Source: an uncultured Alphaproteobacteria bacterium (GTDB taxonomy: Bacteria > Pseudomonadota > Alphaproteobacteria > UBA828). From it: a DNA stretch of 64,000 nt. The translations under genes and the position numbers were made by a program. The stretch lies in NCBI GenBank assembly GCA_913053235.1, contig CAJXFT010000001.1, forward strand, positions 2,785-66,784, given 5' to 3'. This document shows, piece after piece, positions 1 through 64,000 of the stretch (positions are counted from its first letter, which is position 1; every line of letters begins with the position of its first letter). The notes beneath the pieces are model-generated. The model was not told the DNA's origin. It worked only from the letters and a program-made list of their open reading frames with translations, and made no database searches.

Positions 1-445
1 AGCACCACATGTCGCCGTAATATTCAGCCTCGGCCATGCCACCAAAGAGAAATAATTTCGCGCCATCCGAAACCAGTGCGCCGGCATAGCGCCGGGGCGG
101 GCGCGTCGCGCCGCTGTCGATTTCCCGCCACACACCGTCATAACGCCACAAATGGTCGTAAAAAATGACGGCGCCATCGGAAACGCCGCAGCCGCCGAAT
201 AGATAAAGCGCATCATCGAGAACGCACAGGCTGGCATAGCGCGCGGCGCCGGGCCCGCCGTCGGCCAGCAATTGCCAACTTCCATCGTAGCGCCAGAGCT
301 CGGCGCTGACATCATCGGGCGCCACACCGCCGCCGGCGCCGAAGCCGCCGAAGAAATGAAAATCTCCGCGCCACACGGCCGCCCCGGCGGAGCGCCGCGC
401 GCGCGGCGTCGCGTAATCGGTCACGGATTTAGAGATGGCGCTCAA
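1..445 (-). CDS. Kelch-repeat (beta-propeller) protein, partial (5' end in window, runs off coordinate 1); possibly a NanM-like mutarotase
   Basis: Own translation of the minus strand below the aminotransferase stop gives an open frame to base 1. It shows Kelch-like repeats (...LYLFGGCG...HLWRYDGVW...LFLFGGMAE...). Start is ambiguous: TTG at 445 or GTG at 424. The ORF track does not list it because no stop falls in the window. Confidence 0.45.
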   Translation of the reverse strand, partial: MSAISKSVTDYATPRARRSAGAAVWRGDFHFFGGFGAGGGVAPDDVSAELWRYDGSWQLLADGGPGAARYASLCVLDDALYLFGGCGVSDGAVIFYDHLWRYDGVWREIDSGATRPPRRYAGALVSDGAKLFLFGGMAEAEYYGDMWC

Positions 446-1547
446 TCGCCGCGCAGATGCGCCGGCTTGTGGCTTCGTCCATATCGGGGTGCATGGGCAG
501 GCTGAGAACATGGGCGGCCAGCTTTTCGCTTACGGGGAGGGATCCCGGACCGTCGCCAAAGCCGCGATAGGCGGTTTGCAGATGCATCGGCAGCGGATAG
601 TGAATCGCGGTCGGAATGCCATCTTCGCGCAGCGCCGCCGCCAGGCCGTCCCGATCCTCTACCTGGATGGTGTATTGCGCCCAGGCGCTGGTGCTGCCCG
701 CCATGCGCCCCGGCCGCACCGCCGCGCCAGGCAAATGGCGATCGTAATATTCCGCCAGCCGCTCGCGGGCTTCGATTTCGGCGGCGAAGCCCGGCAGTTT
801 GGCCAGCAGTACCGCCGCCTGGAGCGTATCGAGCCGCGAATTCATGCCGACGCGGACGACATCATACTTGGCTTTGCCCTTGCCATGCCCGCGCAGCGAG
901 CGCCATATCTCGGCGCGCCCCGCATCGTCGGTCAGAAGCGCGCCGCCGTCGCCATAGCAGCCGAGCGGCTTGGCCGGAAAGAAGCTGCTCACCGTGGCCG
1001 GCGCCAGGCTGCCGACGGCGCGGCCGCGATAGCGCCCGCCCATGCTCTGCGCCGCGTCGGCGAGCAGGAAGAGATCATGCGCCGCGGCAATTTTCGCCAG
1101 CCCATCGTAATCCGCCGGCAGGCCGAACAGATCGACCGGTATGACCGCGCGCGGCGTCAAACCACCGGCCGCCTTCAGCGCCGCGATCTTGCTCTCGAGA
1201 TCGCCGCAATCGATGAGAAAATCCTCGCCATCGACATCGACGAACACCGGCGTGGCGCCGACCATCAGCACCGTCTCGGCGGTGGCGGTAAAGGTGAAAG
1301 AGGGGACGAACACGGCGTCGCCCGGGCCGATATTTTCGCCCATCAACGCCAGGGTAAGCGCGTCGGTGCCGTTGGCGCAGCTCACCACATGCGCCGCGCC
1401 GACATTGGCCGCCAGCGCCGCCTCGAACTCGCCCACTTCCGGCCCGAGAATGAATCGGCCATGCGCCAGCACGCGCTCTATGCCGGCGTCTATTTCCGGC
1501 TTGAGACGTGAATATTGCGCCTTCAGGTCGATAAACGGAATGCTCAC
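429..1547 (-). CDS. DegT/DnrJ/EryC1/StrS-family PLP aminotransferase (WbpE-like, UDP-3-keto-sugar aminotransferase)
   Basis: ORF 429..1886 is trimmed to the GTG giving (M)SIPFIDLKAQYSRLKPEIDAGIERVLAHGRFILGPEV, a typical WbpE/DegT N-terminus. An AAGGA RBS lies 8 nt upstream. The extra N-terminal 113 aa are Arg-rich overlap junk. Confidence 0.85.
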   Translation of the reverse strand: MSIPFIDLKAQYSRLKPEIDAGIERVLAHGRFILGPEVGEFEAALAANVGAAHVVSCANGTDALTLALMGENIGPGDAVFVPSFTFTATAETVLMVGATPVFVDVDGEDFLIDCGDLESKIAALKAAGGLTPRAVIPVDLFGLPADYDGLAKIAAAHDLFLLADAAQSMGGRYRGRAVGSLAPATVSSFFPAKPLGCYGDGGALLTDDAGRAEIWRSLRGHGKGKAKYDVVRVGMNSRLDTLQAAVLLAKLPGFAAEIEARERLAEYYDRHLPGAAVRPGRMAGSTSAWAQYTIQVEDRDGLAAALREDGIPTAIHYPLPMHLQTAYRGFGDGPGSLPVSEKLAAHVLSLPMHPDMDEATSRRICAAIERHL

Positions 1548-2116
1548 AAGGACTGTCCTTTTAGAAAGAGTTGGCCATTTGATTCTTGGTATTGGTCGCC
1601 GCTGCGCGGGCAGCGCAAATCGCCGCCGAGCACTTCGCCGCTGCGCGACACCCAGCCCGTCCGGCGCGCCGGATTGCCGAGCATGAGCGCATGCGGGCGC
1701 ACATCCCTGGTGACCACCGCGCCGGCGCCGATCATGGCGTATTCGCCGATGGTCACGCCGCAAATGATCACGGCGCCGGCGCCGATGGTGGCGCCCTTCC
1801 GCACCAGAATCGGGAGGAATTCGTCCTTTCTCTCGACGAAGGCGCGCGGCGTCAGCACGTTGGTAAAAACGCAGGAGGGTCCGCAAAACACGTCGTTCTC
1901 GAGGGTAACGCCCTTATAAATCGAGACATTGTTCTGCACCTTGCAGCCCGAGCCGATAACGGCATCGGGCCCGACCATCACGTTCTGGCCGAGAATGCAG
2001 TTGTCACCGATGCGGCTGCCCGACAGCACATGGGAGAAATGCCAGACCTTGCATCCGGCGCCGAGCTCGGCGCCATCGTCGACGATGGCGGAGGGGTGGA
2101 TAAACGCCTTTTGCAT
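1544..2116 (-). CDS. Left-handed beta-helix (hexapeptide) N-acetyltransferase, WbpD-like
   Basis: MQKAFIHPSAIVDDGAELGAGCKVWHFSHV...GEYAMIGAGAVV hexapeptide repeats with near-colinear similarity to WbpD. ATG at 2116 by codon arithmetic. 4-nt overlap with the downstream gene. Confidence 0.85.
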   Translation of the reverse strand: MQKAFIHPSAIVDDGAELGAGCKVWHFSHVLSGSRIGDNCILGQNVMVGPDAVIGSGCKVQNNVSIYKGVTLENDVFCGPSCVFTNVLTPRAFVERKDEFLPILVRKGATIGAGAVIICGVTIGEYAMIGAGAVVTRDVRPHALMLGNPARRTGWVSRSGEVLGGDLRCPRSGDQYQESNGQLFLKGQSL

Positions 2117-2118
2117 GG

Positions 2119-3117
2119 TCAGCTTTCCAGGTCGATGGCGGTGCCGCGCAGGATCGATTGCTGGCACGCCTGCAACACCTTGAGAACGCGGATGCCTTCG
2201 GCGGCACCGGAAGGCGGCTCGGAAATTCCCCCGATGGCATCGAGAAAGGCCTGGCATTCGTTGCGCAGCGGCTCGCTGGCATCGAATTCAAGCGGCTCGG
2301 GCGCCGCCTTGGAGACGATCGGAAGCTCGCCCTCCCAGCCCACCTTGTGGCGGTAGAGGAGCAGTTTTTGCGCCGCATCCCTGGTGTCGTCGAACACGAT
2401 CATCGCCTGTTCGCCGACCACGACGAGTTTCTGCTCCTTAAAGGGATGGAGCCAGGAAACATAGATATGGGCCTGCAGATTGTCATCCATGACGAGGTGC
2501 GACAACGTCGTGTCGGCGACGCCATCGGTCAGATAATTGGCGCCGCTGGCGATCACGCGGCGCGGTATTCCGCCGGCCAATTGCAGGATCATGGAAATGT
2601 CATGCGGGGCAAAAGACCAGAGTGCATTTTCCTCGCGCCTTATTTTGCCCAGGCTCAAACGGTTGGAATAGATGTAGCGCAGTTTGCCCATATGCCCATT
2701 CCGCGCGGTTTCGAGCAGAACCCGGAACGCCGGATGGTAGAGCAGGAGATGCCCGACCATGAGAACCAGGCCTTTTTTTTCGGCCAGCGCCTTTAGTTTT
2801 TCGCCCTCCACGACATCGAGGCAAAGCGGTTTTTCGACAAAAACATGCTTGCCGGCATGGAGCGCGCGCGCCACCAGATCGCCATGGGTGGCGGCCGGCG
2901 TGGCAATCGCCAGCGCCCGGATGGCGCCATCGCCGAGCATCGCCTCGATGTCCCCGTAAACCTCGGCATGGGGATAAAGCGCGGCGTATTTCGCCCGGCT
3001 GTCGGGCGAAATATCGAACAACCCGGCGAGGGAATTCAGGGCATCGAAATTTCGCAACAGGTTCTTGCCCCAATAGCCGGCACCGATCAGCCCGATGCCG
3101 TGGCTGGCGTGATTCAT
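2119..3117 (-). CDS. Gfo/Idh/MocA-family NAD-dependent oxidoreductase (WbpB-like UDP-sugar 3-dehydrogenase)
   Basis: N-terminal Rossmann motif GLIGAGYWGKN and a GFO_IDH_MocA core. ATG at 3117 is preceded by GAGAGGA. It forms a WbpB-WbpD-WbpE-like triad with the two genes downstream. Confidence 0.8.
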   Translation of the reverse strand: MNHASHGIGLIGAGYWGKNLLRNFDALNSLAGLFDISPDSRAKYAALYPHAEVYGDIEAMLGDGAIRALAIATPAATHGDLVARALHAGKHVFVEKPLCLDVVEGEKLKALAEKKGLVLMVGHLLLYHPAFRVLLETARNGHMGKLRYIYSNRLSLGKIRREENALWSFAPHDISMILQLAGGIPRRVIASGANYLTDGVADTTLSHLVMDDNLQAHIYVSWLHPFKEQKLVVVGEQAMIVFDDTRDAAQKLLLYRHKVGWEGELPIVSKAAPEPLEFDASEPLRNECQAFLDAIGGISEPPSGAAEGIRVLKVLQACQQSILRGTAIDLES

Positions 3118-3845
3118 ATCCTCTCTTTCAATTTGCGCGGCGTGTGAACGGCACAATGTGCCGCCAACTCCGTTTCCAATAGTGAAAAGCGCCGGTCCAG
3201 AAATGCGCTCAGCCTGTCCTCCGGCCGGTCACCCTCGCCGACCCACCATATGGCATGGGTCAAGAGCTGCAGCGCCCTGCCCTCGGCGATCGCCGCGTGA
3301 TCCCGGGGGCGGCCGTGGCGCCACGCACCGCGTGAGTCCGAGCAATAGCCGATCTCGTCGAAAAACCGCGATTCATAAGTATTTCCGCGGCCGGCCAGGA
3401 TGCGGTCGTAGGGCCGCAGATTCGGCGAAGGCCGGTGAAAGCTGATCATCGATACGCGCTGTCCGGTGATCGATTCCAGCATTGCGCACTCGCGTTCGAC
3501 CGCCGCCTCCAGTGCCGCGGCGTCGGCGCCGTAAATCGAGGCATCCAGGTGAAGCCCGATTTCATGGCCGGCGCCGGCGATTTCCCGCAATGCGCCGAGG
3601 CCCGCCGGGCTGAACGGATTGTACATTTCGCTGCGCATAAGAACGAAATAGCTGGCGCGCCAGCCCTGCTCCGCTTCCACTGCCGCCAGCCGCGCGGCCG
3701 AGGCAAGGCACTGGTCGATATCATGACGCAGTATCAGATGGCGCCGCGCCGCTCTGGTTTGCGAAAAATCCGTTATCTCATAGCCGCGCGCCAGAATGGC
3801 CGCGATCAGCTCACGATATCCGGCAAGGGTGAATTCAACCGTCAT
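3114..3845 (-). CDS. Putative polysaccharide deacetylase-like protein (WbmS-like)
   Basis: 243-aa ORF with ATGA start-stop overlap to neighbours. Motifs RHDID ... GHEIGLHLD are reminiscent of divergent CE4/polysaccharide deacetylase folds. Assignment is tentative. Confidence 0.4.
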   Translation of the reverse strand: MTVEFTLAGYRELIAAILARGYEITDFSQTRAARRHLILRHDIDQCLASAARLAAVEAEQGWRASYFVLMRSEMYNPFSPAGLGALREIAGAGHEIGLHLDASIYGADAAALEAAVERECAMLESITGQRVSMISFHRPSPNLRPYDRILAGRGNTYESRFFDEIGYCSDSRGAWRHGRPRDHAAIAEGRALQLLTHAIWWVGEGDRPEDRLSAFLDRRFSLLETELAAHCAVHTPRKLKERI

Positions 3846-5691
3846 CGACGACCTCCGAGTAGGAATGGCGCGCCAGCCAACTGGAGATCGTCAACAATTC
3901 GAGCAGGAGTTTGCGGTGGCTGGTGTGCCCGGCGAGATGCTCCTCGACGATCCTTGCCAGGCCCTGGGGGTCGAACAGGCCGCTGTCCAGAAGAGCGGTA
4001 TTTTCCGCCAGACCCCTCAGGCGTTCGACAAAGAATGCGTCGCGGCGCAGCAATTCGTGCAAATTGCTCCAGCTGCCATGGGTCCAGGTGGCGTCCGCCG
4101 GCGGCGCCGGGCGGGCGGACAAACCGACCCGGCGCGCCGCGCCGCGCATAAACATAAGCACGGCCTGCTTGGCGAATCCATTGTTGGCGGAGAGGCCGCT
4201 ATTGGCATCGGGCAGCGCCATCAGATCGGGTGCAAGGCTCTTCATGGCGGCGTGCGCCATGCGCCCGGAGGCGCGCCAGGCGGGTTTCATGGCGTAATAG
4301 AGATCCAATATATCCGGATCGAAGGCGATCGCGCGGTGGGCGATCACCGTATTCATGGCGACGAAATCGTTATAGGCGGTGTGGCGGCCGAGGCAATGCA
4401 AGACAAAGGCATCCCAGGCATTGTAGGGGTCTTCGATATCGGCCGAGGAAAGCGCCAACGCCATGGCGCCGACGCGCCGTTCGTCCCACCCGGCCCGTGC
4501 CCGGGGCGACAGAACGGCCTGCAAGGCGTGCGCGTTCAGGCCGACACGCAAACTGTCGGAAACCGTTTTCGGCTTGCCATCGGGGATGGCGCGAAGCTTC
4601 GGCAAGCGCGTGAGGGAGCCGGCGAGGCGCACCATCGCACAGGGCAGATAATAGCCCCGCAAGGTATAATCCAGACCGTGGCCGGAGAGCAGCACATCAT
4701 GGCTGCGGGCAATATCGGGCAGCGCGCCGAAGAGATTGAACGGCGCCGTAAACAGGCCATCGCTGGCACGGGCGGCGGCGTCGAAATGTGCCGACAAACC
4801 GTGCGGCCGATTCTCGATGTAACGAAACGGCATGTTCGCCATTTGCGCACAGCGCCGTGCGATGCCGACCTCCAGATTGTCGTGGCTGGCAAGGGTCAGG
4901 CACGAGACCTCATGCCCGGCGGCGCGCGCAGCCGCCAGTACCCAGCGCGCATCCAACCCGCCGGACAGCAGCAAACCATGGCGCGCGCTATCGGCGGTGC
5001 GCCGCCTGACGGCGCGCGAAATCCCCTCGGCCAGACGAAGCGCACCTTCCGCCTGGTCGAATTCGGGCGCCCGCCAAACCGGCCGCCGGGTTTCGCGCTC
5101 TTTCCAGCTTTCACCTTCGACGCACCAGATTCGCGCCGCCGGCATGGCGCGAATATCGGCATATTGCGTATGGTCCGAGACCGTCCGCTGATACGACAGC
5201 AGCTCGGTCAGGCCCTGCACGCTGAGGCGCTTCGGCACCCGCTCATCGGCGAGCAAGGCATCGAGCCGCGAGGCCACGGCCAGGTGCCGCCCGTGCCGCC
5301 AAACGAACAAGGTGCGGCTGCCCATTCGGTCCGTGGCAAGAACGATCCGCTTCATCGCCGGATCGACCAGGATTGCCGCAAAGCTGCCGTTCAGCCAGGC
5401 CAGGCGGTCCATCCTGTCGGCATGATAGAGTTCGGCGATTGCCGCCGCGGCATCTTCGAGCGGCCCGCCGTCATCGAATATCTCTCCGTCAACGGCGACC
5501 GTCACCCCCTCGGCGCCATCCTTCAGCGGCTTGTCGCCCGGCAAGCGGGCATGACGGGCGCTGGCGAGTGCGACACCCGGCGCCGGCGCCAGCACTTCCG
5601 TCACCTGACCATGGCGGGCGATGCCGGCAAGCATGGCGGCGGCCGTGGCGCCCGGCTCCGCGGCACCGGCGGCCAAACAAATACCGCTCAT
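3835..5691 (-). CDS. Asparagine synthetase (glutamine-hydrolysing) homolog, WbpS/WbmI-type sugar-uronamide amidotransferase
   Basis: N-terminal MSGICL (class-II amidotransferase Cys2) and the SGGLDARWV PP-loop motif of AsnB. Start ATG at 5691 overlaps the upstream stop as ATGA. Confidence 0.8.
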   Translation of the reverse strand: MSGICLAAGAAEPGATAAAMLAGIARHGQVTEVLAPAPGVALASARHARLPGDKPLKDGAEGVTVAVDGEIFDDGGPLEDAAAAIAELYHADRMDRLAWLNGSFAAILVDPAMKRIVLATDRMGSRTLFVWRHGRHLAVASRLDALLADERVPKRLSVQGLTELLSYQRTVSDHTQYADIRAMPAARIWCVEGESWKERETRRPVWRAPEFDQAEGALRLAEGISRAVRRRTADSARHGLLLSGGLDARWVLAAARAAGHEVSCLTLASHDNLEVGIARRCAQMANMPFRYIENRPHGLSAHFDAAARASDGLFTAPFNLFGALPDIARSHDVLLSGHGLDYTLRGYYLPCAMVRLAGSLTRLPKLRAIPDGKPKTVSDSLRVGLNAHALQAVLSPRARAGWDERRVGAMALALSSADIEDPYNAWDAFVLHCLGRHTAYNDFVAMNTVIAHRAIAFDPDILDLYYAMKPAWRASGRMAHAAMKSLAPDLMALPDANSGLSANNGFAKQAVLMFMRGAARRVGLSARPAPPADATWTHGSWSNLHELLRRDAFFVERLRGLAENTALLDSGLFDPQGLARIVEEHLAGHTSHRKLLLELLTISSWLARHSYSEVVDDG

Positions 5692-7304
5692 CCCGGCGTT
5701 CCCATGAGGAGAGCGCGGCATTCGCCGGGATCGACCCGTTCGGGTTCGCCGCACAGCGCGTTCTCCAGTTCATCCCCGTCCACCAGGGGCCGGTTGCGGG
5801 CATCGAAACGGGCGGCAATGACGTGGCAGCGCCGCGCCACCATATCCTTGACGCGGGCGTTGAACATCGGATTTCCCATATCGATGAAGGTGATCGGGCG
5901 GTCGGTGCAAAGCGCTTCGGCGAAGGTCGTCGACTGGCCGTAATCGAACAGGAAGCGATCCGCCCAGGCGATATGAGATTCAAAGGGCTCCGCACTGGTC
6001 GGCGCGATGTCGGCCAGGGGATGGCGTTGGCCGCGCAACAGGCCCTCGGGATGCGGCTTGCAGATGAGATCAAGCGGCATTTTTTGCACCGCCTCGACGA
6101 GGCGAAACTGCCAATCGAGATAGATGACATCGGGCAGGGTGGGCGGCAGGAACTGCCGTTGGCCACGCAGAATAGTCGGCGCGTAGATCAGTTGAGGCCG
6201 GGCGCCGGCGCGCGCCGGGCGCTCGAGCGTGAGGCCGGCGAGAGCGGACGCACCGACATGGCCGGCGATTTCGGCGCCGGCGCAATTCGCCATGGCGCCA
6301 TTTTCGCTGGCGCTTTTCAAACATTGCGCGCCGGTCGGCGTTTCCACCACATAGCGGTCGCTCACGGCAAGCTCGGAAAAGGCGATGCTGTCCGTGACCC
6401 CGGCCATGCCGGCAAACCAGCCATGCGCAAATCGCGTCACATGGCCGCCCCGGCGGCGCACCTCGATACCTGCGGCGCGCGCCGGATAGTAGCCGCCCGA
6501 GCCCGACCACAGTTTGCGCGGCAATGTCTTGAGCCGGCGCATGCCTTGCAAATCGGAAACCGCCTTCGACAGCGCCGGCGCTATCAAGGGGTTGATCAAC
6601 CGGTCGAGACGCTGGCGATATTCGGGCGCCAATCCTTCGATGCCGGCGAGGCGCGCGGACAGGCGCGCGGCAATTTCTTCGAGCGCGGCCGGCGCCACTT
6701 CCGGCACCGATGCGGTATGCGCCCGCGCGGCCCGAAGCAGGGCCTCGGCATGGAAGAATCTTACCGCCGCGCCGCCGCGCCGCGCCGCATCGCGCAGCAT
6801 GTCATTGTGGCTGACGGCGGTAATCTCCGGTGCCAGCATGGCAACCGGCAAACGCCAGAGCGGCGTCCAACTCGCTGTCCGTGCAAGCCGGCGCAGCGCT
6901 TCGCCGGACGGCGCGCTCATCGGTTTGAACAGGGCCGGATCGCTTAAACCGGATGACCGTTCAATATTCCCGCCGCCGCTCAACGCGGCCAGTTCGGGCG
7001 GGCCACCCAACAACCGCACCCCGCCCGCGTCCGCCGCCTGAACGACGAAGGCGTTCTCCACCAGGCTGCGCGACAGCGCCAGAACGGAGCCGAGGCCAAG
7101 CAATGCCGCCGGCCGCAGAATTTCACCGTCCAGTTGGTCGATAAGGCCGAGCGCCGCGCCGGTGGCGGCGCGGGTGACGCGAAACGCTTCCGCGTAAGGC
7201 AGCGGCCAAGCCACCGATTCACGCCAGTCCGGGGTATCAAGCGCCGCCGGATAGTCGAACGGCGTCGCCGGCGGCGTCATCGCCGCAGGCAGAGAATGCG
7301 CCAT
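5688..7304 (-). CDS. Hypothetical protein, 538 aa, no recognisable domain (glycan-island resident)
   Basis: Long ORF with GC3-rich codon usage, tightly packed in the operon. No motif recognised by eye. Confidence 0.55.
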   Translation of the reverse strand: MAHSLPAAMTPPATPFDYPAALDTPDWRESVAWPLPYAEAFRVTRAATGAALGLIDQLDGEILRPAALLGLGSVLALSRSLVENAFVVQAADAGGVRLLGGPPELAALSGGGNIERSSGLSDPALFKPMSAPSGEALRRLARTASWTPLWRLPVAMLAPEITAVSHNDMLRDAARRGGAAVRFFHAEALLRAARAHTASVPEVAPAALEEIAARLSARLAGIEGLAPEYRQRLDRLINPLIAPALSKAVSDLQGMRRLKTLPRKLWSGSGGYYPARAAGIEVRRRGGHVTRFAHGWFAGMAGVTDSIAFSELAVSDRYVVETPTGAQCLKSASENGAMANCAGAEIAGHVGASALAGLTLERPARAGARPQLIYAPTILRGQRQFLPPTLPDVIYLDWQFRLVEAVQKMPLDLICKPHPEGLLRGQRHPLADIAPTSAEPFESHIAWADRFLFDYGQSTTFAEALCTDRPITFIDMGNPMFNARVKDMVARRCHVIAARFDARNRPLVDGDELENALCGEPERVDPGECRALLMGTPG

Positions 7305-7314
7305 GGCACAGCCA

Positions 7315-8367
7315 TTAGTCGGCCAAATCGGGCCAATCGAGAGGTGTTCCGCGCGCCAGGTCCCTGGCCGCGCGGCGCCCGAGCACGGCGGCGAGATGTT
7401 TGGGCGGCAATCCGTGGCCGGGGCGAATGGAGCGGATATTTTCCACAGTCAGCGATTCGCCGGCCTTGATATCGGCGACCACATAGAGCGAACGCCGCAG
7501 CACGACATTGCCGGCCTCGCTCGGCGCCGGCGCATGATTGCGCTGGCCTATCGCCCGCCATACGATAGCGCAGGCCTTGACCATTTCGGCGAGCTCCTCC
7601 GGCTCGAGCGAAAAGGCCGAATCAAGGCCGCCATCGGCGCGCCGCATGGTCACATGTTTTTCGATGATGGCGGCGCCGAGCGCCACCGCGCCGATCGGTA
7701 CCGCGATGCCCAGCGTGTGATCGGAAAGGCCGCTCACCACATCGTAACGGCCGAGCGCGCCGAGCGCCGCCAGATTGGAATCCTCGGGCGGGGTCGGATA
7801 ACCGCTGGTGCAGTGCAGCAGGGCGATCTCCCGGCAACCGGCGCCACGCGCCGCCGCGACCGCCTCGCCGATCTCTTCGCCGGTGGCCATGCCGGTCGAC
7901 ATAATCAGCGGCTTGCCGGTCGCCGCCATGCGCTCGATAAGCGGCAAATCGACGATCTCGAACGAAGCGACCTTGTATGCCGGCGCATCGAGCTTCTCAA
8001 GAAAATCCACGGCCGTCGGATCGAACGGGCTCGAGAAGATCGTGATTCCCAGCTCGCGCGCCTTGGCGAACAGGTCGGCGTGCCAGTGCCAGGGCGTGAA
8101 GGCTTCCTGGTACAATTCATAAAGCGTTCGGCCATGCCACAACCCGCCCTCGATGGTGAAGCCCGGGCCGTCATGATCGATGGTGATGGTATCGGCGGTA
8201 TAGGTCTGAATCTTGATGGCATCGGCGCCGGCCTGCTTGGCCGCGGTCATGAGCCGAAAGGCCTGCTCGATATCGCCGCGGTGATTGGCGGACAGTTCGG
8301 CGACGATATAGGGCGGCGCGCCGGCGCCGATGGCGCGCCCGGCGATGCTGATGCGGCTGCCGTTCAT
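7315..8367 (-). CDS. pseI: Pseudaminic acid synthase (NeuB-family, PseI-like)
   Basis: IVAELSANH, AIKIQTYT, GGLWHGRTLYELY, FSSPFD, AYKVASFE and GLSDHT are colinear with C. jejuni PseI. ATG at 8367 by codon arithmetic. Confidence 0.8.
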   Translation of the reverse strand: MNGSRISIAGRAIGAGAPPYIVAELSANHRGDIEQAFRLMTAAKQAGADAIKIQTYTADTITIDHDGPGFTIEGGLWHGRTLYELYQEAFTPWHWHADLFAKARELGITIFSSPFDPTAVDFLEKLDAPAYKVASFEIVDLPLIERMAATGKPLIMSTGMATGEEIGEAVAAARGAGCREIALLHCTSGYPTPPEDSNLAALGALGRYDVVSGLSDHTLGIAVPIGAVALGAAIIEKHVTMRRADGGLDSAFSLEPEELAEMVKACAIVWRAIGQRNHAPAPSEAGNVVLRRSLYVVADIKAGESLTVENIRSIRPGHGLPPKHLAAVLGRRAARDLARGTPLDWPDLAD

Positions 8368-8368
8368 A

Positions 8369-9040
8369 TCAGCGCAGCTCCCGAATGACCGAAAACGCCT
8401 CGGCCGCGACACAGCCGACGCTGGCGCCGCGCAGCGCGGCAAGAGCGCGGACGGCTTCCTCGGAACGGGCATGCGGAGACGGCCGCATCTCGCTCGCATA
8501 GGCAGCAAGCGCGCACATTTTGGCCTCCATATAAGCCGTCACATCGACGAACAGATTGGGGCGAAATGCGGCATGCGCGCCGCTCACCGCCCATTCGGTG
8601 CTGGACACCGTCTCAAAGGCATAGATGGCGCGCACCGCGGCACCGGGCAGCGGGCGGCAGGCGGTCGCCACCGCCTCGCAGGCAATGCGGTGATCTATGT
8701 TGAGGTCGCCGCCATGATGGGTATAGACGATTTCCGGCGCCACGCCTTCGACCACGGCTTCGATGGGTTTGACGATATCCAGCATTTCCATGCCGTCGAG
8801 GCGATTGTCGGGGAAACCGGCGAAGCGCGGCGCCTCGGCGCCGACCGCGCGCGCCGCCTGCCCGGCCGCACCCTCCAACGCTTCCAGCGCGCCGGCCGCG
8901 ATAGCGCCGCGCGCCGCCAGGCCGGTGGCGAGGATCAATATATGCACCCGATCCCCGGCGTCGGCGTGGCGTGCCAGCGTCGCGCCGCAACCGAGAATCT
9001 CATCATCCGGATGCGCCGCCACAACGAGAATTTCGCTCAT
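8369..9040 (-). CDS. PIG-L/LmbE-family N-acetylglucosaminyl deacetylase
   Basis: MSEILVVAAHPDDEILGCG signature (HPDDE). ATG at 9040 overlaps the upstream stop. Confidence 0.8.
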   Translation of the reverse strand: MSEILVVAAHPDDEILGCGATLARHADAGDRVHILILATGLAARGAIAAGALEALEGAAGQAARAVGAEAPRFAGFPDNRLDGMEMLDIVKPIEAVVEGVAPEIVYTHHGGDLNIDHRIACEAVATACRPLPGAAVRAIYAFETVSSTEWAVSGAHAAFRPNLFVDVTAYMEAKMCALAAYASEMRPSPHARSEEAVRALAALRGASVGCVAAEAFSVIRELR

Positions 9041-9807
9041 GCCGCCACCTTGCGGCCGATCGCCGCCATGACATGCTTCTCCAAAACGAACTCGCCGTGA
9101 CGCTCGAAATGAGCCGCGAGATCGCGCGCCACCGCGGCCTCGTGCGGGGCGCTGAAGAATGTCGAATTGCGCCAATAGTCGAGCAGCGCGGCGGGGCTCG
9201 GATAGCGCACCGGGTTGACGAATGTTTGCGTTTCCAGGCGCAGCTCACGCGCCATGACGGGCAGAACGGTTTCGGTCATGAAATCGGCGGCGCTGGAAAG
9301 CACCGCCGGCGGAACTTCAAAATGGCGCCGCAGAAGCTCGAACAGGGCGGAATTGTTGCTGCCATGCGGGCCGACGATCAGCAGCGCGCCACCCTCGGCG
9401 CAGCGTGCCATCATTTGCGCCATAATCCGCGCCGCATCTTCGGCGTAGTAGAGGCCGTAAAAACACGAGACCAAATCGAACTTGCGCTCGACGATGGCGG
9501 CGTGCGCGAAGGCCGTTTCCATGGCTGTCTCGACGAGGTCGCAAGAGACATCGAGCGCATCGAGACGCGCTTGCGCCTTGGCCAGCGATGCGGCGGATAT
9601 ATCGACCCCGACCAGATCCGTGACATCCGGCCGGGCGCCGTAGAGCGCCAATTGATTTCCGGTGCCGCAACAGATGTCGAGCACGCTGGCAAACGATAAT
9701 TGGTCCAGTATGGCACCGACCCAGCCGTCGAAATCGGCGCCCGCGAAACGCTTGTTGCCGGCCGCGCGGGCGCTCAGGAAATCACTGTTCGTAGCCCGAT
9801 CGCTCAT
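9037..9807 (-). CDS. Class I SAM-dependent methyltransferase
   Basis: VLDICCGTGNQL motif I and a Rossmann-like fold. ATGA overlaps on both sides. Confidence 0.75.
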   Translation of the reverse strand: MSDRATNSDFLSARAAGNKRFAGADFDGWVGAILDQLSFASVLDICCGTGNQLALYGARPDVTDLVGVDISAASLAKAQARLDALDVSCDLVETAMETAFAHAAIVERKFDLVSCFYGLYYAEDAARIMAQMMARCAEGGALLIVGPHGSNNSALFELLRRHFEVPPAVLSSAADFMTETVLPVMARELRLETQTFVNPVRYPSPAALLDYWRNSTFFSAPHEAAVARDLAAHFERHGEFVLEKHVMAAIGRKVAA

Positions 9808-11363
9808 CGTACCGCCTTCTTCAAAATGCCGGGGAAAGCCGCTTCATCGCCGCCCCGGCTGAGATACCACTTTCCCTCGGGACGATAGCCGGCCGCGGCA
9901 AACAAAGCGTGCGACGCCTGGTTCCCGGCCAGCACTTCGGCGCGCAGTTCGGCCTCGGGCAGAAGGCGGCGCGCCAGCGCCAGCGCCGCGCCGCCAATGC
10001 CCAACCGCCAGCGCTCCGGCGCCACATATATGGAAACTTCGTAAGCGCCACCTTCCATGCCGCTTTCGAGGCGCAATACACCGGCCGGCTCGTGGCCATG
10101 CATTATGATATTGAACAGACAATCAGGATCGCCAAGCCGGCCGTCGAACCAGGCCCGGTGTTCGTCCGCCGAGGGTGCCTCGGGCACGCGGAAATGGCGC
10201 CGTGTGCGTGCATCGCGCTGCCAGGCCAGCAGGCGATCGGCATCGCCGGCGGCGGCGGGGCGCAGACGAATGGCGACGCCATCATGGGCGGCCGGCGGAT
10301 CGAGGGCCGCGATGAGGCGCCCGGCGCCGAGTCCATCGCACAGACAAGCCGCCGCCCGCGCCATCTCGCGCCGCGCCATGCCGTCCTCCAGCAAATTATG
10401 CAATGCATCGATCAGCCGGCCATCGCTGAAATTTCCGGCCCCGTCCAGGACCCCGGCCCCGTCCAGGACAATTGCCGCGCCCGCGCCGCGCAGGCTTTCG
10501 GCCACCGCATGCTGGTTTTCGGCGCTGCATATCACGATCGACGGCAGGCCGAGGCAACAGCGCTCCCAGGCCCCGCCGCCGCCGGCGCCGAGCGCCACAT
10601 CGGCTTTGCACAGCAGCCCGGCGACATCTTCAATCGCGACATGAAGCGACGCCGGAAAGGGCGCCATCGCCGCCTTGGCGCGCACCGCCTCGAGATGAGG
10701 CGCGGCGCCGCCGAGCAATATATCGACCGCGAGTCGCCAATCGGCGCGCGCCAGGATGTCGAGCACCGCCGAGGTGATATTGGTAGGATCGGTGGCGCCA
10801 AAGGAGAGCAGCAGCCGACGCGGCCTGTCATTTTTTTGGCGCCGTACCAGGGCGGTCCGGCGCAGCGCCGCGAACGACGAACGCAACGGAAGATAGGCCG
10901 GACCGAGCAACTGCATGCAGCCTTTAGGGACGAGAGCGGCATAATCGTCATCTCCACGGCATGCCGCCGGGTCGAGCAGCATATCGCAATCATGGCGGCG
11001 GTCGGCGAGATCGTCGAAGGCCAGGATTCGCCGCGCCCAGGGGCGGCACGAGCGCTCGAATACCGCGTCCCTGCCATAATGATCCGTCACCAACAGGTCG
11101 GCGCCCTCGGGCCAGCGCGCGGCCAGCTCGCCCGCTTCCGCCAGCGCGTCGCCGTTCAGTTGCACGGCCGCGATGGCGGCCGGCCAGGGCGACGGCAGCG
11201 CATCACTCGCGCCGCGCCCGCTGACCAGCACGCAGCGCCATCCCGCCGCCGCAAGCGCGCGGGCGAGCGAAAGACAGCGCGCCGCGTGGCCCGCCCCGAT
11301 CGCGGCGGTGGCATCGGCGCGGAATATGGCGAGGCGGGGCTCAGCCGGCATCGGCGCGCTCAC
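9804..11363 (-). CDS. pseG: PseG (UDP-2,4-diacetamido-2,4,6-trideoxy-L-altropyranose hydrolase) fused to a C-terminal GNAT N-acetyltransferase (PseH-like)
   Basis: N-terminal ~350 aa is a GT-B/PseG-like fold (LAIFRADATAAIGAGHAARCLSLARAL ... LGAGGGGAWERCCLGLPSIVI). C-terminal ~150 aa is a GNAT fold (LRPAAAGDADRLLAWQRD...IYVAPERWRLGIGGAAL). Confidence 0.75.
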   Translation of the reverse strand: MSAPMPAEPRLAIFRADATAAIGAGHAARCLSLARALAAAGWRCVLVSGRGASDALPSPWPAAIAAVQLNGDALAEAGELAARWPEGADLLVTDHYGRDAVFERSCRPWARRILAFDDLADRRHDCDMLLDPAACRGDDDYAALVPKGCMQLLGPAYLPLRSSFAALRRTALVRRQKNDRPRRLLLSFGATDPTNITSAVLDILARADWRLAVDILLGGAAPHLEAVRAKAAMAPFPASLHVAIEDVAGLLCKADVALGAGGGGAWERCCLGLPSIVICSAENQHAVAESLRGAGAAIVLDGAGVLDGAGNFSDGRLIDALHNLLEDGMARREMARAAACLCDGLGAGRLIAALDPPAAHDGVAIRLRPAAAGDADRLLAWQRDARTRRHFRVPEAPSADEHRAWFDGRLGDPDCLFNIIMHGHEPAGVLRLESGMEGGAYEVSIYVAPERWRLGIGGAALALARRLLPEAELRAEVLAGNQASHALFAAAGYRPEGKWYLSRGGDEAAFPGILKKAVR

Positions 11364-12033
11364 CCTTTACGCAGTATGCCGTCGGCGTCGGGCTGGCCGG
11401 GAGCAATCTAAGCCGGGGCGGCTGTTCGAGCGTCGCAAAGACCTCATCCACCGCATCCGATTCTCCCCACCGGCCCACCGCATATTCGTCGAATACGGCA
11501 ATGCCGCCATTGACGATGCGCGGCCAGGCGCCGGCGAGAAGTTTCGCGGTCGGCAGATAGACATCCAAATCGCAATGCAGAAGACTGATGCGGAAGCCCG
11601 GGTTTTCGGCAAGATAGCGCGGAAATTCGCTGACGATGTCGCCCTTGATCAGCTCGACCCGATGGCCGAGGCCGAGGCGATCCAGCGCCGCCACGAGATT
11701 GTCATAGGCGCTGGCGTCATAGCTGGTCTGATGTATTTCGACGGCGCCGCGCTCATCCGCGCGGGCGTGCGTGAATTCTTCTTCAAACGTATCGAAAGCA
11801 ATAATCCTGGTGCGCGAATTGGGCTGATAGGTTTCCAGTAAATGGGCCCAGAGAATAGTGCTGGTTCCCTTATAGACACCCGCGTCAACGATATCGCCGG
11901 GCACATCCATGACCATGCGAAACAGGTCATGGCGGGCGAACATCTTCTGGAAGCGATGTTTGTCGCAATGGAAATAAAAGTTGTGGTACACCTGCCACAT
12001 GTCGGTATCGAAGGGATCGGATTCTTTGTTCAT
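11341..12033 (-). CDS. TylF/MycF-family (macrocin-O-methyltransferase-like) SAM-dependent methyltransferase
   Basis: DVPGDIVDAGVYKGTSTIL and LHCDLDVY motifs of the TylF family. First gene of operon B. Confidence 0.75.
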   Translation of the reverse strand: MNKESDPFDTDMWQVYHNFYFHCDKHRFQKMFARHDLFRMVMDVPGDIVDAGVYKGTSTILWAHLLETYQPNSRTRIIAFDTFEEEFTHARADERGAVEIHQTSYDASAYDNLVAALDRLGLGHRVELIKGDIVSEFPRYLAENPGFRISLLHCDLDVYLPTAKLLAGAWPRIVNGGIAVFDEYAVGRWGESDAVDEVFATLEQPPRLRLLPASPTPTAYCVKGERADAG

Positions 12034-12098
12034 CCTGATTTATCCATTCGTTTTGGTAACGCTTTGAGCCTCAATTTCGCCAGGCTGGCGCACGCATC

Positions 12099-13694
12099 AT
12101 GGCCAATATAATTCTGCTCATCATCGACACCCTGCGCTATGACCGCATGGGCATTTCGGGCTATCGTCCGGCGGTGACGCCGAACCTCGACGAACTTGCG
12201 GCCGAAGGCATCAACTGTGCCAATTATTTTTCCAATGGCTGCGTCACGAGCTTCGCCTTTCCCCCCATGTTCACCTCTTCCCTGCCGTTCGATTTCGGCG
12301 GCTATGACGAAGGCATTCGCCACCGCCCGATTTCGTTTCCCGAGCTTCTCCAACAGGACGGCTTCCATACCTACGGCCTGGTCACCGGCCATCCGTGCTC
12401 GTCCCATTTCGGCTACGGTCGGGGCTTCGACCAATTCCTCGACCTGATCGACCTTTACCAATGGTTCCGCTCGATCTATGTCGCCGCGCTGAGCGAGCCA
12501 ATCGCCACCTGGCAGGCGGGCAAGCTCAGCGAAGCCGAGTTGATGGCCATATTCGTGCCCAAATTCGGCCGTGTGTTGATGGATACGGAAAATTACATCG
12601 CCGCTCTCGATCGCGCCGGCGCACCGCCGAGCGGCCGCCCCCGGGCGCCCTTGCTGGCCGCCGTGCGGGCCGAACGCAAGCTGCTCGACGCGGCTCCCGG
12701 CGCCTGCCTCGAAAAAATCGCGGCGCTTAAATCCGATTATCAATTTGCCCTCGGCGAGAACGGGCTCAGCCGACGCACGCAACGGCGCATCGAGCGGCGC
12801 AAGAAACTGTTCAGCCGGTTTAACAAGCGTATTCACCTGCTTTCCAACCGCCGCGCCTTCGATGCCGGCACCGTCAACAGGCAGTTTGACGGCTTTCTGG
12901 CGCGGCGTTCGGAGCAGCCGTTTTTTGCCCTCCTGCATTATTTCGATCTGCATGAGGCGAAGCTGCAAATCTCCAAATTGCTGGCCCGACCGACGCCGCG
13001 GCGCATCAGTGACGGAATTCGCGCCTACCGCCGCATCTCCAAGGGGCGCCCGCCCGAACAGCGCGGCGTTCTTTACGATATGGGACTCGCCCTGGTCGAC
13101 GAGCAGCTCGGCGCGCTGCGCCACATGCTCAGGCGCCACGGCGTGTCCGAGGATACGGTCATCGTCATCACCGGCGATCACGGAACCGAAGCCGGCGCGC
13201 CGCATCGCGGCCTTGGCAGCAATCTTCCGCGCCTGTTCTATGACGAGCATCTTCACGTTCCGCTCATCGTCAACGGCCGCGGCATCGCGCCGCAAACCAT
13301 CGACGCGCTTTCGAGCCATCTCGACCTGGCGCCGACGATTCTGGATATCGCCGGAATCGCGCCACCGGAAGTCTTTCAGGGCATTCCGATCGCGGCGCGG
13401 CGCGAACATCCCGAAACGCTGGTGTGGAGCGAGAATGCCGGCCTCGGGCGCTGCGACATCGCCACCAAGCCGCTTTATTTCAGCGTCCGTTCGGCCGGCC
13501 ACCGAAGCATCGCGCGGGCCGAGAATTTCGTCCCCGAGCTGGGCGAATTTTACGACCTCCAAAACGACCCCTTCGCGAAGGACAATCTCGCCGGCGGCGA
13601 GCAATGCTCTGAAATCCGCGAGTCTCATCTCGCCGCTATCCGCAAACGGCTGGAGACGTTGCGCGCCCAGTCGAAGGGGCGGGACGCGGCATAG
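12099..13694 (+). CDS. Sulfatase-like (alkaline-phosphatase superfamily) hydrolase/transferase; the canonical C-x-P-x-R arginine is absent
   Basis: IILLIIDTLRYDRMG...TPNLDELAAEGINCANYFSNGCVTSF... sulfatase N-terminal architecture. This is the only plus-strand gene inside the 32-kb minus-strand array. The antisense ORF 12030..14099 is Arg-rich junk. Confidence 0.75.
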   Translation: MANIILLIIDTLRYDRMGISGYRPAVTPNLDELAAEGINCANYFSNGCVTSFAFPPMFTSSLPFDFGGYDEGIRHRPISFPELLQQDGFHTYGLVTGHPCSSHFGYGRGFDQFLDLIDLYQWFRSIYVAALSEPIATWQAGKLSEAELMAIFVPKFGRVLMDTENYIAALDRAGAPPSGRPRAPLLAAVRAERKLLDAAPGACLEKIAALKSDYQFALGENGLSRRTQRRIERRKKLFSRFNKRIHLLSNRRAFDAGTVNRQFDGFLARRSEQPFFALLHYFDLHEAKLQISKLLARPTPRRISDGIRAYRRISKGRPPEQRGVLYDMGLALVDEQLGALRHMLRRHGVSEDTVIVITGDHGTEAGAPHRGLGSNLPRLFYDEHLHVPLIVNGRGIAPQTIDALSSHLDLAPTILDIAGIAPPEVFQGIPIAARREHPETLVWSENAGLGRCDIATKPLYFSVRSAGHRSIARAENFVPELGEFYDLQNDPFAKDNLAGGEQCSEIRESHLAAIRKRLETLRAQSKGRDAA

Positions 13695-13731
13695 AGCGCA
13701 CCGGCAGCGGCATCGGTCTGCCCGTGCCGCC

Positions 13732-15897
13732 TCATTCGGAGAAAACCGGCTGTCCGGCATTGAGCTCGGCCCGCAACATGTCCTGAATGACGTCACGCAT
13801 GAACCAATCCGGCAGCGCCTCGCCGGCGCGCAGCGCCTGGCGCATGTCGGTGCCGCTGATCGGCTCCAGCGTTTCAGCCGCGCCGAGCGCCACATACGCC
13901 TCGGCTTTCGGATCATAGCCGATAGCGTCGAAGAAAATCGGCGTGAGGCCGATATCGCCCAGACTGTCGAACAGGGCGGGAATTTCCTCTGCCGCATAGA
14001 AATCGCCGACGCCGGTATGGTCGCGCCCGACGATGAAATGGGAGCAGCCCATGTTCTTGCGGCAAAGCGCCGTGAAAACCGCCTCGCGCGGGCCGGCATA
14101 GCGCGAATAGGTGGCGAAGCTGCCGAGCACCACCTTGCCCGCCGGGTAAAGCCCCCCGTCCAGCATCATCTGATAGCTGCGCATGATCGGCTCGGGCAGA
14201 AAATCGCCTGATTTCTTGGGCCCGATGACGGGGCTTACATAAAGGCCATCGGCGCCGCTCCGCTCCAATGCGCTGAGCTGAATATGTTCATGCACCCGGT
14301 GAATGACATTGCGGGTATGAAAGCCGACCACCCGGTTCCAACCCTTATGCGAAAAGACGAAGCGCGTCTGCGCCGGGGTAAGTTCGAATTGGCGATAGGG
14401 CGACGGCAGGCGCGCGAACAGGGTGATATCGCCGCCGACAAGATGGCCGCCGCCGCCGGCCAAGCGCGCCACGCCGGGATGATCCATCGAGGCGGTACCG
14501 AACCAGGGCTCGACAACGGCGTCGAAATCGAGCGCATAGACCTCGGCGACGTCGAGCAGCGCATGCGCGACGCCGGCCTCGCTCTTGAGCAGGATGCGCT
14601 CGCCGGGGTGAATTTCGCCGGCCCGGACGCTGTCGACCTGAAGCACGATCGGCAGGGTCCAGGCCTCGCCTTGCGGCAGGCGGTTGTCGCGCAACACCGA
14701 GCGCAACATTTCCTGGGTCATGAATCCGGTGAGCGGCGAATAGGTGCCGTGGGCGATCTGCTGGCAGTCCATCAACACGTTGTGCTCAACGGTGAGGCTG
14801 GCGAGGCGGGCGAGTTCCGCCGCCGCCGGCGCCTCCTGCTCGCGGTGCACAAGCCGGCCGCCATGCGGCTCGACCAGGAGCGACGCCGATTCGAGATCAT
14901 AGCCGCCCGCCGCGGCTTCGGGGCCGGCTTCGTATTCGCGAATCAATTTTACGATCATGCTGGCGCAGCCGATGGGATGCGCGCCGATCGCCGTTTCCGC
15001 CGCCAGCACCAAGCCGTCGACGCCATCGACGAGCGTGTTGTAGACGTCATTGACCTCGGCGCGGGTCGGGCCGGGCGCGGTGATCATCGATTCCAACAGA
15101 TTGGTCGCCACATAGACCTTGCGTCCGGCCACCTTGGCGATGCGCACAATATGTTTTTGCAATGCCGGAATGCGCTCGACCGGCAATTCGCGCGACAGGT
15201 CGCCGCGGTCGATCAGCAGGCCATCGGATTTCGCCGCGATCTCGGCCAGATTGTGGAGGCCGTTGCGGCACTCGATTTTCGAAATCACAAATGTCTCGGC
15301 GCCGACGATCTCGCGGATGGCATCGACATCCGTTTCCCTGTTGGCGAAAGACAGGGCGGCATGTTCGAGGCCCTTGTCGCGGCCGATCCGGAGCGCGGCA
15401 CGGTCCTTGTCCGTCAATGGCGGCATATCGATCGGCCGCTCGACCGTTACCGCCTTGTTCTGACCGATGACGCCGCCGGTCAACACGCGCATCATCGCGC
15501 CCGCCGCCGTTATCTCGATCACCTGCACCAGCACGGCGTTGAAGTCGATGCTGATAAAATCTCCGACTTCGAGAGAATCGACGATGCCATGGGGGTAGAA
15601 GTTGAGGGTTTGGGCATCGCCGGCCACGGTCTCTCGGCGGGCGCAAATGACGGTGCTCTCCTGTACCGCCACACTGCCTTGCGCCAGGCTGCCGGTGCGA
15701 ATTTGCGCGCCTTCGCTGTCGAGGCAGACCGGCACCGCGCTGTGCGATTGAATGAAATCGATGACCGCGGCGACGTCCTCGAGTTTTGTGTGCGACAGGT
15801 TGATGCGGAACAATGTCGCGCCGAGCTCCTCGAGGCGGTTCAACACCCTTTTGTTCATCGAAGCGGGGCCGAGGGTGCAGAATAAATCTTTAGCCAT
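13732..15897 (-). CDS. Fusion protein: N-terminal pyruvate-kinase catalytic barrel (no C-terminal allosteric domain) + C-terminal complete ATP sulfurylase (sulfate adenylyltransferase)
   Basis: aa 1-~335: CTLGPAS...FRINLSHT (PK K+ site), ISKIECRNG (PK IENxxG), IDRGDLS, and ATNLLESMITAPGPTRAEVNDVYNTLVDGVDGLVLAAETA (PK Mg/PEP site). aa ~340-721: PUA-like domain, VGFHTRNVIHRVHEHI (ATP sulfurylase QTRNxxHRAHE motif) and FIVGRDHTGVG (GRDHAG motif). Confidence 0.85.
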   Translation of the reverse strand: MAKDLFCTLGPASMNKRVLNRLEELGATLFRINLSHTKLEDVAAVIDFIQSHSAVPVCLDSEGAQIRTGSLAQGSVAVQESTVICARRETVAGDAQTLNFYPHGIVDSLEVGDFISIDFNAVLVQVIEITAAGAMMRVLTGGVIGQNKAVTVERPIDMPPLTDKDRAALRIGRDKGLEHAALSFANRETDVDAIREIVGAETFVISKIECRNGLHNLAEIAAKSDGLLIDRGDLSRELPVERIPALQKHIVRIAKVAGRKVYVATNLLESMITAPGPTRAEVNDVYNTLVDGVDGLVLAAETAIGAHPIGCASMIVKLIREYEAGPEAAAGGYDLESASLLVEPHGGRLVHREQEAPAAAELARLASLTVEHNVLMDCQQIAHGTYSPLTGFMTQEMLRSVLRDNRLPQGEAWTLPIVLQVDSVRAGEIHPGERILLKSEAGVAHALLDVAEVYALDFDAVVEPWFGTASMDHPGVARLAGGGGHLVGGDITLFARLPSPYRQFELTPAQTRFVFSHKGWNRVVGFHTRNVIHRVHEHIQLSALERSGADGLYVSPVIGPKKSGDFLPEPIMRSYQMMLDGGLYPAGKVVLGSFATYSRYAGPREAVFTALCRKNMGCSHFIVGRDHTGVGDFYAAEEIPALFDSLGDIGLTPIFFDAIGYDPKAEAYVALGAAETLEPISGTDMRQALRAGEALPDWFMRDVIQDMLRAELNAGQPVFSE

Positions 15898-16675
15898 GTT
15901 GCTCGTTTCTCACATTCGGTTGTTGGTTGAGGGCGCCGAAAGGGGCCGCCTTGGTGGCGCCGTGACGCGAGAGATTGATCTCCGCGATTTCGGGATGGTC
16001 GGCGAGAACGCCCAACACGGCGGCCATGGCATGGCCTTCCGCGCCGCCCGGGAGGTGGCGGAACAAGGCTTTGAGGAAGGCGTAATCCTCGGGGTAATCG
16101 AGGGTCCAGCGCGTCGTGCCCGGCAGGCCCGGCGGCGCCGCAAGGTTGGCGCGCGCTATTTCGGCCGCCTCGCGCATCCACGGCGAGACATGCTCGCGTT
16201 CGAAGCTGCGCGCGGCATTGGCGTCGGCGGCGTTCAGCGCCGCCCGGGTGAAGGCTTCGCAGTCGAGCCCGTGCGGCCAGGAGGGCGGCATATTGTTGGC
16301 CGCGTAGCCGGCGCCGGTGCGCTTGCGCAGATCGAGCAGCGCGCCGCATATCGCCGGGTCGATGGCCGGGCAATCGCTGGTCACGCGGAGCACCACATCG
16401 GCTTCCAGCTCTTGCGCCGCGCCGGCGTAGCGCGCCAGCACATCCTCGGCCGGGCCGCGATAGGCCGCGGCGCCGTGGCGCGCCGCTTCCGCCGCCACGA
16501 CATCATCCTCGGCCAGATCCGTCGTCGCGCAACACACGTCATCAACGCCCGCTATGGCCGCGCACCGCGTCAGCACATGGCCGAGCACGCTTTGCGCCGC
16601 CAGCGGCAGAAGAATTTTCCCGGGCAGGCGTGTCGATCCCATGCGCGCCTGAACGATAGCGACCGTCCGTCCCAT
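15890..16675 (-). CDS. Acylneuraminate/pseudaminate cytidylyltransferase-like (SpsF/PseF family)
   Basis: MGRTVAIVQARMGSTRLPGKIL. ATG at 16675 overlaps the upstream stop as ATGA. A TTG 14 codons upstream is an alternative start. Confidence 0.75.
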   Translation of the reverse strand: MGRTVAIVQARMGSTRLPGKILLPLAAQSVLGHVLTRCAAIAGVDDVCCATTDLAEDDVVAAEAARHGAAAYRGPAEDVLARYAGAAQELEADVVLRVTSDCPAIDPAICGALLDLRKRTGAGYAANNMPPSWPHGLDCEAFTRAALNAADANAARSFEREHVSPWMREAAEIARANLAAPPGLPGTTRWTLDYPEDYAFLKALFRHLPGGAEGHAMAAVLGVLADHPEIAEINLSRHGATKAAPFGALNQQPNVRNEQHG

Positions 16676-17877
16676 CAGCCGACGCAAGAAAGCACCGCAT
16701 CGATGACGCGCCGGCAATCGGAATCGGTCATTGCCGGAAACAACGGAATGGTAAGGGCGGCATCGTAATAGGCCTCGGACTCGGGAAAATCGCCCCGCTT
16801 GTAGCCAAATTTTTCCCGATAGTAGGGCTGTAGGTGAAGCGGAATGTAATGCACATGCACGCCAATCTTGCGGGCGCGAAGCTGCTCAAAAATCCGCCGC
16901 CGGCTTTTGCGCAAACGGTCGCGCCGCAGGCGCAGCATATAGAGGTGCCAGGCGCTCTCGCGGTCGCTCTCCTGATGCGGCGGAATGAGCAGTTCGGACT
17001 GGCCGAAGGCGGCGCTGTAGCGCGCCGCGATCTCGCGGCGGCGCGCCAGAAAGCCGTCGAGCTTGGCCAATTGGCTGAGCCCGAGGGCGCATTGGATATC
17101 GGTGACGCGGTAGTTGAAACCCAATTCCTGCATTTCGTAATACCAGGGTGCTCGGTCGCTCGCATTGGCTTTGGCATGGCCGCCGCCATCCTTGTCGGCG
17201 GCCTGGGAGGCGAGACGCATGGCGGCGCCGTCATTGGTGATGCCATGGGTGCGGAAGAGGCGCAGCGCGGCGGCGAGATCGTCATCGTCGGTGGCGATCA
17301 GGCCGCCCTCGCCCATCGCCACGGCTTTGACCGGATGGAAGGAAAAAATGCTCATCGCCGCCAGCGAGCCGACGCTACGGCCCTTATAGGTCGCTCCCAG
17401 GGAGTGCGCGGAATCCTCGATAACCGTGATGCCGTGGCGCGCGGCGATTTCGTTGATCTCGTCCATGTCGGCCGGCTGGCCGGTATAATCGATCGGGATG
17501 ATGGCCTTGGTCTTGGCCGTGATGGCGGCCTCGAGCCTGGCTGGATCGAGGCAGTAGGTATCGCGACGGATATCGGCAAATTTAACCTCGGCGCCGAGAT
17601 AAAGCGCGCAATTGCCGCTCGCCGCGAAGGTGATCGGCGCGGTGATCACCTCATCGCCCGGGCCGACGCCCGCGGCATAACAGGCGCAGTGGAGCGCCGC
17701 CGTGCCGGTGGCGACGGCAATGCCGTGGCGGGCGCCGACACGCGCCGCGACGGCCGCCTCGAAGGCGGCAATGTTGGGCCCCTGGGTGAGCCAATCGCCG
17801 CGCAATACCTCGACCACCGCCGCGATATCGTCCTCGTCGAGGCTTTGGCGGGCATAGGGAATAAAGGCTTCGCTCAT
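16675..17877 (-). CDS. pseC: DegT-family aminotransferase, PseC-like (UDP-4-amino-4,6-dideoxy-N-acetyl-beta-L-altrosamine transaminase)
   Basis: MSEAFIPYARQSLDEDDIAAVVEVLRGDWLTQGPNIAAFE... is colinear with PseC, including the SIFSFHPVK Lys region. ATG at 17877. Confidence 0.8.
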   Translation of the reverse strand: MSEAFIPYARQSLDEDDIAAVVEVLRGDWLTQGPNIAAFEAAVAARVGARHGIAVATGTAALHCACYAAGVGPGDEVITAPITFAASGNCALYLGAEVKFADIRRDTYCLDPARLEAAITAKTKAIIPIDYTGQPADMDEINEIAARHGITVIEDSAHSLGATYKGRSVGSLAAMSIFSFHPVKAVAMGEGGLIATDDDDLAAALRLFRTHGITNDGAAMRLASQAADKDGGGHAKANASDRAPWYYEMQELGFNYRVTDIQCALGLSQLAKLDGFLARRREIAARYSAAFGQSELLIPPHQESDRESAWHLYMLRLRRDRLRKSRRRIFEQLRARKIGVHVHYIPLHLQPYYREKFGYKRGDFPESEAYYDAALTIPLFPAMTDSDCRRVIDAVLSCVG

Positions 17878-17899
17878 TTTTCTCTCTTGCTTCGCCGCT

Positions 17900-19324
17900 T
17901 CAATCGAAGGCCAGTTCCTGCACGGTTTGCAAATTGCTGTAGCCCGCTTGATCGAGATCGCCGAGAGCGCCGGATTCAAGCGCCGCCTTCAACTCACGCA
18001 CGCCGGCCGCGACATCGGTTTCGATTTCGAAGGCCAGCGCCCCGTGCAGCTTGACGCAATTCACCCGATAGTTTCTCGCATCGACCGAGCTGTTGATTCG
18101 GTTGACGGTGAGGCCGGGAAAAACCGCGCCGACGATATCGCCGATCGCGTTGATGGTGTAGTTCTGTTCGCTGTCGCCGACATTGAAGATCTCGGCGCGC
18201 ACCGAATCGAGCGGCGCATCGAGCACGCCGACGATGGCGCGCGCGACGTCGCCGACATGAACATGGGGGCGCCATTGCTCGCCGCCGAAAAGATCGATGG
18301 CGCCGCGCGTGAGCGCATGTTTGGTCAGGGTGTTGACGACGAGATCGAAGCGCGCCCGGGGCGAGCAGCCATAGACGGTGCCGAGCCTGAGAATCGTCGG
18401 CGCGAACAATTGATTGGGCCGGCGCGCCATCGACAGCACCGCCTCCTCGACCATTAATTTGATCTTGCCGTAAAGGCTGACCGGCGCGGTCGCGGAGAGC
18501 TCGGTCAGAAACTCATCGGGGTTGGTGCTGGCGCCGTAAACGCTGCATGAGGAGGTATAGACGAAACGGTTGATGTTGAGATATTCGCAGAGCTGGGCGA
18601 GCGCCGTAACGGCGAGATAATTTGTCTTCAGCGCCGTTTGCGGCGCCTGGCTCACGGCGGGATCGCCGACCAGCTCGGCCAGATAGACGACCGCATCGAC
18701 GCCCTCGACCACCTCGACGAGTGTGTCTATGTTCTTGGCGTCGCCGGTCACGATATCGATTTCGCCGGCCAGCCCGCTCAGCGATTGGCGGCCATAGAGA
18801 AAGACATCGAGCACCCGCACCGCCCAGCCGTCGACGAGCAGTTTGCGCACCAGAACCGAGCCTATGTAACCGGCGCCGCCGACCACCAGAACGGTGCGCC
18901 GGCGCGGCGAAAAATCGCTGCCGGGCGCGCGCATCAACAGCGACTGCACGTCGATCATGCCGAGCGGACGGCGCCCGCCATCGACCACCGGAACCATGAC
19001 ATGCATCTGTTCGGTGGCGTAGAGCGCCTTGAGGCGGGCGAGCGCCGCATCGGCGCTTTCAGCGCTCTCCAGCTCGCTCCCGAGAATGGTCACGGGCGTC
19101 CTGTTCATCACCTCGTCGAGAGCCGTCGAGCGCACCTGGCCATTCAGAATGGCGCGCCGCAAATCGCCGGCGGAAACGATTCCACAAAGCCGCCCGTCAT
19201 CACCGACAACCGCGACAATCGCGCCGTAGCGATCGCCCAGACTCTCAAACGCCTTGGATATGGGTTCATCCGGGCCAAGCGCGGGCAACGGCGCAAGTCG
19301 GTCGATTTTCGATATTTCAGTCAT
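17900..19324 (-). CDS. CBS-domain pair fused to an NAD-dependent epimerase/dehydratase (extended SDR)
   Basis: N-terminal ~130 aa form tandem CBS domains. The remainder has VVGGAGYIGS Rossmann, YTSSCSVYG and YGKIK (YxxxK) motifs. Confidence 0.75.
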   Translation of the reverse strand: MTEISKIDRLAPLPALGPDEPISKAFESLGDRYGAIVAVVGDDGRLCGIVSAGDLRRAILNGQVRSTALDEVMNRTPVTILGSELESAESADAALARLKALYATEQMHVMVPVVDGGRRPLGMIDVQSLLMRAPGSDFSPRRRTVLVVGGAGYIGSVLVRKLLVDGWAVRVLDVFLYGRQSLSGLAGEIDIVTGDAKNIDTLVEVVEGVDAVVYLAELVGDPAVSQAPQTALKTNYLAVTALAQLCEYLNINRFVYTSSCSVYGASTNPDEFLTELSATAPVSLYGKIKLMVEEAVLSMARRPNQLFAPTILRLGTVYGCSPRARFDLVVNTLTKHALTRGAIDLFGGEQWRPHVHVGDVARAIVGVLDAPLDSVRAEIFNVGDSEQNYTINAIGDIVGAVFPGLTVNRINSSVDARNYRVNCVKLHGALAFEIETDVAAGVRELKAALESGALGDLDQAGYSNLQTVQELAFD

Positions 19325-19366
19325 TGTTCAATGCTGGGTTCAATGCCGGCGGCGGCGGCGAATTGC

Positions 19367-19810
19367 TCAACGCGGAATCACCGTCCACGGGTTCCAGTAG
19401 TCGAACGGGTAACGCACATCGTCATCGAGGCTTTCGCCGAGCGCCACGGTGGAAAAAAACAGCAGCCGCGTGTCGGGCCTGAGCGTCATGAAGCCATGGG
19501 CATAGCCGCCGGGCACATAGAGCACGCCCGGCCGGTCTTCGGCGAGCACGAATTTATTGATTTCCAGCGCCGCATCGGGCGCCTCCCAATCATCGACCTC
19601 GACCGCCGCCACGAGCGCCGCGCCGCTCGCCACATAGACATATTTGGCTTCCTGTTTGTGGGCGTGCCAGGCGCGGACAAAGCGCGTTTCATGATTGGAG
19701 ACGACATAAAACCGGCGCACCGCCGCCATGTCGAAATCATTGCAAAATTGCAGCTTGCCGCGATCGTCCATAGCGGCGCCACCGGCGATAAAATTAAGGT
19801 CGCTGTTCAT
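19367..19810 (-). CDS. WxcM/FdtA-like cupin (dTDP-4-keto-6-deoxyhexose 3,4-isomerase family)
   Basis: 147-aa cupin with RFVRAWHAHKQ...VPGGYAHGF resembling the FdtA family. Confidence 0.65.
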   Translation of the reverse strand: MNSDLNFIAGGAAMDDRGKLQFCNDFDMAAVRRFYVVSNHETRFVRAWHAHKQEAKYVYVASGAALVAAVEVDDWEAPDAALEINKFVLAEDRPGVLYVPGGYAHGFMTLRPDTRLLFFSTVALGESLDDDVRYPFDYWNPWTVIPR

Positions 19811-19835
19811 CCGGTCCTTCCAATGTCGGCTTTTT

Positions 19836-21674
19836 TCATTTCACATCTTCGCCCGGGTCCGAAGCGGCGTTCATATCCACCGGCCCTTGCTGCTTGGCGA
19901 AGGCCGAGGCGTACCAGCCGCCGCGCGCCAACAGCTCCGCGTGGCTTCCCGTATCGCTAACACAGCCGGCCTCCATAATCACGATTTGATCGGCGATCGC
20001 GACCGTCGACAGGCGATGGCCGACGACGATAATGGTCATGTCGGTTTCCCGGCGAATGCGCTCCAGCGCGGCGCGAAACGCCGCTTCGGCGTCGGCGTCC
20101 AGATTGCTCGTCGGTTCGTCGAGAACGAGAATCGGCGCGCCGCGCACCAGGGTGCGGGCGAGGTCGAGACGCTGACGCTGGCCGCCTGAAAGCCGCACGC
20201 CATCTTCACCGACCGGTGAATCATAACCCTCGGGCAGGGCCTCGATAAACTCATGGGCACCGGCGAGGCGGGCGGCGGCCTCGATATCGCGCCGCGCCGC
20301 GCCCGCCCCGCCATAGGCGATATGCGCCGCGGCGCTGGCATTGAACACTTGCGGTGTCTGCGGCGCATAGGCGATGGCGGCGCGCAGGCTCTTCAATTCA
20401 AATTCGGACTGCGGCGTTCCATCGAAGAATATTTGCCCGGCGCTGGGCTCGCGCAGCAGCGGCAGGAGGTCGATCAAGGTCGATTTACCGGCGCCCGACG
20501 GCCCCACCAGGGCGGTAATACGGCCGCTCGGAATGGTCAGGTCGATGCCGTTCAGGGCAGCCGTATTGGCGCCGCCATAGGCGAAACTGACGGTTTGGAA
20601 TTCGATGCCGGCGTGAAGTGCCTTGAAGGGCCGCACGCCGGATTCACTTTCGCGCGCCCGCGCCATCTGGTCGAAGCGGCGTTGCAGCGCCGCGAGGCTG
20701 CCGACGAACGACACCAGAGCCTGGCGCGTGCCCATCACTTCGCGCACCCGCGGCATCAGCCGGAGAATGGCGGCGAGGAACAGGCCGATCTCGCCGAGCG
20801 ACAATTCGAAGACGATGAAGCCGAAATAAAGAAAGCCCAGGATCGCCACGGCGCCGAGAATTTCGACCACCGCCGCGACCCGTGCGCCGAGCGCCAGAAC
20901 GTGCACATAGCGGCCATATTGGCGCCGTGCAATCTGCTTCATGGTGCCGGATTCGGCCACTTCGGTACCGGACAGGCGAATGAAGCGGTGCGATTTGAGG
21001 CGCTCCACAAGGAAGCTGCCAAGCGCCTGATTGGCCTCGGTAACTTGTTCACCGACATCGCGGCTCTTGCGGATCATGCCGCGCACGCCGAGCGCGGCGA
21101 GCGCCACGATGGGAAGAATCGCCAGCGCCATCGGCGGCGAAACCGCCAGCGCCAGTCCAAAATAGGACAGTATAAGAATCGTTCCGCCGATCAGAGTGAG
21201 GACCTGAAAGACGCAGCTCGACGCGCGTTCCGCCTCGGTCGTGAAATCGTTCACGGCCTGGCCAAGCTCATCCCCCTCGCTATAGGAGAGGCGGGTGTCG
21301 AGATAGCGGCGAAAGGCCCGCTCCCGCACCTCACGGATGACGCCAAAGCGCGCCGCACCGGCATAAACCGTGCGGCCATAAACAAAGCCGATGCCGGCGC
21401 ACAAAAACAACAGCGACGCCAGCAACAGCGAAGGCAGCGAGATCTCTATGCCGAGCCCGTCAAAAACCGCGACCAGAAACCGCCAAATGGTCGATTGGCC
21501 GGCCAGGGCGCCGACATCGCCGCTGCCTTCGAGATAATCGAGAATCGGCAGAATCATGCCGATGCCGATGCCCTCGAACAACACGCTGACGAGGTCGAGG
21601 CAGAGTATCGCCAGCGCCGTCGAACGCGCCAAGCCGAGTTGGCGGCAAGTGTCGAAGAATGCTCGGGGAGACAT
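19836..21674 (-). CDS. ABC transporter, fused permease/ATP-binding (MsbA/PglK-type exporter)
   Basis: Six predicted TM helices followed by an NBD with Walker A GPSGAGKST, signature LSGGQRQRLDLAR and Walker B ILVLDEPTSNLDA. Confidence 0.85.
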   Translation of the reverse strand: MSPRAFFDTCRQLGLARSTALAILCLDLVSVLFEGIGIGMILPILDYLEGSGDVGALAGQSTIWRFLVAVFDGLGIEISLPSLLLASLLFLCAGIGFVYGRTVYAGAARFGVIREVRERAFRRYLDTRLSYSEGDELGQAVNDFTTEAERASSCVFQVLTLIGGTILILSYFGLALAVSPPMALAILPIVALAALGVRGMIRKSRDVGEQVTEANQALGSFLVERLKSHRFIRLSGTEVAESGTMKQIARRQYGRYVHVLALGARVAAVVEILGAVAILGFLYFGFIVFELSLGEIGLFLAAILRLMPRVREVMGTRQALVSFVGSLAALQRRFDQMARARESESGVRPFKALHAGIEFQTVSFAYGGANTAALNGIDLTIPSGRITALVGPSGAGKSTLIDLLPLLREPSAGQIFFDGTPQSEFELKSLRAAIAYAPQTPQVFNASAAAHIAYGGAGAARRDIEAAARLAGAHEFIEALPEGYDSPVGEDGVRLSGGQRQRLDLARTLVRGAPILVLDEPTSNLDADAEAAFRAALERIRRETDMTIIVVGHRLSTVAIADQIVIMEAGCVSDTGSHAELLARGGWYASAFAKQQGPVDMNAASDPGEDVK

Positions 21675-21687
21675 TTTTTTTGTTCCG

Positions 21688-22380
21688 TTATCGGGGCGGC
21701 GGCGCTGCCTGCCCGCTCAGAAGCGCCTGGGCAAGACGCCAATCCGCCTCGGTATCGACATCGACCGATGCAACGCTATCCATCTCCAATGGCAGCGTTG
21801 CCGGCGGAAAAAGCGTACCATGGCGACGCAGCGAGACGCTGCGAATCAGATAGAGCGTTCCATTGGGAACGAACAGCGGCGCGGCACTTTCGGACGGTGC
21901 AAGCGGGGTCAGAAAACCGCCGGCATCGAGCGGGAAAATCCGGTTCGCTCCAAGGCCGAGGCGCCGCACCCCGACCACCGCATCAGCCTCGTCACGCCGG
22001 GCGAGCAGCGCCACCGCGGCGCGCAACATATCGGCGCTCCGCATCGGCGAGGTGGTTTGCAGCAACAGCACAAGTTCGGGATCTCGGCCGCTATCGCGGC
22101 GCCACCAATCGAGCGCATGGAGCAAGACAGGCAAGGTCGGCGCGCTATCTCCGGCCAGTGCCGCCGGGCGCAAGAACGGCGCCTGCCAGCCCAACGCGCG
22201 GCCGCGCCCGGCGATCTCTTCGTCATCGGTGGTCAGCAATACCGGTGCGCCAAGATCCGCCTCGCCAATCGCATCCTGGGTACGTTCAAGCAAATTGCGC
22301 CCGGCCAGCAGGCGGGTGTGCTTGCCGGGCAGCCGCTTCGAGCCGCCGCGCACCGGAATGATTATCAGCAGATCGCTCAC
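21688..22380 (-). CDS. CMP-nonulosonic acid synthetase (acylneuraminate cytidylyltransferase family, NeuA/LegF-like)
   Basis: LLIIIPVRGGSKRLPGK. GTG at 22380 has an AAGGTGG RBS and a GTGA overlap with the upstream stop. The ATG at 22425 is an alternative start. Confidence 0.75.
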   Translation of the reverse strand: MSDLLIIIPVRGGSKRLPGKHTRLLAGRNLLERTQDAIGEADLGAPVLLTTDDEEIAGRGRALGWQAPFLRPAALAGDSAPTLPVLLHALDWWRRDSGRDPELVLLLQTTSPMRSADMLRAAVALLARRDEADAVVGVRRLGLGANRIFPLDAGGFLTPLAPSESAAPLFVPNGTLYLIRSVSLRRHGTLFPPATLPLEMDSVASVDVDTEADWRLAQALLSGQAAPPPR

Positions 22381-23636
22381 GCCACCTTGTGCCGGAGTTC
22401 CCAGCCCTCGTTGGTCTTGCGCCACAGATGGGGCGAGCGGAAGCGATCCGCGATGTCGAAAAATTCCTCTTCATCAAGGCTCAGATATTCGAGAAATTCG
22501 GGAAAATATTTACGCGGAAATTCTTCATCGTAACGCCGCACCAGGGCCACCGCCTCGTCGCGCTCAATATGTCGGTTGCGAATCTCCTGGCTCGCATCGT
22601 AAGTGGCGCGGCCAATTCCAAACTTGACCAGCGTTGTCCAGTAGTGGAACGGGTCGGTTTTGTCGTCGATGGAATTATATTTCGAATAGGTTCCTTCGGT
22701 GCGCTCGCTGTTCGCTTCAAACTGTATATGTTCAACGGCGTAATAATAATTTTGCTGTGGCGTCCATTTCAAATAATAGCCGAGGTAATGGACCTCGATC
22801 TCGCCGGCGTCGAGCGCCGCGGGGTCGGCCGGCAAATAAGGCTCGAGCTGGGTCGGCTCGATACCGTGCTCGGGCATCCGCGACAATGGCACCCCGCCCA
22901 GATAGATCGAGTCCAAATCGCCGGTTTCGGCCGAGAAATATTCCGCCCTGCGTTGCGCCTCGGTATTTTCGCCGATCGGATTGCCGTATTCGGCCTCGTT
23001 CTCGCCATAAAATACGAGCGGCAGATCGAAGCGCTGCGCCACCTTGGGGGCAAAATTTTTCTGGCCCAGGATGAATGGCTGAAAGGGGTGAAGCAGATTT
23101 ATGTAGGCGAGGCGCGTTAGTTTTCTGTGGATCTCGCCATTCGGCGTGAACAGGTAATTATCGAAACCGCCTTTGTGAATCCAATTTTCGAAATTGCGCC
23201 AACCGACATTGGTGTAGAGGTGCGGCGCCCATGTGCATGTCAGCGGATGCATGCCGTATTCGGCTTTGAGGGTATGCGAGGCGAAAACGGAATCCTTGCC
23301 GCCCGAGCCGGGTACGAGACAGTCGTAAGAGCCGTTGCGGGAACGATAACGATCGCACAGCTCGCGCAGTTTGGCTTCGCGCTCGCGCCAATCGACAGCG
23401 GCGTTTTTTCGCTCGGCGTAACGACAGGCATCGCACATACCGGCATCATCGAATCCGATGGTCGTTTTTTTCGAATCGGGCCGATGCCGGAATTCGGCCG
23501 CCGATGACGGCCGCTGGTTGGAGATAACACAATTCGTGCAGAACTTGACCTCGGGCGGCAACCCGTATTTTACCTCAAGCGATCCCTCATGCGGATGCTC
23601 GACGAAGGTCTTTCCACCCTCTTCAAACGACGCCAT
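22377..23636 (-). CDS. N-acetyl-sugar amidotransferase (WbuX/WbpG family, PP-loop ATPase)
   Basis: PP-loop LVPGSGGKDSVFAS. ATG at 23636 is preceded by GGAGGA. It is followed by HisH/HisF-like partners. Confidence 0.8.
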   Translation of the reverse strand: MASFEEGGKTFVEHPHEGSLEVKYGLPPEVKFCTNCVISNQRPSSAAEFRHRPDSKKTTIGFDDAGMCDACRYAERKNAAVDWREREAKLRELCDRYRSRNGSYDCLVPGSGGKDSVFASHTLKAEYGMHPLTCTWAPHLYTNVGWRNFENWIHKGGFDNYLFTPNGEIHRKLTRLAYINLLHPFQPFILGQKNFAPKVAQRFDLPLVFYGENEAEYGNPIGENTEAQRRAEYFSAETGDLDSIYLGGVPLSRMPEHGIEPTQLEPYLPADPAALDAGEIEVHYLGYYLKWTPQQNYYYAVEHIQFEANSERTEGTYSKYNSIDDKTDPFHYWTTLVKFGIGRATYDASQEIRNRHIERDEAVALVRRYDEEFPRKYFPEFLEYLSLDEEEFFDIADRFRSPHLWRKTNEGWELRHKVA

Positions 23637-23640
23637 TGCC

Positions 23641-24312
23641 TTAATTTCCTCCGATCGAACTCGTTTGAGGGCGCGCCAGATCGGCATCTCCCCGATCGAC
23701 GAAACGCGCCAACAGGGCGAGGCCGGCCTCGCCGCTGCGCTCGGGATGAAACTGGCAGCCGCATATCGCGCCGTGGCGCACGATCGCCGGCACGTCGAGG
23801 CCATTCACGCGCACCGTCGCCACGACATTGTCGACGTCCTCCACGGCCATGCCGAATGAATGCGTAAAATACATCATCTCGGCGTCGCCAAATTCCCGGG
23901 TCAACGCATCCGCCCGGCATGATTCGAGTCGCCGCCACCCGACATTGGGTATTCGAACGGCCTCCGCATCGTCGGCCCGTGGCGCCGGCAGCCGCCGAAC
24001 GGTGCCGGGGATAAAGCCGAGCCCCTCATGGCGCCCGAATTCATCGCCCGCCACGGCCAGTATCTGCATGCCGAGGCAGATTCCGAGCAGCGGCGTTCCG
24101 GCCCGCACGGCGCCCTGCAAAGGCGCCACGAGATCGCGCGCCCGAAGCGCCGCCATCGAAGCGCCAAATGCACCAACGCCCGGTAGAATAAGGCTATCAG
24201 CCCGGCGCACCAGTGCCGCTTGATCGGAGATACAGTGGCGTGCCCCGTTCCGGTCAAGCGCCTTGCTCAGGCTGAATAGATTTCCCCGGCCGTAATCGAC
24301 AATGACGATCAT
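23641..24312 (-). CDS. Glutamine amidotransferase, HisH-like (WbuY-type)
   Basis: MIVIVDYGRGNLFSL...GICLGMQIL...FHPE class-I GATase triad. ATG at 24312 overlaps the upstream stop. Confidence 0.85.
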   Translation of the reverse strand: MIVIVDYGRGNLFSLSKALDRNGARHCISDQAALVRRADSLILPGVGAFGASMAALRARDLVAPLQGAVRAGTPLLGICLGMQILAVAGDEFGRHEGLGFIPGTVRRLPAPRADDAEAVRIPNVGWRRLESCRADALTREFGDAEMMYFTHSFGMAVEDVDNVVATVRVNGLDVPAIVRHGAICGCQFHPERSGEAGLALLARFVDRGDADLARPQTSSIGGN

Positions 24313-25085
24313 AGCCGCGCCCCATGCCCCGCCGCGACGAGCGCTTGCTTTACCGCTCCGATCGGCGCCACATCGTAATGAAATATCGACGCGCAACAGA
24401 CGGCGTCGCAGTCGGACTCGGCGACCAGGTCGACGACATCATCCGCTTGCCCGGCGCCACCGCAGGCGATCACCGGAACCTGAACGCGCTCGCGCACCGC
24501 CGCGATAAGTTCCTTATCGAAGCCGCGCCGCGTGCCTTCCATATCGACCGAGGTGAGCAGAATTTCGCCGACGCCGAGTTGCTCCGCTTCAACCACCCAA
24601 TCGAGCACGTCCACGCCGCTGGTTTCGCGCCCATTGTCGGTCAGCGCCTCCCAGCGGTCCGGCGCACGCCGTTTTGCCTCGACCGAAAGCAGGATGCATT
24701 GACTGCCGAATATGGTGGCCGCTTCGCCGAGGAATTCCGGGCGGGCGATTGCCGCCGTGTTCACGGCGACCTTGTCGGCGCCGCTTCTGAGCGCCGCGAC
24801 GATGTCTTCGACCGTGCGAATGCCGCCGCCGACGGTCATTGGAACGAACACTTCGCGCGCCGCTTCCTCAACGACTGAAAGAATATTGTTGCGGCCGTAA
24901 AGCGATGCCACGACGTCCATGTAAAGAATTTCATCGGCGCCCGTCTTGTAGTAGCGCCGGGCGATTTCTCCGGGCGATCCGATGACACGCAAGCCCTCGA
25001 GATGCACGCCCTTGATGACATTCGCTCCCTTGATATCGAGCCGCGCGATGATGCGCACGGGAATCGGTGCCGCTGTTCGGCTCAT
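24309..25085 (-). CDS. Imidazole-glycerol-phosphate-synthase cyclase-like subunit, HisF-like (WbuZ-type)
   Basis: VRIIARLDIKGANVIKGVHLEGLRVIGSPGE...VPMTVGGGIR TIM-barrel HisF signature. Confidence 0.85.
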   Translation of the reverse strand: MSRTAAPIPVRIIARLDIKGANVIKGVHLEGLRVIGSPGEIARRYYKTGADEILYMDVVASLYGRNNILSVVEEAAREVFVPMTVGGGIRTVEDIVAALRSGADKVAVNTAAIARPEFLGEAATIFGSQCILLSVEAKRRAPDRWEALTDNGRETSGVDVLDWVVEAEQLGVGEILLTSVDMEGTRRGFDKELIAAVRERVQVPVIACGGAGQADDVVDLVAESDCDAVCCASIFHYDVAPIGAVKQALVAAGHGARL

Positions 25086-25095
25086 CGGCCACAGC

Positions 25096-25923
25096 TCATC
25101 GGCTCGTGCGCCGGCGCCATGCGACCGCCGCCTCGACCGCTTCGGTTGCCGGCAAAAGCACCGTTCGCGCCGCCCCGACAGTGCCGAGGCGGGCGATCCC
25201 CTTGTCGATCAACATCGCCATGCCGTCGTCGAACCAGTCGATCGGGTAATTCACATCGCTATATTCAGCCCATTCCCGATGCCCCTCGACAGTGACGGGA
25301 GATCGCCTGGTCACGCGCTCGGCGCCACCGACCAGATGCTGCGTCAGATGAAAGAGGGCCGTCGTGTCGTAAGGCGCGCCGAGCAACAATACCTTGCCGC
25401 CGAGCGCCATCAATTGACCGAGCGGCGAATCCGGTCCGAAACGGTTGTCGAGCGGGTGCGCGCCGACGAGCGCGCCGGCGTCCGGTCCGAGCGCGGCAAA
25501 GGAGGATTGCGGATGCGGGCTGCGAACGACGCCCGGCTGATGGCGGAAAAGTTCCGGCACGACGCCCATGCCGCGGGTCGGAGTCCGCGACGCGTCATAA
25601 GCCGGCATTTCGCCGCGGATCGTTTCCACCCATTCGCTCGGCACCGCCGGGTGCGCCCATTCCGCGGGGTCGGAGAGATCGCCCGAATAGGTCGGCATCA
25701 TCAGCGTTCCAGCTTCGCCGACACTGGCGCTCAGGCCCTCAATGATGGTTCGCGCACCGCCGATCACGAAGCCAAGGCTCTTCATCGAAAGATGCACACA
25801 CAAGACATCACCCGCGCGCACACCGATGCCATGCAGATCGGCGGTGAACGAATGGGGCGTGACGAGCGTCGCGGAATGGGACGCCATCTCGCGCCCGCTC
25901 GATGAAACCGGCTTCACCATCAC
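25096..25923 (-). CDS. AAC(3)-family N-acetyltransferase (aminoglycoside-3-N-acetyltransferase fold)
   Basis: HSFTADLHGIGVRAGDVLCVHLSMKSLGFVIGG...TLMMPTYS is colinear with AAC(3) enzymes. Start may be at M13 (25887). Confidence 0.65.
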   Translation of the reverse strand: MMVKPVSSSGREMASHSATLVTPHSFTADLHGIGVRAGDVLCVHLSMKSLGFVIGGARTIIEGLSASVGEAGTLMMPTYSGDLSDPAEWAHPAVPSEWVETIRGEMPAYDASRTPTRGMGVVPELFRHQPGVVRSPHPQSSFAALGPDAGALVGAHPLDNRFGPDSPLGQLMALGGKVLLLGAPYDTTALFHLTQHLVGGAERVTRRSPVTVEGHREWAEYSDVNYPIDWFDDGMAMLIDKGIARLGTVGAARTVLLPATEAVEAAVAWRRRTSR

Positions 25924-27422
25924 CCCGACCGCGCCAGCACCGAAGGTTTGCTTTCGAAGCTCCGATAGAGCGCCTGGGTCGCCTCGTCGACGGCCTCGGG
26001 ATCGAAACTTTTGAGATCGATATAATCATAGCCGCGCAGATCGAAACTCATGCCGATCATGGCCTCGAGAAAGCGCGCACCATCGCGAAGCGCCTTTTCA
26101 GTATCGAATTCAGCGGTCAGCGCCGCGGCAAGATAATCCTTGAGGCGGGTCTCGTCGCTGACGGTCCAGACATGCGGCAACAGGGCGAAGAGATTGTGCC
26201 GCCCGAAGCTGATGACCGGCTTGCCGAGGGCGGCCGCTTCGAATCCGGCGGTTCCGGTTATCGTGACCACCGCCTTCGCACGGCGCACGATATCAAGGCC
26301 GGGCTCGAGTGTTTCGAGAAGGATGACATTCTTGAGGTCGCGGATCTGGTCATAGAAATCGCTCGGGCGGCGGCCGAGGGAATAGGGCGTGTCTTTCACG
26401 ACAAGCTTGTATCCGGCGGGCAGATCCCGCGATATCGCGGCAATGGCGGCATGTTGATAAAAATATTCGGGCGACAGCGTCTGAAGCGCCATTTCCGGCT
26501 CGGTATGCAGCGGGAAGAACACGAAAGGCTTGTCGCCGAGGCTTTCCAAATTGGGCATGTGGGAACCGATATAGCGGGCCAGGTCGCGCTGCAGGCGAAG
26601 CTCATAAACCAGCCGTTCGCGCAACAGATAACCGCGCGCCTTCTCATAGCGCCGCAGGCGCCAATAGATATGGCGGGCGACGATGAGAAGCAGCCGCTTG
26701 GGCAAATTTCGCCAGCGTTTTTTTGCCAGAAAAGCATCGCGGATCGTGCGGTGCGAAAGATAGGGCCTGTCCATCGCCGCCGCGACGTCGAGGTCGCCCG
26801 AAGTACTGGCAAAGGCGGCGTCGAGTTCATCGGTTTCGAAATATTCGTCTTGCGCCCAATAGTGATAATTTTGAACGCGCGCGCCGGCGATCTGGCGAAA
26901 CGGGATGCCCATGCTTCTGGCGATCACCGCCAGCACCTTGCCGCCCTGGATAATCACGCTCGGCTGCTTGAGGTAAAACTGATTTCGCCAATATGCAAAA
27001 AGCCCGTTGTAAGCCTGCAGCATCTGAACATAGTCGGTGCCCTCGGAGTAGCGCGAACGGGGATGATGGTAGCCGGCCAAGGCATAGCCGCGGCCGAGAT
27101 GGCGGTCGGAAATGTTGATATGGTTATATGTACAGCCCAGCCAATTTTCATTCTTTCGCGCCTCGGCAACGACTTTCGCCTCGTCGAGATCCTGCGCGCC
27201 CACGGCATCATATAGGCGGAACGCGATTTCGATCGTCTCGAACAGGCCGGGCTCGGAATTCTGGCGATAAAAACTTTCCTCCTGAGGGGTTGTGACATAG
27301 AGGTGCAGCTTGCTGTTCTTCTGCGCATGCAGGCGGCGCGCCAGGGCGAGCAAGACATAGCGATATTGTGAATGCGCCACCAGAAAGACGCGGCGAAACG
27401 GTTTGCCCGCGCCTTGATTCAT
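25920..27422 (-). CDS. Capsule-polysaccharide-biosynthesis-family protein (KpsS/KpsC-like, Capsule_synth); possibly a nonulosonic-acid glycosyltransferase
   Basis: ORF 25920..27842 is trimmed to ATG 27422 (MNQGAGKPFRRVFLV...). FFPLHTEPEMAL ... LVVKDTPYSL resembles the Capsule_synth family. Assignment is tentative. Confidence 0.45.
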   Translation of the reverse strand: MNQGAGKPFRRVFLVAHSQYRYVLLALARRLHAQKNSKLHLYVTTPQEESFYRQNSEPGLFETIEIAFRLYDAVGAQDLDEAKVVAEARKNENWLGCTYNHINISDRHLGRGYALAGYHHPRSRYSEGTDYVQMLQAYNGLFAYWRNQFYLKQPSVIIQGGKVLAVIARSMGIPFRQIAGARVQNYHYWAQDEYFETDELDAAFASTSGDLDVAAAMDRPYLSHRTIRDAFLAKKRWRNLPKRLLLIVARHIYWRLRRYEKARGYLLRERLVYELRLQRDLARYIGSHMPNLESLGDKPFVFFPLHTEPEMALQTLSPEYFYQHAAIAAISRDLPAGYKLVVKDTPYSLGRRPSDFYDQIRDLKNVILLETLEPGLDIVRRAKAVVTITGTAGFEAAALGKPVISFGRHNLFALLPHVWTVSDETRLKDYLAAALTAEFDTEKALRDGARFLEAMIGMSFDLRGYDYIDLKSFDPEAVDEATQALYRSFESKPSVLARSG

Positions 27423-27439
27423 GGCGCTCTCATGGCGCT

Positions 27440-28618
27440 TCAGGCCGCCGCATTTTCGGCCCAGGGAGATGAAAATTCGGCGGCCTGTTCCGAATATCTC
27501 TTGATCAGGAGTTTTTCGCGCGCCGGCAGGTTGGCGACCAGCGCCGCGATGCGGGGTGCCGCATGGCCATCGCCGTAGAGCGAGGCGCGGGGGGCGCGCG
27601 GCGCCCGCGGAGCGCCTCCCGCCTCGGCCAGCATTGTTCGAATGGTTTCTGGATCGGCGGCAGAATGGCGCACATTGGCCGCCCTCTCGCGCCCCGCCTG
27701 GCGCCCGCCGACATCGATGACCGGCAGGCCGAAAAGGCCCGCTTCGACGATGCCGCTGGATGAATTGCCGAGCATCAGCGCGGCATGGCGCATGGCGTTG
27801 GCATAGAGGCGAACACCGAGAGTATCGCGGAACAGCGCCCACGGACGCGGCGCCGCGAAGGCTTCGATGCGGGCGCGGATTTCGGCGCCGCCCGGATCCG
27901 CGTTGGGCGCGGTCAGCACGGTTGGCCGCGCCGCATCGTCGAGAGCGGCGAGGACCGCTTCAAGCGGGCGCAGTGGCTCCCCGGCATTGGTCTCGGGATG
28001 CACGGTGACGAGGTAGAACCCATCGCCCGAGGAAAGGCCGAGCTCCGCGGCCAATTCGCCGGCGCCCATTTCGGGCGCCGCCAGCAGCCCGTCCAGCCCC
28101 GGCGCGCCGGTGACGTGAATGCGCCACGGCTCCTCTCCCATCCGGCTGAGGCGCGTGGCGGCTTGCACGGTGGCGGCACAGTGCAGATGGGCGAGCTTGC
28201 TAATGGCGTGGCGGATACGCTCATCGACCGCGCCCTCCGAGCTTTCGCCGCCATGCAGATGTATGAGAGGCAGATTAAAGGCCAGCGTCGCCATCGCGGC
28301 AGGCAGCATGTCGAGCCGGTCACCGATCACCAACACGGCGTCGGGTGCGATCTTGGCGGTCAGGCGCACCATCGCCGCGGCAATCTCCGGCGCCGCCGCC
28401 GCCGCCTCGGCTGCCGCGCGCCCGGCGAGATCGGCGCCGCCCCGATGCACCTCGGCCCCGTCCGGCAGGGCGGTGGCGGCCAAGGCCGTGTCGCTGACAT
28501 GCGCGCCGGTCAGGAATATGTGTAATTCCACGCCGGGCTCGGCGGCGAGCAGGCGCCACACCGGCGCGAGAATTCCAACATCGGCGCGGCTGCTGGAAAC
28601 CGAGAGAACAATGCTCAA
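27440..28618 (-). CDS. legG: Hydrolysing UDP/GDP-N-acetylhexosamine 2-epimerase (NeuC/LegG family)
   Basis: NeuC-like: ...VLVIGDRLDMLPAAMATLAFNLPLIHLHGGE...VTVHPET... Confidence 0.75.
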   Translation of the reverse strand: MSIVLSVSSSRADVGILAPVWRLLAAEPGVELHIFLTGAHVSDTALAATALPDGAEVHRGGADLAGRAAAEAAAAAPEIAAAMVRLTAKIAPDAVLVIGDRLDMLPAAMATLAFNLPLIHLHGGESSEGAVDERIRHAISKLAHLHCAATVQAATRLSRMGEEPWRIHVTGAPGLDGLLAAPEMGAGELAAELGLSSGDGFYLVTVHPETNAGEPLRPLEAVLAALDDAARPTVLTAPNADPGGAEIRARIEAFAAPRPWALFRDTLGVRLYANAMRHAALMLGNSSSGIVEAGLFGLPVIDVGGRQAGRERAANVRHSAADPETIRTMLAEAGGAPRAPRAPRASLYGDGHAAPRIAALVANLPAREKLLIKRYSEQAAEFSSPWAENAAA

Positions 28619-29634
28619 CGAGAGCGCTCCACGGCCATGATATCCACCTCGCGGATCGGCTCATCCGCCGCGCGCGCGATCTTGAGGCGATGGCCGATCG
28701 GCGATTGCGCCGCGGATAGTCCTGTCGCCGGCCGTTTCAGGCAAACATCGCCGGCGGCCAACAGCGCGCCCGCCGCAAGGTCGGTCGCCGCGTGCCAGCT
28801 CTTGCGCGCCACTTCGGCAACTTCCAGCTCGGCCGGGCTCGGCGCCTTCACCCCATCGCCAAGAGCCACCTCCGTGGCGCGCAAGCGCGCGCTCATGGCG
28901 GCAAATTCGTCGGGGTTGAGCGATGCCGCATGGTCGGGGCCGGCAAGAGCGTGATCCAGAGTGAGATGTTTCTCGATCACCGAGGCGCCAAGCGCCACGG
29001 CGGCGACCGCCACATGATCGCCAAGGCTATGGTCGGAATAGCCCACCGGGAGATTGAAATGTTGACGCAGGGTCTGCATGGCGCGCAGGTTCACGCTTTC
29101 CATCGGCGCCGGATAGAGCGAGGTACAGTGCAACAGGGTGATGTCGCCGGCGCCGCCCTGGCGCAACGTCTCGACCGCAAGCCGCACTTCTTCAAGCGTC
29201 GCCATGCCGGTCGACAACAGGACCGGCAGGCCGCTCGCGGCGACATGCGCCAGGGCCGGCAGATTGTCGAGCTCACCGGACGCCACCTTGATGCGCCGCA
29301 TGCCCATATCCGTGAGCGCCGCGATCATCGTCGAATCGAACGCGGTGCAGAGAAATTCCATATCGCGGGCGCGGCAATGTTTGGCGATCCCGGCCAATTG
29401 ATCGAGCGAAAGCTCGAGCCGCTCGAGCATCGCGCGCTGCTCGTCATGGCCGGTTTTCTCTCGTTGATAGGCGGCGGTGGGCGCGCCGCCGGCAACCAGG
29501 TCACGGCCGCGGAAGGCCTGAAACTTGACGATATCGGCGCCCGCCCGCGCCGCCGCGTCGACCAGTGCCAGCGCGCGGTCGAACTCGCCATCGTGATTGA
29601 CGCCCGCCTCGGCGATAATCAGCACGGCGCTCAT
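28615..29634 (-). CDS. legI: N-acetylneuraminate/legionaminate synthase (NeuB/LegI)
   Basis: LIIAEAGVNHDGEFDRALALVDAAARAGADIVKFQ NeuB N-terminus and a C-terminal SAF/antifreeze-like domain. Distinct paralog of the PseI-like gene at 7315. Confidence 0.8.
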   Translation of the reverse strand: MSAVLIIAEAGVNHDGEFDRALALVDAAARAGADIVKFQAFRGRDLVAGGAPTAAYQREKTGHDEQRAMLERLELSLDQLAGIAKHCRARDMEFLCTAFDSTMIAALTDMGMRRIKVASGELDNLPALAHVAASGLPVLLSTGMATLEEVRLAVETLRQGGAGDITLLHCTSLYPAPMESVNLRAMQTLRQHFNLPVGYSDHSLGDHVAVAAVALGASVIEKHLTLDHALAGPDHAASLNPDEFAAMSARLRATEVALGDGVKAPSPAELEVAEVARKSWHAATDLAAGALLAAGDVCLKRPATGLSAAQSPIGHRLKIARAADEPIREVDIMAVERSR

Positions 29635-30218
29635 GGCGATCCGTCCTTCATCGAATAGAGATGATTCGCCGGCACAAGATCGCCGTCACCGATCTCGCAT
29701 CGCGGCAGCACGACCGCCGCGGCACCGATCATGGCGCAGCGGCCAACCGTAACGCCGCCGAGAAGAACAGCGCGCGGCGCCAGATGGCTGCCGGCACCGA
29801 GATGTGAATCATGCTCGACAATGGCGCCGGTATTGACGATCGCGGCGGGTCCGATCACGGCGCCCGGCTGAACGACGGCACCGGCAAGAATGATGGCGCC
29901 TTCTTCAATTTGCGCGGAAGGGCTGACATGAGCCGCCGGGTGGCGGATCGGCGGCGCCGCGCGGCCCGATGCGAGATAGCGCTCAAACAGCAAAAAGCGG
30001 CGCTCCAGCATTTTTCGCGTGACGCCCCCCATCCCCAGGACGAAATTCGCCGGATCGACCGATTTCAGAGCCGTCTCGTCATCGCCAATTCGCCGCGCGG
30101 CCAACCAGGACGCCGCCACGCCATCGACATAGGCCGTCAGCGCATGATCGCCCAACGCCTCGACGATGGCCTTGGCATGCCCGCCGGCGCCGACCAGCAG
30201 AATTGTATTGGCGCTCAT
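29631..30218 (-). CDS. Hexapeptide sugar N/O-acetyltransferase (NeuD/PglD/LegH family)
   Basis: MSANTILLVGAGGHAK plus a C-terminal left-handed beta-helix. ATG at 30218 overlaps the stop of LegC by 1 nt. Confidence 0.8.
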   Translation of the reverse strand: MSANTILLVGAGGHAKAIVEALGDHALTAYVDGVAASWLAARRIGDDETALKSVDPANFVLGMGGVTRKMLERRFLLFERYLASGRAAPPIRHPAAHVSPSAQIEEGAIILAGAVVQPGAVIGPAAIVNTGAIVEHDSHLGAGSHLAPRAVLLGGVTVGRCAMIGAAAVVLPRCEIGDGDLVPANHLYSMKDGSP

Positions 30219-31342
30219 TATTGCCCTGCCGATTGGCGCCACATCCCGAGCGCGGCGATAACCCTGGCCTGGTCCTCGGGCGACAGCGAGCTTGATGACG
30301 GCAACACCACAACGCGGCCCGAGATGCCGCGCGAGATGCCGGCCAACTGCCGCGGGCAGTCGGCGTAAGGCGCCTGGGCCGAAAGCGACAGCCAAAAGAT
30401 CGAAGAATCAATCGCCCGCTCGGCCAAATAGGCGACCAGGCCGTCGGCGCAATCGGGCGACGAACACAACACCGCATAAAGCCAATGGCTGCTCAGCGCC
30501 CAATCGCGGCGCGGCATCGGCGTGAGGTCGGCGCGCCCGGCCAATGCCCGATCATAGGTCGCGGCCAGGGCGCGCTTGGCGGCGAGCATGTCATCGAGCC
30601 GTTCGAGTTGGGCCAGGCCAACGGCGGCGTTGAGATTTGTCATGCGATAATTGAAGGCCACTTCATCATGGCGGTATGCCGGCGCCTCGCGGGACTGGGC
30701 GCTCAGTCGGCGCATGCGCTCCGCCGCCCGGCAGTTATTGGTGACCACCATGCCGCCGCCGCCGGCGGTTACCGTCTTGTTGCCGTTAAAGCTGAACACG
30801 GCGAAATCGCCGAAGCCGCCGACCTGGCGTCCCTGATATTGAGCGCCGAGCGCCCCCGCCGCATCCTCGATCAGCGCCACGCCGGCATCCCGGCAGATGG
30901 CGCCGAGCGGCGCCAGCTCGGCCGGATGGCCGAGCGCATGGACGGCGATGACGGCGCGAATGCGGTTGTCCGGCTGCCCGATTATCCGCCGCGCCGCCGC
31001 CACATCGAGGGTCCAGCTGTCATCCGCGATGTCGGCGAAAAACGGCTCGGCGCCGGCATGGAAGACGGCGTTGGCGGTGGCGGCGAATGTCCAATCCGGC
31101 ACCAATACCCGATCGCCCGGGCCGACGCCCGCGGCGAGCAAGGCGAGGTGCAGGCCCGCCGTGCCGTTGACCGTGGCGACGCTATGGGCGGTGCCGGTAA
31201 TCTCAGCCACGCGGCGCTCCATGTCAGCGACAAACGGCCCCGCCGAGGAGACCCAGTTATCGGCGACACAACGCGCCAGATAGGCGGCCTCATTGCCGCG
31301 CAAATCAGGTATGGCGACAGGAATATTGGCCAGCGCGTTCAA
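30218..31342 (-). CDS. legC: DegT-family aminotransferase (LegC/PglE-like)
   Basis: Start is TTG at 31342 in a TTGA overlap with the upstream stop, with GGAG 10 nt upstream. Protein (M)NALANIPVAIPDLRGNEAAYLARCV... is typical of LegC/PglE. Confidence 0.75.
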   Translation of the reverse strand: MNALANIPVAIPDLRGNEAAYLARCVADNWVSSAGPFVADMERRVAEITGTAHSVATVNGTAGLHLALLAAGVGPGDRVLVPDWTFAATANAVFHAGAEPFFADIADDSWTLDVAAARRIIGQPDNRIRAVIAVHALGHPAELAPLGAICRDAGVALIEDAAGALGAQYQGRQVGGFGDFAVFSFNGNKTVTAGGGGMVVTNNCRAAERMRRLSAQSREAPAYRHDEVAFNYRMTNLNAAVGLAQLERLDDMLAAKRALAATYDRALAGRADLTPMPRRDWALSSHWLYAVLCSSPDCADGLVAYLAERAIDSSIFWLSLSAQAPYADCPRQLAGISRGISGRVVVLPSSSSLSPEDQARVIAALGMWRQSAGQ

Positions 31343-32379
31343 GCGCCGTTCTCCGCATTGGCCTGGGCCAAATCGTCGGGCTGGCCGACATCGCGCCAAT
31401 ATTCGTGCAGGGGAAAGATGCCGACCCGAAGGCCTTCGGCGCGCCCGGCCTCGAGAAGCTCCGGCATGTCCACGGAGCGGCCGCGCGGCGTCAATGCGAC
31501 AAACTCCGGCGACAGCATGTAAATGCCGGCGGCGACAAAATAGCTATTGGTCGGCTTTTCCTCGATGCCGGAAAACAATCCGTCTTCGCCGAGCCGCAAC
31601 ACACCAAATGGTATATTCACGTTGTAGCGTGACACCGCCACGGTGCCGTCATGGTTATGCTCGGCATGAAATTTGCGCAGATGGGCGAAATCCACCTGCG
31701 ACACCACATCGCCATTGACCACAATCGTGGTTTCATCGACGCCACCAGGCATCAAGGTCAGTGCACCGACCGTGCCGAGAGGCTGCGGTTCGCGGATGAA
31801 ACTGATCTCGGCGCGATTGCCGCGCGCGGCGACAAACGCTTCCACCTGTTCGGCGCGATAGTGCACGGCTATGGTGATCGCCTCGACGCCACCATCTTCA
31901 AGCTGGCCGAGCAGGCGACCCAGAATGGGCTGCTCGCCGACCGGCAAAAGCGGCTTGGGAACATGCCGGGTCTGGGCGCCCAGGCGCTTGCCGAAGCCGC
32001 CGGCCATGACCAGGGCACGGCTCGCCAACGGCGCGCGGGCCTGAATGAGCACCTCTTGAATGCGCCCCTCGGCATCGACAATCGGCAAAAATTCAGCCCC
32101 GCTCAGTCTGTCGCGGTTGGCCGCGGTATCGCCCGTCCGACCGACGATGGGTGCTGCGTTCATACATTTTTCTACACTGTCTTCGAGTGCGATCTCGCGC
32201 AGCATCGCGCGGCGCACATCGCCATCGGTCACCGTACCGATGACCCGGCGATCGGCGTCGATGACGATCTGAAAGACGTGCGAGCGGTCATTGTTGATGC
32301 GGCTCAACGCCTCGCGAATCGTTGTCTCTCTCGTACAGACGAGATAATCCAAGGCGCTGATGCGTATCATGGCCGACAC
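31339..32379 (-). CDS. CBS-domain pair fused to a sugar-1-phosphate nucleotidyltransferase (PtmE-like)
   Basis: N-terminal tandem CBS domains, then LVMAGGFGKRLG (G-x-G-x-R nucleotidyltransferase) and a left-handed helix tail. First gene of operon A. GTG at 32379 or ATG at 32370. Confidence 0.75.
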   Translation of the reverse strand: MSAMIRISALDYLVCTRETTIREALSRINNDRSHVFQIVIDADRRVIGTVTDGDVRRAMLREIALEDSVEKCMNAAPIVGRTGDTAANRDRLSGAEFLPIVDAEGRIQEVLIQARAPLASRALVMAGGFGKRLGAQTRHVPKPLLPVGEQPILGRLLGQLEDGGVEAITIAVHYRAEQVEAFVAARGNRAEISFIREPQPLGTVGALTLMPGGVDETTIVVNGDVVSQVDFAHLRKFHAEHNHDGTVAVSRYNVNIPFGVLRLGEDGLFSGIEEKPTNSYFVAAGIYMLSPEFVALTPRGRSVDMPELLEAGRAEGLRVGIFPLHEYWRDVGQPDDLAQANAENGA

Positions 32380-32474
32380 CGCCCGCCGCCATCGCCTTGG
32401 CGACGGTCGATCGCGTATAGTGGCGAATATTGTAAACGGGTTGGCGCCAACGCCTGGCGGACCGAGGAGGAAGC
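32380..32474. promoter_or_regulatory. Divergent promoter region between operon A (minus) and the alpha/beta-hydrolase gene (plus)
   Basis: Only non-coding gap at the head of the 19-kb minus operon. Contains the AT-rich core tatagtggcgaatattgtaaac. Confidence 0.4.
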
Positions 32475-33617
32475 ATGCCGCTGCCGGTGTCCCTGCATGT
32501 CAAAACGCTTGCCGTTAAACGGCGCATTGCGCGCCTGCTGGGTGGCGCGGACGACCCTTATCCGGTGCCCCCCGGCGATGTCTGTTTGAGCCCGAGCGAA
32601 TGCCATATTCATGACTATGACGATGTGCCCCTTCGCTTGTCGTGGCGCAACGGGGGTGAGCGAAATGCCGCCGAATGGCAGCATGCGGCGGGCGCCAAAC
32701 TGGCCGAGTTGAGCGGCTATTCGAGGCCTGAAAGATGCCCGCGAGCCCGCCACGAACAAAGCCACGGCCTGCCCGGCAATCTGATCCGCAAAAGCTGTTA
32801 TCTCAGCGCCGGCGCGGCGCGGGACATTCCCATTCATGTGATTTTCAACCCGTCTCTCAAGCAGCGATTGCCGGTGATGATTTGCCTGCAAGGCACGAAT
32901 TCCGGCATTCATCTGAGCTGGGGCGAGGTGCGTCTGCCGATCGATGTGGAGCGCATTCAGCGCGGCGCGCCCAACGCCCTGCAAGCGGCCTCGCGCGGCT
33001 ACATGGCGGTTGCGGTGGAGCAGGCCTGCTTCGGCGAGCGCCGCGAACGCCGTATCGCCAAGCCGTCGCCGGACCCCTGCATCGATGCGGCCAACCACGC
33101 CCTGCTGCTCGGCCGGACCCTCCTTGGTGAGCGCGTGAGCGATATCTCGGCGGTGATCAATTGGCTCGAAAGCGGCGCCCACGGGATGGCGCTCGATCTC
33201 GCCCGCCTGCACATTATGGGCAATTCGTCGGGCGGGACGACGGCGCTCTTCAGCGCCGCGCTTGACAAGCGTATCACCGCCGCGCTGCTCGGCGGCTGCG
33301 TCGGCTATTTCAGAGACACCATCGCCCGGCGCGCGGACAGTAGCGGCCAAAACGTCATTCCGGGAATTCTCAACTGGCTGGAGATAGACGATGTTCTCGC
33401 TCTGGCGGCGCCCATTCCGGTCCTGCTTTTCGCCGGCCGGGAAGATCATATCTGGCCCTATGCCGGCGCCGAGGCGGTGGCCGAATCGGCGCGCGCCGTC
33501 TACCGCGAACTCGGCGCGCCGGACAGGCTGCGCGCGGCTCCAGCCGAGGGCGGGCACAGCTATCACCCGGACGTCGCCTGGCCGGCTTTCGAGGCTTTGT
33601 TGTCGGAGACGGCGTGA
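32475..33617 (+). CDS. Alpha/beta-hydrolase (esterase/dienelactone-hydrolase-like)
   Basis: GNSSGG nucleophile elbow (G-x-S-x-G) and a downstream Asp/His pattern. The antisense ORF 32367..33623 is Arg-rich junk. Confidence 0.7.
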   Translation: MPLPVSLHVKTLAVKRRIARLLGGADDPYPVPPGDVCLSPSECHIHDYDDVPLRLSWRNGGERNAAEWQHAAGAKLAELSGYSRPERCPRARHEQSHGLPGNLIRKSCYLSAGAARDIPIHVIFNPSLKQRLPVMICLQGTNSGIHLSWGEVRLPIDVERIQRGAPNALQAASRGYMAVAVEQACFGERRERRIAKPSPDPCIDAANHALLLGRTLLGERVSDISAVINWLESGAHGMALDLARLHIMGNSSGGTTALFSAALDKRITAALLGGCVGYFRDTIARRADSSGQNVIPGILNWLEIDDVLALAAPIPVLLFAGREDHIWPYAGAEAVAESARAVYRELGAPDRLRAAPAEGGHSYHPDVAWPAFEALLSETA

Positions 33618-33634
33618 CATCATTTTAGATCATT

Positions 33635-34198
33635 TCAGAAAGAAGAGTTGGGCTGGTTCAGAAAAGCGATTTCCTCGGCCGTGCTGTGGCGGCCCAGGGC
33701 GGCGTTGCGGTGCGGAAAGCGGCCGAAGCGGGTGATGATTTCCTGGTGGCGAAGGGTGAATTGAAAACCCTTATCATCTTCGAGATCGCGGAACAGTTCG
33801 ACCGAGCGCGCCTGGTGCGCCGCGTTTTCGCTGTGCTGTAGGGGCATATAGAGAAATCGCCGTTCGTCCTCGCTCATATGCGCATCGAAGCCCCGCGCCA
33901 ATGCCAGATCCATAATCTCGCGCGCCCGGGCGTCCGCCGCATAGGCGCGCGGATCGCCGCGAAAAAGGTTGCGCGAGAACTGGTCGAGCAGGATGATTTC
34001 GCCGAGGCAACCCTCGGGCGTGGCGCGCCAATCGGCGAGCTCGCCGGCCACCGCCCTTTCATGCAGGCCCGAGAATTTCACCCGAATTTCTTCGTCCAGG
34101 GCATCGTCGCGGCTGAACCATTTTTCCGGGTCGGTCTCGACCAGCCAAAAATCGAGCACGGCGCGGATTTCGGAATTTTCGACCGATGGATTGCTCAT
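33635..34198 (-). CDS. DUF924-family protein
   Basis: FWLVETDPEKWFSRDDALDEEI...GEIILLDQFSRNLFRG is characteristic of DUF924. Confidence 0.7.
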   Translation of the reverse strand: MSNPSVENSEIRAVLDFWLVETDPEKWFSRDDALDEEIRVKFSGLHERAVAGELADWRATPEGCLGEIILLDQFSRNLFRGDPRAYAADARAREIMDLALARGFDAHMSEDERRFLYMPLQHSENAAHQARSVELFRDLEDDKGFQFTLRHQEIITRFGRFPHRNAALGRHSTAEEIAFLNQPNSSF

Positions 34199-35055
34199 GC
34201 CGCGCGCCCGGAGCGAATCGAAAGGGTTTCCAACATGACGAAATGGCGGAGCAGCGCGCCTGCAATCAGGCCGGCCACGGGCACGGCGATCATCATCGAG
34301 ATCAAGCGGCGCAATCTGACCGAGCCGTCATAGTAGCTCGGATTTCTCACCGCCTTCAGCCGCTCCAGGGTCAAATCCTGGCAGCTGCCGATATGCCTTT
34401 TGAGGGCGCGGCGATGGAACCACGGCCAGCGCAAGTGGAGATGATCGGGAATGGGCGCGCCGATCATGCGGCCCAGGGCGCGATGCAGCGGCTTTGGAAA
34501 ATAGTGAATCAACCATGCCCGCGTGTGCGAATCATAGGGGGTCAGGCGGTGCGGAATCTGGTGAATGGCCCAGCCGGTCGCCTTTAGGACCCGGCGCTCC
34601 TCGCCAAAATAGGAATCAATGGCGGCATCATCGACATGTTCCAAAACCTGCTGACTGAACACGATATCGATGCAGCCGTCGGGCAGCGCTATGGTTTTCC
34701 CGTCATCGATTGTGAAGCGCGGCGATGGGTGGTGCAGGATTTCCGTCGTGATGCGGTTCTGCATGCCGAGGTCACCGCCGACATCGACGCCGTAAATATT
34801 CGTATAGCCGCGCGCCGCGAGATAGAGCAGCGTCAAGCCGTTGCCGCAGCCATGGTCGAGAATGGCAATTTCACGCCTCTGCCGCGCGCCGCGATATTGC
34901 TCGATCCTGTTCAGTAATATCGCCAGGTGATAGGGCGGCGCATCGGCCGTTCGCTGCACCGTCTGGCAAAATTCCCCCCAGGTCTCGGTGATCGGCCCAC
35001 CGCCCACCTCGCGCAACTTACTGTTGGCCGCTTTGATCTCGGGCCAACTCATCAA
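34195..35055 (-). CDS. Class I SAM-dependent methyltransferase
   Basis: ILDHGCGNGLTLLYLA motif I. 4-nt overlap with the DUF924 gene. Confidence 0.7.
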   Translation of the reverse strand: MMSWPEIKAANSKLREVGGGPITETWGEFCQTVQRTADAPPYHLAILLNRIEQYRGARQRREIAILDHGCGNGLTLLYLAARGYTNIYGVDVGGDLGMQNRITTEILHHPSPRFTIDDGKTIALPDGCIDIVFSQQVLEHVDDAAIDSYFGEERRVLKATGWAIHQIPHRLTPYDSHTRAWLIHYFPKPLHRALGRMIGAPIPDHLHLRWPWFHRRALKRHIGSCQDLTLERLKAVRNPSYYDGSVRLRRLISMMIAVPVAGLIAGALLRHFVMLETLSIRSGRAA

Positions 35056-35099
35056 CGCCGCCCCATTGCACCGGTGGACGGATCGGAAGCGGGTGTGAT

Positions 35100-36134
35100 A
35101 TGAGCGCGGCCATGGCCGGCAACGACAAAAGATTCAGTGGCAAGCGCGTCTTGGTCACCGGCGCCGATGGATTCATCGGCTCGCATCTGGCCGAGGCGCT
35201 GGTGCGGGGCGGCGCCGAGGTGACGGCGCTGGCGCTTTACAATTCCTTCGGCAGCCACGGCTGGCTCGACGAAAGCGCCGACGAGATACGCGCCCAGATG
35301 CGCATCGAGCTCGGCGACGTGCGCGACGGCGCGCAGATGCGCGCCCTCGCCGAAGGCAGCGAAATCGTCTTTCACCTGGCCGCCCTGATCGGCATTCCCT
35401 ATTCCTATGTGGCGGCGCAATCCTGCGTCGATGTCAACATCCACGGCACCCTCAATCTCCTCGAGGCGGCGCGCGCCGGAGCTGTCGGGCGCTTCGTGCA
35501 CACCTCGACGAGCGAGGTCTACGGCTCCGCCCGAACCAAGCCGATCGGCGAGGACCATGCGCTGCACGGCCAATCGCCCTATGCCGCGAGCAAGATCGGC
35601 GCCGACCAGATGGTCGAGGCGTTTGCCCTGTCGCACGGCACGCCCGCCGTCACGCTCCGGCCGTTCAACACCTTCGGGCCGCGCCAGAGCGAGCGCGCCG
35701 TCATCCCCACCGCGATCCGCCAAATGCTCGATCCGGCCTGCGCCGAAATCCGCCTCGGCGATTTGAGCACGACGCGGGATTTCACTTTCGTCGCCGACAC
35801 GGTGCGCGCCTTCCTCGCCCTCGGCGCCGCGCCGGAGGCCGAATTCGGCACCGTCTACAATGCCGGAACCGGCGTCGAGACCGCGATTGGCGACGTGATT
35901 TCGCGGCTCGGCGAGATCACCGGCAACAACAAGCCCACCGTCAGCGACGAAGCGCGTCTGCGCCCCGAGCATTCGGAGGTGCGCGCCCTGGTCGCCGATG
36001 CGGCGCGCCTGACGGCGCTCACGGGCTGGCGCCCGGAGACGGCGCTCGGCGACGGCCTCGGCCAGTGCGTCGAGTGGTGGCGCCAGCGCATCGCCGGCGG
36101 CCGGCAGCGCCGCGATAGCGGCTACGCGCGCTAA
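35100..36134 (+). CDS. NAD-dependent epimerase/dehydratase (extended SDR; UDP-glucuronate decarboxylase / 4,6-dehydratase-like)
   Basis: KRVLVTGADGFIGSHL Rossmann motif and YAASKIGADQM (YxxxK). The antisense ORF 35052..36143 is junk. Confidence 0.8.
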   Translation: MSAAMAGNDKRFSGKRVLVTGADGFIGSHLAEALVRGGAEVTALALYNSFGSHGWLDESADEIRAQMRIELGDVRDGAQMRALAEGSEIVFHLAALIGIPYSYVAAQSCVDVNIHGTLNLLEAARAGAVGRFVHTSTSEVYGSARTKPIGEDHALHGQSPYAASKIGADQMVEAFALSHGTPAVTLRPFNTFGPRQSERAVIPTAIRQMLDPACAEIRLGDLSTTRDFTFVADTVRAFLALGAAPEAEFGTVYNAGTGVETAIGDVISRLGEITGNNKPTVSDEARLRPEHSEVRALVADAARLTALTGWRPETALGDGLGQCVEWWRQRIAGGRQRRDSGYAR

Positions 36135-36139
36135 CCCGC

Positions 36140-37081
36140 TCATTTCCGGCGCTTCCCGGCGGCGCCGCGCGGCGACGCCTGTGTTTCGTCGCTGAGATAG
36201 GCGCTTTCGCCGGCGCCGAGCGAATGCAGATAGCTGCCGTACTCGCTGCCTTTCATCCGCTGCGCCAGGGCGGCGAGTTGTCGGTCGTCGATCAGGCCGC
36301 GGCGAAAGGCGATTTCCTCGGGACAGGAGATCTTGAGCCCTTGGCGCTTTTCCACGGTGGCGACGAAATTGCCGGCCTCGAGCAGCGACTCATGGGTGCC
36401 CATATCGAGCCAGGCGGTGCCGCGGCCAAGCAGCTGGACGCGCAATCCACCCTCTTCGAGATAGGCCTGGTTGACGCTGGTGATCTCCAATTCGCCGCGC
36501 CCCGAGGGTGCTATGCCGCGCACCATGTCGCACACCCGGCCATCGTAATAGTAAAGTCCGGTCACGGCGTAGGACGAGCGCGGCGCCGCCGGCTTTTCCT
36601 CGATGCTCACGACGCTGCCGTCGGCGGCGAACTCGACGACGCCATAGTCTTGCGGCTTGTTGACGTAATAGGCGAACAGGCTGGCGGTGGCGGATTCCAT
36701 GCGCGCGGCCTGGCGCAGCATGCGGCCAAGGCCTTCGCCGTAGAAAATATTGTCGCCCAGAATGAGAGCCACGGGATCGCCAGCGATGAACGCCTCGCCG
36801 ATGACGAAGGCTTCGGCGATGCCGCGCGGCGAAGCTTGCGTCTCGTAGCTGAGCGAGATTCCCCATTTCGCGCCGTCGCCGAGCAAAGTCTCGAACAAAG
36901 GCCGGTCCTCGGGCCGGGTGATGATCAGAATTTCCGCGATATCGGCCAGCATCAGGGTGCTTAAGGGGTAATAGATCATCGGCTTGTCATAGACCGGCAG
37001 CAGCTGCTTGCTGACGCTCAGCGTCGTCGGCGCCAGGCGGGTACCGCTGCCGCCGGCGAGTATGATGCCCTTGCGAATCAT
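36140..37081 (-). CDS. rmlA: Glucose-1-phosphate thymidylyltransferase
   Basis: [46 protein letters not shown] is near-identical in pattern to RmlA. ATG at 37081 overlaps the rmlB stop. Confidence 0.9.
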
Positions 37082-38208
37082 CGGCGTCCGCCGACCTTCG
37101 CGTCCTGGCCGCCATCGGCCCGGCCGCTCAGGCCGAGGCGCTGGCCGCGATAGCTGCCGTCGCGCACCCGTTTGCACCAGCCTTCATTGTCGAGATACCA
37201 GCGCACGGTTTTTTCCAACCCGCTGGCGAAACTCTCGGCCGGGCGCCAATCGAGCTCGGCGGCGATGCTGTCGATCTCTATGGCGTAGCGCCGGTCATGG
37301 CCGGGCCGGTCTTCGACGAAGGCGATGAGATCGCGGTGGCGACTCGCGCCGGCGCCCGGCGCCAGGCGATCGAGGATATCGCAAATCGCTTCGACGACGT
37401 CGATATTCGCCCGCTCGGCGGCGCCGCCGATGCAATAGGTGCGCCCCGGCACGCCGGCGCTCAAGACCCGGCGCAGCGCACGCGCATGATCTTCGACATG
37501 GAGCCAGTCGCGCACCTGGCGGCCGTCGCCATAGATCGGTAGCGGCTTGCCCTCGAGGGCGTTCAGGATAGATAGCGGAATCAGCTTTTCGGGGAACTGG
37601 CAGGGCCCGTAATTGTTGCTGCAATTGGTGGTCAGCACCGGCAGGTCGAAGCTCTGCTGCCAGGCACGGGCGAGATGGTCGGCCGCCGCCTTGCTGGCGG
37701 CATAGGGCGAGTTGGGGCGGTAGGGATGGCCGGCGGCGAAGGGCGGCGCATCCGGCTCAAGCGCGCCGTAAACCTCGTCGGTCGAGACCTGGAGAAAGCG
37801 GAAGCCGCCTTCGCCGAGCGCGCGGCCAGGATCGGAGACATGCCGCGCGCAATATCCGCGCGCGGCCTCAAGAAGAGTGTAGCTACCGAGGATATTGGTT
37901 TCGATGAACGGCGCCGGGCCGTCGATCGAGCGGTCGACATGGGATTCGGCGGCGAGATGCATAATCGCGTCGGGCCGATAATTCTCGAACAGGCGCGCCA
38001 TCGCTTCCGCGTCGCACACATCCGCCTGCTCGAAACGGTAATTGGCGGCAGCCGCCGCATCGCCGAGCGATTCGAGATTTCCGGCATAGGTCAGCTTGTC
38101 GATATTGACCACCAGATGTTCGCTCTCGGCGACCAATTGGCGGACCACGGCCGAGCCGATAAAACCGGCGCCGCCGGTGACCAGTATCGTCCATTGCGCG
38201 GCGTTCAT
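37078..38208 (-). CDS. rmlB: dTDP-glucose 4,6-dehydratase
   Basis: [16 protein letters not shown]...[10 protein letters not shown]...STDEVYG...[11 protein letters not shown] are the RmlB hallmarks. Confidence 0.9.
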
Positions 38209-38825
38209 TGCCCACTCTCCGGCGATCGCTCGACGTGAAGCAGATGCGGCGTCAACACGCGCGCCGGCGGCAGGCTTCGGATGAGATCGTCATAGACCGC
38301 CTGCGGCGCGTCGAGGGCGGTGAGGATGACGGCGTCGGGGCGGTCGAGCGCGCCGATCGAGGCGACGACCGGCAAGCCCAACAGTGTCTCGCCATGGCGC
38401 CCGCCATCGATCACGCCGAGCAGGACGACATCATGTTCGCGCGCCGAGAGAATGGCGATCTCGGCCAGCTCGCCGGCGCCGGCGAGGGCCAGATGGCGCC
38501 AGCCGGCGGCGCTGCATTGCTCGTATATCGAAGTATATTGCACCCGCGAGCGGCGGAAGAAGGTCAGCGAATCGGAAAGAAATTCGGCGGTCAGGCGGGT
38601 TTTTTCGGTAAACCCCTGCGGCGTCAGATAGTAGGCGTAGCGATTGGGCGGAATCTCGCTGATTTTGATCAGCCCCTTGCGCACGCAGCGCTTGACATAA
38701 CTGTTGGTCATGCCGAGCGCGATGCCCAGTTCCTTGGCCAAAGTGCGCTGATTGACATGCTCCGATTCGCCGACGCGGACCAGAATGTCGCGGATGATGG
38801 CGTCGTCGCGCGCTTTGCGGGTCAT
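38205..38825 (-). CDS. Winged helix-turn-helix transcriptional regulator (MarR-like N-terminal domain + uncharacterised C-terminal domain)
   Basis: [31 protein letters not shown] is an HTH. Divergent to the phosphonate operon. Confidence 0.65.
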
Positions 38826-39200
38826 CCGGCGATCCCGCCAAACAAAATGCGCGGCGGCCCCGGGCGATTCCGCATATTGGCAATTAACATGTTGATATAA
38901 TGTAGAATTTTGAGACGCTACCGCCGTTCCGGGTGCAAGGCTGCGGCCCGGTCGGCGGTGAATCGCGAATCCGCGAATCGGGCCTTACGATGCCCCGGCG
39001 GAACCTGATATGTTATATGTTCAAACTTTGAACAGTGTTGCTCCGCCTATCGTTCACGAATTGAACGCCGAATCAAGGGCTTTGTTCATTTTTTGAACGC
39101 GGGGGCATGTTCGGCGCCCGGCGATTCCACGGGCATTTTCTCGCCACTTTCGGCATGCTACGATTCGCAAAATCGGGCCAAAACGGAAAACGGGCGGGTC
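38826..39200. promoter_or_regulatory. Divergent regulatory region with an extended -10 promoter and three GTTCA-N-TGAAC inverted repeats
   Basis: TGATATAAT at ~38893-38901. Palindromes: tgttcaaactttgaaca at 39018-39034, cgttcacgaattgaacg at 39051-39067 and gttcattttttgaac at 39084-39098, with centres ~32-33 bp apart. Confidence 0.5.
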
Positions 39201-40871
39201 ATGGCGACAAAATTGGACGGCGCGCCGGCGAGCCGGGCGCCGCGCTCCAAGGCGGAAATGCTGAAAGCTGCGCTCCTCAAGGCCGAGCTGGCCTTTGTCA
39301 TGGAGGCGCATAACGGTCTTTCGGCGAAAGTCGTCGAGGAGGCCGGGTTCGAGGGCATTTGGGCCTCCGGGCTGGCGATGTCGGCGGCCTTGGGCGTGCG
39401 CGACAACAACGAAGCCTCGTGGACCCAGGTGCTCGAACAGCTCGAATTCATGGCCGACGCCACCAGCATTCCGATTCTGGTCGACGGCGATACCGGCTAC
39501 GGCAATTTCAACAATGTGCGCCGGCTGGTGAAGAAGCTGTGCCAGCGCGGCGTCGCCGGGGTGTGCATCGAGGACAAGCTGTTTCCGAAGACCAATTCCT
39601 TCATCGGCGAGGGCCAGCCGCTCGCCGATATGGAGGAGTTTTCGGGCCGCATCAAGGCCGGCAAGGACAGCCAGGAGGACGAGGATTTCCAGCTCATCGC
39701 CCGCGTCGAAGCGCTGATATCGGGCCTCGGCATGGCTGAGGCTTTGCGCCGCGCCGAGGCCTATCACAGCGCCGGCGCCGACGGAATTTTGATACATTCG
39801 AAGAAGGCCGACGCCGAAGAGATCCTCACCTTCAGCCGCGAATGGGCCGGGCGCGCGCCCCTCGTGATCGTGCCGACGATGTATTACGCCACCCCGACCG
39901 ACGCTTTCCGCGATGCCGGCGTGTCGCTGGTGATCTGGGCCAACCATAACTTACGCGCCGCCTTGAGCGCGATGCGCGAGACCAGCCGGCGCATCATGGA
40001 GGAGCAGTCGCTGACCTCGGTCGAAGGCGAGGTCGCCGGCGTCAAGGAGATCTTCGACATCGTCGGGCAGGGCGAGCTGGCGGCGGCCGAGGCGCGCTAC
40101 CTCAAACCCAAGGGCGGCGATTACAAGGCCATCATACTCGCCGCGTCGCGCGGCTCGGCGCTCGGGCCGCTCACCGAACGGCTGCCCAAATGCATGCTCG
40201 ACATCCGCGGCCAGCCGCTGCTCAAGCGCCTGATGACGACGCTGGCTGAGGGCGGTTTGCGCGACATCAGCGTGGTGCGCGGCTACGCCAAGGAAATGAT
40301 CGATCTCGCCAATCTGCGCGTCATCGACAATGACGCCTTCGCCGACAATAGCGAAGCGGCGTCGCTCGCCTGCGCCGCCGCCGAGCTCGATGGCGCCTGC
40401 GTTGTCTCATACGGCGATATCCTGTTCCGGCCCTATATTCTGGAAAATTTGCTCGCCTCGTCCGGCGATATCAGCGCCGTGATCGACGCCCGCTGGCGCG
40501 GCACCGGCCACCGCGCGGCCGAGCGCAAGGTCGATCTCGCACGCTGCAGCCGCGCCTTCACCGGCGATTATCTCGACGAGGAACCGGTATGGCTGGAGGC
40601 CATCGAATCGGCTGCCGGAGAAGGCGGCGAGAGCGACGCGCCGGACGGCGAATTCATCGGCCTGATCAAATTGAGCGCCGCCGGCGCGCACGCGGTGCGC
40701 CGCGAATTGCAGGCGATGGAGGCCGAGGGGGTGCTCGATGAGGCCGATCTGCCGGCGCTCTTAAACCGGCTGATCGCGCGCGGCGAGAAGATCGAAGCGC
40801 TCTATGTGACCGGGCATTGGCTCGATGTCGATGATGCTTTCGATCTCGCCAAGGCGCGCAATCTCGTGTGA
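39201..40871 (+). CDS. pepM: Phosphoenolpyruvate mutase fused to a C-terminal nucleotidyltransferase (phosphonate cytidylyltransferase-like)
   Basis: [47 protein letters not shown] is the PEP-mutase signature. The C-terminal ~230 aa ([32 protein letters not shown]) form a nucleotidyltransferase fold. Start ATG at 39201. Confidence 0.85.
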
Positions 40872-40878
40872 TACCAAG

Positions 40879-42015
40879 ATGATCGCGGCGGATGATTTTC
40901 TCGCGCCGGCGCGGGCGCTCGGATTTGATTTCTATTCCGGCGTCCCGTGCTCCTTTCTGGCGCCGCTGATCAACCGCGTGATTTCCGACCCCGGGCTTGA
41001 CTATGTCGGCGCCACCAGCGAGGGCGAAGCGCTGGCGATCGCCGCCGGCGCCTGGCTGGCCGGGCGCAAGTCGGTGGTGATGTGCCAGAACTCGGGCCTC
41101 GGCAACACCGTCAACCCGCTGACTTCGCTCAATTACCCGTTCCGCATCCCGACCCTGTTGATCGTCACCTGGCGCGGCCAGCCCGGCCTCGAGGACGAGC
41201 CGCAACATGAATTGATGGGCCAGATCACGGCTGAGCTGCTCGATGTCATGCAGGTGCCGCACGCGCCTTTCCCGAGCGACGAATCGGGCGTCGCGGAGGT
41301 GCTGGAGAAGGCCTACAAAAGCATGGCGATAAGCGGCCTTCCCTTCGCCCTCATCATGGCCAAGGGCGCGGTGGCGGCCGAGACGCTCGACCCACCGCCG
41401 CCGCCGCCGTCGCCGGCCGGCGATTTGCACGACCGCTCAAGCGGCGGAGAGCGCCCGGCCCGCGCCGAGGCGCTGCAAACCCTGCTCGCCGTGACGCCCG
41501 GCGATGCCGCCATCATCGCCACCACCGGAAAGACCGGGCGCGAATTGTTCACCCTGGCGGACCGCCGCCAGCAGCTCTATCAGGTCGGCTCGATGGGCTG
41601 CGCCGGGGCCATGGGATTGGGCGTCGCGCTCAATGTGAAACGCCCGGTCATCGTCATCGACGGCGATGGCGCGGCGCTGATGAAGCTCGGCGCGCTGGCC
41701 ACCATCGGCGCCCATGCGCCGGACAATCTCCTGCATCTGATTCTCGACAATGGCGTGCATGATTCGACCGGCGGCCAGGCCACGGTGTCGCCCGGCGTCT
41801 CGTTCGCCGGCGCGGCGCGGGCGTGCGGCTACCGGTCCAGTCATGTTTGCGATTCGCTGGACGGTTTCGCAGTCGCACTGGAAGAAGGGTTGGCCGGTGC
41901 CAAGCCGTGCCTGATCCATCTGCGCACCGCGCCGGGCTCGCTCAGCCCGTTGGGACGGCCGACGCTGGCGCCTTCCCAGGTGGCGCGGCGTTTTCGCGAC
42001 TTCCTCGCCTCGTAA
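40879..42015 (+). CDS. ppd: Phosphonopyruvate decarboxylase (TPP-dependent)
   Basis: Two-domain TPP enzyme with the Mg/TPP motif GDGAALMKLGALATIG...N. Immediately follows PEP mutase, as in phosphonate pathways. Confidence 0.8.
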   Translation: MIAADDFLAPARALGFDFYSGVPCSFLAPLINRVISDPGLDYVGATSEGEALAIAAGAWLAGRKSVVMCQNSGLGNTVNPLTSLNYPFRIPTLLIVTWRGQPGLEDEPQHELMGQITAELLDVMQVPHAPFPSDESGVAEVLEKAYKSMAISGLPFALIMAKGAVAAETLDPPPPPPSPAGDLHDRSSGGERPARAEALQTLLAVTPGDAAIIATTGKTGRELFTLADRRQQLYQVGSMGCAGAMGLGVALNVKRPVIVIDGDGAALMKLGALATIGAHAPDNLLHLILDNGVHDSTGGQATVSPGVSFAGAARACGYRSSHVCDSLDGFAVALEEGLAGAKPCLIHLRTAPGSLSPLGRPTLAPSQVARRFRDFLAS

Positions 42016-42026
42016 TGTCCGTGCCG

Positions 42027-42524
42027 TCAGATCGGCTCGACATCGCCGCCGGCGACGGAAACGCGCACCTCGCGGCCCATCAGTTTCAGCAGGATCAAAA
42101 CCCGGTCGGAATCGAGCTCGGCCTCGAAGATGCCCTCCAGATCGGCCATCGGCCCGCCCTGGACGCGCACGCTATCGCCGGGTTTGATGGCGCGCCGCGC
42201 GATCTCGAAAACGCCGTCGGCGCCGGCCCGGGCTCTCAGCGCCTCGATGATATCGCCGCCGATGGCGAGCGGGCCGTCGGCCCCCGAAACCATGGTGTGG
42301 ACGCCATAGGTCGAGAGTATGGGCCGCCAGGTCTGGCTCGAGAGGTCGAGCCGGACGAACAGATAGCGCGGGAAAAGCGGCCGCGGAACGCTTTCGACCC
42401 GGCGTGCATGGCGCCGCGTCTTGTGGTACATCGGCAGCCAGACCTCATAGTTCTGACGCACCAAATTGGTCTCGGCCCGTTGCTCCGAGTTGACCCGGCA
42501 ATGGACCACATACCATTGTCTCAT
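42027..42524 (-). CDS. NusG/RfaH-family transcription antiterminator paralog (NGN + KOW)
   Basis: MRQWYVVHCRVNSEQRAETNL NGN domain and a C-terminal KOW-like region. A stand-alone gene inside a polysaccharide island is typical of RfaH/LoaP-like specialised paralogs. Confidence 0.7.
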   Translation of the reverse strand: MRQWYVVHCRVNSEQRAETNLVRQNYEVWLPMYHKTRRHARRVESVPRPLFPRYLFVRLDLSSQTWRPILSTYGVHTMVSGADGPLAIGGDIIEALRARAGADGVFEIARRAIKPGDSVRVQGGPMADLEGIFEAELDSDRVLILLKLMGREVRVSVAGGDVEPI

Positions 42525-42603
42525 TTAACCTCTGAAGCGGTTTCCATTTCCAACGCGCCCTGATCCGAGTAGACTCCGCGCGTCGCGCAATCAAGTAAAA
42601 TTC

Positions 42604-43620
42604 ATGTCTTCGGTACAGTTTTCGGCAAGCTCTAAATATTCCGTGAAGCGGTTCGTCATGATCGCGGCCAAACTTGCCGTCACCGGCGGCTTGGTCTGGT
42701 ACCTGTTGCGCGAGGTCGATTTGGATGAAAGCGGCGAGCATCTGGCCGGCTTCGACGCCGGATTGGGCATCGTCGCACTTCTGGTGGTGGCGTTGCTGTT
42801 CCTCATCGCCGCCCTGCGCTGGCGCATTTACGCGCGGGCGCTGAACATTTCGCTCAATGTCGGCACCGCCTTTCGCCTCTATCTCATCGGCCAGTTCTTC
42901 GGTCAGATTTTGCCCGCCGGCGTCGGCGGCGATGCGGTGCGGGTGTGGCTGTTGGCGCGCCGCGGCGTCGCCGTCGGGCCGGGCGCGTCGAGTGTCGTGC
43001 TCGAACGCCTGACCGGCCTGATCGGCATTGTGATTCTGATAGCCGTCCTGTTGCCGCTGACCTTTAGCTATGTCGGTGATTCGGGGATGCGCCTCTACCT
43101 CGTCCTGATTCTCGCCATCGCCGCCGCCGGGATATCCGCCATCATCGGGCTTTCCTTCGTGCCGCGCCTGATCACCAGGTGGCGCGCGGTGGCGGTGATC
43201 TCCAAACTGGCCGACGTGGCGAGCGAGGCGCGCCACACCGGTTTGATGCTGAAACCGGCGCTCAGCGTTTTGCTGCTGTCCGTCTTCATGCATCTGCTGG
43301 CGGTGCTCACCGTCTATATTCTGGCGCTCGGGCTCGGCATGGAGATTACGCCGCTCGCCTGCCTGGCGCTGGTGCCCGTCGTCCTGCTGCTTTCCACCCT
43401 GCCCATTTCGGTGGCCGGCTGGGGGGTGCGTGAAACCGTGATGGTGTCGGCGCTGGGTTTCGCCGGCGCCGAATCGAGCGAAGCGTTCGCGCTCTCGATC
43501 CTGTTCGGCCTGGCGCTTTTGGCTCTCAGTCTGGTCGGCGCGGTCATGTGGCTGGTTCAGGGGCGCGCCAATGCGCGCCGGCCGATCGGCGACAAAAAAG
43601 GCAGCGAGGCCGCGCTCTGA
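42604..43620 (+). CDS. Integral membrane protein, lysylphosphatidylglycerol-synthase-TM-region / flippase-like (UPF0104)
   Basis: ~8 TM helices and the GDAVRVWLLARRG motif typical of the LPG_synthase_TM family. Start may be M19 (42658). Confidence 0.65.
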   Translation: MSSVQFSASSKYSVKRFVMIAAKLAVTGGLVWYLLREVDLDESGEHLAGFDAGLGIVALLVVALLFLIAALRWRIYARALNISLNVGTAFRLYLIGQFFGQILPAGVGGDAVRVWLLARRGVAVGPGASSVVLERLTGLIGIVILIAVLLPLTFSYVGDSGMRLYLVLILAIAAAGISAIIGLSFVPRLITRWRAVAVISKLADVASEARHTGLMLKPALSVLLLSVFMHLLAVLTVYILALGLGMEITPLACLALVPVVLLLSTLPISVAGWGVRETVMVSALGFAGAESSEAFALSILFGLALLALSLVGAVMWLVQGRANARRPIGDKKGSEAAL

Positions 43621-45116
43621 TGGATTCGGAAGCCAATCCGCTTCGCCTTGTCGCCGAATCGCAGGACGAGAACCGGCGACAACGGCGCGCCGACCTGATT
43701 CGCGAATATTATGACCGCGTCGCGCCGGAGCGTGACAAGTGGATCTCGCGCAACGCCTATTTCCACGATGAGGACAGCCGCTTCGCGCGTTTTCTCGTGC
43801 CGCCCGGCCTCAAAGTTTTGGATCTCGGCTGCGGCACCGGGCAGATGCTGGCGAATCTCAAACCATGTCAAGGCGTCGGCATCGACATCAGCGCCAAAAT
43901 GGTCGACGCGGCACGGCGCAATTACGCGGCGGACCGCCATCCCAACCTCAGCTTCGAGGTCGGTGATATCGAGGAACCCGAGACTCTCGATGCGCTCGAC
44001 GGCCCCTTCGATGTGATCATCCTTTCCGATACCGTCGGCCTCTTGGACGATGTCGAGGCCACCCTGGCCAGCCTGCACAACCTGTCCTCGAACGAGACGC
44101 GCATCGTGGTCGCCTATTATTCCTGGCTGTGGACACCGACGATTGCGCTGGCCGAGCTGTTCGGCGCCAAGATGCCGCAAATCCCACTCAACCGGCTCGG
44201 GCCGGAGGATGTTTCGGCGCTGCTGGAGTTGGCGGATTTCGACGTCATCAAACGGGATTGGCGTCAACTTCTGCCCAAACGCCTGTTCGGCGCCGGCCCG
44301 CTCATCAATCGATCGCTGGCGGTGCTGCCCCTTATCCGCCGCTTCTGCGTTCGCCATTACGTCGTCGCGCGCTCGCGTCGTCATGCCGGGCTCGACAATC
44401 CCTCCACTACGGTCGTCATTCCGTGCCGCAACGAGCGCGGCAACATCGCTCCCGCCGTCGATCGGCTCCCCGAATTTTGCGATGAAATGGAAATTCTCTT
44501 CGTCGAGGGTCACAGCAGCGACGGCACGCGGGAGGAAATCGAGCGCGTCATCGCGCGCCACCCGGAGCGCGATATCAAGCTGCTGCTGCAGGACGGCGAA
44601 GGCAAGGGCAACGCGGTGCGTGCGGCCTTCGACGCCGCGCGCGGCGATATCCTCATGATACTCGACGCCGATTTGACCGTGCCGCCCGAGGCACTGCCCA
44701 AATTCTACAATGCGCTGGTCGGCGGCAAGGGAGAGTTCATCAACGGCACGCGGCTGGTCTATCCGATGGAAAAGCGCGCCATGCGGCCGCTCAATCTGAT
44801 CGCCAATTTCTTCTTCTCGATGGTCTTTTCCTGGCTCCTCAACCAGCGCTTCACCGATACGCTGTGCGGCACCAAGGTGTTGACCAAGGCGCATTATCTC
44901 GACATCGCGAAAAACCGTGCCTATTTCGGAAACTTCGATCCGTTCGGCGATTTCGACCTCATCTTCGGCGCCTCCAAGCTCAACCTGAAAGTGATCGAAA
45001 TCCCCATCCGCTACGCCGAGAGAACCTATGGCAGCACGCAAATTTCGCGCTTCCGCCACGGTGTCCTGTTGCTGCGCATGGTGGTTTTCGCATTTCGCAA
45101 GCTGAAGGCCTTCTGA
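43620..45116 (+). CDS. Bifunctional SAM-dependent methyltransferase / family-2 glycosyltransferase (Dpm1-like)
   Basis: N-terminal VLDLGCGTGQMLANL (methyltransferase motif I). C-terminal VVIPCRNERGNI...ILMILDADLT (GT2, DxD) plus a TM tail. ATG at 43620 in a TGATG overlap with the flippase-like gene. Confidence 0.75.
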   Translation: MDSEANPLRLVAESQDENRRQRRADLIREYYDRVAPERDKWISRNAYFHDEDSRFARFLVPPGLKVLDLGCGTGQMLANLKPCQGVGIDISAKMVDAARRNYAADRHPNLSFEVGDIEEPETLDALDGPFDVIILSDTVGLLDDVEATLASLHNLSSNETRIVVAYYSWLWTPTIALAELFGAKMPQIPLNRLGPEDVSALLELADFDVIKRDWRQLLPKRLFGAGPLINRSLAVLPLIRRFCVRHYVVARSRRHAGLDNPSTTVVIPCRNERGNIAPAVDRLPEFCDEMEILFVEGHSSDGTREEIERVIARHPERDIKLLLQDGEGKGNAVRAAFDAARGDILMILDADLTVPPEALPKFYNALVGGKGEFINGTRLVYPMEKRAMRPLNLIANFFFSMVFSWLLNQRFTDTLCGTKVLTKAHYLDIAKNRAYFGNFDPFGDFDLIFGASKLNLKVIEIPIRYAERTYGSTQISRFRHGVLLLRMVVFAFRKLKAF

Positions 45117-45856
45117 TGCCCGGCGCCGCGCCGGCGGCGGCGCATTTGGACTCATATCGCGCGACATGGCGAAACAAGGCGGCATTGCGCGCCGTCTATG
45201 GCGATTATTACCGGCGCATGGTCAAACAGTTGAATCCCGGACCGACGCTGGAACTCGGCGCCGGCAGCGGGCAGTTGCGTGAGCATCTTAAGGGTGCCGT
45301 GCTGACCGATATTCAGACGGCGCCCTGGCTCGACGCCGCCGCCGACGCCCAGGCGCTGCCGTTCCGCACCGCCTGCTTTGAGAATATCGTTATGCTGGAC
45401 GTTCTTCATCACGTCGAAAACCCGCCGCAATTTTTTGCCGAGGCGGCGCGCGTGCTCAGGCCGGGCGGGCGAATGGTTATGCTGGAGCCGGCGATTACGC
45501 CGCTCAGCGCCCTGTTCTACCGCTATCTCCATCCCGAGCCGGTCGATATGGGGCAGGATCCGTTCGCCAGCCCGGCCGCCAGCCCCGAGCGCGGTCCGTA
45601 CGACGCCAACCAGGCGATTCCGACACTTTTATTCCGCCGCCAGCGGGCGCGCTTCGAACATCACTTTCCCGACTTCCGGCTGCTTCTGGTGCGCAATCTG
45701 AGCCTGTTCGTCTATCCGCTTTCGGGCGGCTACCGCCGTTGGAGCCTGGTGCCCGCCTTCCTCGTCCGCCCCTTGCTCTGCGCCGAGGACGGCCTGCTGG
45801 TCCTGTTGGGGCCGGTCATGGCCTTCCGCCTTTTCGTCCTGCTGGAGCGGCGCTAG
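45116..45856 (+). CDS. Class I SAM-dependent methyltransferase
   Basis: TLELGAGSGQL motif I. ATG at 45116 in a TGATG overlap. Confidence 0.7.
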   Translation: MPGAAPAAAHLDSYRATWRNKAALRAVYGDYYRRMVKQLNPGPTLELGAGSGQLREHLKGAVLTDIQTAPWLDAAADAQALPFRTACFENIVMLDVLHHVENPPQFFAEAARVLRPGGRMVMLEPAITPLSALFYRYLHPEPVDMGQDPFASPAASPERGPYDANQAIPTLLFRRQRARFEHHFPDFRLLLVRNLSLFVYPLSGGYRRWSLVPAFLVRPLLCAEDGLLVLLGPVMAFRLFVLLERR

Positions 45857-45859
45857 GGT

Positions 45860-46705
45860 ATGATGTCGACCAGGCAAAAGATTCGGCTCGCCGGTGCCGC
45901 CGCGCGCCTGGTCAACGGCGTGCGGCGCGGCGTCGGTGCCGGCGATGATGCCGAAGTGCGGCGCGGCGGCCTCAATTGGCGGCTCGAGCTCGGCGAAGGC
46001 ATCGATTTTGCCATATATCTCCTCGGCGCGTTCGAACGCGCGACGCAGCGCCAATATGGACGACTCCTCAAGCCGGGCGACGTGGCGCTTGATATCGGCG
46101 CCAATATCGGTGCCCACACCCTGCCCATCGCGCGCCTCGTCGGCGCCGCCGGGTCGGTGCATGCCTTCGAGCCGACGGCGTTCGCTTTCGCCAAGCTGAA
46201 GGCGAATATCGCTCTCAATGCCGATCTCGCGAAACGCGTGCACGCGCATCAAATGCTGTTGAGCGACAGCGCCGGGGATGCACCGCCGGCCGCGTTGGCG
46301 GCGAGCTGGCCGCTCGGCGAGCGTGCGGGAGGGCATCCGCTGCATGGCGGCCATGAAAAGACGACCGCCGGCGCCGCGGCGGAGACGCTCGATTCATATG
46401 TCGCGCGACAGCGAATCGAGCGCATCGACTTCATCAAACTGGATGTCGACGGAAACGAATGCCACGTCCTGCGCGGCGGACAGGATACGCTGCGGCGCTT
46501 GCAACCGCCCATTATCCTGGAATTGGCCCCCTATATATTTTCCGGCGGCGAGAACAGCTTCGAAGCCTTCATCGGGCTGCTGCGCGACGCCGGCTACAGA
46601 TTGTTGCGGTCGCCGGGCGGTGCCGCGCTTGCGCTCGACGCGGCGGCGCTTGGCGACAGCATTCCGAACGGCGCCAGCATCAACGCCTGGGCGATGCGGG
46701 CATGA
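45860..46705 (+). CDS. FkbM-family methyltransferase
   Basis: VALDIGANIGAHTLPIARL...VHAFEP is typical of FkbM. Confidence 0.7.
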   Translation: MMSTRQKIRLAGAAARLVNGVRRGVGAGDDAEVRRGGLNWRLELGEGIDFAIYLLGAFERATQRQYGRLLKPGDVALDIGANIGAHTLPIARLVGAAGSVHAFEPTAFAFAKLKANIALNADLAKRVHAHQMLLSDSAGDAPPAALAASWPLGERAGGHPLHGGHEKTTAGAAAETLDSYVARQRIERIDFIKLDVDGNECHVLRGGQDTLRRLQPPIILELAPYIFSGGENSFEAFIGLLRDAGYRLLRSPGGAALALDAAALGDSIPNGASINAWAMRA

Positions 46706-48090
46706 CGCCGGCGCGCACGCTATGGCTCGTTTTCGCCGGCGCGCTGGTGATCCGCCTCGCCTATACGCTGGGCCTTTATATCGGCATCGGCGCGGAAGCT
46801 TTTCTCGTCGAGGATTCAATTCCTTATCTGGAACTCGGCAAAATCTTCGCTTCCGAGGGCGATTTATTGCGCGAAACGGATGTCGCCGGGCAGTTTGAGC
46901 CCGAAGTAGAACGCATGCCGCTCTACTTGATTTGGCTGGCCGTGCACCAATTGGTGAGCGGCATGTCGGCGCCGCTTTTTCCGGCCTTGACCCAAGGTGC
47001 CGTGGACGCGTTTTCCTGCGTCCTCATCGCGCGCACGGCGATGCTTGTCGATCCCCGCCTGCTGCTGCCCGCCGGTCTGTTTGCCGCGTGCAATCCAACC
47101 CAGATCATCGTCGGCGCGATGATCCTCACCGATTCGCTGTTTTTCTTTTTCGTCTGCCTCATGCTCTATGGCGCCGTGCAATGGCTGCGCCGGCCGGCCT
47201 GGCGTTGGGCGCTGCTGTTGGGCCTGGCCCTGGGTCTTGGCGTTTCCACCCGCGTCATGTTGCTGCCGGCGGCGGCGGCGCTGGCGGTCCTGCTGCCGCT
47301 GGCATCGATTTGGCTGCGCCGTTTCCGCATTGCCGGCATCGCCCATGTGCTGGTTTTCATCGCCATCTGCGCGGCGCTCCAGGCCCCCATTCTGGCCCGC
47401 AATATCAGCCGCTACGACAGCGTTCAATTTACCAACCAAGGCGGTGCCTATGAGTTGCTGTGGCTGGCGCCGCTGGTATTGGAAGCGGTCGACGGCACGC
47501 CGCACGCCGAAGGGGCGCGGCAAATGTATCAGCGTTACAAACGCGAAATCGGCGGGGTGGAGCCCGACAATCCGTTCGAGCGCTCGGCCTTGATGTCGGT
47601 CACGGCGCGGAACATCATCGCCGAGTTGGGCGTCCTCGCCACCGTCAAGGCGTGGCTGATCGGCGGCGCCATCAATATATTTTCGCCGGCGGCGATCCTG
47701 TCACCGCCGGTGAGCAACCTGGCGCATACCGGTTTCTACGATATGGCGGGCGACACCAAATTGGAAAAACTGTCGACCTTCCTGTTCCGCAACGACAACC
47801 CCGCCTATGCCTGGGTGTTGATCGTCAGCTTTCTCGCCCTTTTGGCGGTGCGCGCCGGGCAATTGTTCGGCCTCGGCCACGGCCTGTTTCGCCGAGCAAG
47901 CCGCGAGACGCGCATCATTCTCATCCTGATGCTGCTCTGGACCCTCTACATTCTGCTCGTCAACGGCCCCATCGCCTCGGCCAAATACCGCCTGCCGATC
48001 GAGCCCTTCAGCGCCATCTGCGCGGCGTTCGCCTATCTGGCGTGGCGCGATTGGATGGGTCGCCGCGCGGCGCGGCGCCGAGCAGGATAG
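46702..48090 (+). CDS. GT-C fold glycosyltransferase (ArnT/PMT, GT39/GT83-like), polytopic membrane protein
   Basis: ~11 TM helices. ATG at 46702 is an ATGA overlap with FkbM. Assigned from topology and family-like loops. Confidence 0.6.
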   Translation: MTPARTLWLVFAGALVIRLAYTLGLYIGIGAEAFLVEDSIPYLELGKIFASEGDLLRETDVAGQFEPEVERMPLYLIWLAVHQLVSGMSAPLFPALTQGAVDAFSCVLIARTAMLVDPRLLLPAGLFAACNPTQIIVGAMILTDSLFFFFVCLMLYGAVQWLRRPAWRWALLLGLALGLGVSTRVMLLPAAAALAVLLPLASIWLRRFRIAGIAHVLVFIAICAALQAPILARNISRYDSVQFTNQGGAYELLWLAPLVLEAVDGTPHAEGARQMYQRYKREIGGVEPDNPFERSALMSVTARNIIAELGVLATVKAWLIGGAINIFSPAAILSPPVSNLAHTGFYDMAGDTKLEKLSTFLFRNDNPAYAWVLIVSFLALLAVRAGQLFGLGHGLFRRASRETRIILILMLLWTLYILLVNGPIASAKYRLPIEPFSAICAAFAYLAWRDWMGRRAARRRAG

Positions 48091-49315
48091 CGCTCAAGAC
48101 AAGAAAGACGCCCTGCCACCACGCCGCCCAAATCGAGAAATTGAGCATCGAGGACGACCAGAAAGCGACGAATATGGCGACGCCGGCGGCCGCCGTCAGG
48201 GGCGATGTGGCGCCGATCCTGAGCCATAGCCGCAACAGCAGCGCCAACGCCGCGAGCAGGGCGGCAAAGCCGAAAGCCCCGGTTTCGAGGAATATTTCGA
48301 GCGGCCAGCTATGCGGATGGGAGGGGATGAATGTCTGGTTGAATTTTTCGAAAAGCACGGAGGCGCCGGGAAGATAATTGCTGACATCGATGCCATGTCC
48401 GAAATAAGGCTTCTCCAGCGCCGCATCGAACGAGAAACTCCAAATATATTGGCGGTGCGCGTCGACCAGCGAGGTCGGCAGGCCGGTCTCTATCGCGCCG
48501 TAATAGACACCATCGCGGATTTGCCCGGCGACCGGCGGCGGCGGCAGGCGGGTCAGCACCCAGGCGGTAGCGATGGCGAGCAGAACGGCGAGCAGGATCA
48601 AAAACAGCGGCGCCGCGCGCCCCCGCCACAGCCGCCAGCGCTGGCAGACATAGACGATAGCGCCGACCACAAATGCGGCGATGAGGCCGAGCAGCCCGGC
48701 CAGGCTGTCGACGGCGAGGATCAGCACCAGGGCGGCGGCCAAATGCACCACGGCGGCATAAAACCAAACCCGGCCGAGGCGGAAGCCGGCCCACAGCACC
48801 GCCGGCGCCAGGCAGGCCAGGGCGGAGCCATAATATTTGAGCAGTTGCGCGGCGTTGACATCGACCCACCCCTTGCCGCGAAAGAGGCCGTATATCGGGC
48901 TTGCCGCATAAAGGCCGAGGAGCGCGATGAGAGCGCAAACCGAGGCGGCGACGATCATGGCGCGCAGACAGGTGTCGAGCCCGCCGCGCGAAAGAAAATA
49001 ATGAATCAGCGCCGCCACACCCACCATGCCGACCATGCGCCCCCAGGCGCCGAGCGAGCGCCCGAGTTCCGGCGAATCGGCGACGCCCGGCAACCATAGG
49101 AGAAAGGTCAGGATGATCGCCAGGCCGAGCGGCGTGCGCGCGCCGCGCAGCACATCGCCGGCCAATTGCCGGCGCCCCGGCGCCGCCAGCATGAGCAGCA
49201 GGGCGAGGGCCAGCGCGGCCAGGGTGACGGCCTTGCCCGACGCCACAAGCGGAACGCCGATTCCAGCGAATATGGCGGCGCCGAGCGCCAGCCAATCCCT
49301 GTTCGCAACCGACAA
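48008..49315 (-). CDS. O-antigen ligase / Wzy_C-family membrane protein
   Basis: Polytopic protein with a Wzy_C-like periplasmic loop. TTG at 49315 has GGAGGAG 10 nt upstream. The ATG at 49513 is a less likely alternative. Confidence 0.6.
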   Translation of the reverse strand: MSVANRDWLALGAAIFAGIGVPLVASGKAVTLAALALALLLMLAAPGRRQLAGDVLRGARTPLGLAIILTFLLWLPGVADSPELGRSLGAWGRMVGMVGVAALIHYFLSRGGLDTCLRAMIVAASVCALIALLGLYAASPIYGLFRGKGWVDVNAAQLLKYYGSALACLAPAVLWAGFRLGRVWFYAAVVHLAAALVLILAVDSLAGLLGLIAAFVVGAIVYVCQRWRLWRGRAAPLFLILLAVLLAIATAWVLTRLPPPPVAGQIRDGVYYGAIETGLPTSLVDAHRQYIWSFSFDAALEKPYFGHGIDVSNYLPGASVLFEKFNQTFIPSHPHSWPLEIFLETGAFGFAALLAALALLLRLWLRIGATSPLTAAAGVAIFVAFWSSSMLNFSIWAAWWQGVFLVLSAILLGAAPRGDPSNRATPDRRTPRRWR

Positions 49316-49511
49316 AAGCCCGGCTCCTCCGTGGCAAGGTTGGTAAGATATTGTGATGTAACACCGCAATCGGGAAGCGGCAAACGGCTGCTTTGGCGTT
49401 TGCGCCGGCGCGCGCGCCGGCGCGCCGGCGGGGCCGTGGATTGACGCGCGGCGCAAGCGGGCGGTAGGTTCGCGGCGCAGCCCTTGCCAGCCCATCGAGC
49501 CCATAAAGAAC

Positions 49512-51284
49512 ATGATAATTCTCGGTGTCCACCCCGGATATCACGAGGCCGCCGCTTGCCTGTTCGACGATTATCGAATGATCTCCGCGGTCTCGCTCGA
49601 GCGCCTGACCCGGCGCAAGATCGATGGCGGGCGGGTGCCCGACGAGGCCATCGACGAATGCCTCGCCATCGCCGGTCTCAGGCGCCGCGAGGTCGATGCG
49701 GTGGTGCTCGGCCGCGGCGCCTTCGCGTGGCGCTATTACCGGCATTTTCGCGGCTCGCGCCTGCTCGAGGGCAAGGTCCGCCAGGCGCTCGGCAAGGAAA
49801 AGCACAAGAGCATGGAGCGCGAGCTGCTGCGCGCCGGCCATGCCGATTCGGCGTCGCTGTTCAACGGCGGCAAATTTCTCGGCGATTTCGGCTTCCGCTC
49901 AACGACCCGGCTCACCTTCTTCAACCACCATCTCGCCCATGCCCTGCCGACGCTCTTTCATACCGATTGGCGGGACGCGCTGCTCTATACCTCGGATGGC
50001 GGCGGCGACAATGTGCAATACAGCCATCGCGTTTTCCGGGACGGCGAGCTGCGTACCCTGTTCGGCGGCGACGAGTGTTTCGCCACGCCGGCGCGAATCG
50101 ACAGCCTGGGTCTCGCCTATGGCTACGCCACCCAGGCGCTCGGCTGGCGCATCAACCGCCATGAAGGCAAGCTCACCGGCCTGGCGGCGCTTGGCCAGCC
50201 CTCGGCGGCGGCGGCCATCGCGGCGCATTTCAGCGTCGATGCCGAGGGCCAGATCCTGAGCGACTTCGCCAGCAATCCCGAGCTCCGCCAGTTCATGTTC
50301 GAAACCGCGAAGGATATCCCGCGCGAGGACATGGCGGCCTCGATTCAAGAGGTGCTGGAACAGGTGACGCTCGAATCCGTGCGCCGCCTCCTTGAGCGCC
50401 ACGGCGTGCGCCGCCTCGGCCTTTCCGGCGGCGTGTTCGGCAATGTCCGCCTCAATCGCCTGTTGGCCGAGGAGACCGATATCGACGAGGTCTTCGTCTA
50501 CCCGGCGATGAGCGACCAGGGCCTGCCGGCCGGCGGGGTGCTGCAATATCTCCTGGAGCGCGACGGCATGAAAACATGGCTCGACGCGCGCACTCCGCTG
50601 GAGACGCTTTATTTCGGCCGCGACTGGGGACGCGACGCCGATAAGGTTTTCGCCGCCACGCCCGGCCTTGGCGTCGTATCGGACAACCCGGTCGACAAGG
50701 CGGCGGCGCTGATCGAGCAGGGCAAGGCGGTGGCGATATTCAGCCACGGCATGGAATACGGCCCGCGCGCGCTGGGAGCGCGCAGCATCCTCGCCTCGCC
50801 CGCCGATGCCGGCATCAACGATGCGCTCAACCGGCGGCTCTCGCGCTCCGAATTCATGCCCTTCGCGCCGGTCGTCGCCGAGGGTGACGCCGAGACGCTG
50901 TTCGATATCGGCGCGCGCAACCGCTATACGGCGCGCTTCATGACCATCACCTGCGACGTCAAGCCAGCCTGGCGGTCGCGCATCCCGGCCGTCGTGCATG
51001 TCGACGGCACGGCGCGGCCGCAAGTAATTCGCCGCGCCGACAATCCGCTCTATTACGATATTCTCGCCGCTTTCAAGCAACTGAGCGGCCTGCCGACGAT
51101 GATCAACACCAGTTTCAACGTGCATGAGGAGCCGATCATCAACAGCCCCGAGGAGTGCGCGCGCGCACTGCGCGACGACCGGGTGGATTACGTCGTCACG
51201 GAGGACGCGGTTTATGGAGCCACGGAGGACGCGGTTTATGGAGCCACCGAGAAAGCGGTTTACGAACGCGAGAGCGGCGCATGA
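49512..51284 (+). CDS. Carbamoyltransferase (NodU/CmcH family)
   Basis: MIILGVHPGYHEAAACLFDD...SLERLTRRK N-terminus and a C-terminal CmcH domain. Carries a tandem 24-nt repeat at its 3' end. Confidence 0.85.
   Translation: MIILGVHPGYHEAAACLFDDYRMISAVSLERLTRRKIDGGRVPDEAIDECLAIAGLRRREVDAVVLGRGAFAWRYYRHFRGSRLLEGKVRQALGKEKHKSMERELLRAGHADSASLFNGGKFLGDFGFRSTTRLTFFNHHLAHALPTLFHTDWRDALLYTSDGGGDNVQYSHRVFRDGELRTLFGGDECFATPARIDSLGLAYGYATQALGWRINRHEGKLTGLAALGQPSAAAAIAAHFSVDAEGQILSDFASNPELRQFMFETAKDIPREDMAASIQEVLEQVTLESVRRLLERHGVRRLGLSGGVFGNVRLNRLLAEETDIDEVFVYPAMSDQGLPAGGVLQYLLERDGMKTWLDARTPLETLYFGRDWGRDADKVFAATPGLGVVSDNPVDKAAALIEQGKAVAIFSHGMEYGPRALGARSILASPADAGINDALNRRLSRSEFMPFAPVVAEGDAETLFDIGARNRYTARFMTITCDVKPAWRSRIPAVVHVDGTARPQVIRRADNPLYYDILAAFKQLSGLPTMINTSFNVHEEPIINSPEECARALRDDRVDYVVTEDAVYGATEDAVYGATEKAVYERESGA
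51199..51270 (+). repeat. Tandem 24-nt repeat (acggaggacgcggtttatggagcc x2 plus a degenerate third copy) encoding TEDAVYGA-TEDAVYGA-TEKAVYER
   Basis: Read directly at the 3' end of the carbamoyltransferase CDS. Confidence 0.8.
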
Positions 51285-52309
51285 ATATATTGCAGATCAT
51301 CTACGCCAGCCTGGCCGCCGGCGCCGCATCCTGGCTCGCCACCGGCGCCGTGCTCCGCCTGCTGCGCCGCCGTGGCGTGCTCGACATCCCCAACCAGCGT
51401 TCCAGCCATAGTTCGCCGACGCCGCGCGGCGGCGGCATCGCCGTGGCGGGCGTGCTGTTCGCCGCCTGGCTCGCCTTCTGGCTATCCGGCAGCGGCGATG
51501 CCGCGGCGCCGGATTTCTGGATCATATTGGCCGCCGGCGCGGCGCTGGCGGTGATCTCCTGGTTCGACGATGTGCGCGGCGGCTTGCCGGCGACCGTGCG
51601 CCTCGGCGCGCAGGCAATCGCCGTCGGCGCCGGCCTGATGGCGCTGCCCGAGGGCGCCGGCGTCTTTCAGGGCGCATTGCCGCCGGCGCTCGATCTGGCG
51701 CTGAGCGGGCTGATCTGGCTGTGGTTCGTCAATCTGTTCAACTTCATGGACGGCATCGACGGCATCGCCGGCAGCCAGACCGCCAGCGCCGGGCTCGGCC
51801 TGTTCGCGCTGGCCATCATTTTTCCCGCCGCCGCCGGCCTCGGCCCCTACGCGCTGGCGCTGGCGGCGGTGGCTCTCGGCTTCCTGCCGTGGAACTGGCA
51901 GCCGGCGCGCATCTTTCTCGGCGATGTCGGCAGCGTGCCGCTGGGCTACGCCATCGGCTGGCTGCTGCTGTCGCTGGCGGTATTCGGACCGTGGCAAGCG
52001 GCGCTGCTGCCGGTGCTCTACTTTGTCGCGGATGCGACCTTTACCCTGGTGCGGAGATTGTCGCGCGGCGAGGCGATCTGGCGCGCCCATCATCAGCATT
52101 ATTACCAGTTCGCCGTCGATGCGGGGCGGAGCCACGCCCATGTGGTGATGGTGGTGACGGCGGTGAATTTGCTGCTTGCCGGCCTCGCGCTGGCGACGCT
52201 GCTCGGCGCGGCGGCGGCGTGGGGCGCCCTGGCCGCGGGATTGCTGCTCACGACCGGCCTTTTATGCTATCTTCGATTCGCCCGGATCAGACCGAAACAT
52301 GCAGACTAG
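51281..52309 (+). CDS. Polyprenyl-phosphate N-acetylhexosamine-1-phosphate transferase (WecA/WbpL/MraY family, GT4)
   Basis: NLFNFMDGIDGIAG and FLGDVGS motifs of the MraY/WecA family. ATG at 51281 is an ATGA overlap. Confidence 0.85.
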   Translation: MNILQIIYASLAAGAASWLATGAVLRLLRRRGVLDIPNQRSSHSSPTPRGGGIAVAGVLFAAWLAFWLSGSGDAAAPDFWIILAAGAALAVISWFDDVRGGLPATVRLGAQAIAVGAGLMALPEGAGVFQGALPPALDLALSGLIWLWFVNLFNFMDGIDGIAGSQTASAGLGLFALAIIFPAAAGLGPYALALAAVALGFLPWNWQPARIFLGDVGSVPLGYAIGWLLLSLAVFGPWQAALLPVLYFVADATFTLVRRLSRGEAIWRAHHQHYYQFAVDAGRSHAHVVMVVTAVNLLLAGLALATLLGAAAAWGALAAGLLLTTGLLCYLRFARIRPKHAD

Positions 52310-54233
52310 TCGCATCAACAGAACCTACGCGGTAGCCGCCTTCGATGTGGCCATGGCGGCTGTCTCGTTCGCGGTGGCGCTGTTGCTGCGCCGCGGCGTC
52401 GAGAATTTCTGGCACGAATCGAGCGGCTTTTTCATCGAGGGCATCCTCGCCTTCAGCGTCATATCGGTGATCGTTTTCTGGCGCATGCGCATCTACCGGG
52501 GATTCTGGCGCTATACCTCGTCGCGCGACGTCACCAAGATCGCCAGCGCCGCCGGCATCGTCGTCCTCATCTTCGTTGCGCTGCTCTTCGTCGTCACCCG
52601 GCTCGAGGCCTATCCGCGCTCGGCGCTGCCGATAAATTTTCTCGTCCTGGCGGCGCTTCTCGGCGGCCCGCGCATCCTCTACCGCAGCCTGATGGAGCGC
52701 GGCCTCGCCGGATTCTTTCAGCGCGCCAATGGCGAGCACCGGGTGCCGGTTCTGCTGTTGGGCGCCGGCGACGAGGCCGATCTCTTTATCCGCTCGAGCC
52801 TGAGCGGCAGCGCCGTCAATTACCGCGTCGTCGGGTTGGTCGACGATGACAGCGCCAAAATCGACCGCCATATTCACGGCGTCCGGGTCTATGGCCCGGC
52901 CCACAATCTTGTCGAGATCGTGCGCGCGCTGAAGCGGCGCGGCACCCAGCCGCAACGCCTGATCCTGACATCGGACAGCTTCGATCCCGAGCGCCTGCGC
53001 GAAATTCTCGACGCCGCGGAAGGGCTCGCCATGCCGTTCTCGCGGCTGCCGCGCATGACCGATTTCCGCAGCGGAGAAAGCGGCGACATCGACATCCGGC
53101 CGGTGGCGATCGAGGATTTGCTGGGCCGCCCGCAGGCGGCGCTCGACGGCAAGGAAATGGCGGCGCTGATCCGCGAGCGCCGCGTCTGCGTCACCGGCGC
53201 CGGCGGCTCGATCGGCTCGGAACTGTGCCGCCAGATCGCCGCGCACGGACCGGCGCATATGACGCTGGTCGATAATTCGGAATTCAATCTCTATTCCATC
53301 GACATGGAATTGGCCGAGAGCCACCCGGCGATTTCGCGCGATATGGTGTTGGGCGATGTGCGCGATACCGGGCGCCTGAACTCGACCTTCGATCACGCCC
53401 GCCCGCAGCTGGTGTTTCACGCCGCCGCCCTCAAACATGTCCACATGGTCGAAGCCAACCCCAATGAGGGCGTGCTCACCAATGTTTTGGGCACGCGCAA
53501 TGTCGCCGATTGCTGCGTCGCCCACGGCGTCGCCGTGATGGTGCTGATCTCCAGCGACAAGGCGGTAAACCCGACCAATGTCATGGGTGCGACGAAGCGC
53601 ATCGCGGAGAGCTATTGCCAGGCGCTGGGCCATTCGCTGGCCGCCGAGGCCGAGGTGCATACGCGCCTCGTCACGGTTCGTTTCGGCAATGTGCTGGCCT
53701 CGTCGGGCTCCGTGGTGCCGCTCTTTCAGCGCCAGATCGCCGCCGGCGGCCCGGTCACCGTGACCGACCCCAAGGTCAGCCGCTACTTCATGACCACGCG
53801 CGAGGCGGTGCAGCTGGTGTTGCAGGCATCGGCCTTGGGCGCGCGCGGCAAGGGCGGCGAGATTTTCGTGCTCGACATGGGCGCGCCGGTATTGATCAAG
53901 GACCTGGCCAGCCAAATGATCCGGCTCGCCGGCCTGACGCCGGGAAAGAATATCGCGATCGAATATACGGGCCTGCGCCCGGGCGAGAAAATGGCCGAGG
54001 AACTGTTCCACGACAAGGAGCCGTTGTCCGACACATCCGTCGCCGGCCTGCAGCGCGCGACGTCACGGCCGGCCGACCTGGCGGCTCTGCGCCAACAGAT
54101 CGAGCGCCTGTGTGGGGCGGCGGCGGCGCGCGACAGCGCCGCGACGCTGGCCGAGGTCGGCGCTATCGTTCCCGAATTCCGCGCTCAAACGCGCAACTCC
54201 GACACCGGTGCAAGCCGGCGCGCCGCCCAGTAA
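52299..54233 (+). CDS. Membrane-bound UDP-N-acetylglucosamine 4,6-dehydratase (CapD/WbpM/PglF family)
   Basis: 4 N-terminal TM helices, a central Rossmann [15 protein letters not shown] and a C-terminal CapD dehydratase core with [11 protein letters not shown] at 52299. Confidence 0.85.
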
Positions 54234-54252
54234 CCGAACAAGAGAAACGACA

Positions 54253-55842
54253 ATGACAAAAAACGCCGAGCACCGCACCATTACCCGCGCCCTGATCTCC
54301 GTATCCGACAAATCGGGGCTCGCCGATTTCGGCAAATTTCTTTCTCAAGCCGGTGTCGAAATTCTCTCGACCGGCGGCACGGCAAAGGCCTTGCGCGACG
54401 CCGGCGTGACGGTGAAGGACGTATCCGAGCACACCCAATTCCCAGAAATGCTGGACGGCAGGGTGAAGACACTGCATCCCAGGGTGCATGGCGGCATTCT
54501 CGGCATGCGCGACAACCCCGCCCACCGCGACGCCATGGAGGCGCATGATATCCGGCCGATCGATCTGGTCGTGGTCAATCTCTATCCGTTCGAGCACACG
54601 GTGGCGGCGGGCGGCGATTTCGAAACCTGCATCGAGAATATCGATATCGGCGGGCCGGCGCTGATCCGCGCCGCGGCCAAGAATCACCGCGACGTGGCGG
54701 TGCTGGTGGAGAGCGCCGATTACCCGGCGCTGATGGATGAAATGTCCGAGCTGAACGGCGCCACATCGGGCGCGCTGCGCCGCCGCCTCGCGGCCAAGGC
54801 CTACGCGCGCACGGGCGCCTATGATTCGGCCATCGCGAGCTGGTTCGCCGGCCAAGAGGGCGACAACTTCCCCGAACGGCTGACGTTTTCGGCCGAGCGC
54901 CGGCAGATGCTGCGCTACGGCGAGAACCCACATCTCGCCGCCGCCTTTTATGCCGGCGGCGCGGCCCGGCCCGGCGTCGCCGCCGCCGAGCAGGTGCAGG
55001 GCAAGGAGCTGAGCTACAACAATTTGAACGACACCGACGCCGCGTTCGAGCTGGTCGCCGAATTCGACGACCCCGCCATCGCCATCATCAAGCATGCCAA
55101 CCCGTGCGGTGCCGCGCGCGGTGGCGATCTCAAGGAGGCCTACCTCAAGGCCCTGGCCAGCGATCCGGTCAGCGCCTTCGGCGGCATCGTCGCCGCCAAC
55201 CGGCCGCTCGATGAGGCGGTGGCCGAGGAGATCGCCAAGCTTTTCGCCGAAGTGGTGATCGCGCCGGCGGCCGATGCGGCGGCCCTGGAGGTGCTTTCCG
55301 CCAAGAAGAATTTGCGCGTGCTTTTGTGCGGCGCCATGCCGGACCCGGCGGCGCCGGGCATGACCATGCGCAAACTTTCGGGCGGCTATCTGGCGCAGCA
55401 GCGCGACAATGGCCGCGTCGAGGTTAAAAATTTGAAAACGGTCAGCAAGCGCGCGCCCAGCGAGGCCGAGCTTGACGACCTGATTTTCGCCTTCCGCGTC
55501 TGCAAGCATGTCAAATCCAACGCCATCATCTATGTCAAGGACGGCGCCACGGTGGGCGTCGGCGCCGGCCAGATGAGCCGCGTCGATTCATCGCGCATTG
55601 CCGCCTGGAAGGCCGCCGAGGCAGCCGAGGCGGCGGGCGAGAAGCAATCCCGCGCGATCGGCTCGGTGGTCGCCTCGGACGCCTTTTTCCCCTTTGCCGA
55701 CGGCCTGCTCGCCGCCGCCGAAGCCGGCGCCACCGCGATCATCCAGCCCGGCGGCTCGATGCGCGACGAGGAAGTCATCGCCGCGGCCGACGAAAACAAC
55801 CTCGCCATGGTCTTCACCGGCATGCGCCACTTCCGGCATTAA
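54253..55842 (+). CDS. purH: Bifunctional AICAR transformylase / IMP cyclohydrolase
   Basis: [36 protein letters not shown] and a C-terminal AICARFT domain. Colinear with PurH. Confidence 0.9.
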
Positions 55843-55882
55843 AAACCGAGCCCCACAAAGATTCATCCAAACGGCACACCCC

Positions 55883-55908
55883 CCGGAATGCACTATCTTG
55901 CATTCCGG
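55883..55908. repeat. Perfect 10-bp inverted repeat CCGGAATGCA-N6-TGCATTCCGG
   Basis: Read in the convergent intergenic region downstream of purH. No U-tract follows. Confidence 0.5.
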
Positions 55909-56057
55909 CAAGCGCGACCGCGCGCCCGAGTTAATACGAGGTAAGCCAAGGGAGCGGATGCGACCGCCCGGCGCTTGAGGGGCCAAAAAAAAGAGCGCGG
56001 ATGCCCCCCGGTGTTGCGAGCGCGCTTGCGCGCGCTGGGTTTTCCCCTTCTCCCCAA

Positions 56058-56090
56058 CCCCTCTTCCCCTCCGGGAAGAGGGGCTTATTC
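56058..56090. terminator. GC-rich hairpin (11-bp stem CCCCTCTTCCC/GGGAAGAGGGG, loop CTCC) between convergent purH and gdhB; likely a bidirectional terminator and one copy of a repeated element
   Basis: Read in sequence. Followed by CTTATTC on the plus strand and TTGGGG on the minus strand. The same core plus GGCTTATTC recurs at 62675-62706. Confidence 0.55.
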
Positions 56091-56091
56091 G

Positions 56092-59000
56092 CTAAGCCAA
56101 AATCAATTCTCTCAAATGGCGGTTCGCCAGCGCCAGCTTGGCGAGGTCGAGCGGGCCGGCGCTCCTGAGATCGTCGAACAGGACAGTCGCGCGCTCGAAT
56201 ACTTCCTGATTCTGCGATATCCAGTTTTCGACGGCATCTTCGGGCGCGATATGAGCGCCATCCGAGAGCACGGTCCGGCACAGCGCGCGCTGCTGGGAAT
56301 ATAGATCCTCGATGATGGCGGCGACGGCGCGGTGCTGCCAATGATCGCCGGCGAGCAGCGGCGCGGCATCGTCGCGCAGCCATTCGAGGCCGAAGCGCGC
56401 GCCGAGGCGATAATAGACCGCCGCCGTGGTGTCGACGGAGAGCGCCGACTGGCGCGCCACTTCAACGATATCATAGGCTGGAATCATGGCGTCCACGGAA
56501 GCGATCAGGCGGGCCAGCCTATCCGGAACGCCGTTCTTGCCGAATTTGGCCTGGCGCGAACCCATATGCGCCAGCCCGGCCGGCGACAGCAATGATTCGG
56601 TCTGCTCCTCCAATTCGCCGAAGCCGGCGCCGAAATCGTCAATGGCGCGCGAGATATCGAGCGGGCGCGGCCGGTTGCGCAGCAGCCACGAGGTATGGTG
56701 GGCCAGCAATTTGTGCAGTTCGGCGAACATATCAAGCTGGACGTCGCTCGAAATCCGATTGTCGAGCGCCTCGATGTCGCGCCAGGTGCGGCGCAGCTGA
56801 CCGACGCGGCGCGCCGCCGCATAAGCGAGCGCGACATCTCCGAGCGCGCAAACGCACTCCTCCGCGACCTCGGTGACGAAGGAAACGCCGGCGCGATTGA
56901 CGAGGCTGTTGGCGATCGACGTGGCGATGATTTCGCGGCGCAGGCGGTGGCCTTCGATCGCGGCCATATGTTCGGTGCGCAAGGGGGCCGGGAAATAAAG
57001 CGTCAAGTCATCGTCGAGATGGCCATCCTCCGGCACGTCGCTGTCCAGCAATCCCTCATAGAGCGCCATTTTGGCATGCGCCAACAGCACCGCGATTTCG
57101 GGCCGCGTCAGGCCCCGCCCGGCGCTCGCGCGCTCGCCGATCTCTTCCTCGCCGGGCAGGCCCTCGACGGCGCGGTCGAGCCGCCCATCGCGCTCCAGCT
57201 TGCGTATCAGGCGGACATGGGAGTCGAGGCGCTCCGGCGCCTGCGCCGCCTCGACGCTCACCGCCTGGCTCTGCAAATAATTGTCGCGCAGCACCAGGGC
57301 GGCGACCTCATCGGTCATGCGCAGCAGTAATTTGTTGCGGCTTTCCAGCGTCAGCGCGCCTTCGCCGACCGCCGTGGCGAGGGCGATCTTGATGTTTACC
57401 TCATGGTCCGAGCAATCGACGCCGGCCGAATTGTCCAGGGCGTCGCTGTTGATCTTACCGCCGCCGGCGGCGAACTCGATGCGCGCCGCCTGGGTCAGGG
57501 CGAGGTTGGCGCCCTCGCCGATGACCCGGCAGTTGAGCTCGGACGCGGCGGCGCGCAAGCCTGCGTTGACGCGGTCGCCGATCTCTTCGTCGCGCTCAAA
57601 CCCGGCGCGGACAAAACAGCCGATGCCGCCGAACCACAGCAAATCCGCCGGCGCCCGCAACAGCGCGGCGACAAGTTGATTCGGCGTCAGCGATTGCTGC
57701 TCGATTCCGAGCCAGGCGCGCACCTCCGAACTGAGTGCCACCGATTTCGCGCCGCGCTCGGCGATCAAGCCGCTCGGCGACAGCATGCGATAATCGCTCC
57801 ACTCGGAGCGTTCCTGGCGGAACAGGCGTTTGCGCTCCTGGAAACTGGTTTTGGCATCCGGGTCCGGGTCGATAAAAATTTGGCGGTGGTTGAAGGCGGC
57901 GAGAAGGCGGATATGCTCGGACTGCAGCATGCCGTTGCCGAACACGTCGCCCGACATGTCGCCGACGCCGATGACGGTGAAATCCTCGGATTGGATGTCG
58001 CGGCCGAGCTCGCGAAAATGGCGCTTCACCGATTCCCAGGCGCCGCGCGCGGTGATGCCCATCTTCTTGTGATCGTAGCCGTCGCGCCCGCCCGATGCGA
58101 AGGCGTCGCCCAGCCAAAAGCCGTAATCCAGGGCCAGTTCGTTGGCAATGTCCGAAAAACTGGCGGTACCCTTGTCGGCGGCGACGACAAGATAGGGATC
58201 ATCCTCGTCGTAGCGCACCACATCAAGCGGCGGCACGACGGCTTCGCCCTGGCGATTGTCGGTCAGATCCAAAAGCCCGGAAATGAAGGTCTTGTAGCAA
58301 TCGATGGCTTCGGCCCGCAGCGCGTCGCGGGCTACCGGCGGGCGCTTGAGGACAAAACCGCCCTTGGCGCCGACCGGCACGATCACCGCATTCTTGACCA
58401 TTTGCGCCTTCATCAGGCCGAGCACCTCGGTGCGGAAATCCTCGCGCCGGTCGGACCAGCGGATACCGCCGCGCGCCACTTTTCCGCCGCGCAGATGAAT
58501 TCCCTCGACGCGCGGCGAATAGACGAAAATCTCGAACACCGGCCTGGGCGCCGGCAATTCCTCGAGCCGCCGCGAATCCAGTTTGATCGAGAGATAGGGC
58601 TTGGCGCCGCCGGTAGCGCTTTTCTGGAAATAATTGGTCCGCACGGCCGCATCGATGACATTCAAAAAGCGCCGCAATATGCGGTCTTCATCGAGGCTGG
58701 AAACACCGTCCAGCGCCGCCAGAATATTGCTGCGCAATGTGTTGACAACTCTTTTGGAATGCCCCGCCGGATCGAAGCGCGTCACGAAGAGCTCGGCCAG
58801 CGAGGCCGAGATCGACGAATTTTGCGCCAGGGTTTCTTCCATGTAAGGCTGGCTGAAGGGAATTCCGGCCTGGCGCAGAAATTTGGCGATGGCGCGCAGG
58901 ATGGTGACCTGGCGCCAATGCAATCCGGTGCGCACGACCAAATGGTTGAAGCCATCGTCATCGGTCTCGCGCGCCCAAATGCGGGCGAAGGTTTCCTGAA

Positions 59001-61002
59001 AGGATTGCCCGATCTCGCCGATATCGATGTCCCGCCCGCCCTGCTCGGTCATGGTGAGATCGTGCAGCCAGACGGCTTCCAATTGGCCGCGCGCGCGCAG
59101 GGTGGCTCCGATTCCGGTGCCGCCGAGGCGGATGCGATAGGGCCGCTCGCTGATCACGCGCAGGCCCATATTCTCGAGACTCGGCAACAGGTCCGAGAGC
59201 GGGATCGGCGCGCCGGCGTGATAGATCTTGAAATTGACCACCGCCGCATCGTCCTCGGGCCGGCGGTAGAGATGCATGGCTATCGTATCGCCGGCGACCG
59301 CCTGCTCGATCTTGGCCACATCCTCGGCCCCCGTGCGCGCCGCGAAATCCTCCTTGTAGGCCTCCGGAAAGGCATCGCGGAAAGATTTGAAAAGCGCGCG
59401 CTGGCGATCGTCGTCGAAGCGTTCGTCAAGCTCGGCGTTCAGTTGGTCGCGCCACGAACGCGTCGATTCGGCGATGCGCGCCTCGGTTTCGTCCGGGTCA
59501 TAGTCGGGAATCTCGCCGGGCGTGGTTTCGATGATGTAATGCAGCCGCGCCAGCGGCGAATCGCCGACTTCCACCGCGTAAGTCTGGGAAGCGCCGTCGA
59601 ATACAGCTTCGAGGATTCCTTCGATGCGCTTCCTGAGATCGGTGTTGTAGCTCTCGCGGGAGAGATAGACGAGACAGGATACAAAGCGCTCGAAGGGATC
59701 GCGCCGGGTGAAAAGGCGCGTCTGCTGCAAGGTCTCGGCGTTGATCACGCCGAGGCTGAGAGCCAGCAGGTTGTCCTCGCTAATCTGAAACAGCTCGTCC
59801 CTGGGCAGCGATTCCAGAACATGTTCCAGCGCCTTCAGGCTGTGGCTGCCGGCGGTGAATTTCGATTTCTCCATCACATGGTTGACCTTGCGGCGCAGCA
59901 GCGGAATGTCAGTGACGCTGCGGCTATAGGCGACGGAGGTGAAGAGGCCGAGAAAACGCCGCTCGCCGCACACCCGGCCATCGGCGTCATGAATTTTCAC
60001 ACCCACCGAATCCATCGCCACCTGGCGGTGCACCTTGGAGGGCTCGGCGGATTTGGTGATGATCAGGAGATTGGGCGAGGCATAAAAATCAAACGCCTCG
60101 GGCGGCAGCTTGTCCGACCAGGCGCCGAGCGGGCGCACCTCGGGGTCGCGCAATACGCCCAATCCCGAATTGGCCACGACGTGATAGCGGAAATCACCTT
60201 CGGAAATATTTTCGATGCTGTATTCGCGGTAGCCAAGAAAAGTAAAATGATTGTTGGCCATCCAGTCCAGGAAGTCGGCCGCCTCGCTGATTTCGTCTTC
60301 CGGCACGCCGGGCGGCGGCGAGCCTTGGCACAGAGCCACGGTCTTGGCCAGTTGCCGTATCAGGGGATTCCAGTCGTCGACCACGGCGCGCACATCCTCG
60401 AGGATTTCGATCAACCCGCGCTCGAGCTCGAGGAGGACGTTTTCGCCGCTGCAACGGTCGACCTCGATGAGGACGCAGGATTCGAGCGCCGCGCCGCCAT
60501 TGCCCGCGCCGCCATTGCCGGCGGCGCCATGCACGGCCGTGAGATTGCCGTCACCGTCGCGCTCGGTCTCGAGCACCGGGTGAATCAGGCGATGAACCGC
60601 GAGATGCTGTCCGGTCAAATAGGCGACGGTCGAATCGACGATGAACGGCATATCGTCATTGAGCATCGCTACCACCGTATAGGGCGATTGCCAACCGTCG
60701 ATCTCCGGGTCCGGGTTGTAGACCCGCAATTTCGCCACGCCGTGCGCGCGTTCCTGCATGAAGCGCCATTGCGACATGGCCATGGTGAAGAGGATATCCG
60801 GCTCGGTTGCCGCCAGATATTCGGCCGGCAGCGCGGCATAAAAAGCGCGCGCGAATTCGCCGGCGCCCGCCGCCTCGTCCGGAGGCACGTTTTCGCCCAA
60901 CATGCGCACGACGGAATCCAAACGGTCGCGCGCGCGCGCCGATTCTTGCGAACGCGAGCTATTGACCTCGGCCAATTCCCGACCAGTTTGTTTGTTAACC
61001 AT
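56092..61002 (-). CDS. gdhB: NAD-specific glutamate dehydrogenase, large (~180 kDa) Bac_GDH type
   Basis: 1636-aa ORF with a GDH catalytic core in the middle (GGKGGF...) and extended N- and C-terminal domains characteristic of the large NAD-GDHs. Confidence 0.85.
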   Translation of the reverse strand: MVNKQTGRELAEVNSSRSQESARARDRLDSVVRMLGENVPPDEAAGAGEFARAFYAALPAEYLAATEPDILFTMAMSQWRFMQERAHGVAKLRVYNPDPEIDGWQSPYTVVAMLNDDMPFIVDSTVAYLTGQHLAVHRLIHPVLETERDGDGNLTAVHGAAGNGGAGNGGAALESCVLIEVDRCSGENVLLELERGLIEILEDVRAVVDDWNPLIRQLAKTVALCQGSPPPGVPEDEISEAADFLDWMANNHFTFLGYREYSIENISEGDFRYHVVANSGLGVLRDPEVRPLGAWSDKLPPEAFDFYASPNLLIITKSAEPSKVHRQVAMDSVGVKIHDADGRVCGERRFLGLFTSVAYSRSVTDIPLLRRKVNHVMEKSKFTAGSHSLKALEHVLESLPRDELFQISEDNLLALSLGVINAETLQQTRLFTRRDPFERFVSCLVYLSRESYNTDLRKRIEGILEAVFDGASQTYAVEVGDSPLARLHYIIETTPGEIPDYDPDETEARIAESTRSWRDQLNAELDERFDDDRQRALFKSFRDAFPEAYKEDFAARTGAEDVAKIEQAVAGDTIAMHLYRRPEDDAAVVNFKIYHAGAPIPLSDLLPSLENMGLRVISERPYRIRLGGTGIGATLRARGQLEAVWLHDLTMTEQGGRDIDIGEIGQSFQETFARIWARETDDDGFNHLVVRTGLHWRQVTILRAIAKFLRQAGIPFSQPYMEETLAQNSSISASLAELFVTRFDPAGHSKRVVNTLRSNILAALDGVSSLDEDRILRRFLNVIDAAVRTNYFQKSATGGAKPYLSIKLDSRRLEELPAPRPVFEIFVYSPRVEGIHLRGGKVARGGIRWSDRREDFRTEVLGLMKAQMVKNAVIVPVGAKGGFVLKRPPVARDALRAEAIDCYKTFISGLLDLTDNRQGEAVVPPLDVVRYDEDDPYLVVAADKGTASFSDIANELALDYGFWLGDAFASGGRDGYDHKKMGITARGAWESVKRHFRELGRDIQSEDFTVIGVGDMSGDVFGNGMLQSEHIRLLAAFNHRQIFIDPDPDAKTSFQERKRLFRQERSEWSDYRMLSPSGLIAERGAKSVALSSEVRAWLGIEQQSLTPNQLVAALLRAPADLLWFGGIGCFVRAGFERDEEIGDRVNAGLRAAASELNCRVIGEGANLALTQAARIEFAAGGGKINSDALDNSAGVDCSDHEVNIKIALATAVGEGALTLESRNKLLLRMTDEVAALVLRDNYLQSQAVSVEAAQAPERLDSHVRLIRKLERDGRLDRAVEGLPGEEEIGERASAGRGLTRPEIAVLLAHAKMALYEGLLDSDVPEDGHLDDDLTLYFPAPLRTEHMAAIEGHRLRREIIATSIANSLVNRAGVSFVTEVAEECVCALGDVALAYAAARRVGQLRRTWRDIEALDNRISSDVQLDMFAELHKLLAHHTSWLLRNRPRPLDISRAIDDFGAGFGELEEQTESLLSPAGLAHMGSRQAKFGKNGVPDRLARLIASVDAMIPAYDIVEVARQSALSVDTTAAVYYRLGARFGLEWLRDDAAPLLAGDHWQHRAVAAIIEDLYSQQRALCRTVLSDGAHIAPEDAVENWISQNQEVFERATVLFDDLRSAGPLDLAKLALANRHLRELILA

Positions 61003-61269
61003 AAACGGACTCTACGCCGGTTCGATTACCTATGTTTTAACTTTTTGTCATATATGGAAAAACTGGCGGCGTTAACTGAAATCCCTCGACGCCTCCATGG
61101 CGGCGGCTTATATAAACAGTAGTAAGTTGGAGACGACGCATATCAGAGTGGATTTGCACCGGCGAGCGCAGGGACGCCGGTTCCATTTTCGCGCTTCGAC
61201 ATTCGCATGCACCGGCGGCTGCGATTGAGCATATTGCGGCGAATTATCGCCCAATTGGGGAGGAACTAC
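61003..61269. promoter_or_regulatory. Divergent gdhB/gdhA promoter region with a 10-nt direct repeat TGCACCGGCG (x2, ~55 nt apart)
   Basis: Repeats at ~61151 and ~61206. AT-rich stretch ttatataaacagtagtaagtt. GGAGGAA RBS before the gdhA ATG. Confidence 0.35.
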
Positions 61270-62643
61270 ATGTCAAAAACACATGCGAGCGACACCAAAA
61301 CCCAGGAATATCTGGAGCGCTACATGGAGGGCGTGAAAAAGCGCAATCCGGGCGAAGCGGAGTTTCACCAAGCGGTGTACGAGGCCGCCGCGACGATTTT
61401 CCCGTTCATCGCCGACAAACCGATCTATCATAAAAATCAAATCCTCGAACGCATGGCCGAGCCGGAACGGGTGATCATGTTTCGCGTTCCGTGGACCGAC
61501 GATGACGGCAATGTGCGCACCAACCGGGGTTATCGGATCCAGTTCAACAGCGCCATCGGCCCCTATAAGGGCGGAATCCGCTTTCATCCGAGCGTCAATT
61601 TGAGCATTTTGAAATTTCTCGGCTACGAACAGACCTTCAAGAACAGCCTCACCGGCCTGCCCATGGGCGGCGGCAAGGGCGGCGCCAACTTCAATCCGAA
61701 GGGCAAGTCGGACAATGAAGTCATGCGCTTCTGTCAGTCGTTCATAACCGAACTGTACCGCCATATCGGCGAAGACACGGACGTGCCGGCCGGCGATATC
61801 GGCGTCGGCGGGCGCGAGATCGGTTACATGTTCGGCCAATATAAGCGCATCACCAACCGCTTCGTCGGCGTGCTGACGGGCAAGGGGCTGGAATTCGGCG
61901 GCTCGAAAATGCGCACCGAGGCGACCGGTTACGGCGCCATGTTCTTCTTGCGCAACATGCTCGAGCAGGCCGGCGGCGGCATGGACGGCAAGCGCGTGCT
62001 GATTTCGGGCTCGGGCAACGTCGCCACCCACGCCGCCGAGAAAGTTCTTCAGCTTGGCGGCGCGCCGCTCACGCTTTCCGATTCAGGCGGCTTTATTCAC
62101 GCCGCGGGCGGCCTCTCCCAGCAACAGATCGACTGGGTCAAGGAGCTCAAGGGCGTGCGCCGCGGCCGCATTTCGGAAGCCGCGGATGAATTCAGCGACA
62201 TCACCTTCCATGAAGGCCAGCGCCCGTGGGGCGTCGAAGCGGATTGCGCCGCGCCCTGCGCCACTCAGAACGAGGTCAATGGCGAGGAAGCCGCGGTGAT
62301 GCTGAAAAACGGCGTCAAGGCGGTCGCCGAAGGCGCCAACATGCCGTGCGAACAGGCCGCGGTCGATGCCTTCCAGGATGCCAAAATCATGTTCGGCCCG
62401 GCCAAGGCGGTGAATGCCGGCGGCGTCGGCGTGTCGGGCCTGGAGATGAGCCAGAACAGCGCCCGCATCGCCTGGGATGACGTGAATCTGCGCAAGCTGC
62501 TGGAGGACATGATGAAGGACATCCATGATGCCTGCGTCGAACATGGCAGTGAATCGGGCGGCCATGTCGACTACCTAAAGGGCTCCAATATCGCCGGCTT
62601 CGTCAAAGTAGCCGACGCCATGCTCGCCTACGGGCATGTTTGA
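61270..62643 (+). CDS. gdhA: NADP-specific glutamate dehydrogenase
   Basis: RGYRIQFNSAIGPYKGGIRFHPSVN and GLPMGGGKGG hallmarks. ATG at 61270 with a GGAGGAA RBS. Confidence 0.9.
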   Translation: MSKTHASDTKTQEYLERYMEGVKKRNPGEAEFHQAVYEAAATIFPFIADKPIYHKNQILERMAEPERVIMFRVPWTDDDGNVRTNRGYRIQFNSAIGPYKGGIRFHPSVNLSILKFLGYEQTFKNSLTGLPMGGGKGGANFNPKGKSDNEVMRFCQSFITELYRHIGEDTDVPAGDIGVGGREIGYMFGQYKRITNRFVGVLTGKGLEFGGSKMRTEATGYGAMFFLRNMLEQAGGGMDGKRVLISGSGNVATHAAEKVLQLGGAPLTLSDSGGFIHAAGGLSQQQIDWVKELKGVRRGRISEAADEFSDITFHEGQRPWGVEADCAAPCATQNEVNGEEAAVMLKNGVKAVAEGANMPCEQAAVDAFQDAKIMFGPAKAVNAGGVGVSGLEMSQNSARIAWDDVNLRKLLEDMMKDIHDACVEHGSESGGHVDYLKGSNIAGFVKVADAMLAYGHV

Positions 62644-62672
62644 GGCCGGCGGGCCCGCCCGGCGCGATTAAA

Positions 62673-62706
62673 ATCCTCTTCCCCTCTGGGAAGAGGGGCT
62701 TATTCC
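62673..62706. terminator. Second copy of the CCTCTTCCC-N4-GGGAAGAGG hairpin element, between convergent gdhA and the aldolase gene
   Basis: cctcttcccctctgggaagaggggcttattc. On the minus strand the hairpin is followed by ATTTTAAT. Confidence 0.5.
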
Positions 62707-63605
62707 GCAACGCGTAGCGTTTCGCTCTTCAATGTCTCATACATTTCGAGTGCCGGCCCTGGCTTCATATTGTCGTGCACCACGGCGCCGACGGCCTGGA
62801 TCATGGCATCGGGCGAATCCGCCTGAAAGATGTTGCGCCCCATATCGACGCCGCTGGCGCCCTGGTCGATCGCCCGATAGGCCATGTCGAGGGCATCGAG
62901 CTCGGGCAGCTTCTTGCCGCCGGCGATGACGATCGGCACCGGGCAGCCGGCGGTCACGCGCTCGAACCCTTGCTCGACGAAGTAGGTTTTCACGTAATGC
63001 GCGCCAAGCTCGGCGGCGATGCGCGAGGCGAGGCCGAAATAGCGCGCATCGCGCACGCCGATATCCTTGCCGACGCCGGTCACCGCGAGCGTCGGCATGC
63101 CGTAGCGGTTGCCGCAATCGATCAGCTTGACGAGATTGCCGATCGACTGATGCTCATATTCGGCGCCGATATAGATTTGCGCCGCCATCGCCGCGGCGTC
63201 GAGGCGGATGGCGTCCTCGATGTCGACCGCCACCAGCTCGTTGGAGAGCTCGCTGAGGATCGAATTTCCGCCGCTGCAGCGCAGCACCACCGGCTTGCCG
63301 CTTTCCGCCGGCACGGAGCTGCGCAGGATGCCGCGGGTGCACATCAGCACGTCCGCATAGGGCGCCAGCGGCACGATGCTGAGGTCGATGCGCTCGAGAC
63401 CGGTGGTCGGGCCCTGAAAATAACCGTGATCGAAGGCCAGCATCACCGTGCGCCCGCTGCTCGGATTGAAAATCCTGGTCAGGCGGCTCTTCATGCCCCA
63501 ATCCAAGCCCTCCGAGCCTTTGAGAAAGAAGGGCTGGTTTTTGGCCGGCGTACCGAGTCCCCAATCCTTGCCGTCCTTGATATCGTCGAGATCGGCCATG
63601 GCCAT
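62700..63605 (-). CDS. Class I fructose-bisphosphate aldolase (DhnA/LsrF-like TIM barrel)
   Basis: [13 protein letters not shown] ... Schiff-base lysine region HYVKTYF ... resembles archaeal-type class I aldolases. Confidence 0.7.
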
Positions 63606-63719
63606 CCCCCAATCTGTTTTTTTTCAAGCGCTTAATTAATACCGCATGCAACCGTTTGGCGAAAGGTTTGAATCACCATGCCATTGTGCCCTATTATGGC
63701 CGTGGGAGAGATGACAACA

Positions 63720-64000
63720 ATGTCACACCGAAGCAACGGGCAGATATATCGATATATTTTAGCGCCATTGCTTGGCGCCACGCTGGCCGCCGCGCTGGCT
63801 TGGCCGCGGCCGGCGTTCGCCGATCCTTGCGCCGAATCGCCGGTGGCCAGGCGGGCCGGCGAGCTTTATGCCGGCGGCGATAGCCGGGCCGCCTTGCCCT
63901 ATGCGCGCATAGGGCTGAAGTTTGCCGAGCAGCATTGCGGTGGCCAAAGTACCGCCATCGTCGCCCTGCTCGCCGATCTCGCCGCCATTCATCAGGATTT
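63720..64000 (+). CDS. Secreted (signal-peptide) protein, partial (3' end beyond window); possibly TPR-like
   Basis: Own translation: MSHRSNGQIYRYILAPLLGATLAAALAWPRPAFA|DPCAE... It has a GGGAGAG RBS and a signal peptide with an AFA cleavage site. Open to the window end. Confidence 0.55.
   Translation, partial: MSHRSNGQIYRYILAPLLGATLAAALAWPRPAFADPCAESPVARRAGELYAGGDSRAALPYARIGLKFAEQHCGGQSTAIVALLADLAAIHQD

Follow-up and report, generated by a model that had tools for sequence, protein, structure and literature searches.

The region analysed here (429-32379 of a 64 kb stretch of DNA, hereafter the window) appears by its gene content to form the middle of a locus for an O-antigen- or capsule-type surface glycan. 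As a whole the locus probably encodes a GDP-type legionaminic acid (Leg) branch, a pseudaminic acid (Pse)-type branch without PseB and with modifications, and a gene trio for UDP-2,3-diacetamido-2,3-dideoxyhexose, a reading that we favour with moderate confidence. The host is an uncultured mesopelagic alphaproteobacterium, and the sequence is present in public marine metagenome-assembled genomes (MAGs) with automatic annotation only. The locus covers about 55 kb, with its left end beyond the window start and its right end at about 54.2 kb. Since WecA/WbpL-like, WbpM-like, Wzy_C and RfaH genes share the window, a lipid-linked surface glycan is indicated. The initial annotation had proposed three acetamido-sugar pathways; the Leg-type, Pse-type and diacetamido trio genes are present, but the Pse route is non-canonical and the proposed uronamide is unsupported.

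Gene models were taken from the ORF list and their starts were compared with genes called on near-identical public contigs. Profile searches and re-translation bore out the gene positions given initially, and all 36 models, each re-translated, were intact with zero internal stops. Gene identities, gene order, coupling and the conservation of modules across related loci were established directly. Unless a plus strand is indicated, the genes below lie on the minus strand, where they form two arrays, A (32370 to 13732) and B (12033 to 429 and beyond). Sixteen of the 26 gene junctions overlap, 10 of those 16 by 4 nt (ATGA, TTGA or GTGA), and the widest gap is 42 nt. Two minus-strand operons with ATGA/TTGA-coupled starts had been described; both arrays and their coupling were recovered, but a plus-strand gene (12099-13694) lies between them. 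A long minus-strand ORF at 12030-14099 was discarded as spurious.

Array A would start with the GDP-type Leg branch. Its first gene (31339-32370) codes for a PtmE-like protein with CBS and sugar-1-phosphate nucleotidyltransferase parts (NCBIfam NTP-transferase at residues 121-342, KpsF/CBS-type match at the N-terminus; CBS + NTP_transferase on public contigs). It overlaps by TTGA the start of a LegC-family aminotransferase (30218-31342; best match TIGR04181, 357 bits, cutoff 420), which is followed by a NeuD/LegH-type hexapeptide N-acetyltransferase (29631-30218; TIGR03570, 128 bits, cutoff 161), the LegI candidate described below and a NeuC/LegG-type hydrolysing 2-epimerase (27440-28618; TIGR03568, 293 bits, cutoff 235.9). 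These profile matches at 27440-32370 agree with the NeuC/NeuD/LegC/PtmE-like genes noted before. The set is complete only with a LegB-family 4,6-dehydratase on the plus strand (35100-36134; TIGR04180, 388 bits, cutoff 475, next best model 149 bits), which has a GMD-like STSE motif and lies outside the range first considered. None of LegB, LegC, LegH, LegI and the second cytidylyltransferase reaches its NCBIfam equivalog cutoff.

Next in array A come a candidate CMP-Leg transferase, the 500-aa, weakly KpsC/KpsS-like cap500 (25920-27422; Pfam Capsule_synth 28.8 bits, cutoff 20; PDB profile matches to KpsC only, E 0.15-0.23), an AAC(3)-family N-acetyltransferase (25096-25920; Pfam Antibiotic_NAT 246 bits, NCBIfam AAC_3 199 bits) and, at 22377-25085, the acetamidino module that had been predicted. 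The latter consists of a HisF/WbuZ-like cyclase subunit (24309-25085; TIGR03572 WbuZ 264 bits, TIGR00735 275 bits), a HisH-like glutaminase subunit (23641-24312; TIGR01855, 189 bits, cutoff 105) and a WbuX/PseA-family N-acetyl sugar amidotransferase (22377-23687; TIGR03573, 357 bits, cutoff 203). WbuX shares a GTGA overlap with a CMP-nonulosonate synthetase, the LegF candidate (21688-22380; Pfam CTP_transf_3; PseF model 109 bits, cutoff 206), and a MsbA/PglK-type ABC exporter follows as flippase candidate (19836-21674; HepA-family 344 bits, MsbA 336 bits). Either nonulosonic acid could be the target of the acetamidino trio, and so could a 3-N position, as for WbpG. The adjacent genes speak for the Leg branch, whose product would be a CMP-Leg derivative that probably carries a 5- or 7-acetimidoyl group.

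The two NeuB-family synthases announced in the initial annotation fall in different clades and are deep paralogs with 34% identity. A PseI pseudaminic acid synthase is encoded at 7315-8367 (TIGR03586, 477 bits, cutoff 340; 274 bits and 44% identity with the solved PseI, PDB 8h2c). The other (28615-29634) is a Neu/Leg-type synthase and LegI candidate, which gave 392 bits with TIGR03569 NeuB_NnaB (cutoff 399.65) and only 238 bits with the PseI model; proteins about 60% identical to it often bear the automatic name legionaminate synthase, and it sits among the LegC, LegH, LegG and PtmE-like genes. By the residue criteria of PMC7371886, the C2-specificity site holds Phe (Pse-type) in the first and Gly (Neu/Leg-type) in the second. 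Position 184, which is Tyr in the Leg enzymes of Vibrionaceae (PMC7371886), is Ser in both. Around NmNeuB positions 70-95, a stretch containing a loop linked to C4-C6 specificity (PMC7371886), the motif of 7315-8367 is near-identical to that of C. jejuni PseI (GGLW...LYELY...TP.WH).

The remainder of array A would open the Pse-type branch with a cupin, a CBS-domain SDR (CBS-SDR), PseC, a cytidylyltransferase and a pyruvate-kinase (PK)/ATP-sulfurylase fusion. The PseC aminotransferase (16675-17877; TIGR03588, 496 bits, cutoff 423.5) overlaps by 1 nt the SpsF/KdsB-like cytidylyltransferase (15890-16675; Pfam CTP_transf_3, 70 bits), a CMP-Pse synthetase candidate; in other phyla, most PseC loci contain homologs of it with 32-41% identity. 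The two to three cytidylyltransferases expected correspond to two CTP_transf_3 proteins (15890-16675 and 21688-22380) plus the PtmE-like NTP-transferase. The branch would go on in array B with a TylF-type gene, a PseG-GNAT fusion, a SAM methyltransferase, a PIG-L gene, PseI and a protein of GT-B fold. In the fusion (9804-11351), PseG is well above cutoff (TIGR03590, 224 bits, cutoff 153.6), as is PseC, and the GNAT part is a candidate for the PseH role; a PseG-PseH fusion had been claimed, but the GNAT domain is barely PseH-like, with PseH as its best NCBIfam match at only 22.8 bits (cutoff 93). The GT-B-fold protein, unk538 (538 aa, 5688-7304), belongs to no sequence family and is a candidate Pse transferase; as nonulosonic-acid transferases both unk538 and cap500 are tentative candidates, cap500 in particular.

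A key aspect of this branch is its beginning. PseB (TIGR03589) was not found in the 64 kb window, except for the C-terminal domain of a WbpM/PglF-like membrane UDP-GlcNAc 4,6-dehydratase (52176-54233, plus strand; Pfam Polysacc_synt_2, 364 bits), which is 33 kb distant and gives 169 bits with the PseB model (cutoff 408); it is the sole Polysacc_synt_2 enzyme of the window. Because PseB is missing from the window, the canonical Pse pathway assumed before does not hold, although a PseB may lie elsewhere in the genome. In its usual place there appear to stand a 147-aa RmlC/FdtA-like cupin (19367-19810; Pfam dTDP_sugar_isom 41.5 bits, FdtA 24.5 bits) and the CBS-SDR, an extended, GalE/C4-dehydrogenase-like enzyme (17900-19324; Pfam CBS + Epimerase). 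By its sequence the CBS-SDR is no 4,6-dehydratase: the acid/base residues of such enzymes are absent, its active site (SSCSVYG...YGKIK) being without the D/E of RmlB (STDE), LegB (STSE) and WbpM (SSDK). The 4-keto intermediate for PseC would be made non-canonically, with the WbpM-like enzyme or some unlinked gene as the source of 4,6-dehydration; judged solely by synteny and missing motifs, the cupin would epimerise C5 with the CBS-SDR as C4 redox partner.

The same arrangement was seen in related loci. CBS-SDR and PseC are adjacent in seven of seven variant loci (L011, L012, L013, L014, L015, L019, L021), with the cupin directly upstream in all except L014, whose contig of 2.7 kb does not reach far enough for the cupin to be seen. 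Among the carriers of the trio are L019, an unclassified bacterium, and L021, an Omnitrophota MAG. No Polysacc_synt_2 gene was detected in these seven loci within the available sequence, at most 10 kb to either side. Other phyla have a gene for a PseB-type enzyme immediately before PseC or, in Firmicutes, one for an SDR accompanying a separate Polysacc_synt_2 enzyme. The whole block of ABC exporter, cupin, CBS-SDR, PseC, cytidylyltransferase, PK/ATP-sulfurylase fusion, sulfatase-family gene (opposite strand), TylF, PseG fusion, PseI and unk538 is kept in other alphaproteobacterial MAGs (L011, L013, L015, L094, L095).

Several genes of this block would modify the sugar. The last gene of array A (13732-15897) encodes a fusion of PK barrel, PUA_2 and ATP-sulfurylase (Pfam, 226, 124 and 213 bits) from a widespread family, which elsewhere adjoins Sulfotransfer_3, APS kinase or sulfatase-family genes and is often found inside nonulosonic-acid clusters. 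The plus-strand gene at 12099-13694 belongs to the sulfatase family of the alkaline-phosphatase superfamily (Pfam Sulfatase 135 bits, SGSH_C). It has no formylglycine motif, GCVTSFAFP replacing C-x-P-x-R, and Thr alone of this motif is conserved with a 28%-identical homolog coupled to the fusion in L093. The two genes point to a sulfated glycan; since no sulfotransferase domain and no APS kinase were found in the window, we infer sulfation from the contexts of the fusion elsewhere. Array B begins with a TylF-family sugar O-methyltransferase (11341-12033; Pfam TylF 46.8 bits), kept in L011, L013, L015 and L019, and further contains a class I SAM methyltransferase (9037-9807; UbiE-like matches, Methyltransf families on public contigs) and a PIG-L/LmbE-family de-N-acetylase (8369-9040; Pfam PIG-L 83.6 bits, BshB1 70 bits). 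The deacetylase had been assigned to the Wbp-like module; its place is inside the Pse block. The sulfate-activation genes and the two methyltransferases, also inside that block, were absent from the initial picture. We would expect a Pse-type acid that undergoes de-N-acetylation, re-acylation and methylation, with sulfate probably placed on the acid or on a neighbouring sugar; substrates, sequence of modification steps and final glycan are those we infer.

Array B ends with an AsnB-like glutamine amidotransferase (3835-5691; Pfam GATase_7 + Asn_synthase, TIGR01536 78 bits), a 243-aa protein of no family (3114-3845; faint polysaccharide-deacetylase match, E 0.056), which accompanies the AsnB-like gene in L095, L097 and L102, and a trio that would yield UDP-2,3-diacetamido-2,3-dideoxyhexose. 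The trio comprises a candidate Gfo/Idh/MocA sugar 3-dehydrogenase (2119-3117; NF040723 UDP-GlcNAc 3-dehydrogenase, 110 bits), a WlbB/WbpD-type 3-N-acetyltransferase (1544-2116; WlbB PDB 3mqg, 214 bits, E 1.6e-62) and a WbpE-type 3-aminotransferase of the DegT family (429-1547; PDB 4qgr 411 bits, WbpE 3nu7/3nyu 343 bits). Of the WbpB/D/E + AsnB-like module described at the outset, the WbpE-, WlbB- and AsnB-like genes and the set for 3-oxidation, 3-amination and N-acetylation stand, but WbpB was rejected for 2119-3117. This protein is by sequence of the GnnA/archaeal UDP-GlcNAc 3-dehydrogenase type (best PDB matches 3c1a, 112 bits, and 7bvj, 91 bits), and WbpB/WlbA structures gave no match at E<=1e-8.

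That the initial annotation is right in full, with canonical Pse, Leg and a WbpA/B/E/D-type uronic acid amidated by the AsnB-like enzyme, all in one glycan, seems improbable. The WbpE-like and WlbB-like proteins are close to enzymes acting on the uronic acid form, the AsnB-like gene lies two genes upstream of the trio and accompanies it in L095, L097, L102, L121 and L124, and some O-antigen clusters have AsnB-like enzymes, such as WbpS and WbtH, that amidate hexuronic acids. The AsnB-like gene alone, however, does not show a uronic acid. The Wbp route requires WbpA first and WbpI last (PMC10622841). The search of the 64 kb window and of 3 kb of left flank turned up neither the UDP-GlcNAc 6-dehydrogenase (WbpA) nor the WbpI 2-epimerase, so the amidated diacetamido-uronic acid is unsupported; scanning the window and eleven related loci for the motif of the catalytic Cys of the 6-dehydrogenase gave nothing, and the type of the 3-dehydrogenase and the missing PseB also speak against this version. 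Also improbable, with a far smaller chance, is that just one nonulosonic-acid set is functional and that recombination between O-antigen loci left the other behind as a mosaic remnant. The close relatives L011 and L012 (PseC 89% identity) keep the Pse block and differ in the upstream block (cap500 43%, WbuX 28%, cytidylyltransferase 35%), a pattern typical for glycan loci of mosaic origin; against it, all the gene models are intact, most are translationally coupled, and contigs from at least six independent samples carry both sets in identical form.

The cupin and the CBS-SDR admit two other readings. They could be RmlC/RmlD-like partners of the RmlA and RmlB of the locus, leading to a dTDP-6-deoxy-L-hexose, with PseB elsewhere in the genome, considering that neither rmlC nor rmlD accompanies the rmlA and rmlB genes and that cupin and SDR weakly match RmlC families and RmlD_sub_bind, respectively. 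We find this doubtful: rmlA and rmlB are 17 kb away in a separate transcription unit, they occur in none of the seven CBS-SDR-PseC loci within the available sequence, and the pair is always exactly at the position of PseB or Pal in other phyla. It is likewise unlikely, in our judgement, that UDP-GlcNAc undergoes C4 oxidation by the CBS-SDR but no 6-deoxygenation, together with epimerisation at C5 (and possibly C3) by the cupin, after which PseC, GNAT, PseG and PseI would give a 5,7-diacetamido acid keeping the 9-hydroxyl, or another stereoisomer, O-methylated or O-sulfated. The model here is Cj1427/Cj1430: the best PDB match of the CBS-SDR was 6vo6 (115 bits; Pal 6bwl, 42 bits), which we take to be Cj1427. 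The latter is a C4-dehydrogenase feeding a cupin C3/C5-epimerase (PMC10680097). The missing dehydratase residues, the conserved synteny without Polysacc_synt_2 genes nearby, and the sulfate-activation and O-methyltransferase genes embedded in the same conserved block are in agreement with such an acid. PseC, PseG and PseI, however, exceed equivalog cutoffs built on enzymes of 6-deoxy substrates, PseI shares the C. jejuni motif in the 70-95 stretch, and a WbpM-like 4,6-dehydratase is in the same locus. We know of no 5,7-diacetamido acid of such kind with a retained 9-hydroxyl.

The preferred reading, a Leg branch, a PseB-less Pse-type branch and a 2,3-diacetamido-sugar pathway side by side, makes this a known kind of locus. 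Pse and Leg in one organism are known from Campylobacter jejuni. By comparison with the usual kind, the locus departs in that the first Pse enzyme, PseB, is replaced by other genes and in that a sulfate-activation module lies inside it.

Pseudaminic (Pse) and legionaminic (Leg) acid routes in one organism are of a kind already known from Campylobacter jejuni, in which the presence of two or three NeuB paralogs, each serving a different nonulosonic acid, is textbook knowledge (PMC7371886), and the initial annotation by itself would describe an ordinary, if rich, O-antigen-type locus. Judged by comparative genomics only, what would distinguish the present locus is a conserved pair, a cupin and a protein joining a CBS and an extended SDR domain (CBS-SDR), in place of PseB, and a sulfate-activation module inside the Pse block.

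The GC content of the window was 59-68%, and long spurious ORFs ran on both strands. The gene model was fixed by NCBIfam and Pfam scans of candidate ORFs and was also checked against the genes called on near-identical public contigs with exactly the same proteins. These contigs were derived from marine metagenomes of Tara Oceans and JGI and from three MAGs at NCBI (GCA_030744265.1, GCA_030746645.1, and GCA_030745155.1) labelled only "Alphaproteobacteria bacterium"; their proteins carried automatic names only ("pseudaminic acid synthase," "N-acetylneuraminate synthase family protein," "pyruvate kinase," and "hypothetical protein"). All 36 gene models re-translated without internal stops. Three minus-strand ORFs of 363-689 aa (12030-14099, 32367-33623, and 35052-36143) had no family matches and were rejected as genes, being antisense shadows of the plus-strand genes for a sulfatase-family, an esterase-like, and a LegB-like protein; such long shadows are attributed to the GC-rich DNA here (65% GC). 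One of them had concealed the sulfatase-family gene from the initial annotation.

The genes listed in that annotation were all present at their places. Its operon picture held as to two minus-strand arrays with coupled starts, one from 32370 to 13732 and the other from 12033 to 429 and on past the left end of the window, but it had missed the plus-strand sulfatase-family gene (12099-13694) between them. Overlaps were found at 16 of the 26 array junctions, ten of these 16 being of 4 nt (ATGA, TTGA, or GTGA), and gaps did not exceed 42 nt. Past the left end (window 1-445, minus strand; 12673-15861 of the related locus L007) the second array continues with a Kelch/NanM-like beta-propeller, a GT4 glycosyltransferase, and an enolase-superfamily (MR_MLE) protein. 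Around the operon boundary (11800-14000), a scan for promoters and terminators yielded no signal above that of shuffled sequence.

The two NeuB-family synthases share 34% identity, and each is 32-33% identical to N. meningitidis NeuB. Three solved structures and machine-named homologs were used as references for their comparison. The first synthase (7315-8367, minus strand) scored 477 bits with the PseI model TIGR03586 (cutoff 340), and its best solved relative was the pseudaminic acid synthase 8h2c (274 bits, 44% identity; NeuB gave 164 bits). It has been reported that the site of C2 specificity bears Phe in Pse and Gly in Neu/Leg synthases and that position 184 is Ser in Pse, Tyr in Leg, and Asn or Tyr in Neu synthases (PMC7371886). 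In the first synthase these two residues are Phe and Ser, respectively, the same as in 8h2c. The second (28615-29634, minus strand) has the Gly of the Neu/Leg type, together with Ser at 184 rather than the reported Leg Tyr, so position 184, being Ser in both, is uninformative for the second synthase and was discarded as a Leg/Pse discriminator. With the NeuB model this protein reached 392 bits (cutoff 399.65), compared with 238 bits for the PseI model; its best solved relatives were B. subtilis SpsE and NeuB, and its homologs at about 60% identity are often machine-named legionaminate synthase. The two paralogs thus belong to different clades, as had been proposed, and not to a single one. Considering the surrounding PtmE-like, LegC-family, NeuD/LegH, NeuC/LegG, and LegB-family genes, we call the second synthase LegI-type, and it is this context and the machine names of its homologs that would set it apart from Neu5Ac synthases. 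The assignment as LegI-type is probable, not proven, because most of the Leg-type proteins are best matches that stay under the equivalog cutoffs.

Those scores were as follows. The LegB-like 4,6-dehydratase (35100-36134, plus strand) had TIGR04180 as its best match by far (388 bits, cutoff 475) and a GMD-like STSE motif; the LegC-family protein gave 357 bits (cutoff 420) and that taken for LegH 128 bits with the NeuD/PglB family (cutoff 161), both being best matches. LegG/NeuC exceeded its cutoff (TIGR03568, 293 bits, cutoff 236) with a model that does not separate NeuC from LegG. In the PtmE-like protein, of CBS + NTP_transferase architecture, nucleotide specificity is not readable from sequence. 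The Leg-type set had been placed wholly within 429-32379; this applies to the synthase and its neighbours, but the LegB-like gene lies outside that range on the opposite strand. The acetamidino module proposed as WbuX/HisH/HisF was present as three contiguous overlapping genes for an N-acetyl sugar amidotransferase and dedicated HisH and HisF paralogs. TIGR03573 (357 bits, cutoff 203) and HisH (189 bits, cutoff 105) were over their cutoffs, and the cyclase subunit was just under both of its own (WbuZ 264 bits, HisF 275 bits).

LegG is followed by a 500-aa protein (25920-27422, minus strand) that is weakly KpsC/KpsS-like; a four-sequence profile searched against the PDB returned only KpsC, at E ~0.2. 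A single-sequence AlphaFold2 model of it reached a pLDDT of 33 and was discarded. In two related marine loci (L011 and L012) the Pse block is 85-90% identical to that of the window and divergence is found in the block that precedes the ABC exporter, with 43% identity for the homolog of the 500-aa protein, 28% for the WbuX-like protein, and 35% for the cytidylyltransferase. From this divergence beside a close Pse block, it appears that close relatives can exchange the Leg part of the locus.

In the Pse branch, PseC (16675-17877, minus strand) scored 496 bits with TIGR03588 (cutoff 423.5) and PseG 224 bits with TIGR03590 (cutoff 153.6). PseG is fused to a GNAT domain whose best NCBIfam match was PseH (22.8 bits, cutoff 93). 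Of the two CTP_transf_3 proteins, that coupled to PseC (15890-16675) had no match to the PseF model and the other (21688-22380) gave 109 bits (cutoff 206). No ORF of the window reached the PseB model TIGR03589 (cutoff 408): the best was the C-terminal domain of a WbpM-like protein (169 bits), followed by the LegB-like protein (47 bits) and RmlB (27 bits). The only Polysacc_synt_2 enzyme of the window is this membrane WbpM/PglF-like protein (52176-54233), in a separate operon. The Pse-type pathway of the initial annotation is accordingly retained for PseC, PseG, and PseI, all over their cutoffs, but not as the canonical PseB-containing route.

Directly upstream of PseC lies the CBS-SDR (17900-19324, minus strand; 474 aa, with the CBS domain at the N-terminus), and directly upstream of this pair a cupin of 147 aa (19367-19810, minus strand) with weak RmlC/FdtA-like matches. 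When the CBS-SDR was aligned with the three real dehydratases of the window, it showed SSCSVYG at the catalytic Ser/Thr, compared with STDE in RmlB, STSE in LegB, and SSDK in WbpM, and the YxxxK motif was kept (YGKIK). Taking into account that dehydratase residues are absent and YxxxK is kept, the protein looks like an epimerase or C4-oxidoreductase rather than a 4,6-dehydratase. Its best solved relative was 6vo6 (115 bits), which we take to be Cj1427, the C4-dehydrogenase feeding the cupin epimerase Cj1430; the B. thuringiensis Pal (6bwl) gave only 42 bits. C4-oxidation by an SDR followed by the action of a small cupin epimerase is a described chemistry (PMC10680097).

A search for PseC was carried out in 185,579 species genomes, and 80 loci were kept for the comparison of neighbourhoods. 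Three arrangements were found upstream of PseC. A PseB-type gene is directly upstream in many phyla. In Firmicutes there is a Polysacc_synt_2 gene, and a second SDR takes the place directly upstream, which presumably corresponds to the Pen/Pal system; this arrangement occurs in many of the 80 loci. The third, with the CBS-SDR directly upstream, was seen in seven loci, carried by five marine alphaproteobacterial MAGs (L011-L015), an unclassified bacterium (L019), and an Omnitrophota MAG (L021). The cupin precedes the CBS-SDR in six of the seven, the contig of the other (L014), at 2.7 kb, being too short to do so, and neither Polysacc_synt_2 nor rmlA/rmlB genes occurred in any of the seven within the available sequence (up to 10 kb on either side). 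This conserved position argues that the cassette of cupin and CBS-SDR stands in for PseB.

The last gene of the first array encodes a 721-aa fusion (13732-15897, minus strand) of a pyruvate-kinase barrel, a PUA_2 domain, and an ATP-sulfurylase (PK/ATPS), the latter with its motifs in variant form (HTRNVIHRVH and VGRDHTG). The family of this fusion comprises more than 120 clusters at 58-88% identity, all of about 720 aa, from Alphaproteobacteria, Omnitrophica, Verrucomicrobia, Bacteroidetes, and the cultured Methyloversatilis discipulorum, and its members (here and in loci L091-L137) are annotated only as "pyruvate kinase" or "ATP sulfurylase." After the fusion, Methyloversatilis encodes two Sulfotransfer_3 proteins and one of the TauE family; an Omnitrophica genome has it in a nonulosonic-acid-type cluster, flanked by two Sulfotransfer_3 genes and an APS kinase; and in a third genome it overlaps a sulfatase-family gene by 4 nt. 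Further contexts were obtained from a metagenome scan analysed by tblastn. On many marine contigs (L137 and L140-L158) there was either the fusion or a stand-alone PK-like protein with an APS kinase after it and a Sulfotransfer_3-like gene before it, with WbuX/HisH/HisF, PtmE-like, WbpM-like, and NeuB-family genes as neighbours.

The stand-alone PK-barrel proteins (about 312 aa; marine metagenome contigs L139-L173) are 35-47% identical to the N-terminal domain of the fusion. An APS kinase comes next in most of these contigs and a Sulfotransfer_3-like gene before in many, and WbuX/HisH/HisF, WbpM-like, PtmE-like, and NeuB-family genes adjoin them. The idea that the PK-like domain substitutes for an APS kinase was rejected, since an APS kinase directly follows the fusion in L092, L099, L100, and L137.

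The sulfatase-family protein (12099-13694, plus strand), taken as cytoplasmic, has neither signal peptide nor membrane segment, and GCVTSFAFP stands where the formylglycine motif would read C-x-P-x-R. A homolog of 28% identity (12160-13890 of L093), whose gene is translationally coupled to the fusion, has lost the Cys and kept the Thr alone. The absence of the formylglycine motif together with the conservation of Thr alone points to an enzyme with a Thr nucleophile, not to a sulfatase of the classical kind. Neither a classical sulfotransferase nor an APS kinase was found in the window, and for this reason the protein may be a transferase rather than a hydrolase. One block was kept in five related loci (L011, L013, L015, L094, and L095), consisting of the ABC exporter, cupin, CBS-SDR, PseC, cytidylyltransferase, PK/ATPS fusion, sulfatase-family gene, TylF methyltransferase, PseG-GNAT fusion, PseI, and a 538-aa protein (5688-7304, minus strand, in the window). 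The glycan is probably sulfated, as these gene contexts would have it. A full-text search of open-access literature found no report of sulfated bacterial nonulosonic acids or of a natural PK/ATP-sulfurylase fusion, which is not proof of absence.

A bolder reading joins both features. The CBS-regulated SDR, acting as C4-dehydrogenase, and the cupin epimerase would replace PseB and lead to a 9-hydroxy or new-configuration nonulosonic acid, O-sulfated through the fusion, which would supply activated sulfate, and the Thr-nucleophile sulfatase-fold transferase. The 6-deoxygenation might come from the WbpM-like enzyme, from an unlinked gene, or from none, and in the last case a new 9-hydroxy sugar would result. 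PseC, PseG, and PseI, all over their equivalog cutoffs, speak against such a sugar, as does the loop of the synthase around nmNeuB positions 70-95, which is close to that of C. jejuni PseI. We consider the bolder reading improbable as a whole. If it were true, it would be the first case of a sulfated nonulosonic acid in bacteria and of a sulfotransferase with a sulfatase fold, and we know of no earlier instance of either.

For the third module (429-3117, minus strand) a 2,3-diacetamido-uronamide had been proposed. The aminotransferase (429-1547) matched WbpE structures with 343 bits and was closer to 4qgr (411 bits), and the acetyltransferase matched WlbB 3mqg with 214 bits. For the Gfo/Idh/MocA oxidoreductase no WbpB or WlbA structure was found at E<=1e-8; its best matches were 3c1a and 7bvj, the latter being presumably the UDP-GlcNAc 3-dehydrogenase GnnA, and it also matched NF040723, the NCBIfam model of the archaeal UDP-GlcNAc 3-dehydrogenase. 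No WbpA or other UDPG_MGDP_dh-type protein was detected among the window ORFs of at least 150 aa that were scanned or on the left flank. A regular-expression scan for the catalytic motif of UDP-sugar 6-dehydrogenases, of supporting value only, was also negative. The WbpI 2-epimerase was absent from the window and the left flank, the sole Epimerase_2 protein being the NeuC/LegG-type enzyme of the Leg block. In the Wbp pathway WbpA acts before and WbpI after the three steps (PMC10622841). Thus WbpE- and WbpD/WlbB-type enzymes are indeed there, but with WbpA, WbpI, and a WbpB-like sequence missing the uronic acid lacks support and with it the amide; the product supported by the gene content would be UDP-2,3-diacetamido-2,3-dideoxyhexose.

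An AsnB-like gene and a 243-aa protein accompany this trio, a nonulosonic-acid synthase, and the fusion in five other loci (L095, L097, L102, L121, and L124); they belong to the same glycan programme. The second-best NCBIfam match of the AsnB-like protein (the pair spans 3114-5691, minus strand) was the XrtA/PEP-CTERM amidotransferase, and the overlapping 243-aa protein had a faint match (E 0.056) to the XrtA-system polysaccharide deacetylase. The pair may echo an uncharacterised one of PEP-CTERM exopolysaccharide loci.

Elsewhere in the window there are rmlA/rmlB, several methyltransferases, and further genes of glycan assembly. A PEP mutase-nucleotidyltransferase fusion followed by a phosphonopyruvate decarboxylase (39093-42015, plus strand; TIGR02320 387 bits and 412 bits, respectively) suggests a phosphonate decoration, probably aminoethylphosphonate, of the same glycan or of a lipid. 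The stretch 43548-54233 holds a methyltransferase-GT2 fusion, two more methyltransferases, a PMT-like membrane protein, a Wzy_C protein (48008-49513, minus strand), a carbamoyltransferase (49512-51284), a WecA/WbpL-like GT4 (51155-52309), and the WbpM/PglF-like dehydratase; the locus ends at purH (54112). It is a locus of O-antigen or capsule type and not a flagellin glycosylation island. An RfaH-like gene (42027-42524, minus strand) scored 132 bits with the RfaH model (cutoff 144.5). The ops element GGCGGTAGnnTG matched in 11 of 12 positions at 38914-38925 (minus strand) and 49460-49471 (plus strand), both in leaders of long glycan operons; the window holds eight such matches where 4.1 are expected by chance, a count that alone is not significant. 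Two GDH types are adjacent at 56092-62643, one NAD-specific of 1636 aa (minus strand) and one ELFV-type of 478 aa (plus strand).

Nonulosonic acids shape the recognition of bacterial surfaces by phages, grazers, and immune systems, and how diverse they are in the open ocean has hardly been explored. The present locus shows two such pathways at once in an abundant uncultured mesopelagic alphaproteobacterium. It also points to two gaps in current pathway models: an entry to the pseudaminic-type route without PseB, through the cupin and CBS-SDR and conserved across phyla, and a recurrent tie of nonulosonic-acid clusters to sulfate activation by way of a widespread fusion.

By comparison with known systems, Campylobacter jejuni and C. 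coli (NeuB1-3, flagellin locus with pse and ptm/leg genes) are alike in their separate PseI and LegI paralogs in one organism (the LegI of the window being a probable one), in a GDP-linked Leg route with a CBS-containing PtmE (predicted in the window from the PtmE-like protein), and in acetamidino forms made by WbuX/PseA-family enzymes, a modification known from PseA/PtmG-type enzymes (PMC7371886, PMC5378307). They differ in their canonical PseB and in placing the sugars on flagellin through Maf proteins, whereas the window has no PseB and no flagellin or maf genes, and has WecA/WbpL-like, WbpM-like, Wzy_C, ABC exporter, RfaH-like, and sulfate-activation genes. The C. jejuni capsule heptose modification (Cj1427, Cj1430, and a C4-reductase) would share with the window an SDR that oxidises only C4 followed by a small cupin epimerase (PMC10680097), but it acts on GDP-heptose and has its reductase last; in the window the third enzyme is the PseC aminotransferase and the SDR has an N-terminal CBS domain. 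The Pen/Pal system of B. thuringiensis is likewise similar in using more than one enzyme in place of PseB and in having, directly upstream of the aminotransferase, an SDR that lacks dehydratase residues. This route, reportedly described by Li et al. in 2015 as leading to CMP-Pse, differs in having a Polysacc_synt_2 dehydratase (Pen) nearby and no cupin, while the window combines a cupin with a CBS-fused SDR, lacks a nearby Polysacc_synt_2, and matches Pal with only 42 bits. The P. aeruginosa O5-type wbp cluster, laid out as WbpA/B/E/D/I, WbpG with HisH/HisF, and WbpL/WbpM, resembles the window in its WbpE-like and WbpD/WlbB-like enzymes, its amidotransferase with HisH/HisF partners, and the WbpL- and WbpM-like genes at the locus end. 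In contrast, the window has no WbpA or WbpI, its 3-dehydrogenase is not WbpB-like in sequence, and its amidino trio is in the Leg block, 20 kb from the diacetamido trio. Finally, the O-antigen of L. pneumophila serogroup 1 is a homopolymer of 5-acetimidoyl-7-acetamido legionaminic acid, and its locus likewise places a Leg-type synthase set and an acetamidino function in an LPS locus; it differs in having a single nonulosonic acid and neither Pse branch, diacetamido-hexose trio, nor sulfation genes.

Follow-up and report, generated by a model that had tools for sequence, protein, structure and literature searches.

The locus described here raises the question of what is made of the nonulosonic acid (NulO) that its genes produce, and whether the protein encoded by one of them, without any assigned function, is the enzyme that transfers it. 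The window, by which we mean the whole 64,000-nucleotide stretch of DNA that was analysed, contains around this target gene an operon with PseC-type aminotransferases, a PseG-PseH fusion, PseI, a CMP-transferase and methyl-, acyl- and amido-modifying enzymes, within a surface-polysaccharide region that has an ABC exporter, a Wzy_C-domain protein and GT2/GT4 genes (Table 1). Enzymes that attach NulOs (pseudaminic, legionaminic and related acids) are far less known than those that make them (PMC5420450, PMC7439481), a gap that limits both chemo-enzymatic glycan synthesis and the reading of surface-glycan gene clusters. An earlier note on this DNA had named the target as a candidate for the missing transferase of the system, for example a sulfo- or a nonulosonyl-transferase. 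The second form is the one that agrees with the GT-B fold, the H...HP layout and the NulO context reported below, while the first found no profile or fold match. We consider the target a putative CMP-pseudaminic-acid-dependent glycosyltransferase, an assignment that we hold to be probable, if only just.

Table 1. The target gene, its domains and motifs, and neighbouring genes (positions in the window; residues of the target protein).
Feature	Position	Strand	Basis
243-aa protein without profile match	3114..3845	(-)	profile scan
AsnB-like glutamine amidotransferase (Asn_synthase + GATase_7)	3835..5691	(-)	Pfam
Target gene, 538 aa, ATG start	5688..7304	(-)	ORF list and translation
ATGA stop/start overlap, target / downstream AsnB-like gene	5688..5691	(-)	read in sequence
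C-terminal Rossmann lobe, residues 361-538; proposed nucleotide-donor lobe	5691..6224	(-)	AF2 model
R-R492-C-R, residues 491-494	5823..5834	(-)	conservation
F-E442...A-D449-x-F-x-F-D454-x-x-x-S458-T459-T460-F, residues 441-461	5922..5984	(-)	model, conservation
K-P-H-P-E-G 'HP motif', residues 416-421, directly after strand 412-415	6042..6059	(-)	sequence, conservation
N-terminal Rossmann lobe, residues 257-360; strands 264-267, 288-292, 317-320, 345-348	6225..6536	(-)	AF2 model
F-[D/E/A]-H-G-G motif, residues 292-296, directly after strand 288-292	6417..6431	(-)	model, conservation
Gly-rich loop W-S-G-[ST]-G-G...R276, residues 266-276, after first strand	6477..6509	(-)	conservation
Extra N-terminal domain, residues 1-256, mostly helical; family-invariant W33-P34, R138	6537..7304	(-)	AF2 secondary structure, conservation
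Pseudaminic acid synthase PseI	7315..8508	(-)	TIGR03586, 477 bits vs cut-off 340
PseG hydrolase fused to GNAT N-acetyltransferase	9804..11363	(-)	TIGR03590, 224 bits vs cut-off 153.55
Unassigned protein, co-travels with sulfurylase across loci	12030-14099		
PK/PUA/ATP-sulfurylase gene, same operon as target	13732-15897		
CMP-NulO synthetase candidate (CTP_transf_3), proposed donor supplier	15890..16717	(-)	Pfam

The target gene is real and under purifying selection. Compared with four orthologues (58-79% identity), it differs much more at third codon positions (0.38-0.57) than at first and second ones (0.11-0.31), and this excess, together with the full-length homologues and a confident AF2 model, establishes the minus-strand frame. 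The GC3 of 0.76 falls among the values of the flanking genes (0.72-0.79), in line with the codon-usage match reported in the earlier note, and both gene junctions that it had described are confirmed in the sequence: the plus-strand 'tcat' at 5688-5691 is ATGA on the minus strand, with the target TGA stop at 5690-5688 and the ATG of the AsnB-like ORF at 5691-5689, and on the other side a 10-nt gap lies between the TAA of the upstream NeuB-family ORF (7317-7315) and the target ATG at 7304. The PseI coordinates correspond to the longest ORF, its true start being probably further downstream. An antisense ORF of 524 aa that overlaps the target (5373..6947, plus strand) is absent among the ORFs passing the GC3/GC2 filter, and for this reason it was treated as a high-GC shadow ORF. 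The target protein has 57.6 kDa and a pI of 7.7, and is soluble, without predicted transmembrane segments.

As far as profile libraries are concerned, the earlier statement that the protein has no recognisable domain holds, with no matches to Pfam-A or NCBIfam at E<=1, including the Pfam models of bacterial sialyltransferases (GT38/GT52/GT80/PF05855). The target belongs to a family of full-length proteins of ~530 aa. At least 2,018 cluster representatives of this family exist, most of which come from alphaproteobacterial MAGs, with Nitrospirales too, and all named members are labelled "hypothetical". A related-locus search with the single target protein gave seven MAG loci; a further word-indexed homologue search, run with the core alignment, retrieved nothing but shorter family fragments, none of them a named relative, and tblastn against 72,556 plasmids gave no match. 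The protein itself, a profile of the full family and one of the C lobe only were searched against PDB sequences and returned nothing below E=0.06, and the matches to 3kq5 (E 0.06), 3iht (E 0.36) and 6rqa (E 1.8) were judged spurious. Similarly, a Pfam scan of 52 family members produced only noise (DUF6365 in four of them at 1.6e-3 and single matches to unrelated families), without matches to sialyltransferase-family models at E<=0.1, and an hhalign comparison of the family profile with the Capsule_synth protein of the window found no relation between them.

The sole NCBIfam model matched by family members is TIGR04331, 'LIC12162 family transferase' (19 of the 52, best E 5e-6), and PF27859 ('LIC12162') is recorded on some family members. 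The name of both models comes from LIC12162 of Leptospira interrogans, a putative transferase. The TIGR04331 matches score about 15-25 bits against a cut-off of 225 bits; those listed individually score about 14-22 bits and span the HP-motif region of the family members, and the target itself gives no match at E<=1. The relationship is one of remote homology only, between distant sister families rather than within one family. The literature on LIC12162, TIGR04331 and TIGR04326 yielded one passing mention and no characterisation.

The structure is more informative than the profiles. In the AF2 model and its structure matches, all of them to GT-B and other Rossmann-type domains, the target has a GT-B fold, made of two Rossmann-like alpha/beta lobes with a cleft between them, and a core-only model (residues 257-538) reproduces the GT-B matches by itself. 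This fold also occurs in hydrolases and epimerases. Residue conservation, computed over 187 family members, is complete for H294 (100%) and nearly so for R276, P419, D449 and R492 (99%) and for H418, D454, R138 and G286 (98%); in the model the conserved residues sit at the C-terminal ends of strands or at helix N-termini in both lobes. Within residues 441-461 the acidic residues are found at strand ends and the S-T-T at a helix N-terminus. The motif at H294 is D (61%), A (14%) or E (10%) followed by H (100%) and G (83%), and reads A-H-G in the target. The Gly-rich loop, the [D/E/A]-H-G and the K-P-H-P-E-G are strongly conserved, and the earlier impression that glycosyltransferase motifs were missing has to be abandoned.

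H294 in the N lobe and H418-P419 in the C lobe are 124 residues apart in the target (family median 124, range 116-131), and they were compared with TarL/TagF by topology and spacing only. The essential histidines of TarL, H300 and H433, are 133 residues apart, H433 contacting the alpha-phosphate of the cytidine nucleotide, and the two catalytic histidines of TagF are separated by 140 residues (PMC10901376). In the Neisseria meningitidis polysialyltransferase there are 125 residues from E153 to H278-P279, and the HP motif binds CMP-Neu5Ac (PMC2169525). This HP motif, defined for bacterial sialyltransferases in the same work, is present in the C lobe of the target family (H in 98% and P in 99% of the 187 members). 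At the equivalent spacing (124) the family lacks the classical D/E-D/E-G sialyltransferase motif, an invariant His standing in place of the second acidic residue. The two-histidine/HP layout is typical of cytidine-nucleotide-dependent GT-B transferases, and spacing and topology suggest that H294 and H418 are equivalent to the catalytic residues of the known enzymes.

The gene context, studied in 15 loci, points in the same direction. A NeuB/PseI synthase accompanies the family gene in 14 of them, i.e. in nonulosonic-acid clusters, the exception being a 5.8-kb contig (L004), and a CMP-transferase (CTP_transf_3) was called in the window, in the P0092 contig and in each of the seven loci for which a Pfam gene table was available. 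We surveyed hydrolases and transferases in seven loci, namely the window plus the six that combine full flanks with a gene table (L001, L003, L012-L015). None of these seven has a Maf, GT52/GT80, Capsule_synth or Glyphos_transf gene in its table, which leaves the family as the only candidate NulO transferase there; in L001 and L013, which have a complete NulO pathway and an exporter, no other glycosyltransferase-like gene lies within +/-10 kb. A flagellin transferase of the Maf or FlmG type was rejected, with no such domains in the target and no flagellar genes among the scanned window genes or the seven loci with gene tables.

In the mechanism that we propose, for which we infer donor, acceptor, residue roles and stereochemistry, the target would be a cytoplasmic, metal-independent GT-B-fold glycosyltransferase using a CMP-activated pseudaminic acid derivative supplied by the surrounding operon, and would transfer the nonulosonic acid to an acceptor glycan, probably lipid-linked, assembled at the inner face of the membrane. 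The C-terminal Rossmann lobe would bind CMP, with E442 and D449/D454 making ribose and base contacts, the helix N-terminus at S458-T459-T460 binding phosphate and R492 contacting a carboxylate or phosphate. By analogy with the HP motifs above, H418-P419 may contact the CMP phosphate and leaving group (PMC2169525, PMC10901376), and H294, which belongs to the N-lobe [D/E/A]-H-G loop, may act as the general base that activates the acceptor hydroxyl, as a counterpart of TarL H300 and of E153 in the meningococcal enzyme (PMC10901376, PMC2169525). The extra 256-residue N-terminal domain could serve in acceptor recognition. There is a precedent in Tannerella, where TagB-like GT-B proteins with HP motifs are genetically proven Pse/Leg transferases (PMC5420450).

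A more specific possibility, unlikely in our opinion, is that this hitherto unrecognised glycosyltransferase family, which matches no Pfam or NCBIfam glycosyltransferase model and would combine a histidine general base with the HP motif, does not make single additions but polymerises a modified pseudaminic (or legionaminic) acid homopolymer or another NulO-rich polymer, as a non-sialic counterpart of polysialyltransferase. The N-terminal domain would then handle the anionic chain as it grows, and export of the product would fall to the recurrent MsbA/PglK-type ABC exporter. An N-terminal domain plus GT-B architecture is common to TagF-like polymerases and compatible with such a role, as are the arginine richness of the target (49 Arg vs 8 Lys, with many invariant arginines) and the lone glycosyltransferase-like gene beside pathway and exporter in L001 and L013.

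The frequent company of modifying genes would also fit a sugar-modifying role, in which the target, together with the AsnB-like amidotransferase and the 243-aa protein, binds CMP-Pse (or an intermediate that bears Pse) and presents it to be amidated or acylated, or itself adds a non-carbohydrate substituent; we give this a rather low probability. The target is translationally coupled to the AsnB-like gene by the ATGA overlap, such a gene occurs in nine of the 15 loci, in most cases directly after the family gene, and homologues of the 243-aa protein are found downstream in seven loci besides the window. In L012, L013 and L015 the family gene is immediately preceded by WbuX/HisH/HisF amidotransferase genes, and family genes are fused to a formyltransferase domain (P0092) and to a weak GNAT-like domain (P0083). 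However, the AsnB-like gene was not found in the remaining six loci (L001, L008, L010 and L011 among them), these clusters already have dedicated enzymes for acyl, formyl and amidino transfer, and fusion and coupling are common for any genes of one pathway, while the GT-B fold with conserved strand-end residues in both lobes points to a catalytic site. For the Tannerella transferases it was shown that the CMP-Pse pool of mutants keeps all its modifications (PMC5420450).

It seems equally improbable that the target is a TagF-like phosphotransferase or polymerase, with a CDP- or CMP-activated non-sugar donor (CDP-glycerol, CDP-ribitol or CMP-aminoethylphosphonate), which would place a phospho-substituent on the glycan by attack on phosphorus and not on the anomeric carbon. 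In TagF-like enzymes the attack is on phosphorus and CMP leaves the CDP donor, and their pair of catalytic histidines may have a counterpart in H294 and H418, which lie in different lobes of the target. Against this option, Glyphos_transf (PF04464) was matched by no family member even at E<=0.1, phosphonate genes are more than 30 kb away, CDP-alcohol and phosphonate genes are absent from the tables of L001, L003 and L012-L015, and it is the NulO synthase and the CMP-NulO synthetase that invariably accompany the family.

We also give little credence to a GT-B enzyme that is not a transferase but works on some nucleotide sugar of the NulO pathway, either a hydrolysing 2-epimerase or nucleotidase (a NeuC/LegG/PseG analogue) or a CMP-NulO hydrolase/epimerase, a role that the fold itself would allow. 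A separate PseG- or NeuC-type hydrolase was identified in four of the seven surveyed loci, namely the window (PseG above cut-off), L001 (a PseG-like gene), L013 (a PseG-GNAT fusion) and L003 (an Epimerase_2 gene); the step is already covered there, so the target is not the GT-B-fold hydrolase of its pathway and replacement of PseG/NeuC was rejected. In L012, L014 and L015 an unassigned gene of ~330-350 aa could be the hydrolase. No family member matched the PseG (TIGR03590), NeuC or Epimerase_2 models, and those hydrolases have neither the extra domain of 256 aa nor the many conserved arginines.

Finally, a sulfotransferase using activated sulfate from the PK-ATP-sulfurylase fusion protein can be practically discarded on fold and co-occurrence: the target shares its operon with the sulfurylase gene and no recognised sulfotransferase appeared among the operon-B proteins scanned against Pfam, but neither the target nor the 52 members match Sulfotransfer_1/2/3 profiles, none of the listed structure matches (GT-B or Rossmann-type) is a sulfotransferase, the co-occurrence with PK-sulfurylase homologues that the earlier note proposed to check is limited to three of the 15 loci (L005, L007 and L008, the closest relatives with enough flank), the gene not being found at the others, the family tracks NulO genes instead of sulfate activation, and the unassigned protein that travels with the sulfurylase is a better candidate.

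If the target is indeed a CMP-NulO transferase, a new transferase family would be added, represented by at least 2,000 sequence clusters that have escaped Pfam and NCBIfam, and its variant active site, in which His replaces Asp/Glu, would allow a mechanistic comparison with sialyltransferases and TagF-like enzymes. A function would also be suggested, by extension, for the related LIC12162 family, found in Leptospira and adjoining neuABC-type genes in a clinical Herbaspirillum strain (PMC6679464), whose TIGR04331 profile has 585 positions compared to the ~530 aa of the target family.

Among known systems, the GT38, GT52 and GT80 sialyl- and polysialyltransferases (N. meningitidis polyST, PmST1, Mannheimia haemolytica SiaD 5wc6) have no sequence or profile similarity to the target family, and differ from it in using D/E-D/E-G where the family has an invariant His as second residue, in lacking the additional 256-aa N-terminal domain, and in their donor, Neu5Ac, the presumed donor here being pseudaminic acid (another NulO elsewhere). 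No PF05159 profile match or profile-profile similarity links the family to KpsC/KpsS (Capsule_synth, GT107; Kdo/NulO transferases). Unlike TagF/TagB/TarL and the Tannerella forsythia proteins Tanf_01245 and TFUB4_00887, the family has no match to the Glyphos_transf/TagB profile; the Tannerella Pse/Leg transferase genes are about 446 codons (1338 bp) long and encode a TagB domain that occupies the N-terminal part. FlmG and Maf differ from the target in their profiles, as TPR, GT41-like and MAF_flag10 matches are absent from it, but, as proposed for the target, they are transferases dedicated to Pse/Leg whose genes accompany NulO pathways, and FlmG combines an acceptor-binding N-terminal domain with a GT-B donor domain (bioRxiv 10.1101/2022.03.25.485807).

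ORF listing and translation gave the target gene as it had been described in the earlier note, a 538-aa frame on the minus strand starting with ATG and tightly linked to both of its neighbours. The 'tcat' at 5688-5691 holds its TGA stop together with the ATG of the AsnB-like gene downstream (an ATGA overlap), and the PseI gene upstream ends in a TAA at 7317-7315, 10 nt from the ATG of the target. Its composition is also that of the flanking genes (GC3 of 0.76 vs 0.72-0.79). Compared with orthologues from four other loci, which have 58-79% amino-acid identity to the target, the differences per codon position (1/2/3) were 0.16/0.11/0.38, 0.17/0.12/0.46, 0.19/0.17/0.46, and 0.31/0.30/0.57. Third-position differences dominate, so the minus-strand frame is the real one and is under purifying selection. 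An overlapping antisense ORF of 524 aa is missing from the GC3/GC2-filtered set and was for this reason taken as a high-GC shadow ORF. The protein (57.6 kDa, pI 7.7) is strikingly rich in arginine (49 Arg vs 8 Lys), and it has no hydrophobic segment of the length needed to cross a membrane (maximum Kyte-Doolittle 19-residue mean of 1.29).

All operon genes around the target are encoded on the minus strand, and neighbours either overlap or are only a short distance apart (see table). This is a pseudaminic acid (Pse) operon already equipped with its own GT-B-fold hydrolase, PseG, and among the operon proteins scanned there was no other candidate Pse transferase. We can only speculate that the oxidoreductase and DegT genes downstream, which are WbpB/WbpE-like, provide a 2,3-diamino sugar for the same glycan. 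The window as a whole is a surface-glycan region, also containing a GT2, a Wzy_C-domain protein and a carbamoyltransferase, together with genes for nucleotide-activated phosphonate (aminoethylphosphonate-type) glycan decoration at 39093-42015. A second nonulosonic acid (NulO) pathway, of the legionaminic or sialic type (Leg/Neu), suggests that the organism produces two distinct NulOs.

Features of the window in and around the pseudaminic acid operon
Feature	Position	Strand	Remarks
WbuX-type N-acetyl-sugar amidotransferase, HisF-like cyclase, Antibiotic_NAT	22377-25923	-	TIGR03573, 357 bits; Antibiotic_NAT is aminoglycoside 3-N-acetyltransferase-like, another lies in the NulO cluster carrying the fused family member P0092
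Fused ABC_membrane/ABC_tran exporter (MsbA/PglK-type)	19836-21674	-	
Cupin/FdtA-like protein		-	between exporter and CTP_transf_3 gene
CBS + NAD-dependent epimerase/dehydratase		-	after Cupin/FdtA-like gene
DegT aminotransferase		-	before CTP_transf_3 gene
CTP_transf_3 CMP-transferase	15890-16717	-	
PK-barrel/PUA_2/ATP-sulfurylase fusion, 721 aa	13732-15897	-	within Pse operon
ORF up to 689 aa	12030-14099	-	no Pfam or NCBIfam match
TylF methyltransferase		-	between 12030-14099 ORF and PseG-GNAT
PseG fused to GNAT	9804-11363	-	TIGR03590, over cut-off
Methyltransferase		-	after PseG-GNAT
PIG-L deacetylase		-	before PseI
PseI	7315-8508	-	TIGR03586, 477 bits vs cut-off 340
Target gene	5688..7304	-	
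Antisense ORF	5373..6947	+	overlaps target
AsnB-like amidotransferase	3835..5691	-	directly downstream of target
243-aa protein	3114-3845	-	no profile or PDB match
GFO/IDH/MocA oxidoreductase, then DegT aminotransferase		-	after 243-aa gene
Second NulO pathway, Leg/Neu type	25920-32379	-	CBS + nucleotidyltransferase, DegT, hexapeptide acetyltransferase, NeuB, Epimerase_2
640-aa protein with weak Capsule_synth (KpsC/KpsS-like) domain		-	after second NulO pathway
HTH_24 gene	38205-38825		
PEP mutase fused to MobA-like nucleotidyltransferase, then TPP-dependent decarboxylase	39093-42015	+	
543-aa ORF	46459-48090	+	polysaccharide region; no Pfam match
1636-aa ORF	56092-61002	-	polysaccharide region

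That the protein has no recognisable domain, as noted earlier by eye, holds for the profile libraries, with zero Pfam-A and zero NCBIfam matches at E<=1, and sequence searches with the protein, with the family profile and with a C-lobe profile detected no solved structure. When 5.8 billion proteins were searched by word index, 69 matched; they come from metagenomes and alphaproteobacterial MAGs, nearly all of them of ~520-550 aa and spanning 95-100% of the target; a match from Tara Oceans station 037 (mesopelagic) has 100% identity over 91% of it. An exhaustive HMM search through 1.84 billion cluster representatives retrieved 2,018 matches (E<=1e-3), of which 780 have E<=1e-30, and those listed are mostly full length; the family is thus sizeable, coherent and of a single architecture. 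The only name given by any source is "hypothetical protein". Close relatives in species-representative genomes, all of them MAGs, belong to Rhizobiaceae, unclassified Alphaproteobacteria, Pseudolabrys, Undibacter, and one Nitrospirales. There is one copy of the family gene per locus and no paralogue of the target within the window. Two members carry fused N-terminal domains, a formyltransferase in P0092 (793 aa) and a weak GNAT-like one in P0083 (726 aa). In the P0092 contig the family gene comes directly after a CMP-transferase gene, and a second gene, of 528 aa and without a Pfam match, might be a paralogue.

Some relationship to described families could be traced through the other members. 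Nineteen of the 52 aligned members matched TIGR04331 ("LIC12162 family transferase", best E of 5e-6), the only NCBIfam family matched among them; the matches listed individually span the HP-motif region (see below), and some members bear a precomputed PF27859 "LIC12162" tag. Their scores are an order of magnitude under the 225-bit cut-off and the target itself gave no match; it is distantly related to the LIC12162 family and does not belong to it. That family, too, is uncharacterised, and the only mention of it found in the literature is a gene of this type beside neuABC in a clinical Herbaspirillum strain, a possible sialic-acid transferase (PMC6679464).

The AlphaFold2 model, built from a 52-sequence alignment, has a pLDDT of 91.8 and a pTM of 0.91. 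Foldseek gave only weak matches to the PDB (best E of 1e-3, TM about 0.3), and nearly all of those listed are GT-B enzymes, including a TagF-like capsule polymerase, GT1 UGTs, BshA, MurG, and PglA, as well as UDP-sugar 2-epimerases, WbbB, KpsC, and TagF/TarL. Residues 257-538 thus make up a compact, divergent GT-B core, preceded by an additional, mostly helical domain (residues 1-256). No close solved structure was found in the PDB, and a sub-clade is thus not assignable from structure alone.

Conservation among 187 family members is concentrated in a few motifs, which we have placed on the secondary structure of the model. H294 is conserved in 100% of them, R276, P419, D449, and R492 in 99% each, H418, D454, R138, and G286 in 98% each, P34 in 97%, and W33, E442, T459, and G287 in 95% each. 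In GT-B enzymes the active site is found where, in the two lobes, strands have their C-terminal ends and helices their N-termini. In the model, W-S-G-[ST]-G-G-x-[YW]-x-x-R276 runs from the loop after the first N-lobe strand into the N-terminus of a helix, R-R-G-G-x-V-x-R-F-[D/E/A]-H294-G-G directly follows strand 288-292, [KRQ]-P-H418-P419-[EG]-G directly follows strand 412-415, and A-D449-V-F-V-F-D454-x-x-x-S-T-T-F covers a strand and then a helix N-terminus; two shorter motifs are F-E442 and R-R492-C-R. The spacing from H294 to H418-P419 is 124 residues in the target, also the family median (range 116-131).

We have compared the surroundings of the family gene in 15 loci (L001-L015), through Pfam gene tables for L001-L004, L012-L015, and the P0092 contig, and by tblastn with the window proteins for L005-L011. 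Of the 15, all except L004, a 5.8-kb contig, have a NeuB-family synthase (14 loci), and a CTP_transf_3 CMP-transferase is found in every gene-table locus, the window and the P0092 contig, with homologues of the window gene in several of the remaining loci. The synthase is of the PseI type in the window and L012-L015, and of the NeuB/LegI type in L003, while for L001 and L009-L011 it is ambiguous; the family thus goes with NulOs at large and is not confined to Pse. L001, L003, and L013 have a separate PseG- or NeuC-type gene, and L012, L014, and L015 each have an unassigned pathway gene of ~330-350 aa that might do the same job. The gene tables list no Maf, GT52/GT80, Capsule_synth or Glyphos_transf gene for any locus. 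Other partners are recurrent, not universal. The AsnB-like gene is found in nine loci, usually just downstream of the family gene, and homologues of the 243-aa protein in seven besides the window. By tblastn, L003 and L005-L009 have such a homologue downstream of the family gene, usually after the AsnB-like gene; the three genes form a recurrent module. In L013 the gene next after the AsnB-like one is unassigned and of 267 aa. WbuX/HisH/HisF-type amidotransferase genes are immediately upstream of the family gene in L012, L013, and L015, the fused ABC exporter is shared by the window, L001, L010, L012, L014, and L015, and a small NusG-like protein and HTH_24 regulator pair heads the cluster in L001, L012, and L015.

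The earlier note had proposed the protein as the missing transferase, in a sulfo- or a nonulosonyl form. Only the second form is supported: the best explanation is a CMP-nonulosonate-dependent glycosyltransferase, with the modified CMP-Pse of the operon as donor here, a prediction that we favour with modest confidence because of the GT-B fold, the two-histidine/HP layout of a cytidine-nucleotide type, the constant presence of NulO synthase and CMP-NulO synthetase, and the existence of a separate hydrolase with no other candidate transferase. A NulO polymerase, as a non-sialic analogue of polysialyltransferases, seems doubtful. A TagF-like phosphotransferase with a CDP- or CMP-activated non-sugar donor is improbable. 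We give equally little credit to a non-transferase GT-B enzyme of the pathway, PseG being already present, and to a tailoring partner of the AsnB-like amidotransferase, its frequent neighbour in nine of 15 loci. A sulfotransferase is very improbable indeed; the suggested co-occurrence with PK-sulfurylase homologues turned out negative, as these are found (72-90% identity) only with the three closest relatives having enough flank, L005, L007, and L008. The 12030-14099 protein is a better candidate for a sulfate-related transferase. Its gene accompanies the PK-sulfurylase and TylF genes in the same three loci. Read at full length, the ORF runs over the 3' end of the sulfurylase gene, the true start being probably downstream. 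In L013 a Sulfatase-family gene occupies the place corresponding to the sulfurylase, and a 500-aa unassigned gene adjoins TylF. For the preferred CMP-nonulosonate transferase, a soluble enzyme together with an ABC exporter invites the speculation that assembly takes place on the cytoplasmic side, with a lipid as carrier.

Bacterial GT-B sialyl- and polysialyltransferases bind the phosphate of CMP-Neu5Ac through the "HP" motif, and their catalytic acid/base comes from a D/E-D/E-G motif ~125 residues upstream (the meningococcal enzyme has E153 and H278-P279, PmST1 has H311; PMC2169525). TagF-like enzymes, which like the former use cytidine-nucleotide donors, have two invariant and essential histidines, the N-lobe one being the base (TarL H300, TagF H444) and the one in a C-lobe loop touching the alpha-phosphate of the nucleotide (TarL H433), and their polymerases have an additional N-terminal domain whose fold varies (PMC10901376). 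By spacing and topology, not superposition, the target would combine the HP motif (H418-P419) of the sialyltransferases with the histidine base of the TagF-like group (putatively H294), which it also resembles in joining an N-terminal domain to a GT-B core; unlike the sialyltransferase motif set, it has a His where the Asp/Glu stands. We consider the family a well-supported, testable candidate for a scarce enzyme class, the assignment being a prediction. The family itself has no class in Pfam or NCBIfam, no name and no characterised member, and in structure it is far from any solved enzyme. The kind of enzyme, a GT-B transferase with a CMP-activated NulO donor, is already known: in Tannerella forsythia the Pse and Leg transferases, established by genetics, are GT-B proteins of the TagB-like sort and have HP motifs (PMC5420450).

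What the first reader, a model, noticed from the sequence alone, without database searches (positions are those of the whole stretch)
12099..13694. Oppositely oriented sulfatase-like gene splitting the 32-kb minus-strand array, paired with the sulfurylase fusion
This is the only plus-strand gene between 429 and 32379. It is convergent with the PK-sulfurylase gene (37-bp gap) and divergent from operon B (65-bp gap). The protein has the sulfatase N-terminal architecture but lacks the arginine of the C-x-P-x-R formylglycine motif (sequence is GCVTSFAFPPMF). It may therefore be a non-canonical sulfatase or another alkaline-phosphatase-superfamily transferase. Juxtaposition of a sulfate-activating enzyme with a sulfatase-family enzyme suggests a sulfo-group add/remove or editing cycle on the glycan, or a sulfotransferase-like use of the fold.
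Basis: partly seen in the sequence, partly recalled or inferred. Interest (0 to 1): 0.6.

Follow-up and report, generated by a model that had tools for sequence, protein, structure and literature searches.

The report
Sulfatase-fold enzyme repurposed as sulfate transferase
This gene encodes a cytoplasmic protein with a sulfatase shape but a threonine in place of the sulfatase catalytic residue, and because its relatives almost always sit beside (or are fused to) the enzymes that make activated sulfate or an analogous activated phosphoramidate, it most likely adds sulfate to a surface sugar polymer rather than removing it, which would be a previously undescribed type of enzyme.

The parts
12099..13694 (+). 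Gene for a 531-aa cytoplasmic sulfatase-fold protein with a Thr nucleophile (the finding)
12126..12131 (+). Codons for Asp10-Thr11, the first metal-ligand motif (sulfatases have DD or DQ here)
   Evidence: D10 is nearly invariant in A1; it aligns with the N-terminal D of sulfatases
12246..12260 (+). Codons for Thr50-Ser-Phe-Ala-Phe54. Thr50 occupies the formylglycine (nucleophile) position and Phe54 replaces the CxPxR arginine
   Evidence: HMM alignments to 9bb9, 6hr5 and 5g2v. T50 is at least 90% conserved. Thr in 48 of 50 and Ser in 1 of 50 members next to sulfate-activation genes
12273..12305 (+). Codons for Thr59-Tyr69, the family signature T-S-S-L-P-F-D-F-G-G-Y (consensus P-[LF]-D-x-G-G-Y)
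   Evidence: Invariant S60, P63, G68, Y69; conserved through archaeal and distant bacterial members
12384..12392 (+). Codons for Thr96-Gly-His98. Thr96 replaces sulfatase Lys-A; His98 corresponds to His-A
   Evidence: Alignment to BT4656/5g2v; nearly invariant in A1
12453..12908 (+). Family-specific all-helical insertion (about residues 119-270) between the two halves of the sulfatase core
12936..12962 (+). Codons for His280-Lys288 (HYFDLHEAK), containing His285, the counterpart of sulfatase His-B
   Evidence: H280, H285 and E286 invariant; aligned to the sulfatase His-B segment
13176..13208 (+). Codons for Asp360-His361-Gly362 (second metal-ligand motif) through invariant Arg370
   Evidence: Invariant D360, H361, G362, R370; aligned to GDHG of sulfatases
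12034..12098 (.). 65-bp divergent intergenic region shared with the TylF-like methyltransferase gene
   Evidence: no sigma-70 consensus match
13695..13731 (.). 37-bp convergent intergenic region with an imperfect GC-rich hairpin (GGCAGCGGCA / TGCCCGTGCC)
   Evidence: Sequence read; not called by the terminator scan because there is no T-run
13732..15897 (-). Partner gene: pyruvate kinase barrel + PUA_2 + ATP sulfurylase fusion (721 aa)
   Evidence: Pfam and NCBIfam. Sat domain matches M. thermolithotrophicus ATP sulfurylase at 1e-79. PK conserved motifs are kept. Conserved next to the target in 13 of 16 loci with at least 38% identity
11341..12033 (-). TylF-family O-methyltransferase, the conserved neighbour of the target in Pse-type loci
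   Evidence: Pfam PF05711; adjacent to the target in window, L001, L002, L004, L006, L007, L009, L010
7315..11363 (-). Pseudaminic-acid genes: PseI (7315-8508), PIG-L deacetylase (8369-9175), methyltransferase (9037-9807), PseG/PseH-like fusion (9804-11363)
   Evidence: NCBIfam TIGR03586 and TIGR03590 above cut-off; Pfam
15890..21674 (-). CMP-sugar synthetase (15890-16717), PseC (16675-17979), CBS-fused PseB-like dehydratase (17900-19324), cupin (19367-19810), ABC exporter (19836-21674)
   Evidence: the same genes accompany the target in L001, L002, L004

Best explanation
The gene encodes a soluble cytoplasmic enzyme that evolved from an S1 sulfatase scaffold and swapped the formylglycine machinery for a metal-activated threonine (Thr50, with Asp10, Asp360 and His361 as the metal site). 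It most likely works as a group transferase. Thr50 attacks the sulfur of activated sulfate (PAPS, or APS in this lineage, where no APS kinase is nearby), releasing PAP or AMP and forming a sulfo-threonine enzyme. A hydroxyl of the pseudaminic-acid-containing glycan or its precursor then takes the sulfuryl group while the glycan is still in the cytoplasm, before ABC-transporter export. The neighbouring PK-ATP sulfurylase fusion supplies the donor, and PK probably regenerates ATP or removes ADP. Shown: the fold, the residue substitutions, the conserved gene neighbourhoods and the fusions. Inferred: the donor, the acceptor, the covalent mechanism and the role of PK. Sister clades of the same family appear to do the equivalent reaction with 3'-phospho-CDP-phosphoramidate.
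Against: No biochemical or genetic data exist for any member. No APS kinase or PAPS-type gene is present in this window or its closest relatives, so the donor here is uncertain. The fused Sat domain has both positions that I recall as sulfate-contacting in the yeast enzyme changed (QTRN to HTRN, GRDHAG to GRDHTG). Canonical sulfotransferases coexist with family members in some loci and are even fused to one, so the family is not simply a replacement for them. About 40% of family loci show no donor-pathway gene within 10 kb. A threonyl sulfate intermediate is chemically inert and has no enzymatic precedent. It is not known whether the glycan of this organism is sulfated.
Confidence: 0.5

Rival explanations
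1. By-product phosphatase. The enzyme hydrolyses the 3'-phosphate of the nucleoside 3',5'-bisphosphates (PAP, or 3'-phospho-CMP) left after sulfate or phosphoramidate transfer. It would replace CysQ and relieve product inhibition, while the real transferase is encoded elsewhere.
For: Both donor pathways linked to the family end in a nucleoside 3',5'-bisphosphate (PMC11800397). A known sulfated-capsule cluster (Cobetia) carries a dedicated cysQ, and no CysQ-type gene is seen in the module. Fusion to a canonical sulfotransferase would channel PAP to a phosphatase. Thr or Ser nucleophiles are typical of phosphoryl-transfer enzymes in this superfamily.
Against: Three paralogues in one operon are not expected for a housekeeping-type phosphatase. 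Members sit inside nonulosonic-acid operons with no donor or sulfotransferase genes nearby. Fusion to APS kinase would risk a futile cycle on PAPS. Fusions to methyltransferase and LicD domains point to glycan tailoring. Compact operons such as L053 would then make and recycle PAPS with no transferase. From general knowledge, a single-metal sulfatase-type site suits monoanionic substrates better than dianionic phosphomonoesters. A distant Haloferax relative sits next to a CysQ-family gene, which would be redundant.
Confidence: 0.15
2. Transferase of a non-sulfate group in this lineage. The PK-Sat fusion, with its altered anion site, activates another oxyanion (a phosphate-like or phosphoramidate-like species). 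The target installs that group on the glycan, possibly followed by methylation by the adjacent TylF-like enzyme, as in O-methyl phosphoramidate.
For: Both recalled sulfate-contact positions of Sat are changed only in the fusion clade. No APS kinase is nearby. A methyltransferase is the conserved neighbour of the target, just as a methyltransferase precedes the family member in the MeOPN-like operon L133. Other clades of the family are tied to a phosphoramidate donor. PK accompanies Sat in every locus where flanks allow, which ATP regeneration explains only loosely.
Against: The Sat domain still matches bona fide ATP sulfurylases at 1e-79 with the RNxxHxxH and GRDH motifs intact. L003/L008 combine the same fusion type with an APS kinase. 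Unfused partners in the same target clade are fully canonical. No glutamine-kinase, amidohydrolase or cytidylyltransferase set occurs with the window's clade. No alternative anion source is evident.
Confidence: 0.12
3. Genuine hydrolytic sulfatase that trims or edits sulfate esters on the glycan or a precursor.
For: Overall fold and the C-terminal SGSH_C subdomain are those of S1 sulfatases. His-A, His-B and the metal site are retained. It is adjacent to a sulfate-activating enzyme.
Against: There is no Cys or Ser-x-P-x-R motif; Thr50, Phe54 and Thr96 replace three residues required for formylglycine catalysis. It is cytoplasmic with no signal peptide. No FGE or anSME is among the 50 window ORFs scanned. 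It scores far below every curated sulfatase equivalog cut-off. Fusion to APS kinase and tight operon coupling to PAPS synthesis would be a futile cycle.
Confidence: 0.05
4. Phospho-alcohol transferase of the LtaS/EptA type (phosphoglycerol, phosphoethanolamine or phosphocholine) whose link to sulfate activation is incidental.
Against: No transmembrane anchor, and a cytoplasmic location. It is closer to sulfatases than to LtaS or EptA. The enrichment of Sat/PK/APSK or the phosphoramidate pathway next to family members, and the APS-kinase fusion, are far beyond coincidence.
Confidence: 0.05

Closest known systems
S1 formylglycine-dependent sulfatases (e.g. lambda-carrageenan sulfatase S1_8A 9bb9, S1_25 module 6hr5, human arylsulfatase A)
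   Different: Thr instead of Cys/Ser-derived formylglycine, Phe instead of the motif Arg, Thr instead of Lys-A. A roughly 150-residue helical insertion. Cytoplasmic. Encoded in biosynthetic rather than catabolic loci, next to sulfate-activating rather than sulfate-releasing functions.
Thr-nucleophile group transferases of the alkaline-phosphatase superfamily (LtaS/LtaP, EptA/EptC/MCR-1, GacH)
   Different: Those enzymes are membrane-anchored, act outside the cytoplasm and take phospho-alcohols from lipids. This one is soluble and cytoplasmic, is structurally nearer to sulfatases, and is genomically tied to nucleotide-activated donors (PAPS/APS, or 3'-phospho-CDP-phosphoramidate in sister clades).
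Canonical PAPS-dependent carbohydrate sulfotransferases (Pfam Sulfotransfer_1 / Sulfotransfer_3; e.g. NodH, recalled from memory)
   Same: The proposed net reaction (sulfuryl from PAPS to a sugar hydroxyl) and co-location with PAPS-synthesis genes in glycan loci, as in the sulfated capsule clusters of Vibrio and Cobetia.
   Different: Unrelated fold; no 5'-PSB or 3'-PB motifs. Canonical enzymes transfer directly without a covalent intermediate. They coexist with or are fused to family members in some loci.
Campylobacter jejuni O-methyl phosphoramidate system (Cj1415-Cj1418 donor synthesis, Cj1419/Cj1420 methyltransferases, Cj1421/Cj1422 transferases)
   Same: Sister clades of this family sit in operons with homologues of all four donor-synthesis enzymes plus a methyltransferase (L024, L133, L099). 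The donor is a 3'-phosphorylated nucleotide analogue of PAPS made with an APS-kinase homologue (PMC11800397). The window gene likewise pairs donor synthesis, a candidate transferase and a methyltransferase.
   Different: The window's clade is linked to ATP sulfurylase and PK, not to the glutamine-kinase route. Whether Cj1421/Cj1422 share this fold could not be tested; no Campylobacter protein appeared in a profile search.
Arylsulfate sulfotransferase (ASST; recalled from memory, not tested here)
   Same: Precedent for a sulfotransferase that works through a covalently sulfated enzyme residue in a ping-pong mechanism.
   Different: Beta-propeller fold, histidine nucleophile, periplasmic, PAPS-independent, phenolic donors.

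Membership tests
S1 formylglycine-dependent sulfatase | Alkaline-phosphatase-like sulfatase fold with C-terminal subdomain | tested here: met
S1 formylglycine-dependent sulfatase | C/S-x-P/A-x-R motif providing the formylglycine nucleophile and its stabilising Arg | tested here: not met
   Thr50 aligns with the FGly residue and Phe54 with the Arg. Conserved as Thr/Ser and hydrophobic across the family; Cys48 is not conserved
S1 formylglycine-dependent sulfatase | Sulfate-binding Lys-A in the G-K-x-H signature | tested here: not met
   Thr96 aligns with Lys-A; His98 (His-A) is retained
S1 formylglycine-dependent sulfatase | Score above a curated sulfatase equivalog cut-off | tested here: not met
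   Best NCBIfam hits are choline-sulfatase at 72.9 bits against a cut-off of 433 and arylsulfatase at 67.2 against 481
S1 formylglycine-dependent sulfatase | Export signal and/or a maturase (FGE or anSME) available | tested here: not met
   The N-terminus starts directly with strand 1 (MANIILLIIDTLRYD). No FGE or radical-SAM maturase among 50 window ORFs scanned. The rest of the genome was not available
LtaS/EptA-type Thr-nucleophile phospho-group transferases | Thr nucleophile coordinated to a single metal held by acidic, Asp and His ligands | tested here: met
   D10, T50, D360, H361 by alignment and conservation; catalysis itself was not tested
LtaS/EptA-type Thr-nucleophile phospho-group transferases | N-terminal multi-pass membrane domain with an extracytoplasmic catalytic domain | tested here: not met
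   531-aa soluble protein; no hydrophobic N-terminal region
LtaS/EptA-type Thr-nucleophile phospho-group transferases | Phospholipid-derived phospho-alcohol donor | not testable with these tools
   Genomic partners point instead to nucleotide-activated sulfate or phosphoramidate
Canonical PAPS sulfotransferases (PF00685/PF13469) | Sulfotransferase fold with 5'-PSB and 3'-PB PAPS-binding motifs | tested here: not met
   No Pfam hit to any sulfotransferase family; the fold is sulfatase-like
Canonical PAPS sulfotransferases (PF00685/PF13469) | Uses PAPS to sulfate an acceptor | not testable with these tools
   Only indirect evidence: neighbourhood and fusion to APS kinase
CysQ/NrnA-type PAP phosphatases | Inositol-monophosphatase or DHH fold | tested here: not met
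   Sulfatase fold. The function 'PAP phosphatase' is not excluded and is kept as a rival
MeOPN transferases Cj1421/Cj1422 | Sequence homology to Cj1421/Cj1422 | not testable with these tools
Papers read give no domain family. A profile search with phosphoramidate-type members returned no Campylobacter protein among 237 hits, 120 of them listed
MeOPN transferases Cj1421/Cj1422 | Encoded with Cj1415-Cj1418-type donor-synthesis genes and a methyltransferase | tested here: not met
   Met for sister clades (L024, L133, L099). Not met for this window or its clade, which pairs only with Sat/PK

The most novel reading that the evidence does not exclude
The whole family is a new enzyme class: sulfatase-fold, threonine-nucleophile transferases that take the terminal XO3 group (sulfuryl or phosphoramidyl) from 3'-phosphonucleoside-diphospho-type donors (PAPS, 3'-phospho-CDP-phosphoramidate) and place it on surface glycans. 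The window enzyme would then be a second, evolutionarily independent kind of carbohydrate sulfotransferase acting on a pseudaminic-acid polymer. Its sister clades would be the transferases for phosphoramidate modification outside Campylobacter, including in haloarchaea.
Probability: 0.45. Interest if true: 0.85.

Novelty: new variant of a known kind. Interest (0 to 1): 0.72.

Why it matters
If correct, a scaffold known for removing sulfate has been turned into one that installs it, by replacing formylglycine with a plain threonine. That is a clean example of mechanistic repurposing within the alkaline-phosphatase superfamily. It would name the enzyme responsible for sulfating (or, in sister clades, phosphoramidating) nonulosonic-acid surface glycans in abundant uncultured marine and soil bacteria (Rhizobiaceae, SAR116, Pelagibacterales, Rhodospirillales) and in some haloarchaea, where these genes are currently annotated as 'arylsulfatase A-like'. 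That label could mislead surveys that count such genes as glycan-degrading sulfatases. It also gives a testable candidate for phosphoramidate transfer outside Campylobacter, and it raises a concrete question about why pyruvate kinase is built into a PAPS-synthesis module.

Tried and rejected
1. Haloferax Agl7 lead. Agl7 (HVO_2046) is genetically required for sulfation of a dolichol-phosphate-linked hexose (PMC3892788). I recalled it as sulfatase-fold but could not verify that. The supplement is not held, the Haloferax homologue I found (L036) is in a different cluster, and no hit was named Agl7. It is not used as evidence.

2. Hidden canonical sulfotransferase in the window. Permissive Pfam scans of the unannotated ORFs, a PSB/3'-PB motif scan and phmmer with four divergent sulfotransferase seeds found nothing. 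The 243-aa unknown looks deacetylase-like, the 475-aa unknown is a PP-loop amidotransferase, and the 538-aa unknown resembles a KpsS/TagF-like transferase by motif only.

3. APS kinase in the window: none by tblastn.

4. The 665-aa unknown next to the family member in L133 as the 'real' transferase: it has no homologue in any other locus.

5. An altered Sat as a general feature of the module: rejected, because only the fusion clade has the His/Thr variants.

6. The opposite orientation as functionally meaningful: rejected, because it is not conserved.

8. Literature searches for sulfatase-fold sulfate or phosphoramidate transferases, or for PK-sulfurylase fusions, found nothing relevant.
Full report
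OBSERVATION. The ORF at 12099-13694 (+) is real: 531 aa, ATG start, GC3 0.77 against GC2 0.45. Its N-terminus matches that of homologues. It is separated by 65 bp from a divergent TylF-family methyltransferase gene (11341-12033, -). It is separated by 37 bp from a convergent gene encoding a pyruvate-kinase barrel + PUA_2 + ATP-sulfurylase fusion (13732-15897, -). Minus-strand genes supported by Pfam, NCBIfam or cross-locus homology tile 429-32379, so this is the only plus-strand gene in that stretch. Pfam gives Sulfatase (4e-39, split in two stretches) and SGSH_C. Every curated NCBIfam sulfatase model is missed by a wide margin.

CONTEXT IN THE WINDOW. The gene lies inside a pseudaminic-acid pathway: PseI, a PseG/PseH-like fusion, PseC, a CMP-sugar synthetase, and a CBS-fused dehydratase of the PseB type (epimerase/dehydratase family; it does not reach the PseB model cut-off). 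These come with a PIG-L deacetylase, methyltransferases, an AsnB-like amidotransferase and an ABC exporter. A second, legionaminic-type nonulosonic-acid pathway follows at 21688-32379. After that comes a surface-polysaccharide region with a WaaL-type ligase, a WecA-type initiating transferase, dTDP-sugar genes, a carbamoyltransferase and a PEP-mutase phosphonate branch, and then housekeeping genes. There are no flagellar genes. The closest relatives are MAGs labelled uncultured Rhizobiaceae (86% and 82% identity).

HMM alignments to three different solved sulfatases agree on the active site. Thr50 occupies the formylglycine position, Phe54 replaces the CxPxR arginine, and Thr96 replaces Lys-A. 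His98 (His-A), His285 (His-B) and the metal ligands Asp10 and Asp360-His361 are kept. Across the family Thr50 is at least 90% conserved (Ser in a few members), Cys48 is not conserved, and the segment T-[QS]-x-x-x-P...P-[LF]-D-x-G-G-Y is a family signature. The protein begins directly with the first beta-strand, so it is cytoplasmic. It cannot be a formylglycine sulfatase.

THE FAMILY. A word-indexed search found about 45 full-length orthologues (36-86% identity), followed by a sharp drop in score. An exhaustive profile search of 1.8 billion cluster representatives listed more than 150 representatives below 1e-66, most of them 520-600 aa and matched end to end. No member carries an informative name; sources call them 'arylsulfatase A-like enzyme' or 'sulfatase-like hydrolase/transferase'. 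Carriers are almost all uncultured: Rhizobiaceae, Rhodospirillaceae, SAR116, Pelagibacterales, Omnitrophota, Syntrophobacter, Pirellulales and a few haloarchaea.

GENOMIC ASSOCIATIONS. (i) Sulfate activation. ATP sulfurylase and pyruvate kinase, fused or separate, lie next to the gene in 13 of the 16 loci with at least 38% identity, and also next to members of only 26-27% identity. After adding a metagenome scan, there were 41 non-redundant loci with at least 5 kb on both sides. Of these, 24 have Sat, PK or APS kinase within 10 kb, 19 have Sat+PK and 17 have an APS kinase. Only 4 have a sulfotransferase detectable with my seeds. As a rough control, 26 loci of more distant matches, mostly short-form haloarchaeal and CPR sulfatase-like genes, have none of these partners.

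(ii) An unbiased clustering of all ORFs from eight divergent loci found only three shared families: PK/Sat, the target family and APS kinase.

(iii) Nonulosonic-acid genes accompany 24 of the 41 loci, and ABC exporters accompany 21. Some members sit in such operons with no sulfate-activation gene nearby, and a minority are in unrelated contexts.

(iv) The unfused Sat partners carry fully canonical QTRN..H..H and GRDHAG motifs. The window's Sat domain matches the Methanothermococcus ATP sulfurylase at 1e-79, and its PK domain keeps the conserved PK motifs. Sulfate activation in the module is therefore credible.

FUSIONS. Family domains occur fused to four kinds of partner: an APS-kinase domain (P0252), a canonical sulfotransferase domain (P0242 and the L012 ORF), TPR plus methyltransferase domains (P0284), and a LicD domain (P0307). 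The locus of P0252 reads [family-APS kinase]-Sat-PK, followed by nonulosonic-acid biosynthesis genes, with no canonical sulfotransferase within 10 kb.

A SECOND, ANALOGOUS DONOR PATHWAY. In Haloferax elongans a full-length family member (BLASTP 2e-25 to the target, same signature) is followed by four genes: a PPDK_N/PEP-utilizer protein, a class-I glutamine amidotransferase/peptidase C26, an NTP_transf_3 nucleotidyltransferase and an APS-kinase homologue. This is the domain set of C. jejuni Cj1418, Cj1417, Cj1416 and Cj1415. [quoted passage not shown] Cj1421 and Cj1422 are the genetically defined transferases (PMC11800397, PMC3907429).

The same set lies next to family members in several bacterial metagenome loci. 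In L133 the order is Gln-kinase-like, APS-kinase-like, unknown, amidohydrolase, nucleotidyltransferase, APH-like, methyltransferase, family member. The only other sizeable unknown there has no homologue in any other locus. One 17-kb operon, L099 (seen also as L114 and, cut short by its contig end, as L021), combines a canonical sulfotransferase, a methyltransferase, three family paralogues, a CMP-sugar synthetase, Sat, PK, one APS-kinase-type gene and the Gln-kinase/amidohydrolase/nucleotidyltransferase trio. Partner type follows the family tree. The window's clade is linked only to Sat/PK, a large 28%-identity clade to Sat/PK/APSK, and several deep clades to the phosphoramidate set.

INTERPRETATION. 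PAPS and 3'-phospho-CDP-phosphoramidate are the same kind of molecule: a 3'-phosphorylated nucleotide carrying a monoanionic tetrahedral group (SO3 or PO2NH2) on its 5'-phosphate. A protein family that is the one conserved partner of both donor pathways, is embedded in glycan operons, is expanded into paralogues, and is fused to donor-making or glycan-tailoring domains is most simply the enzyme that uses the donor, that is, the transferase.

The chemistry fits from general knowledge of the superfamily, which was not tested here. Single-metal sulfatase-type sites handle monoanionic sulfate esters and phosphodiesters. LtaS and EptA use the same Thr-on-metal arrangement for ping-pong group transfer. 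Cys-to-Ser sulfatase mutants are known to trap a sulfo-serine enzyme. For this window I therefore propose sulfuryl transfer from PAPS, or APS, via sulfo-Thr50 to the pseudaminic-acid glycan or a precursor in the cytoplasm, before ABC export. PK is inferred to regenerate ATP or remove ADP. The donor, acceptor and mechanism are all inferred. I put confidence at about 0.5.

RIVALS AND OPEN POINTS. The strongest rival is a nucleoside 3',5'-bisphosphate phosphatase that clears PAP or pCp. It explains the link to both pathways and the sulfotransferase fusion. It fits poorly with the triple paralogues, the APS-kinase, methyltransferase and LicD fusions, the nonulosonic-acid-embedded members, and compact operons that would then lack any transferase.

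A second rival is specific to this lineage. The fused Sat has both positions that I recall as sulfate-contacting changed (HTRN, GRDHTG), no APS kinase is nearby, and a methyltransferase is the conserved neighbour. The transferred group might therefore not be sulfate.

A hydrolytic or editing sulfatase and an LtaS-like phospho-alcohol transferase are each unlikely.

Three things remain unexplained. PK accompanies Sat in every module. Canonical sulfotransferases coexist with the family in some loci. About 40% of loci show no donor genes within 10 kb.

COMPARISON WITH KNOWN SYSTEMS AND NOVELTY. The protein is not a member of the S1 sulfatases, because three defining residues were tested and not met. 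It is not an LtaS/EptA-type enzyme, because it has no membrane domain and is cytoplasmic. It is not a canonical sulfotransferase or a CysQ, because the fold differs. Homology to Cj1421/Cj1422 could not be tested, and a profile search found no Campylobacter relative. The literature searches found no description of a sulfatase-fold sulfate or phosphoramidate transferase or of PK-sulfurylase modules. The only hint is that a 'sulfatase' gene is listed in the candidate N-glycosylation gene set of Halorubrum PV6, whose glycan carries a sulfated or phosphorylated hexuronic acid and a legionaminic acid (PMC6137143). I rate it a new variant of a known kind: an alkaline-phosphatase-superfamily Thr-nucleophile group transferase with a new scaffold origin, cellular location and donor class. 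All of this is comparative inference, and no member has been studied experimentally.

Noticed in passing
window 13732-15897 (-): The PK-ATP sulfurylase fusion lacks the PK C-terminal regulatory domain. Its Sat domain has both positions that I recall as sulfate-contacting in the yeast enzyme changed (FQTRN to FHTRN, GRDHAG to GRDHTG). This pair of changes is confined to the fusion clade (window-type loci, L003, L008); unfused partners are canonical.
   Followed up: partly
all Sat-containing loci (e.g. L004, L005, L053, L099, L106-L131): Pyruvate kinase accompanies the ATP sulfurylase in every family locus where flanks allow (19 of 19 non-redundant), as a fusion, as a barrel-only gene or as a full PK with PK_C. 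A PK built into a PAPS-synthesis module is not described in the papers I could search.
   Followed up: partly
L024 9953-16898 (Haloferax elongans ATCC BAA-1513 contig_24): A complete Cj1418/1417/1416/1415-like cassette (the O-methyl-phosphoramidate donor pathway known from Campylobacter) sits in a haloarchaeon, next to a family member and an IS1595 transposase, in a region of lower GC3 than its surroundings.
   Followed up: partly
L099 4331-21466 (also L114, L021): A single co-directional operon combines a canonical sulfotransferase, a methyltransferase, three sulfatase-fold paralogues, a CMP-sugar synthetase, Sat, PK, one APS-kinase-type gene and the Gln-kinase/amidohydrolase/nucleotidyltransferase trio. 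Both activated donors are apparently served by one 3'-kinase.
   Followed up: partly
L005 14354-15241, L015 14336-15223, L042 2248-3123: A Pfam-less protein of about 290 aa, placed just after PK (between PK and APS kinase in L005 and L015), has sulfotransferase-like motifs (NGRSGQAT; LVRDPxLNMxS). It may be a divergent sulfotransferase family. It has no PDB sequence match.
   Followed up: partly
window 39093-42015 (+): A PEP mutase fused to a nucleotidyltransferase is followed by a TPP-dependent phosphonopyruvate-decarboxylase-like gene. This indicates a phosphonate (aminoethylphosphonate-type) decoration branch in the same polysaccharide island.
   Followed up: no
window 7315-19324 and 21688-32379 (-): Two nonulosonic-acid pathways lie side by side: a pseudaminic type, and a legionaminic type with a PP-loop amidotransferase plus HisH/HisF-like genes for an acetamidino group. 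Each has its own CMP-synthetase.
   Followed up: partly
window 5688-7304 (-): A 538-aa protein has no Pfam hit even at E of 10, yet it is conserved in Pse-type loci (L001, L002, L004, L005). Its C-terminal region carries a KPHP-type motif that I recall from Capsule_synth/TagF-like transferases, so it is possibly the Pse transferase.
   Followed up: no
window 9804-11363 (-) and 17900-19324, 31339-32379 (-): Unusual domain fusions in the sugar pathway: PseG fused to a GNAT (PseH-like) domain, and CBS domains fused both to a PseB-type dehydratase and to a sugar-1-phosphate nucleotidyltransferase.
   Followed up: no
L036 5363-12604 (Haloferax massiliensis) and relatives L043, L039-L047: Short-form (about 450 aa, no helical insertion) Thr-type sulfatase-like genes of haloarchaea sit between GT2 and GT1 glycosyltransferases, a GtrA-DUF2079 membrane protein and an inositol-monophosphatase/CysQ-family gene. 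This may bear on the unknown enzymes that sulfate haloarchaeal glycolipids or glycoproteins.
   Followed up: partly
L004 1496-2248 (+), L010 1482-2234: A 250-aa multi-pass membrane protein without a Pfam hit lies immediately upstream of APS kinase-Sat-PK. It could be a sulfate or anion permease dedicated to the module.
   Followed up: no
window 12030-14099 (-): A 689-aa antisense ORF spans the whole target gene. It has no family support, and its only cross-locus matches are antisense ORFs over the homologous gene in L003. It is a GC-rich shadow ORF that could mislead gene callers.
   Followed up: yes
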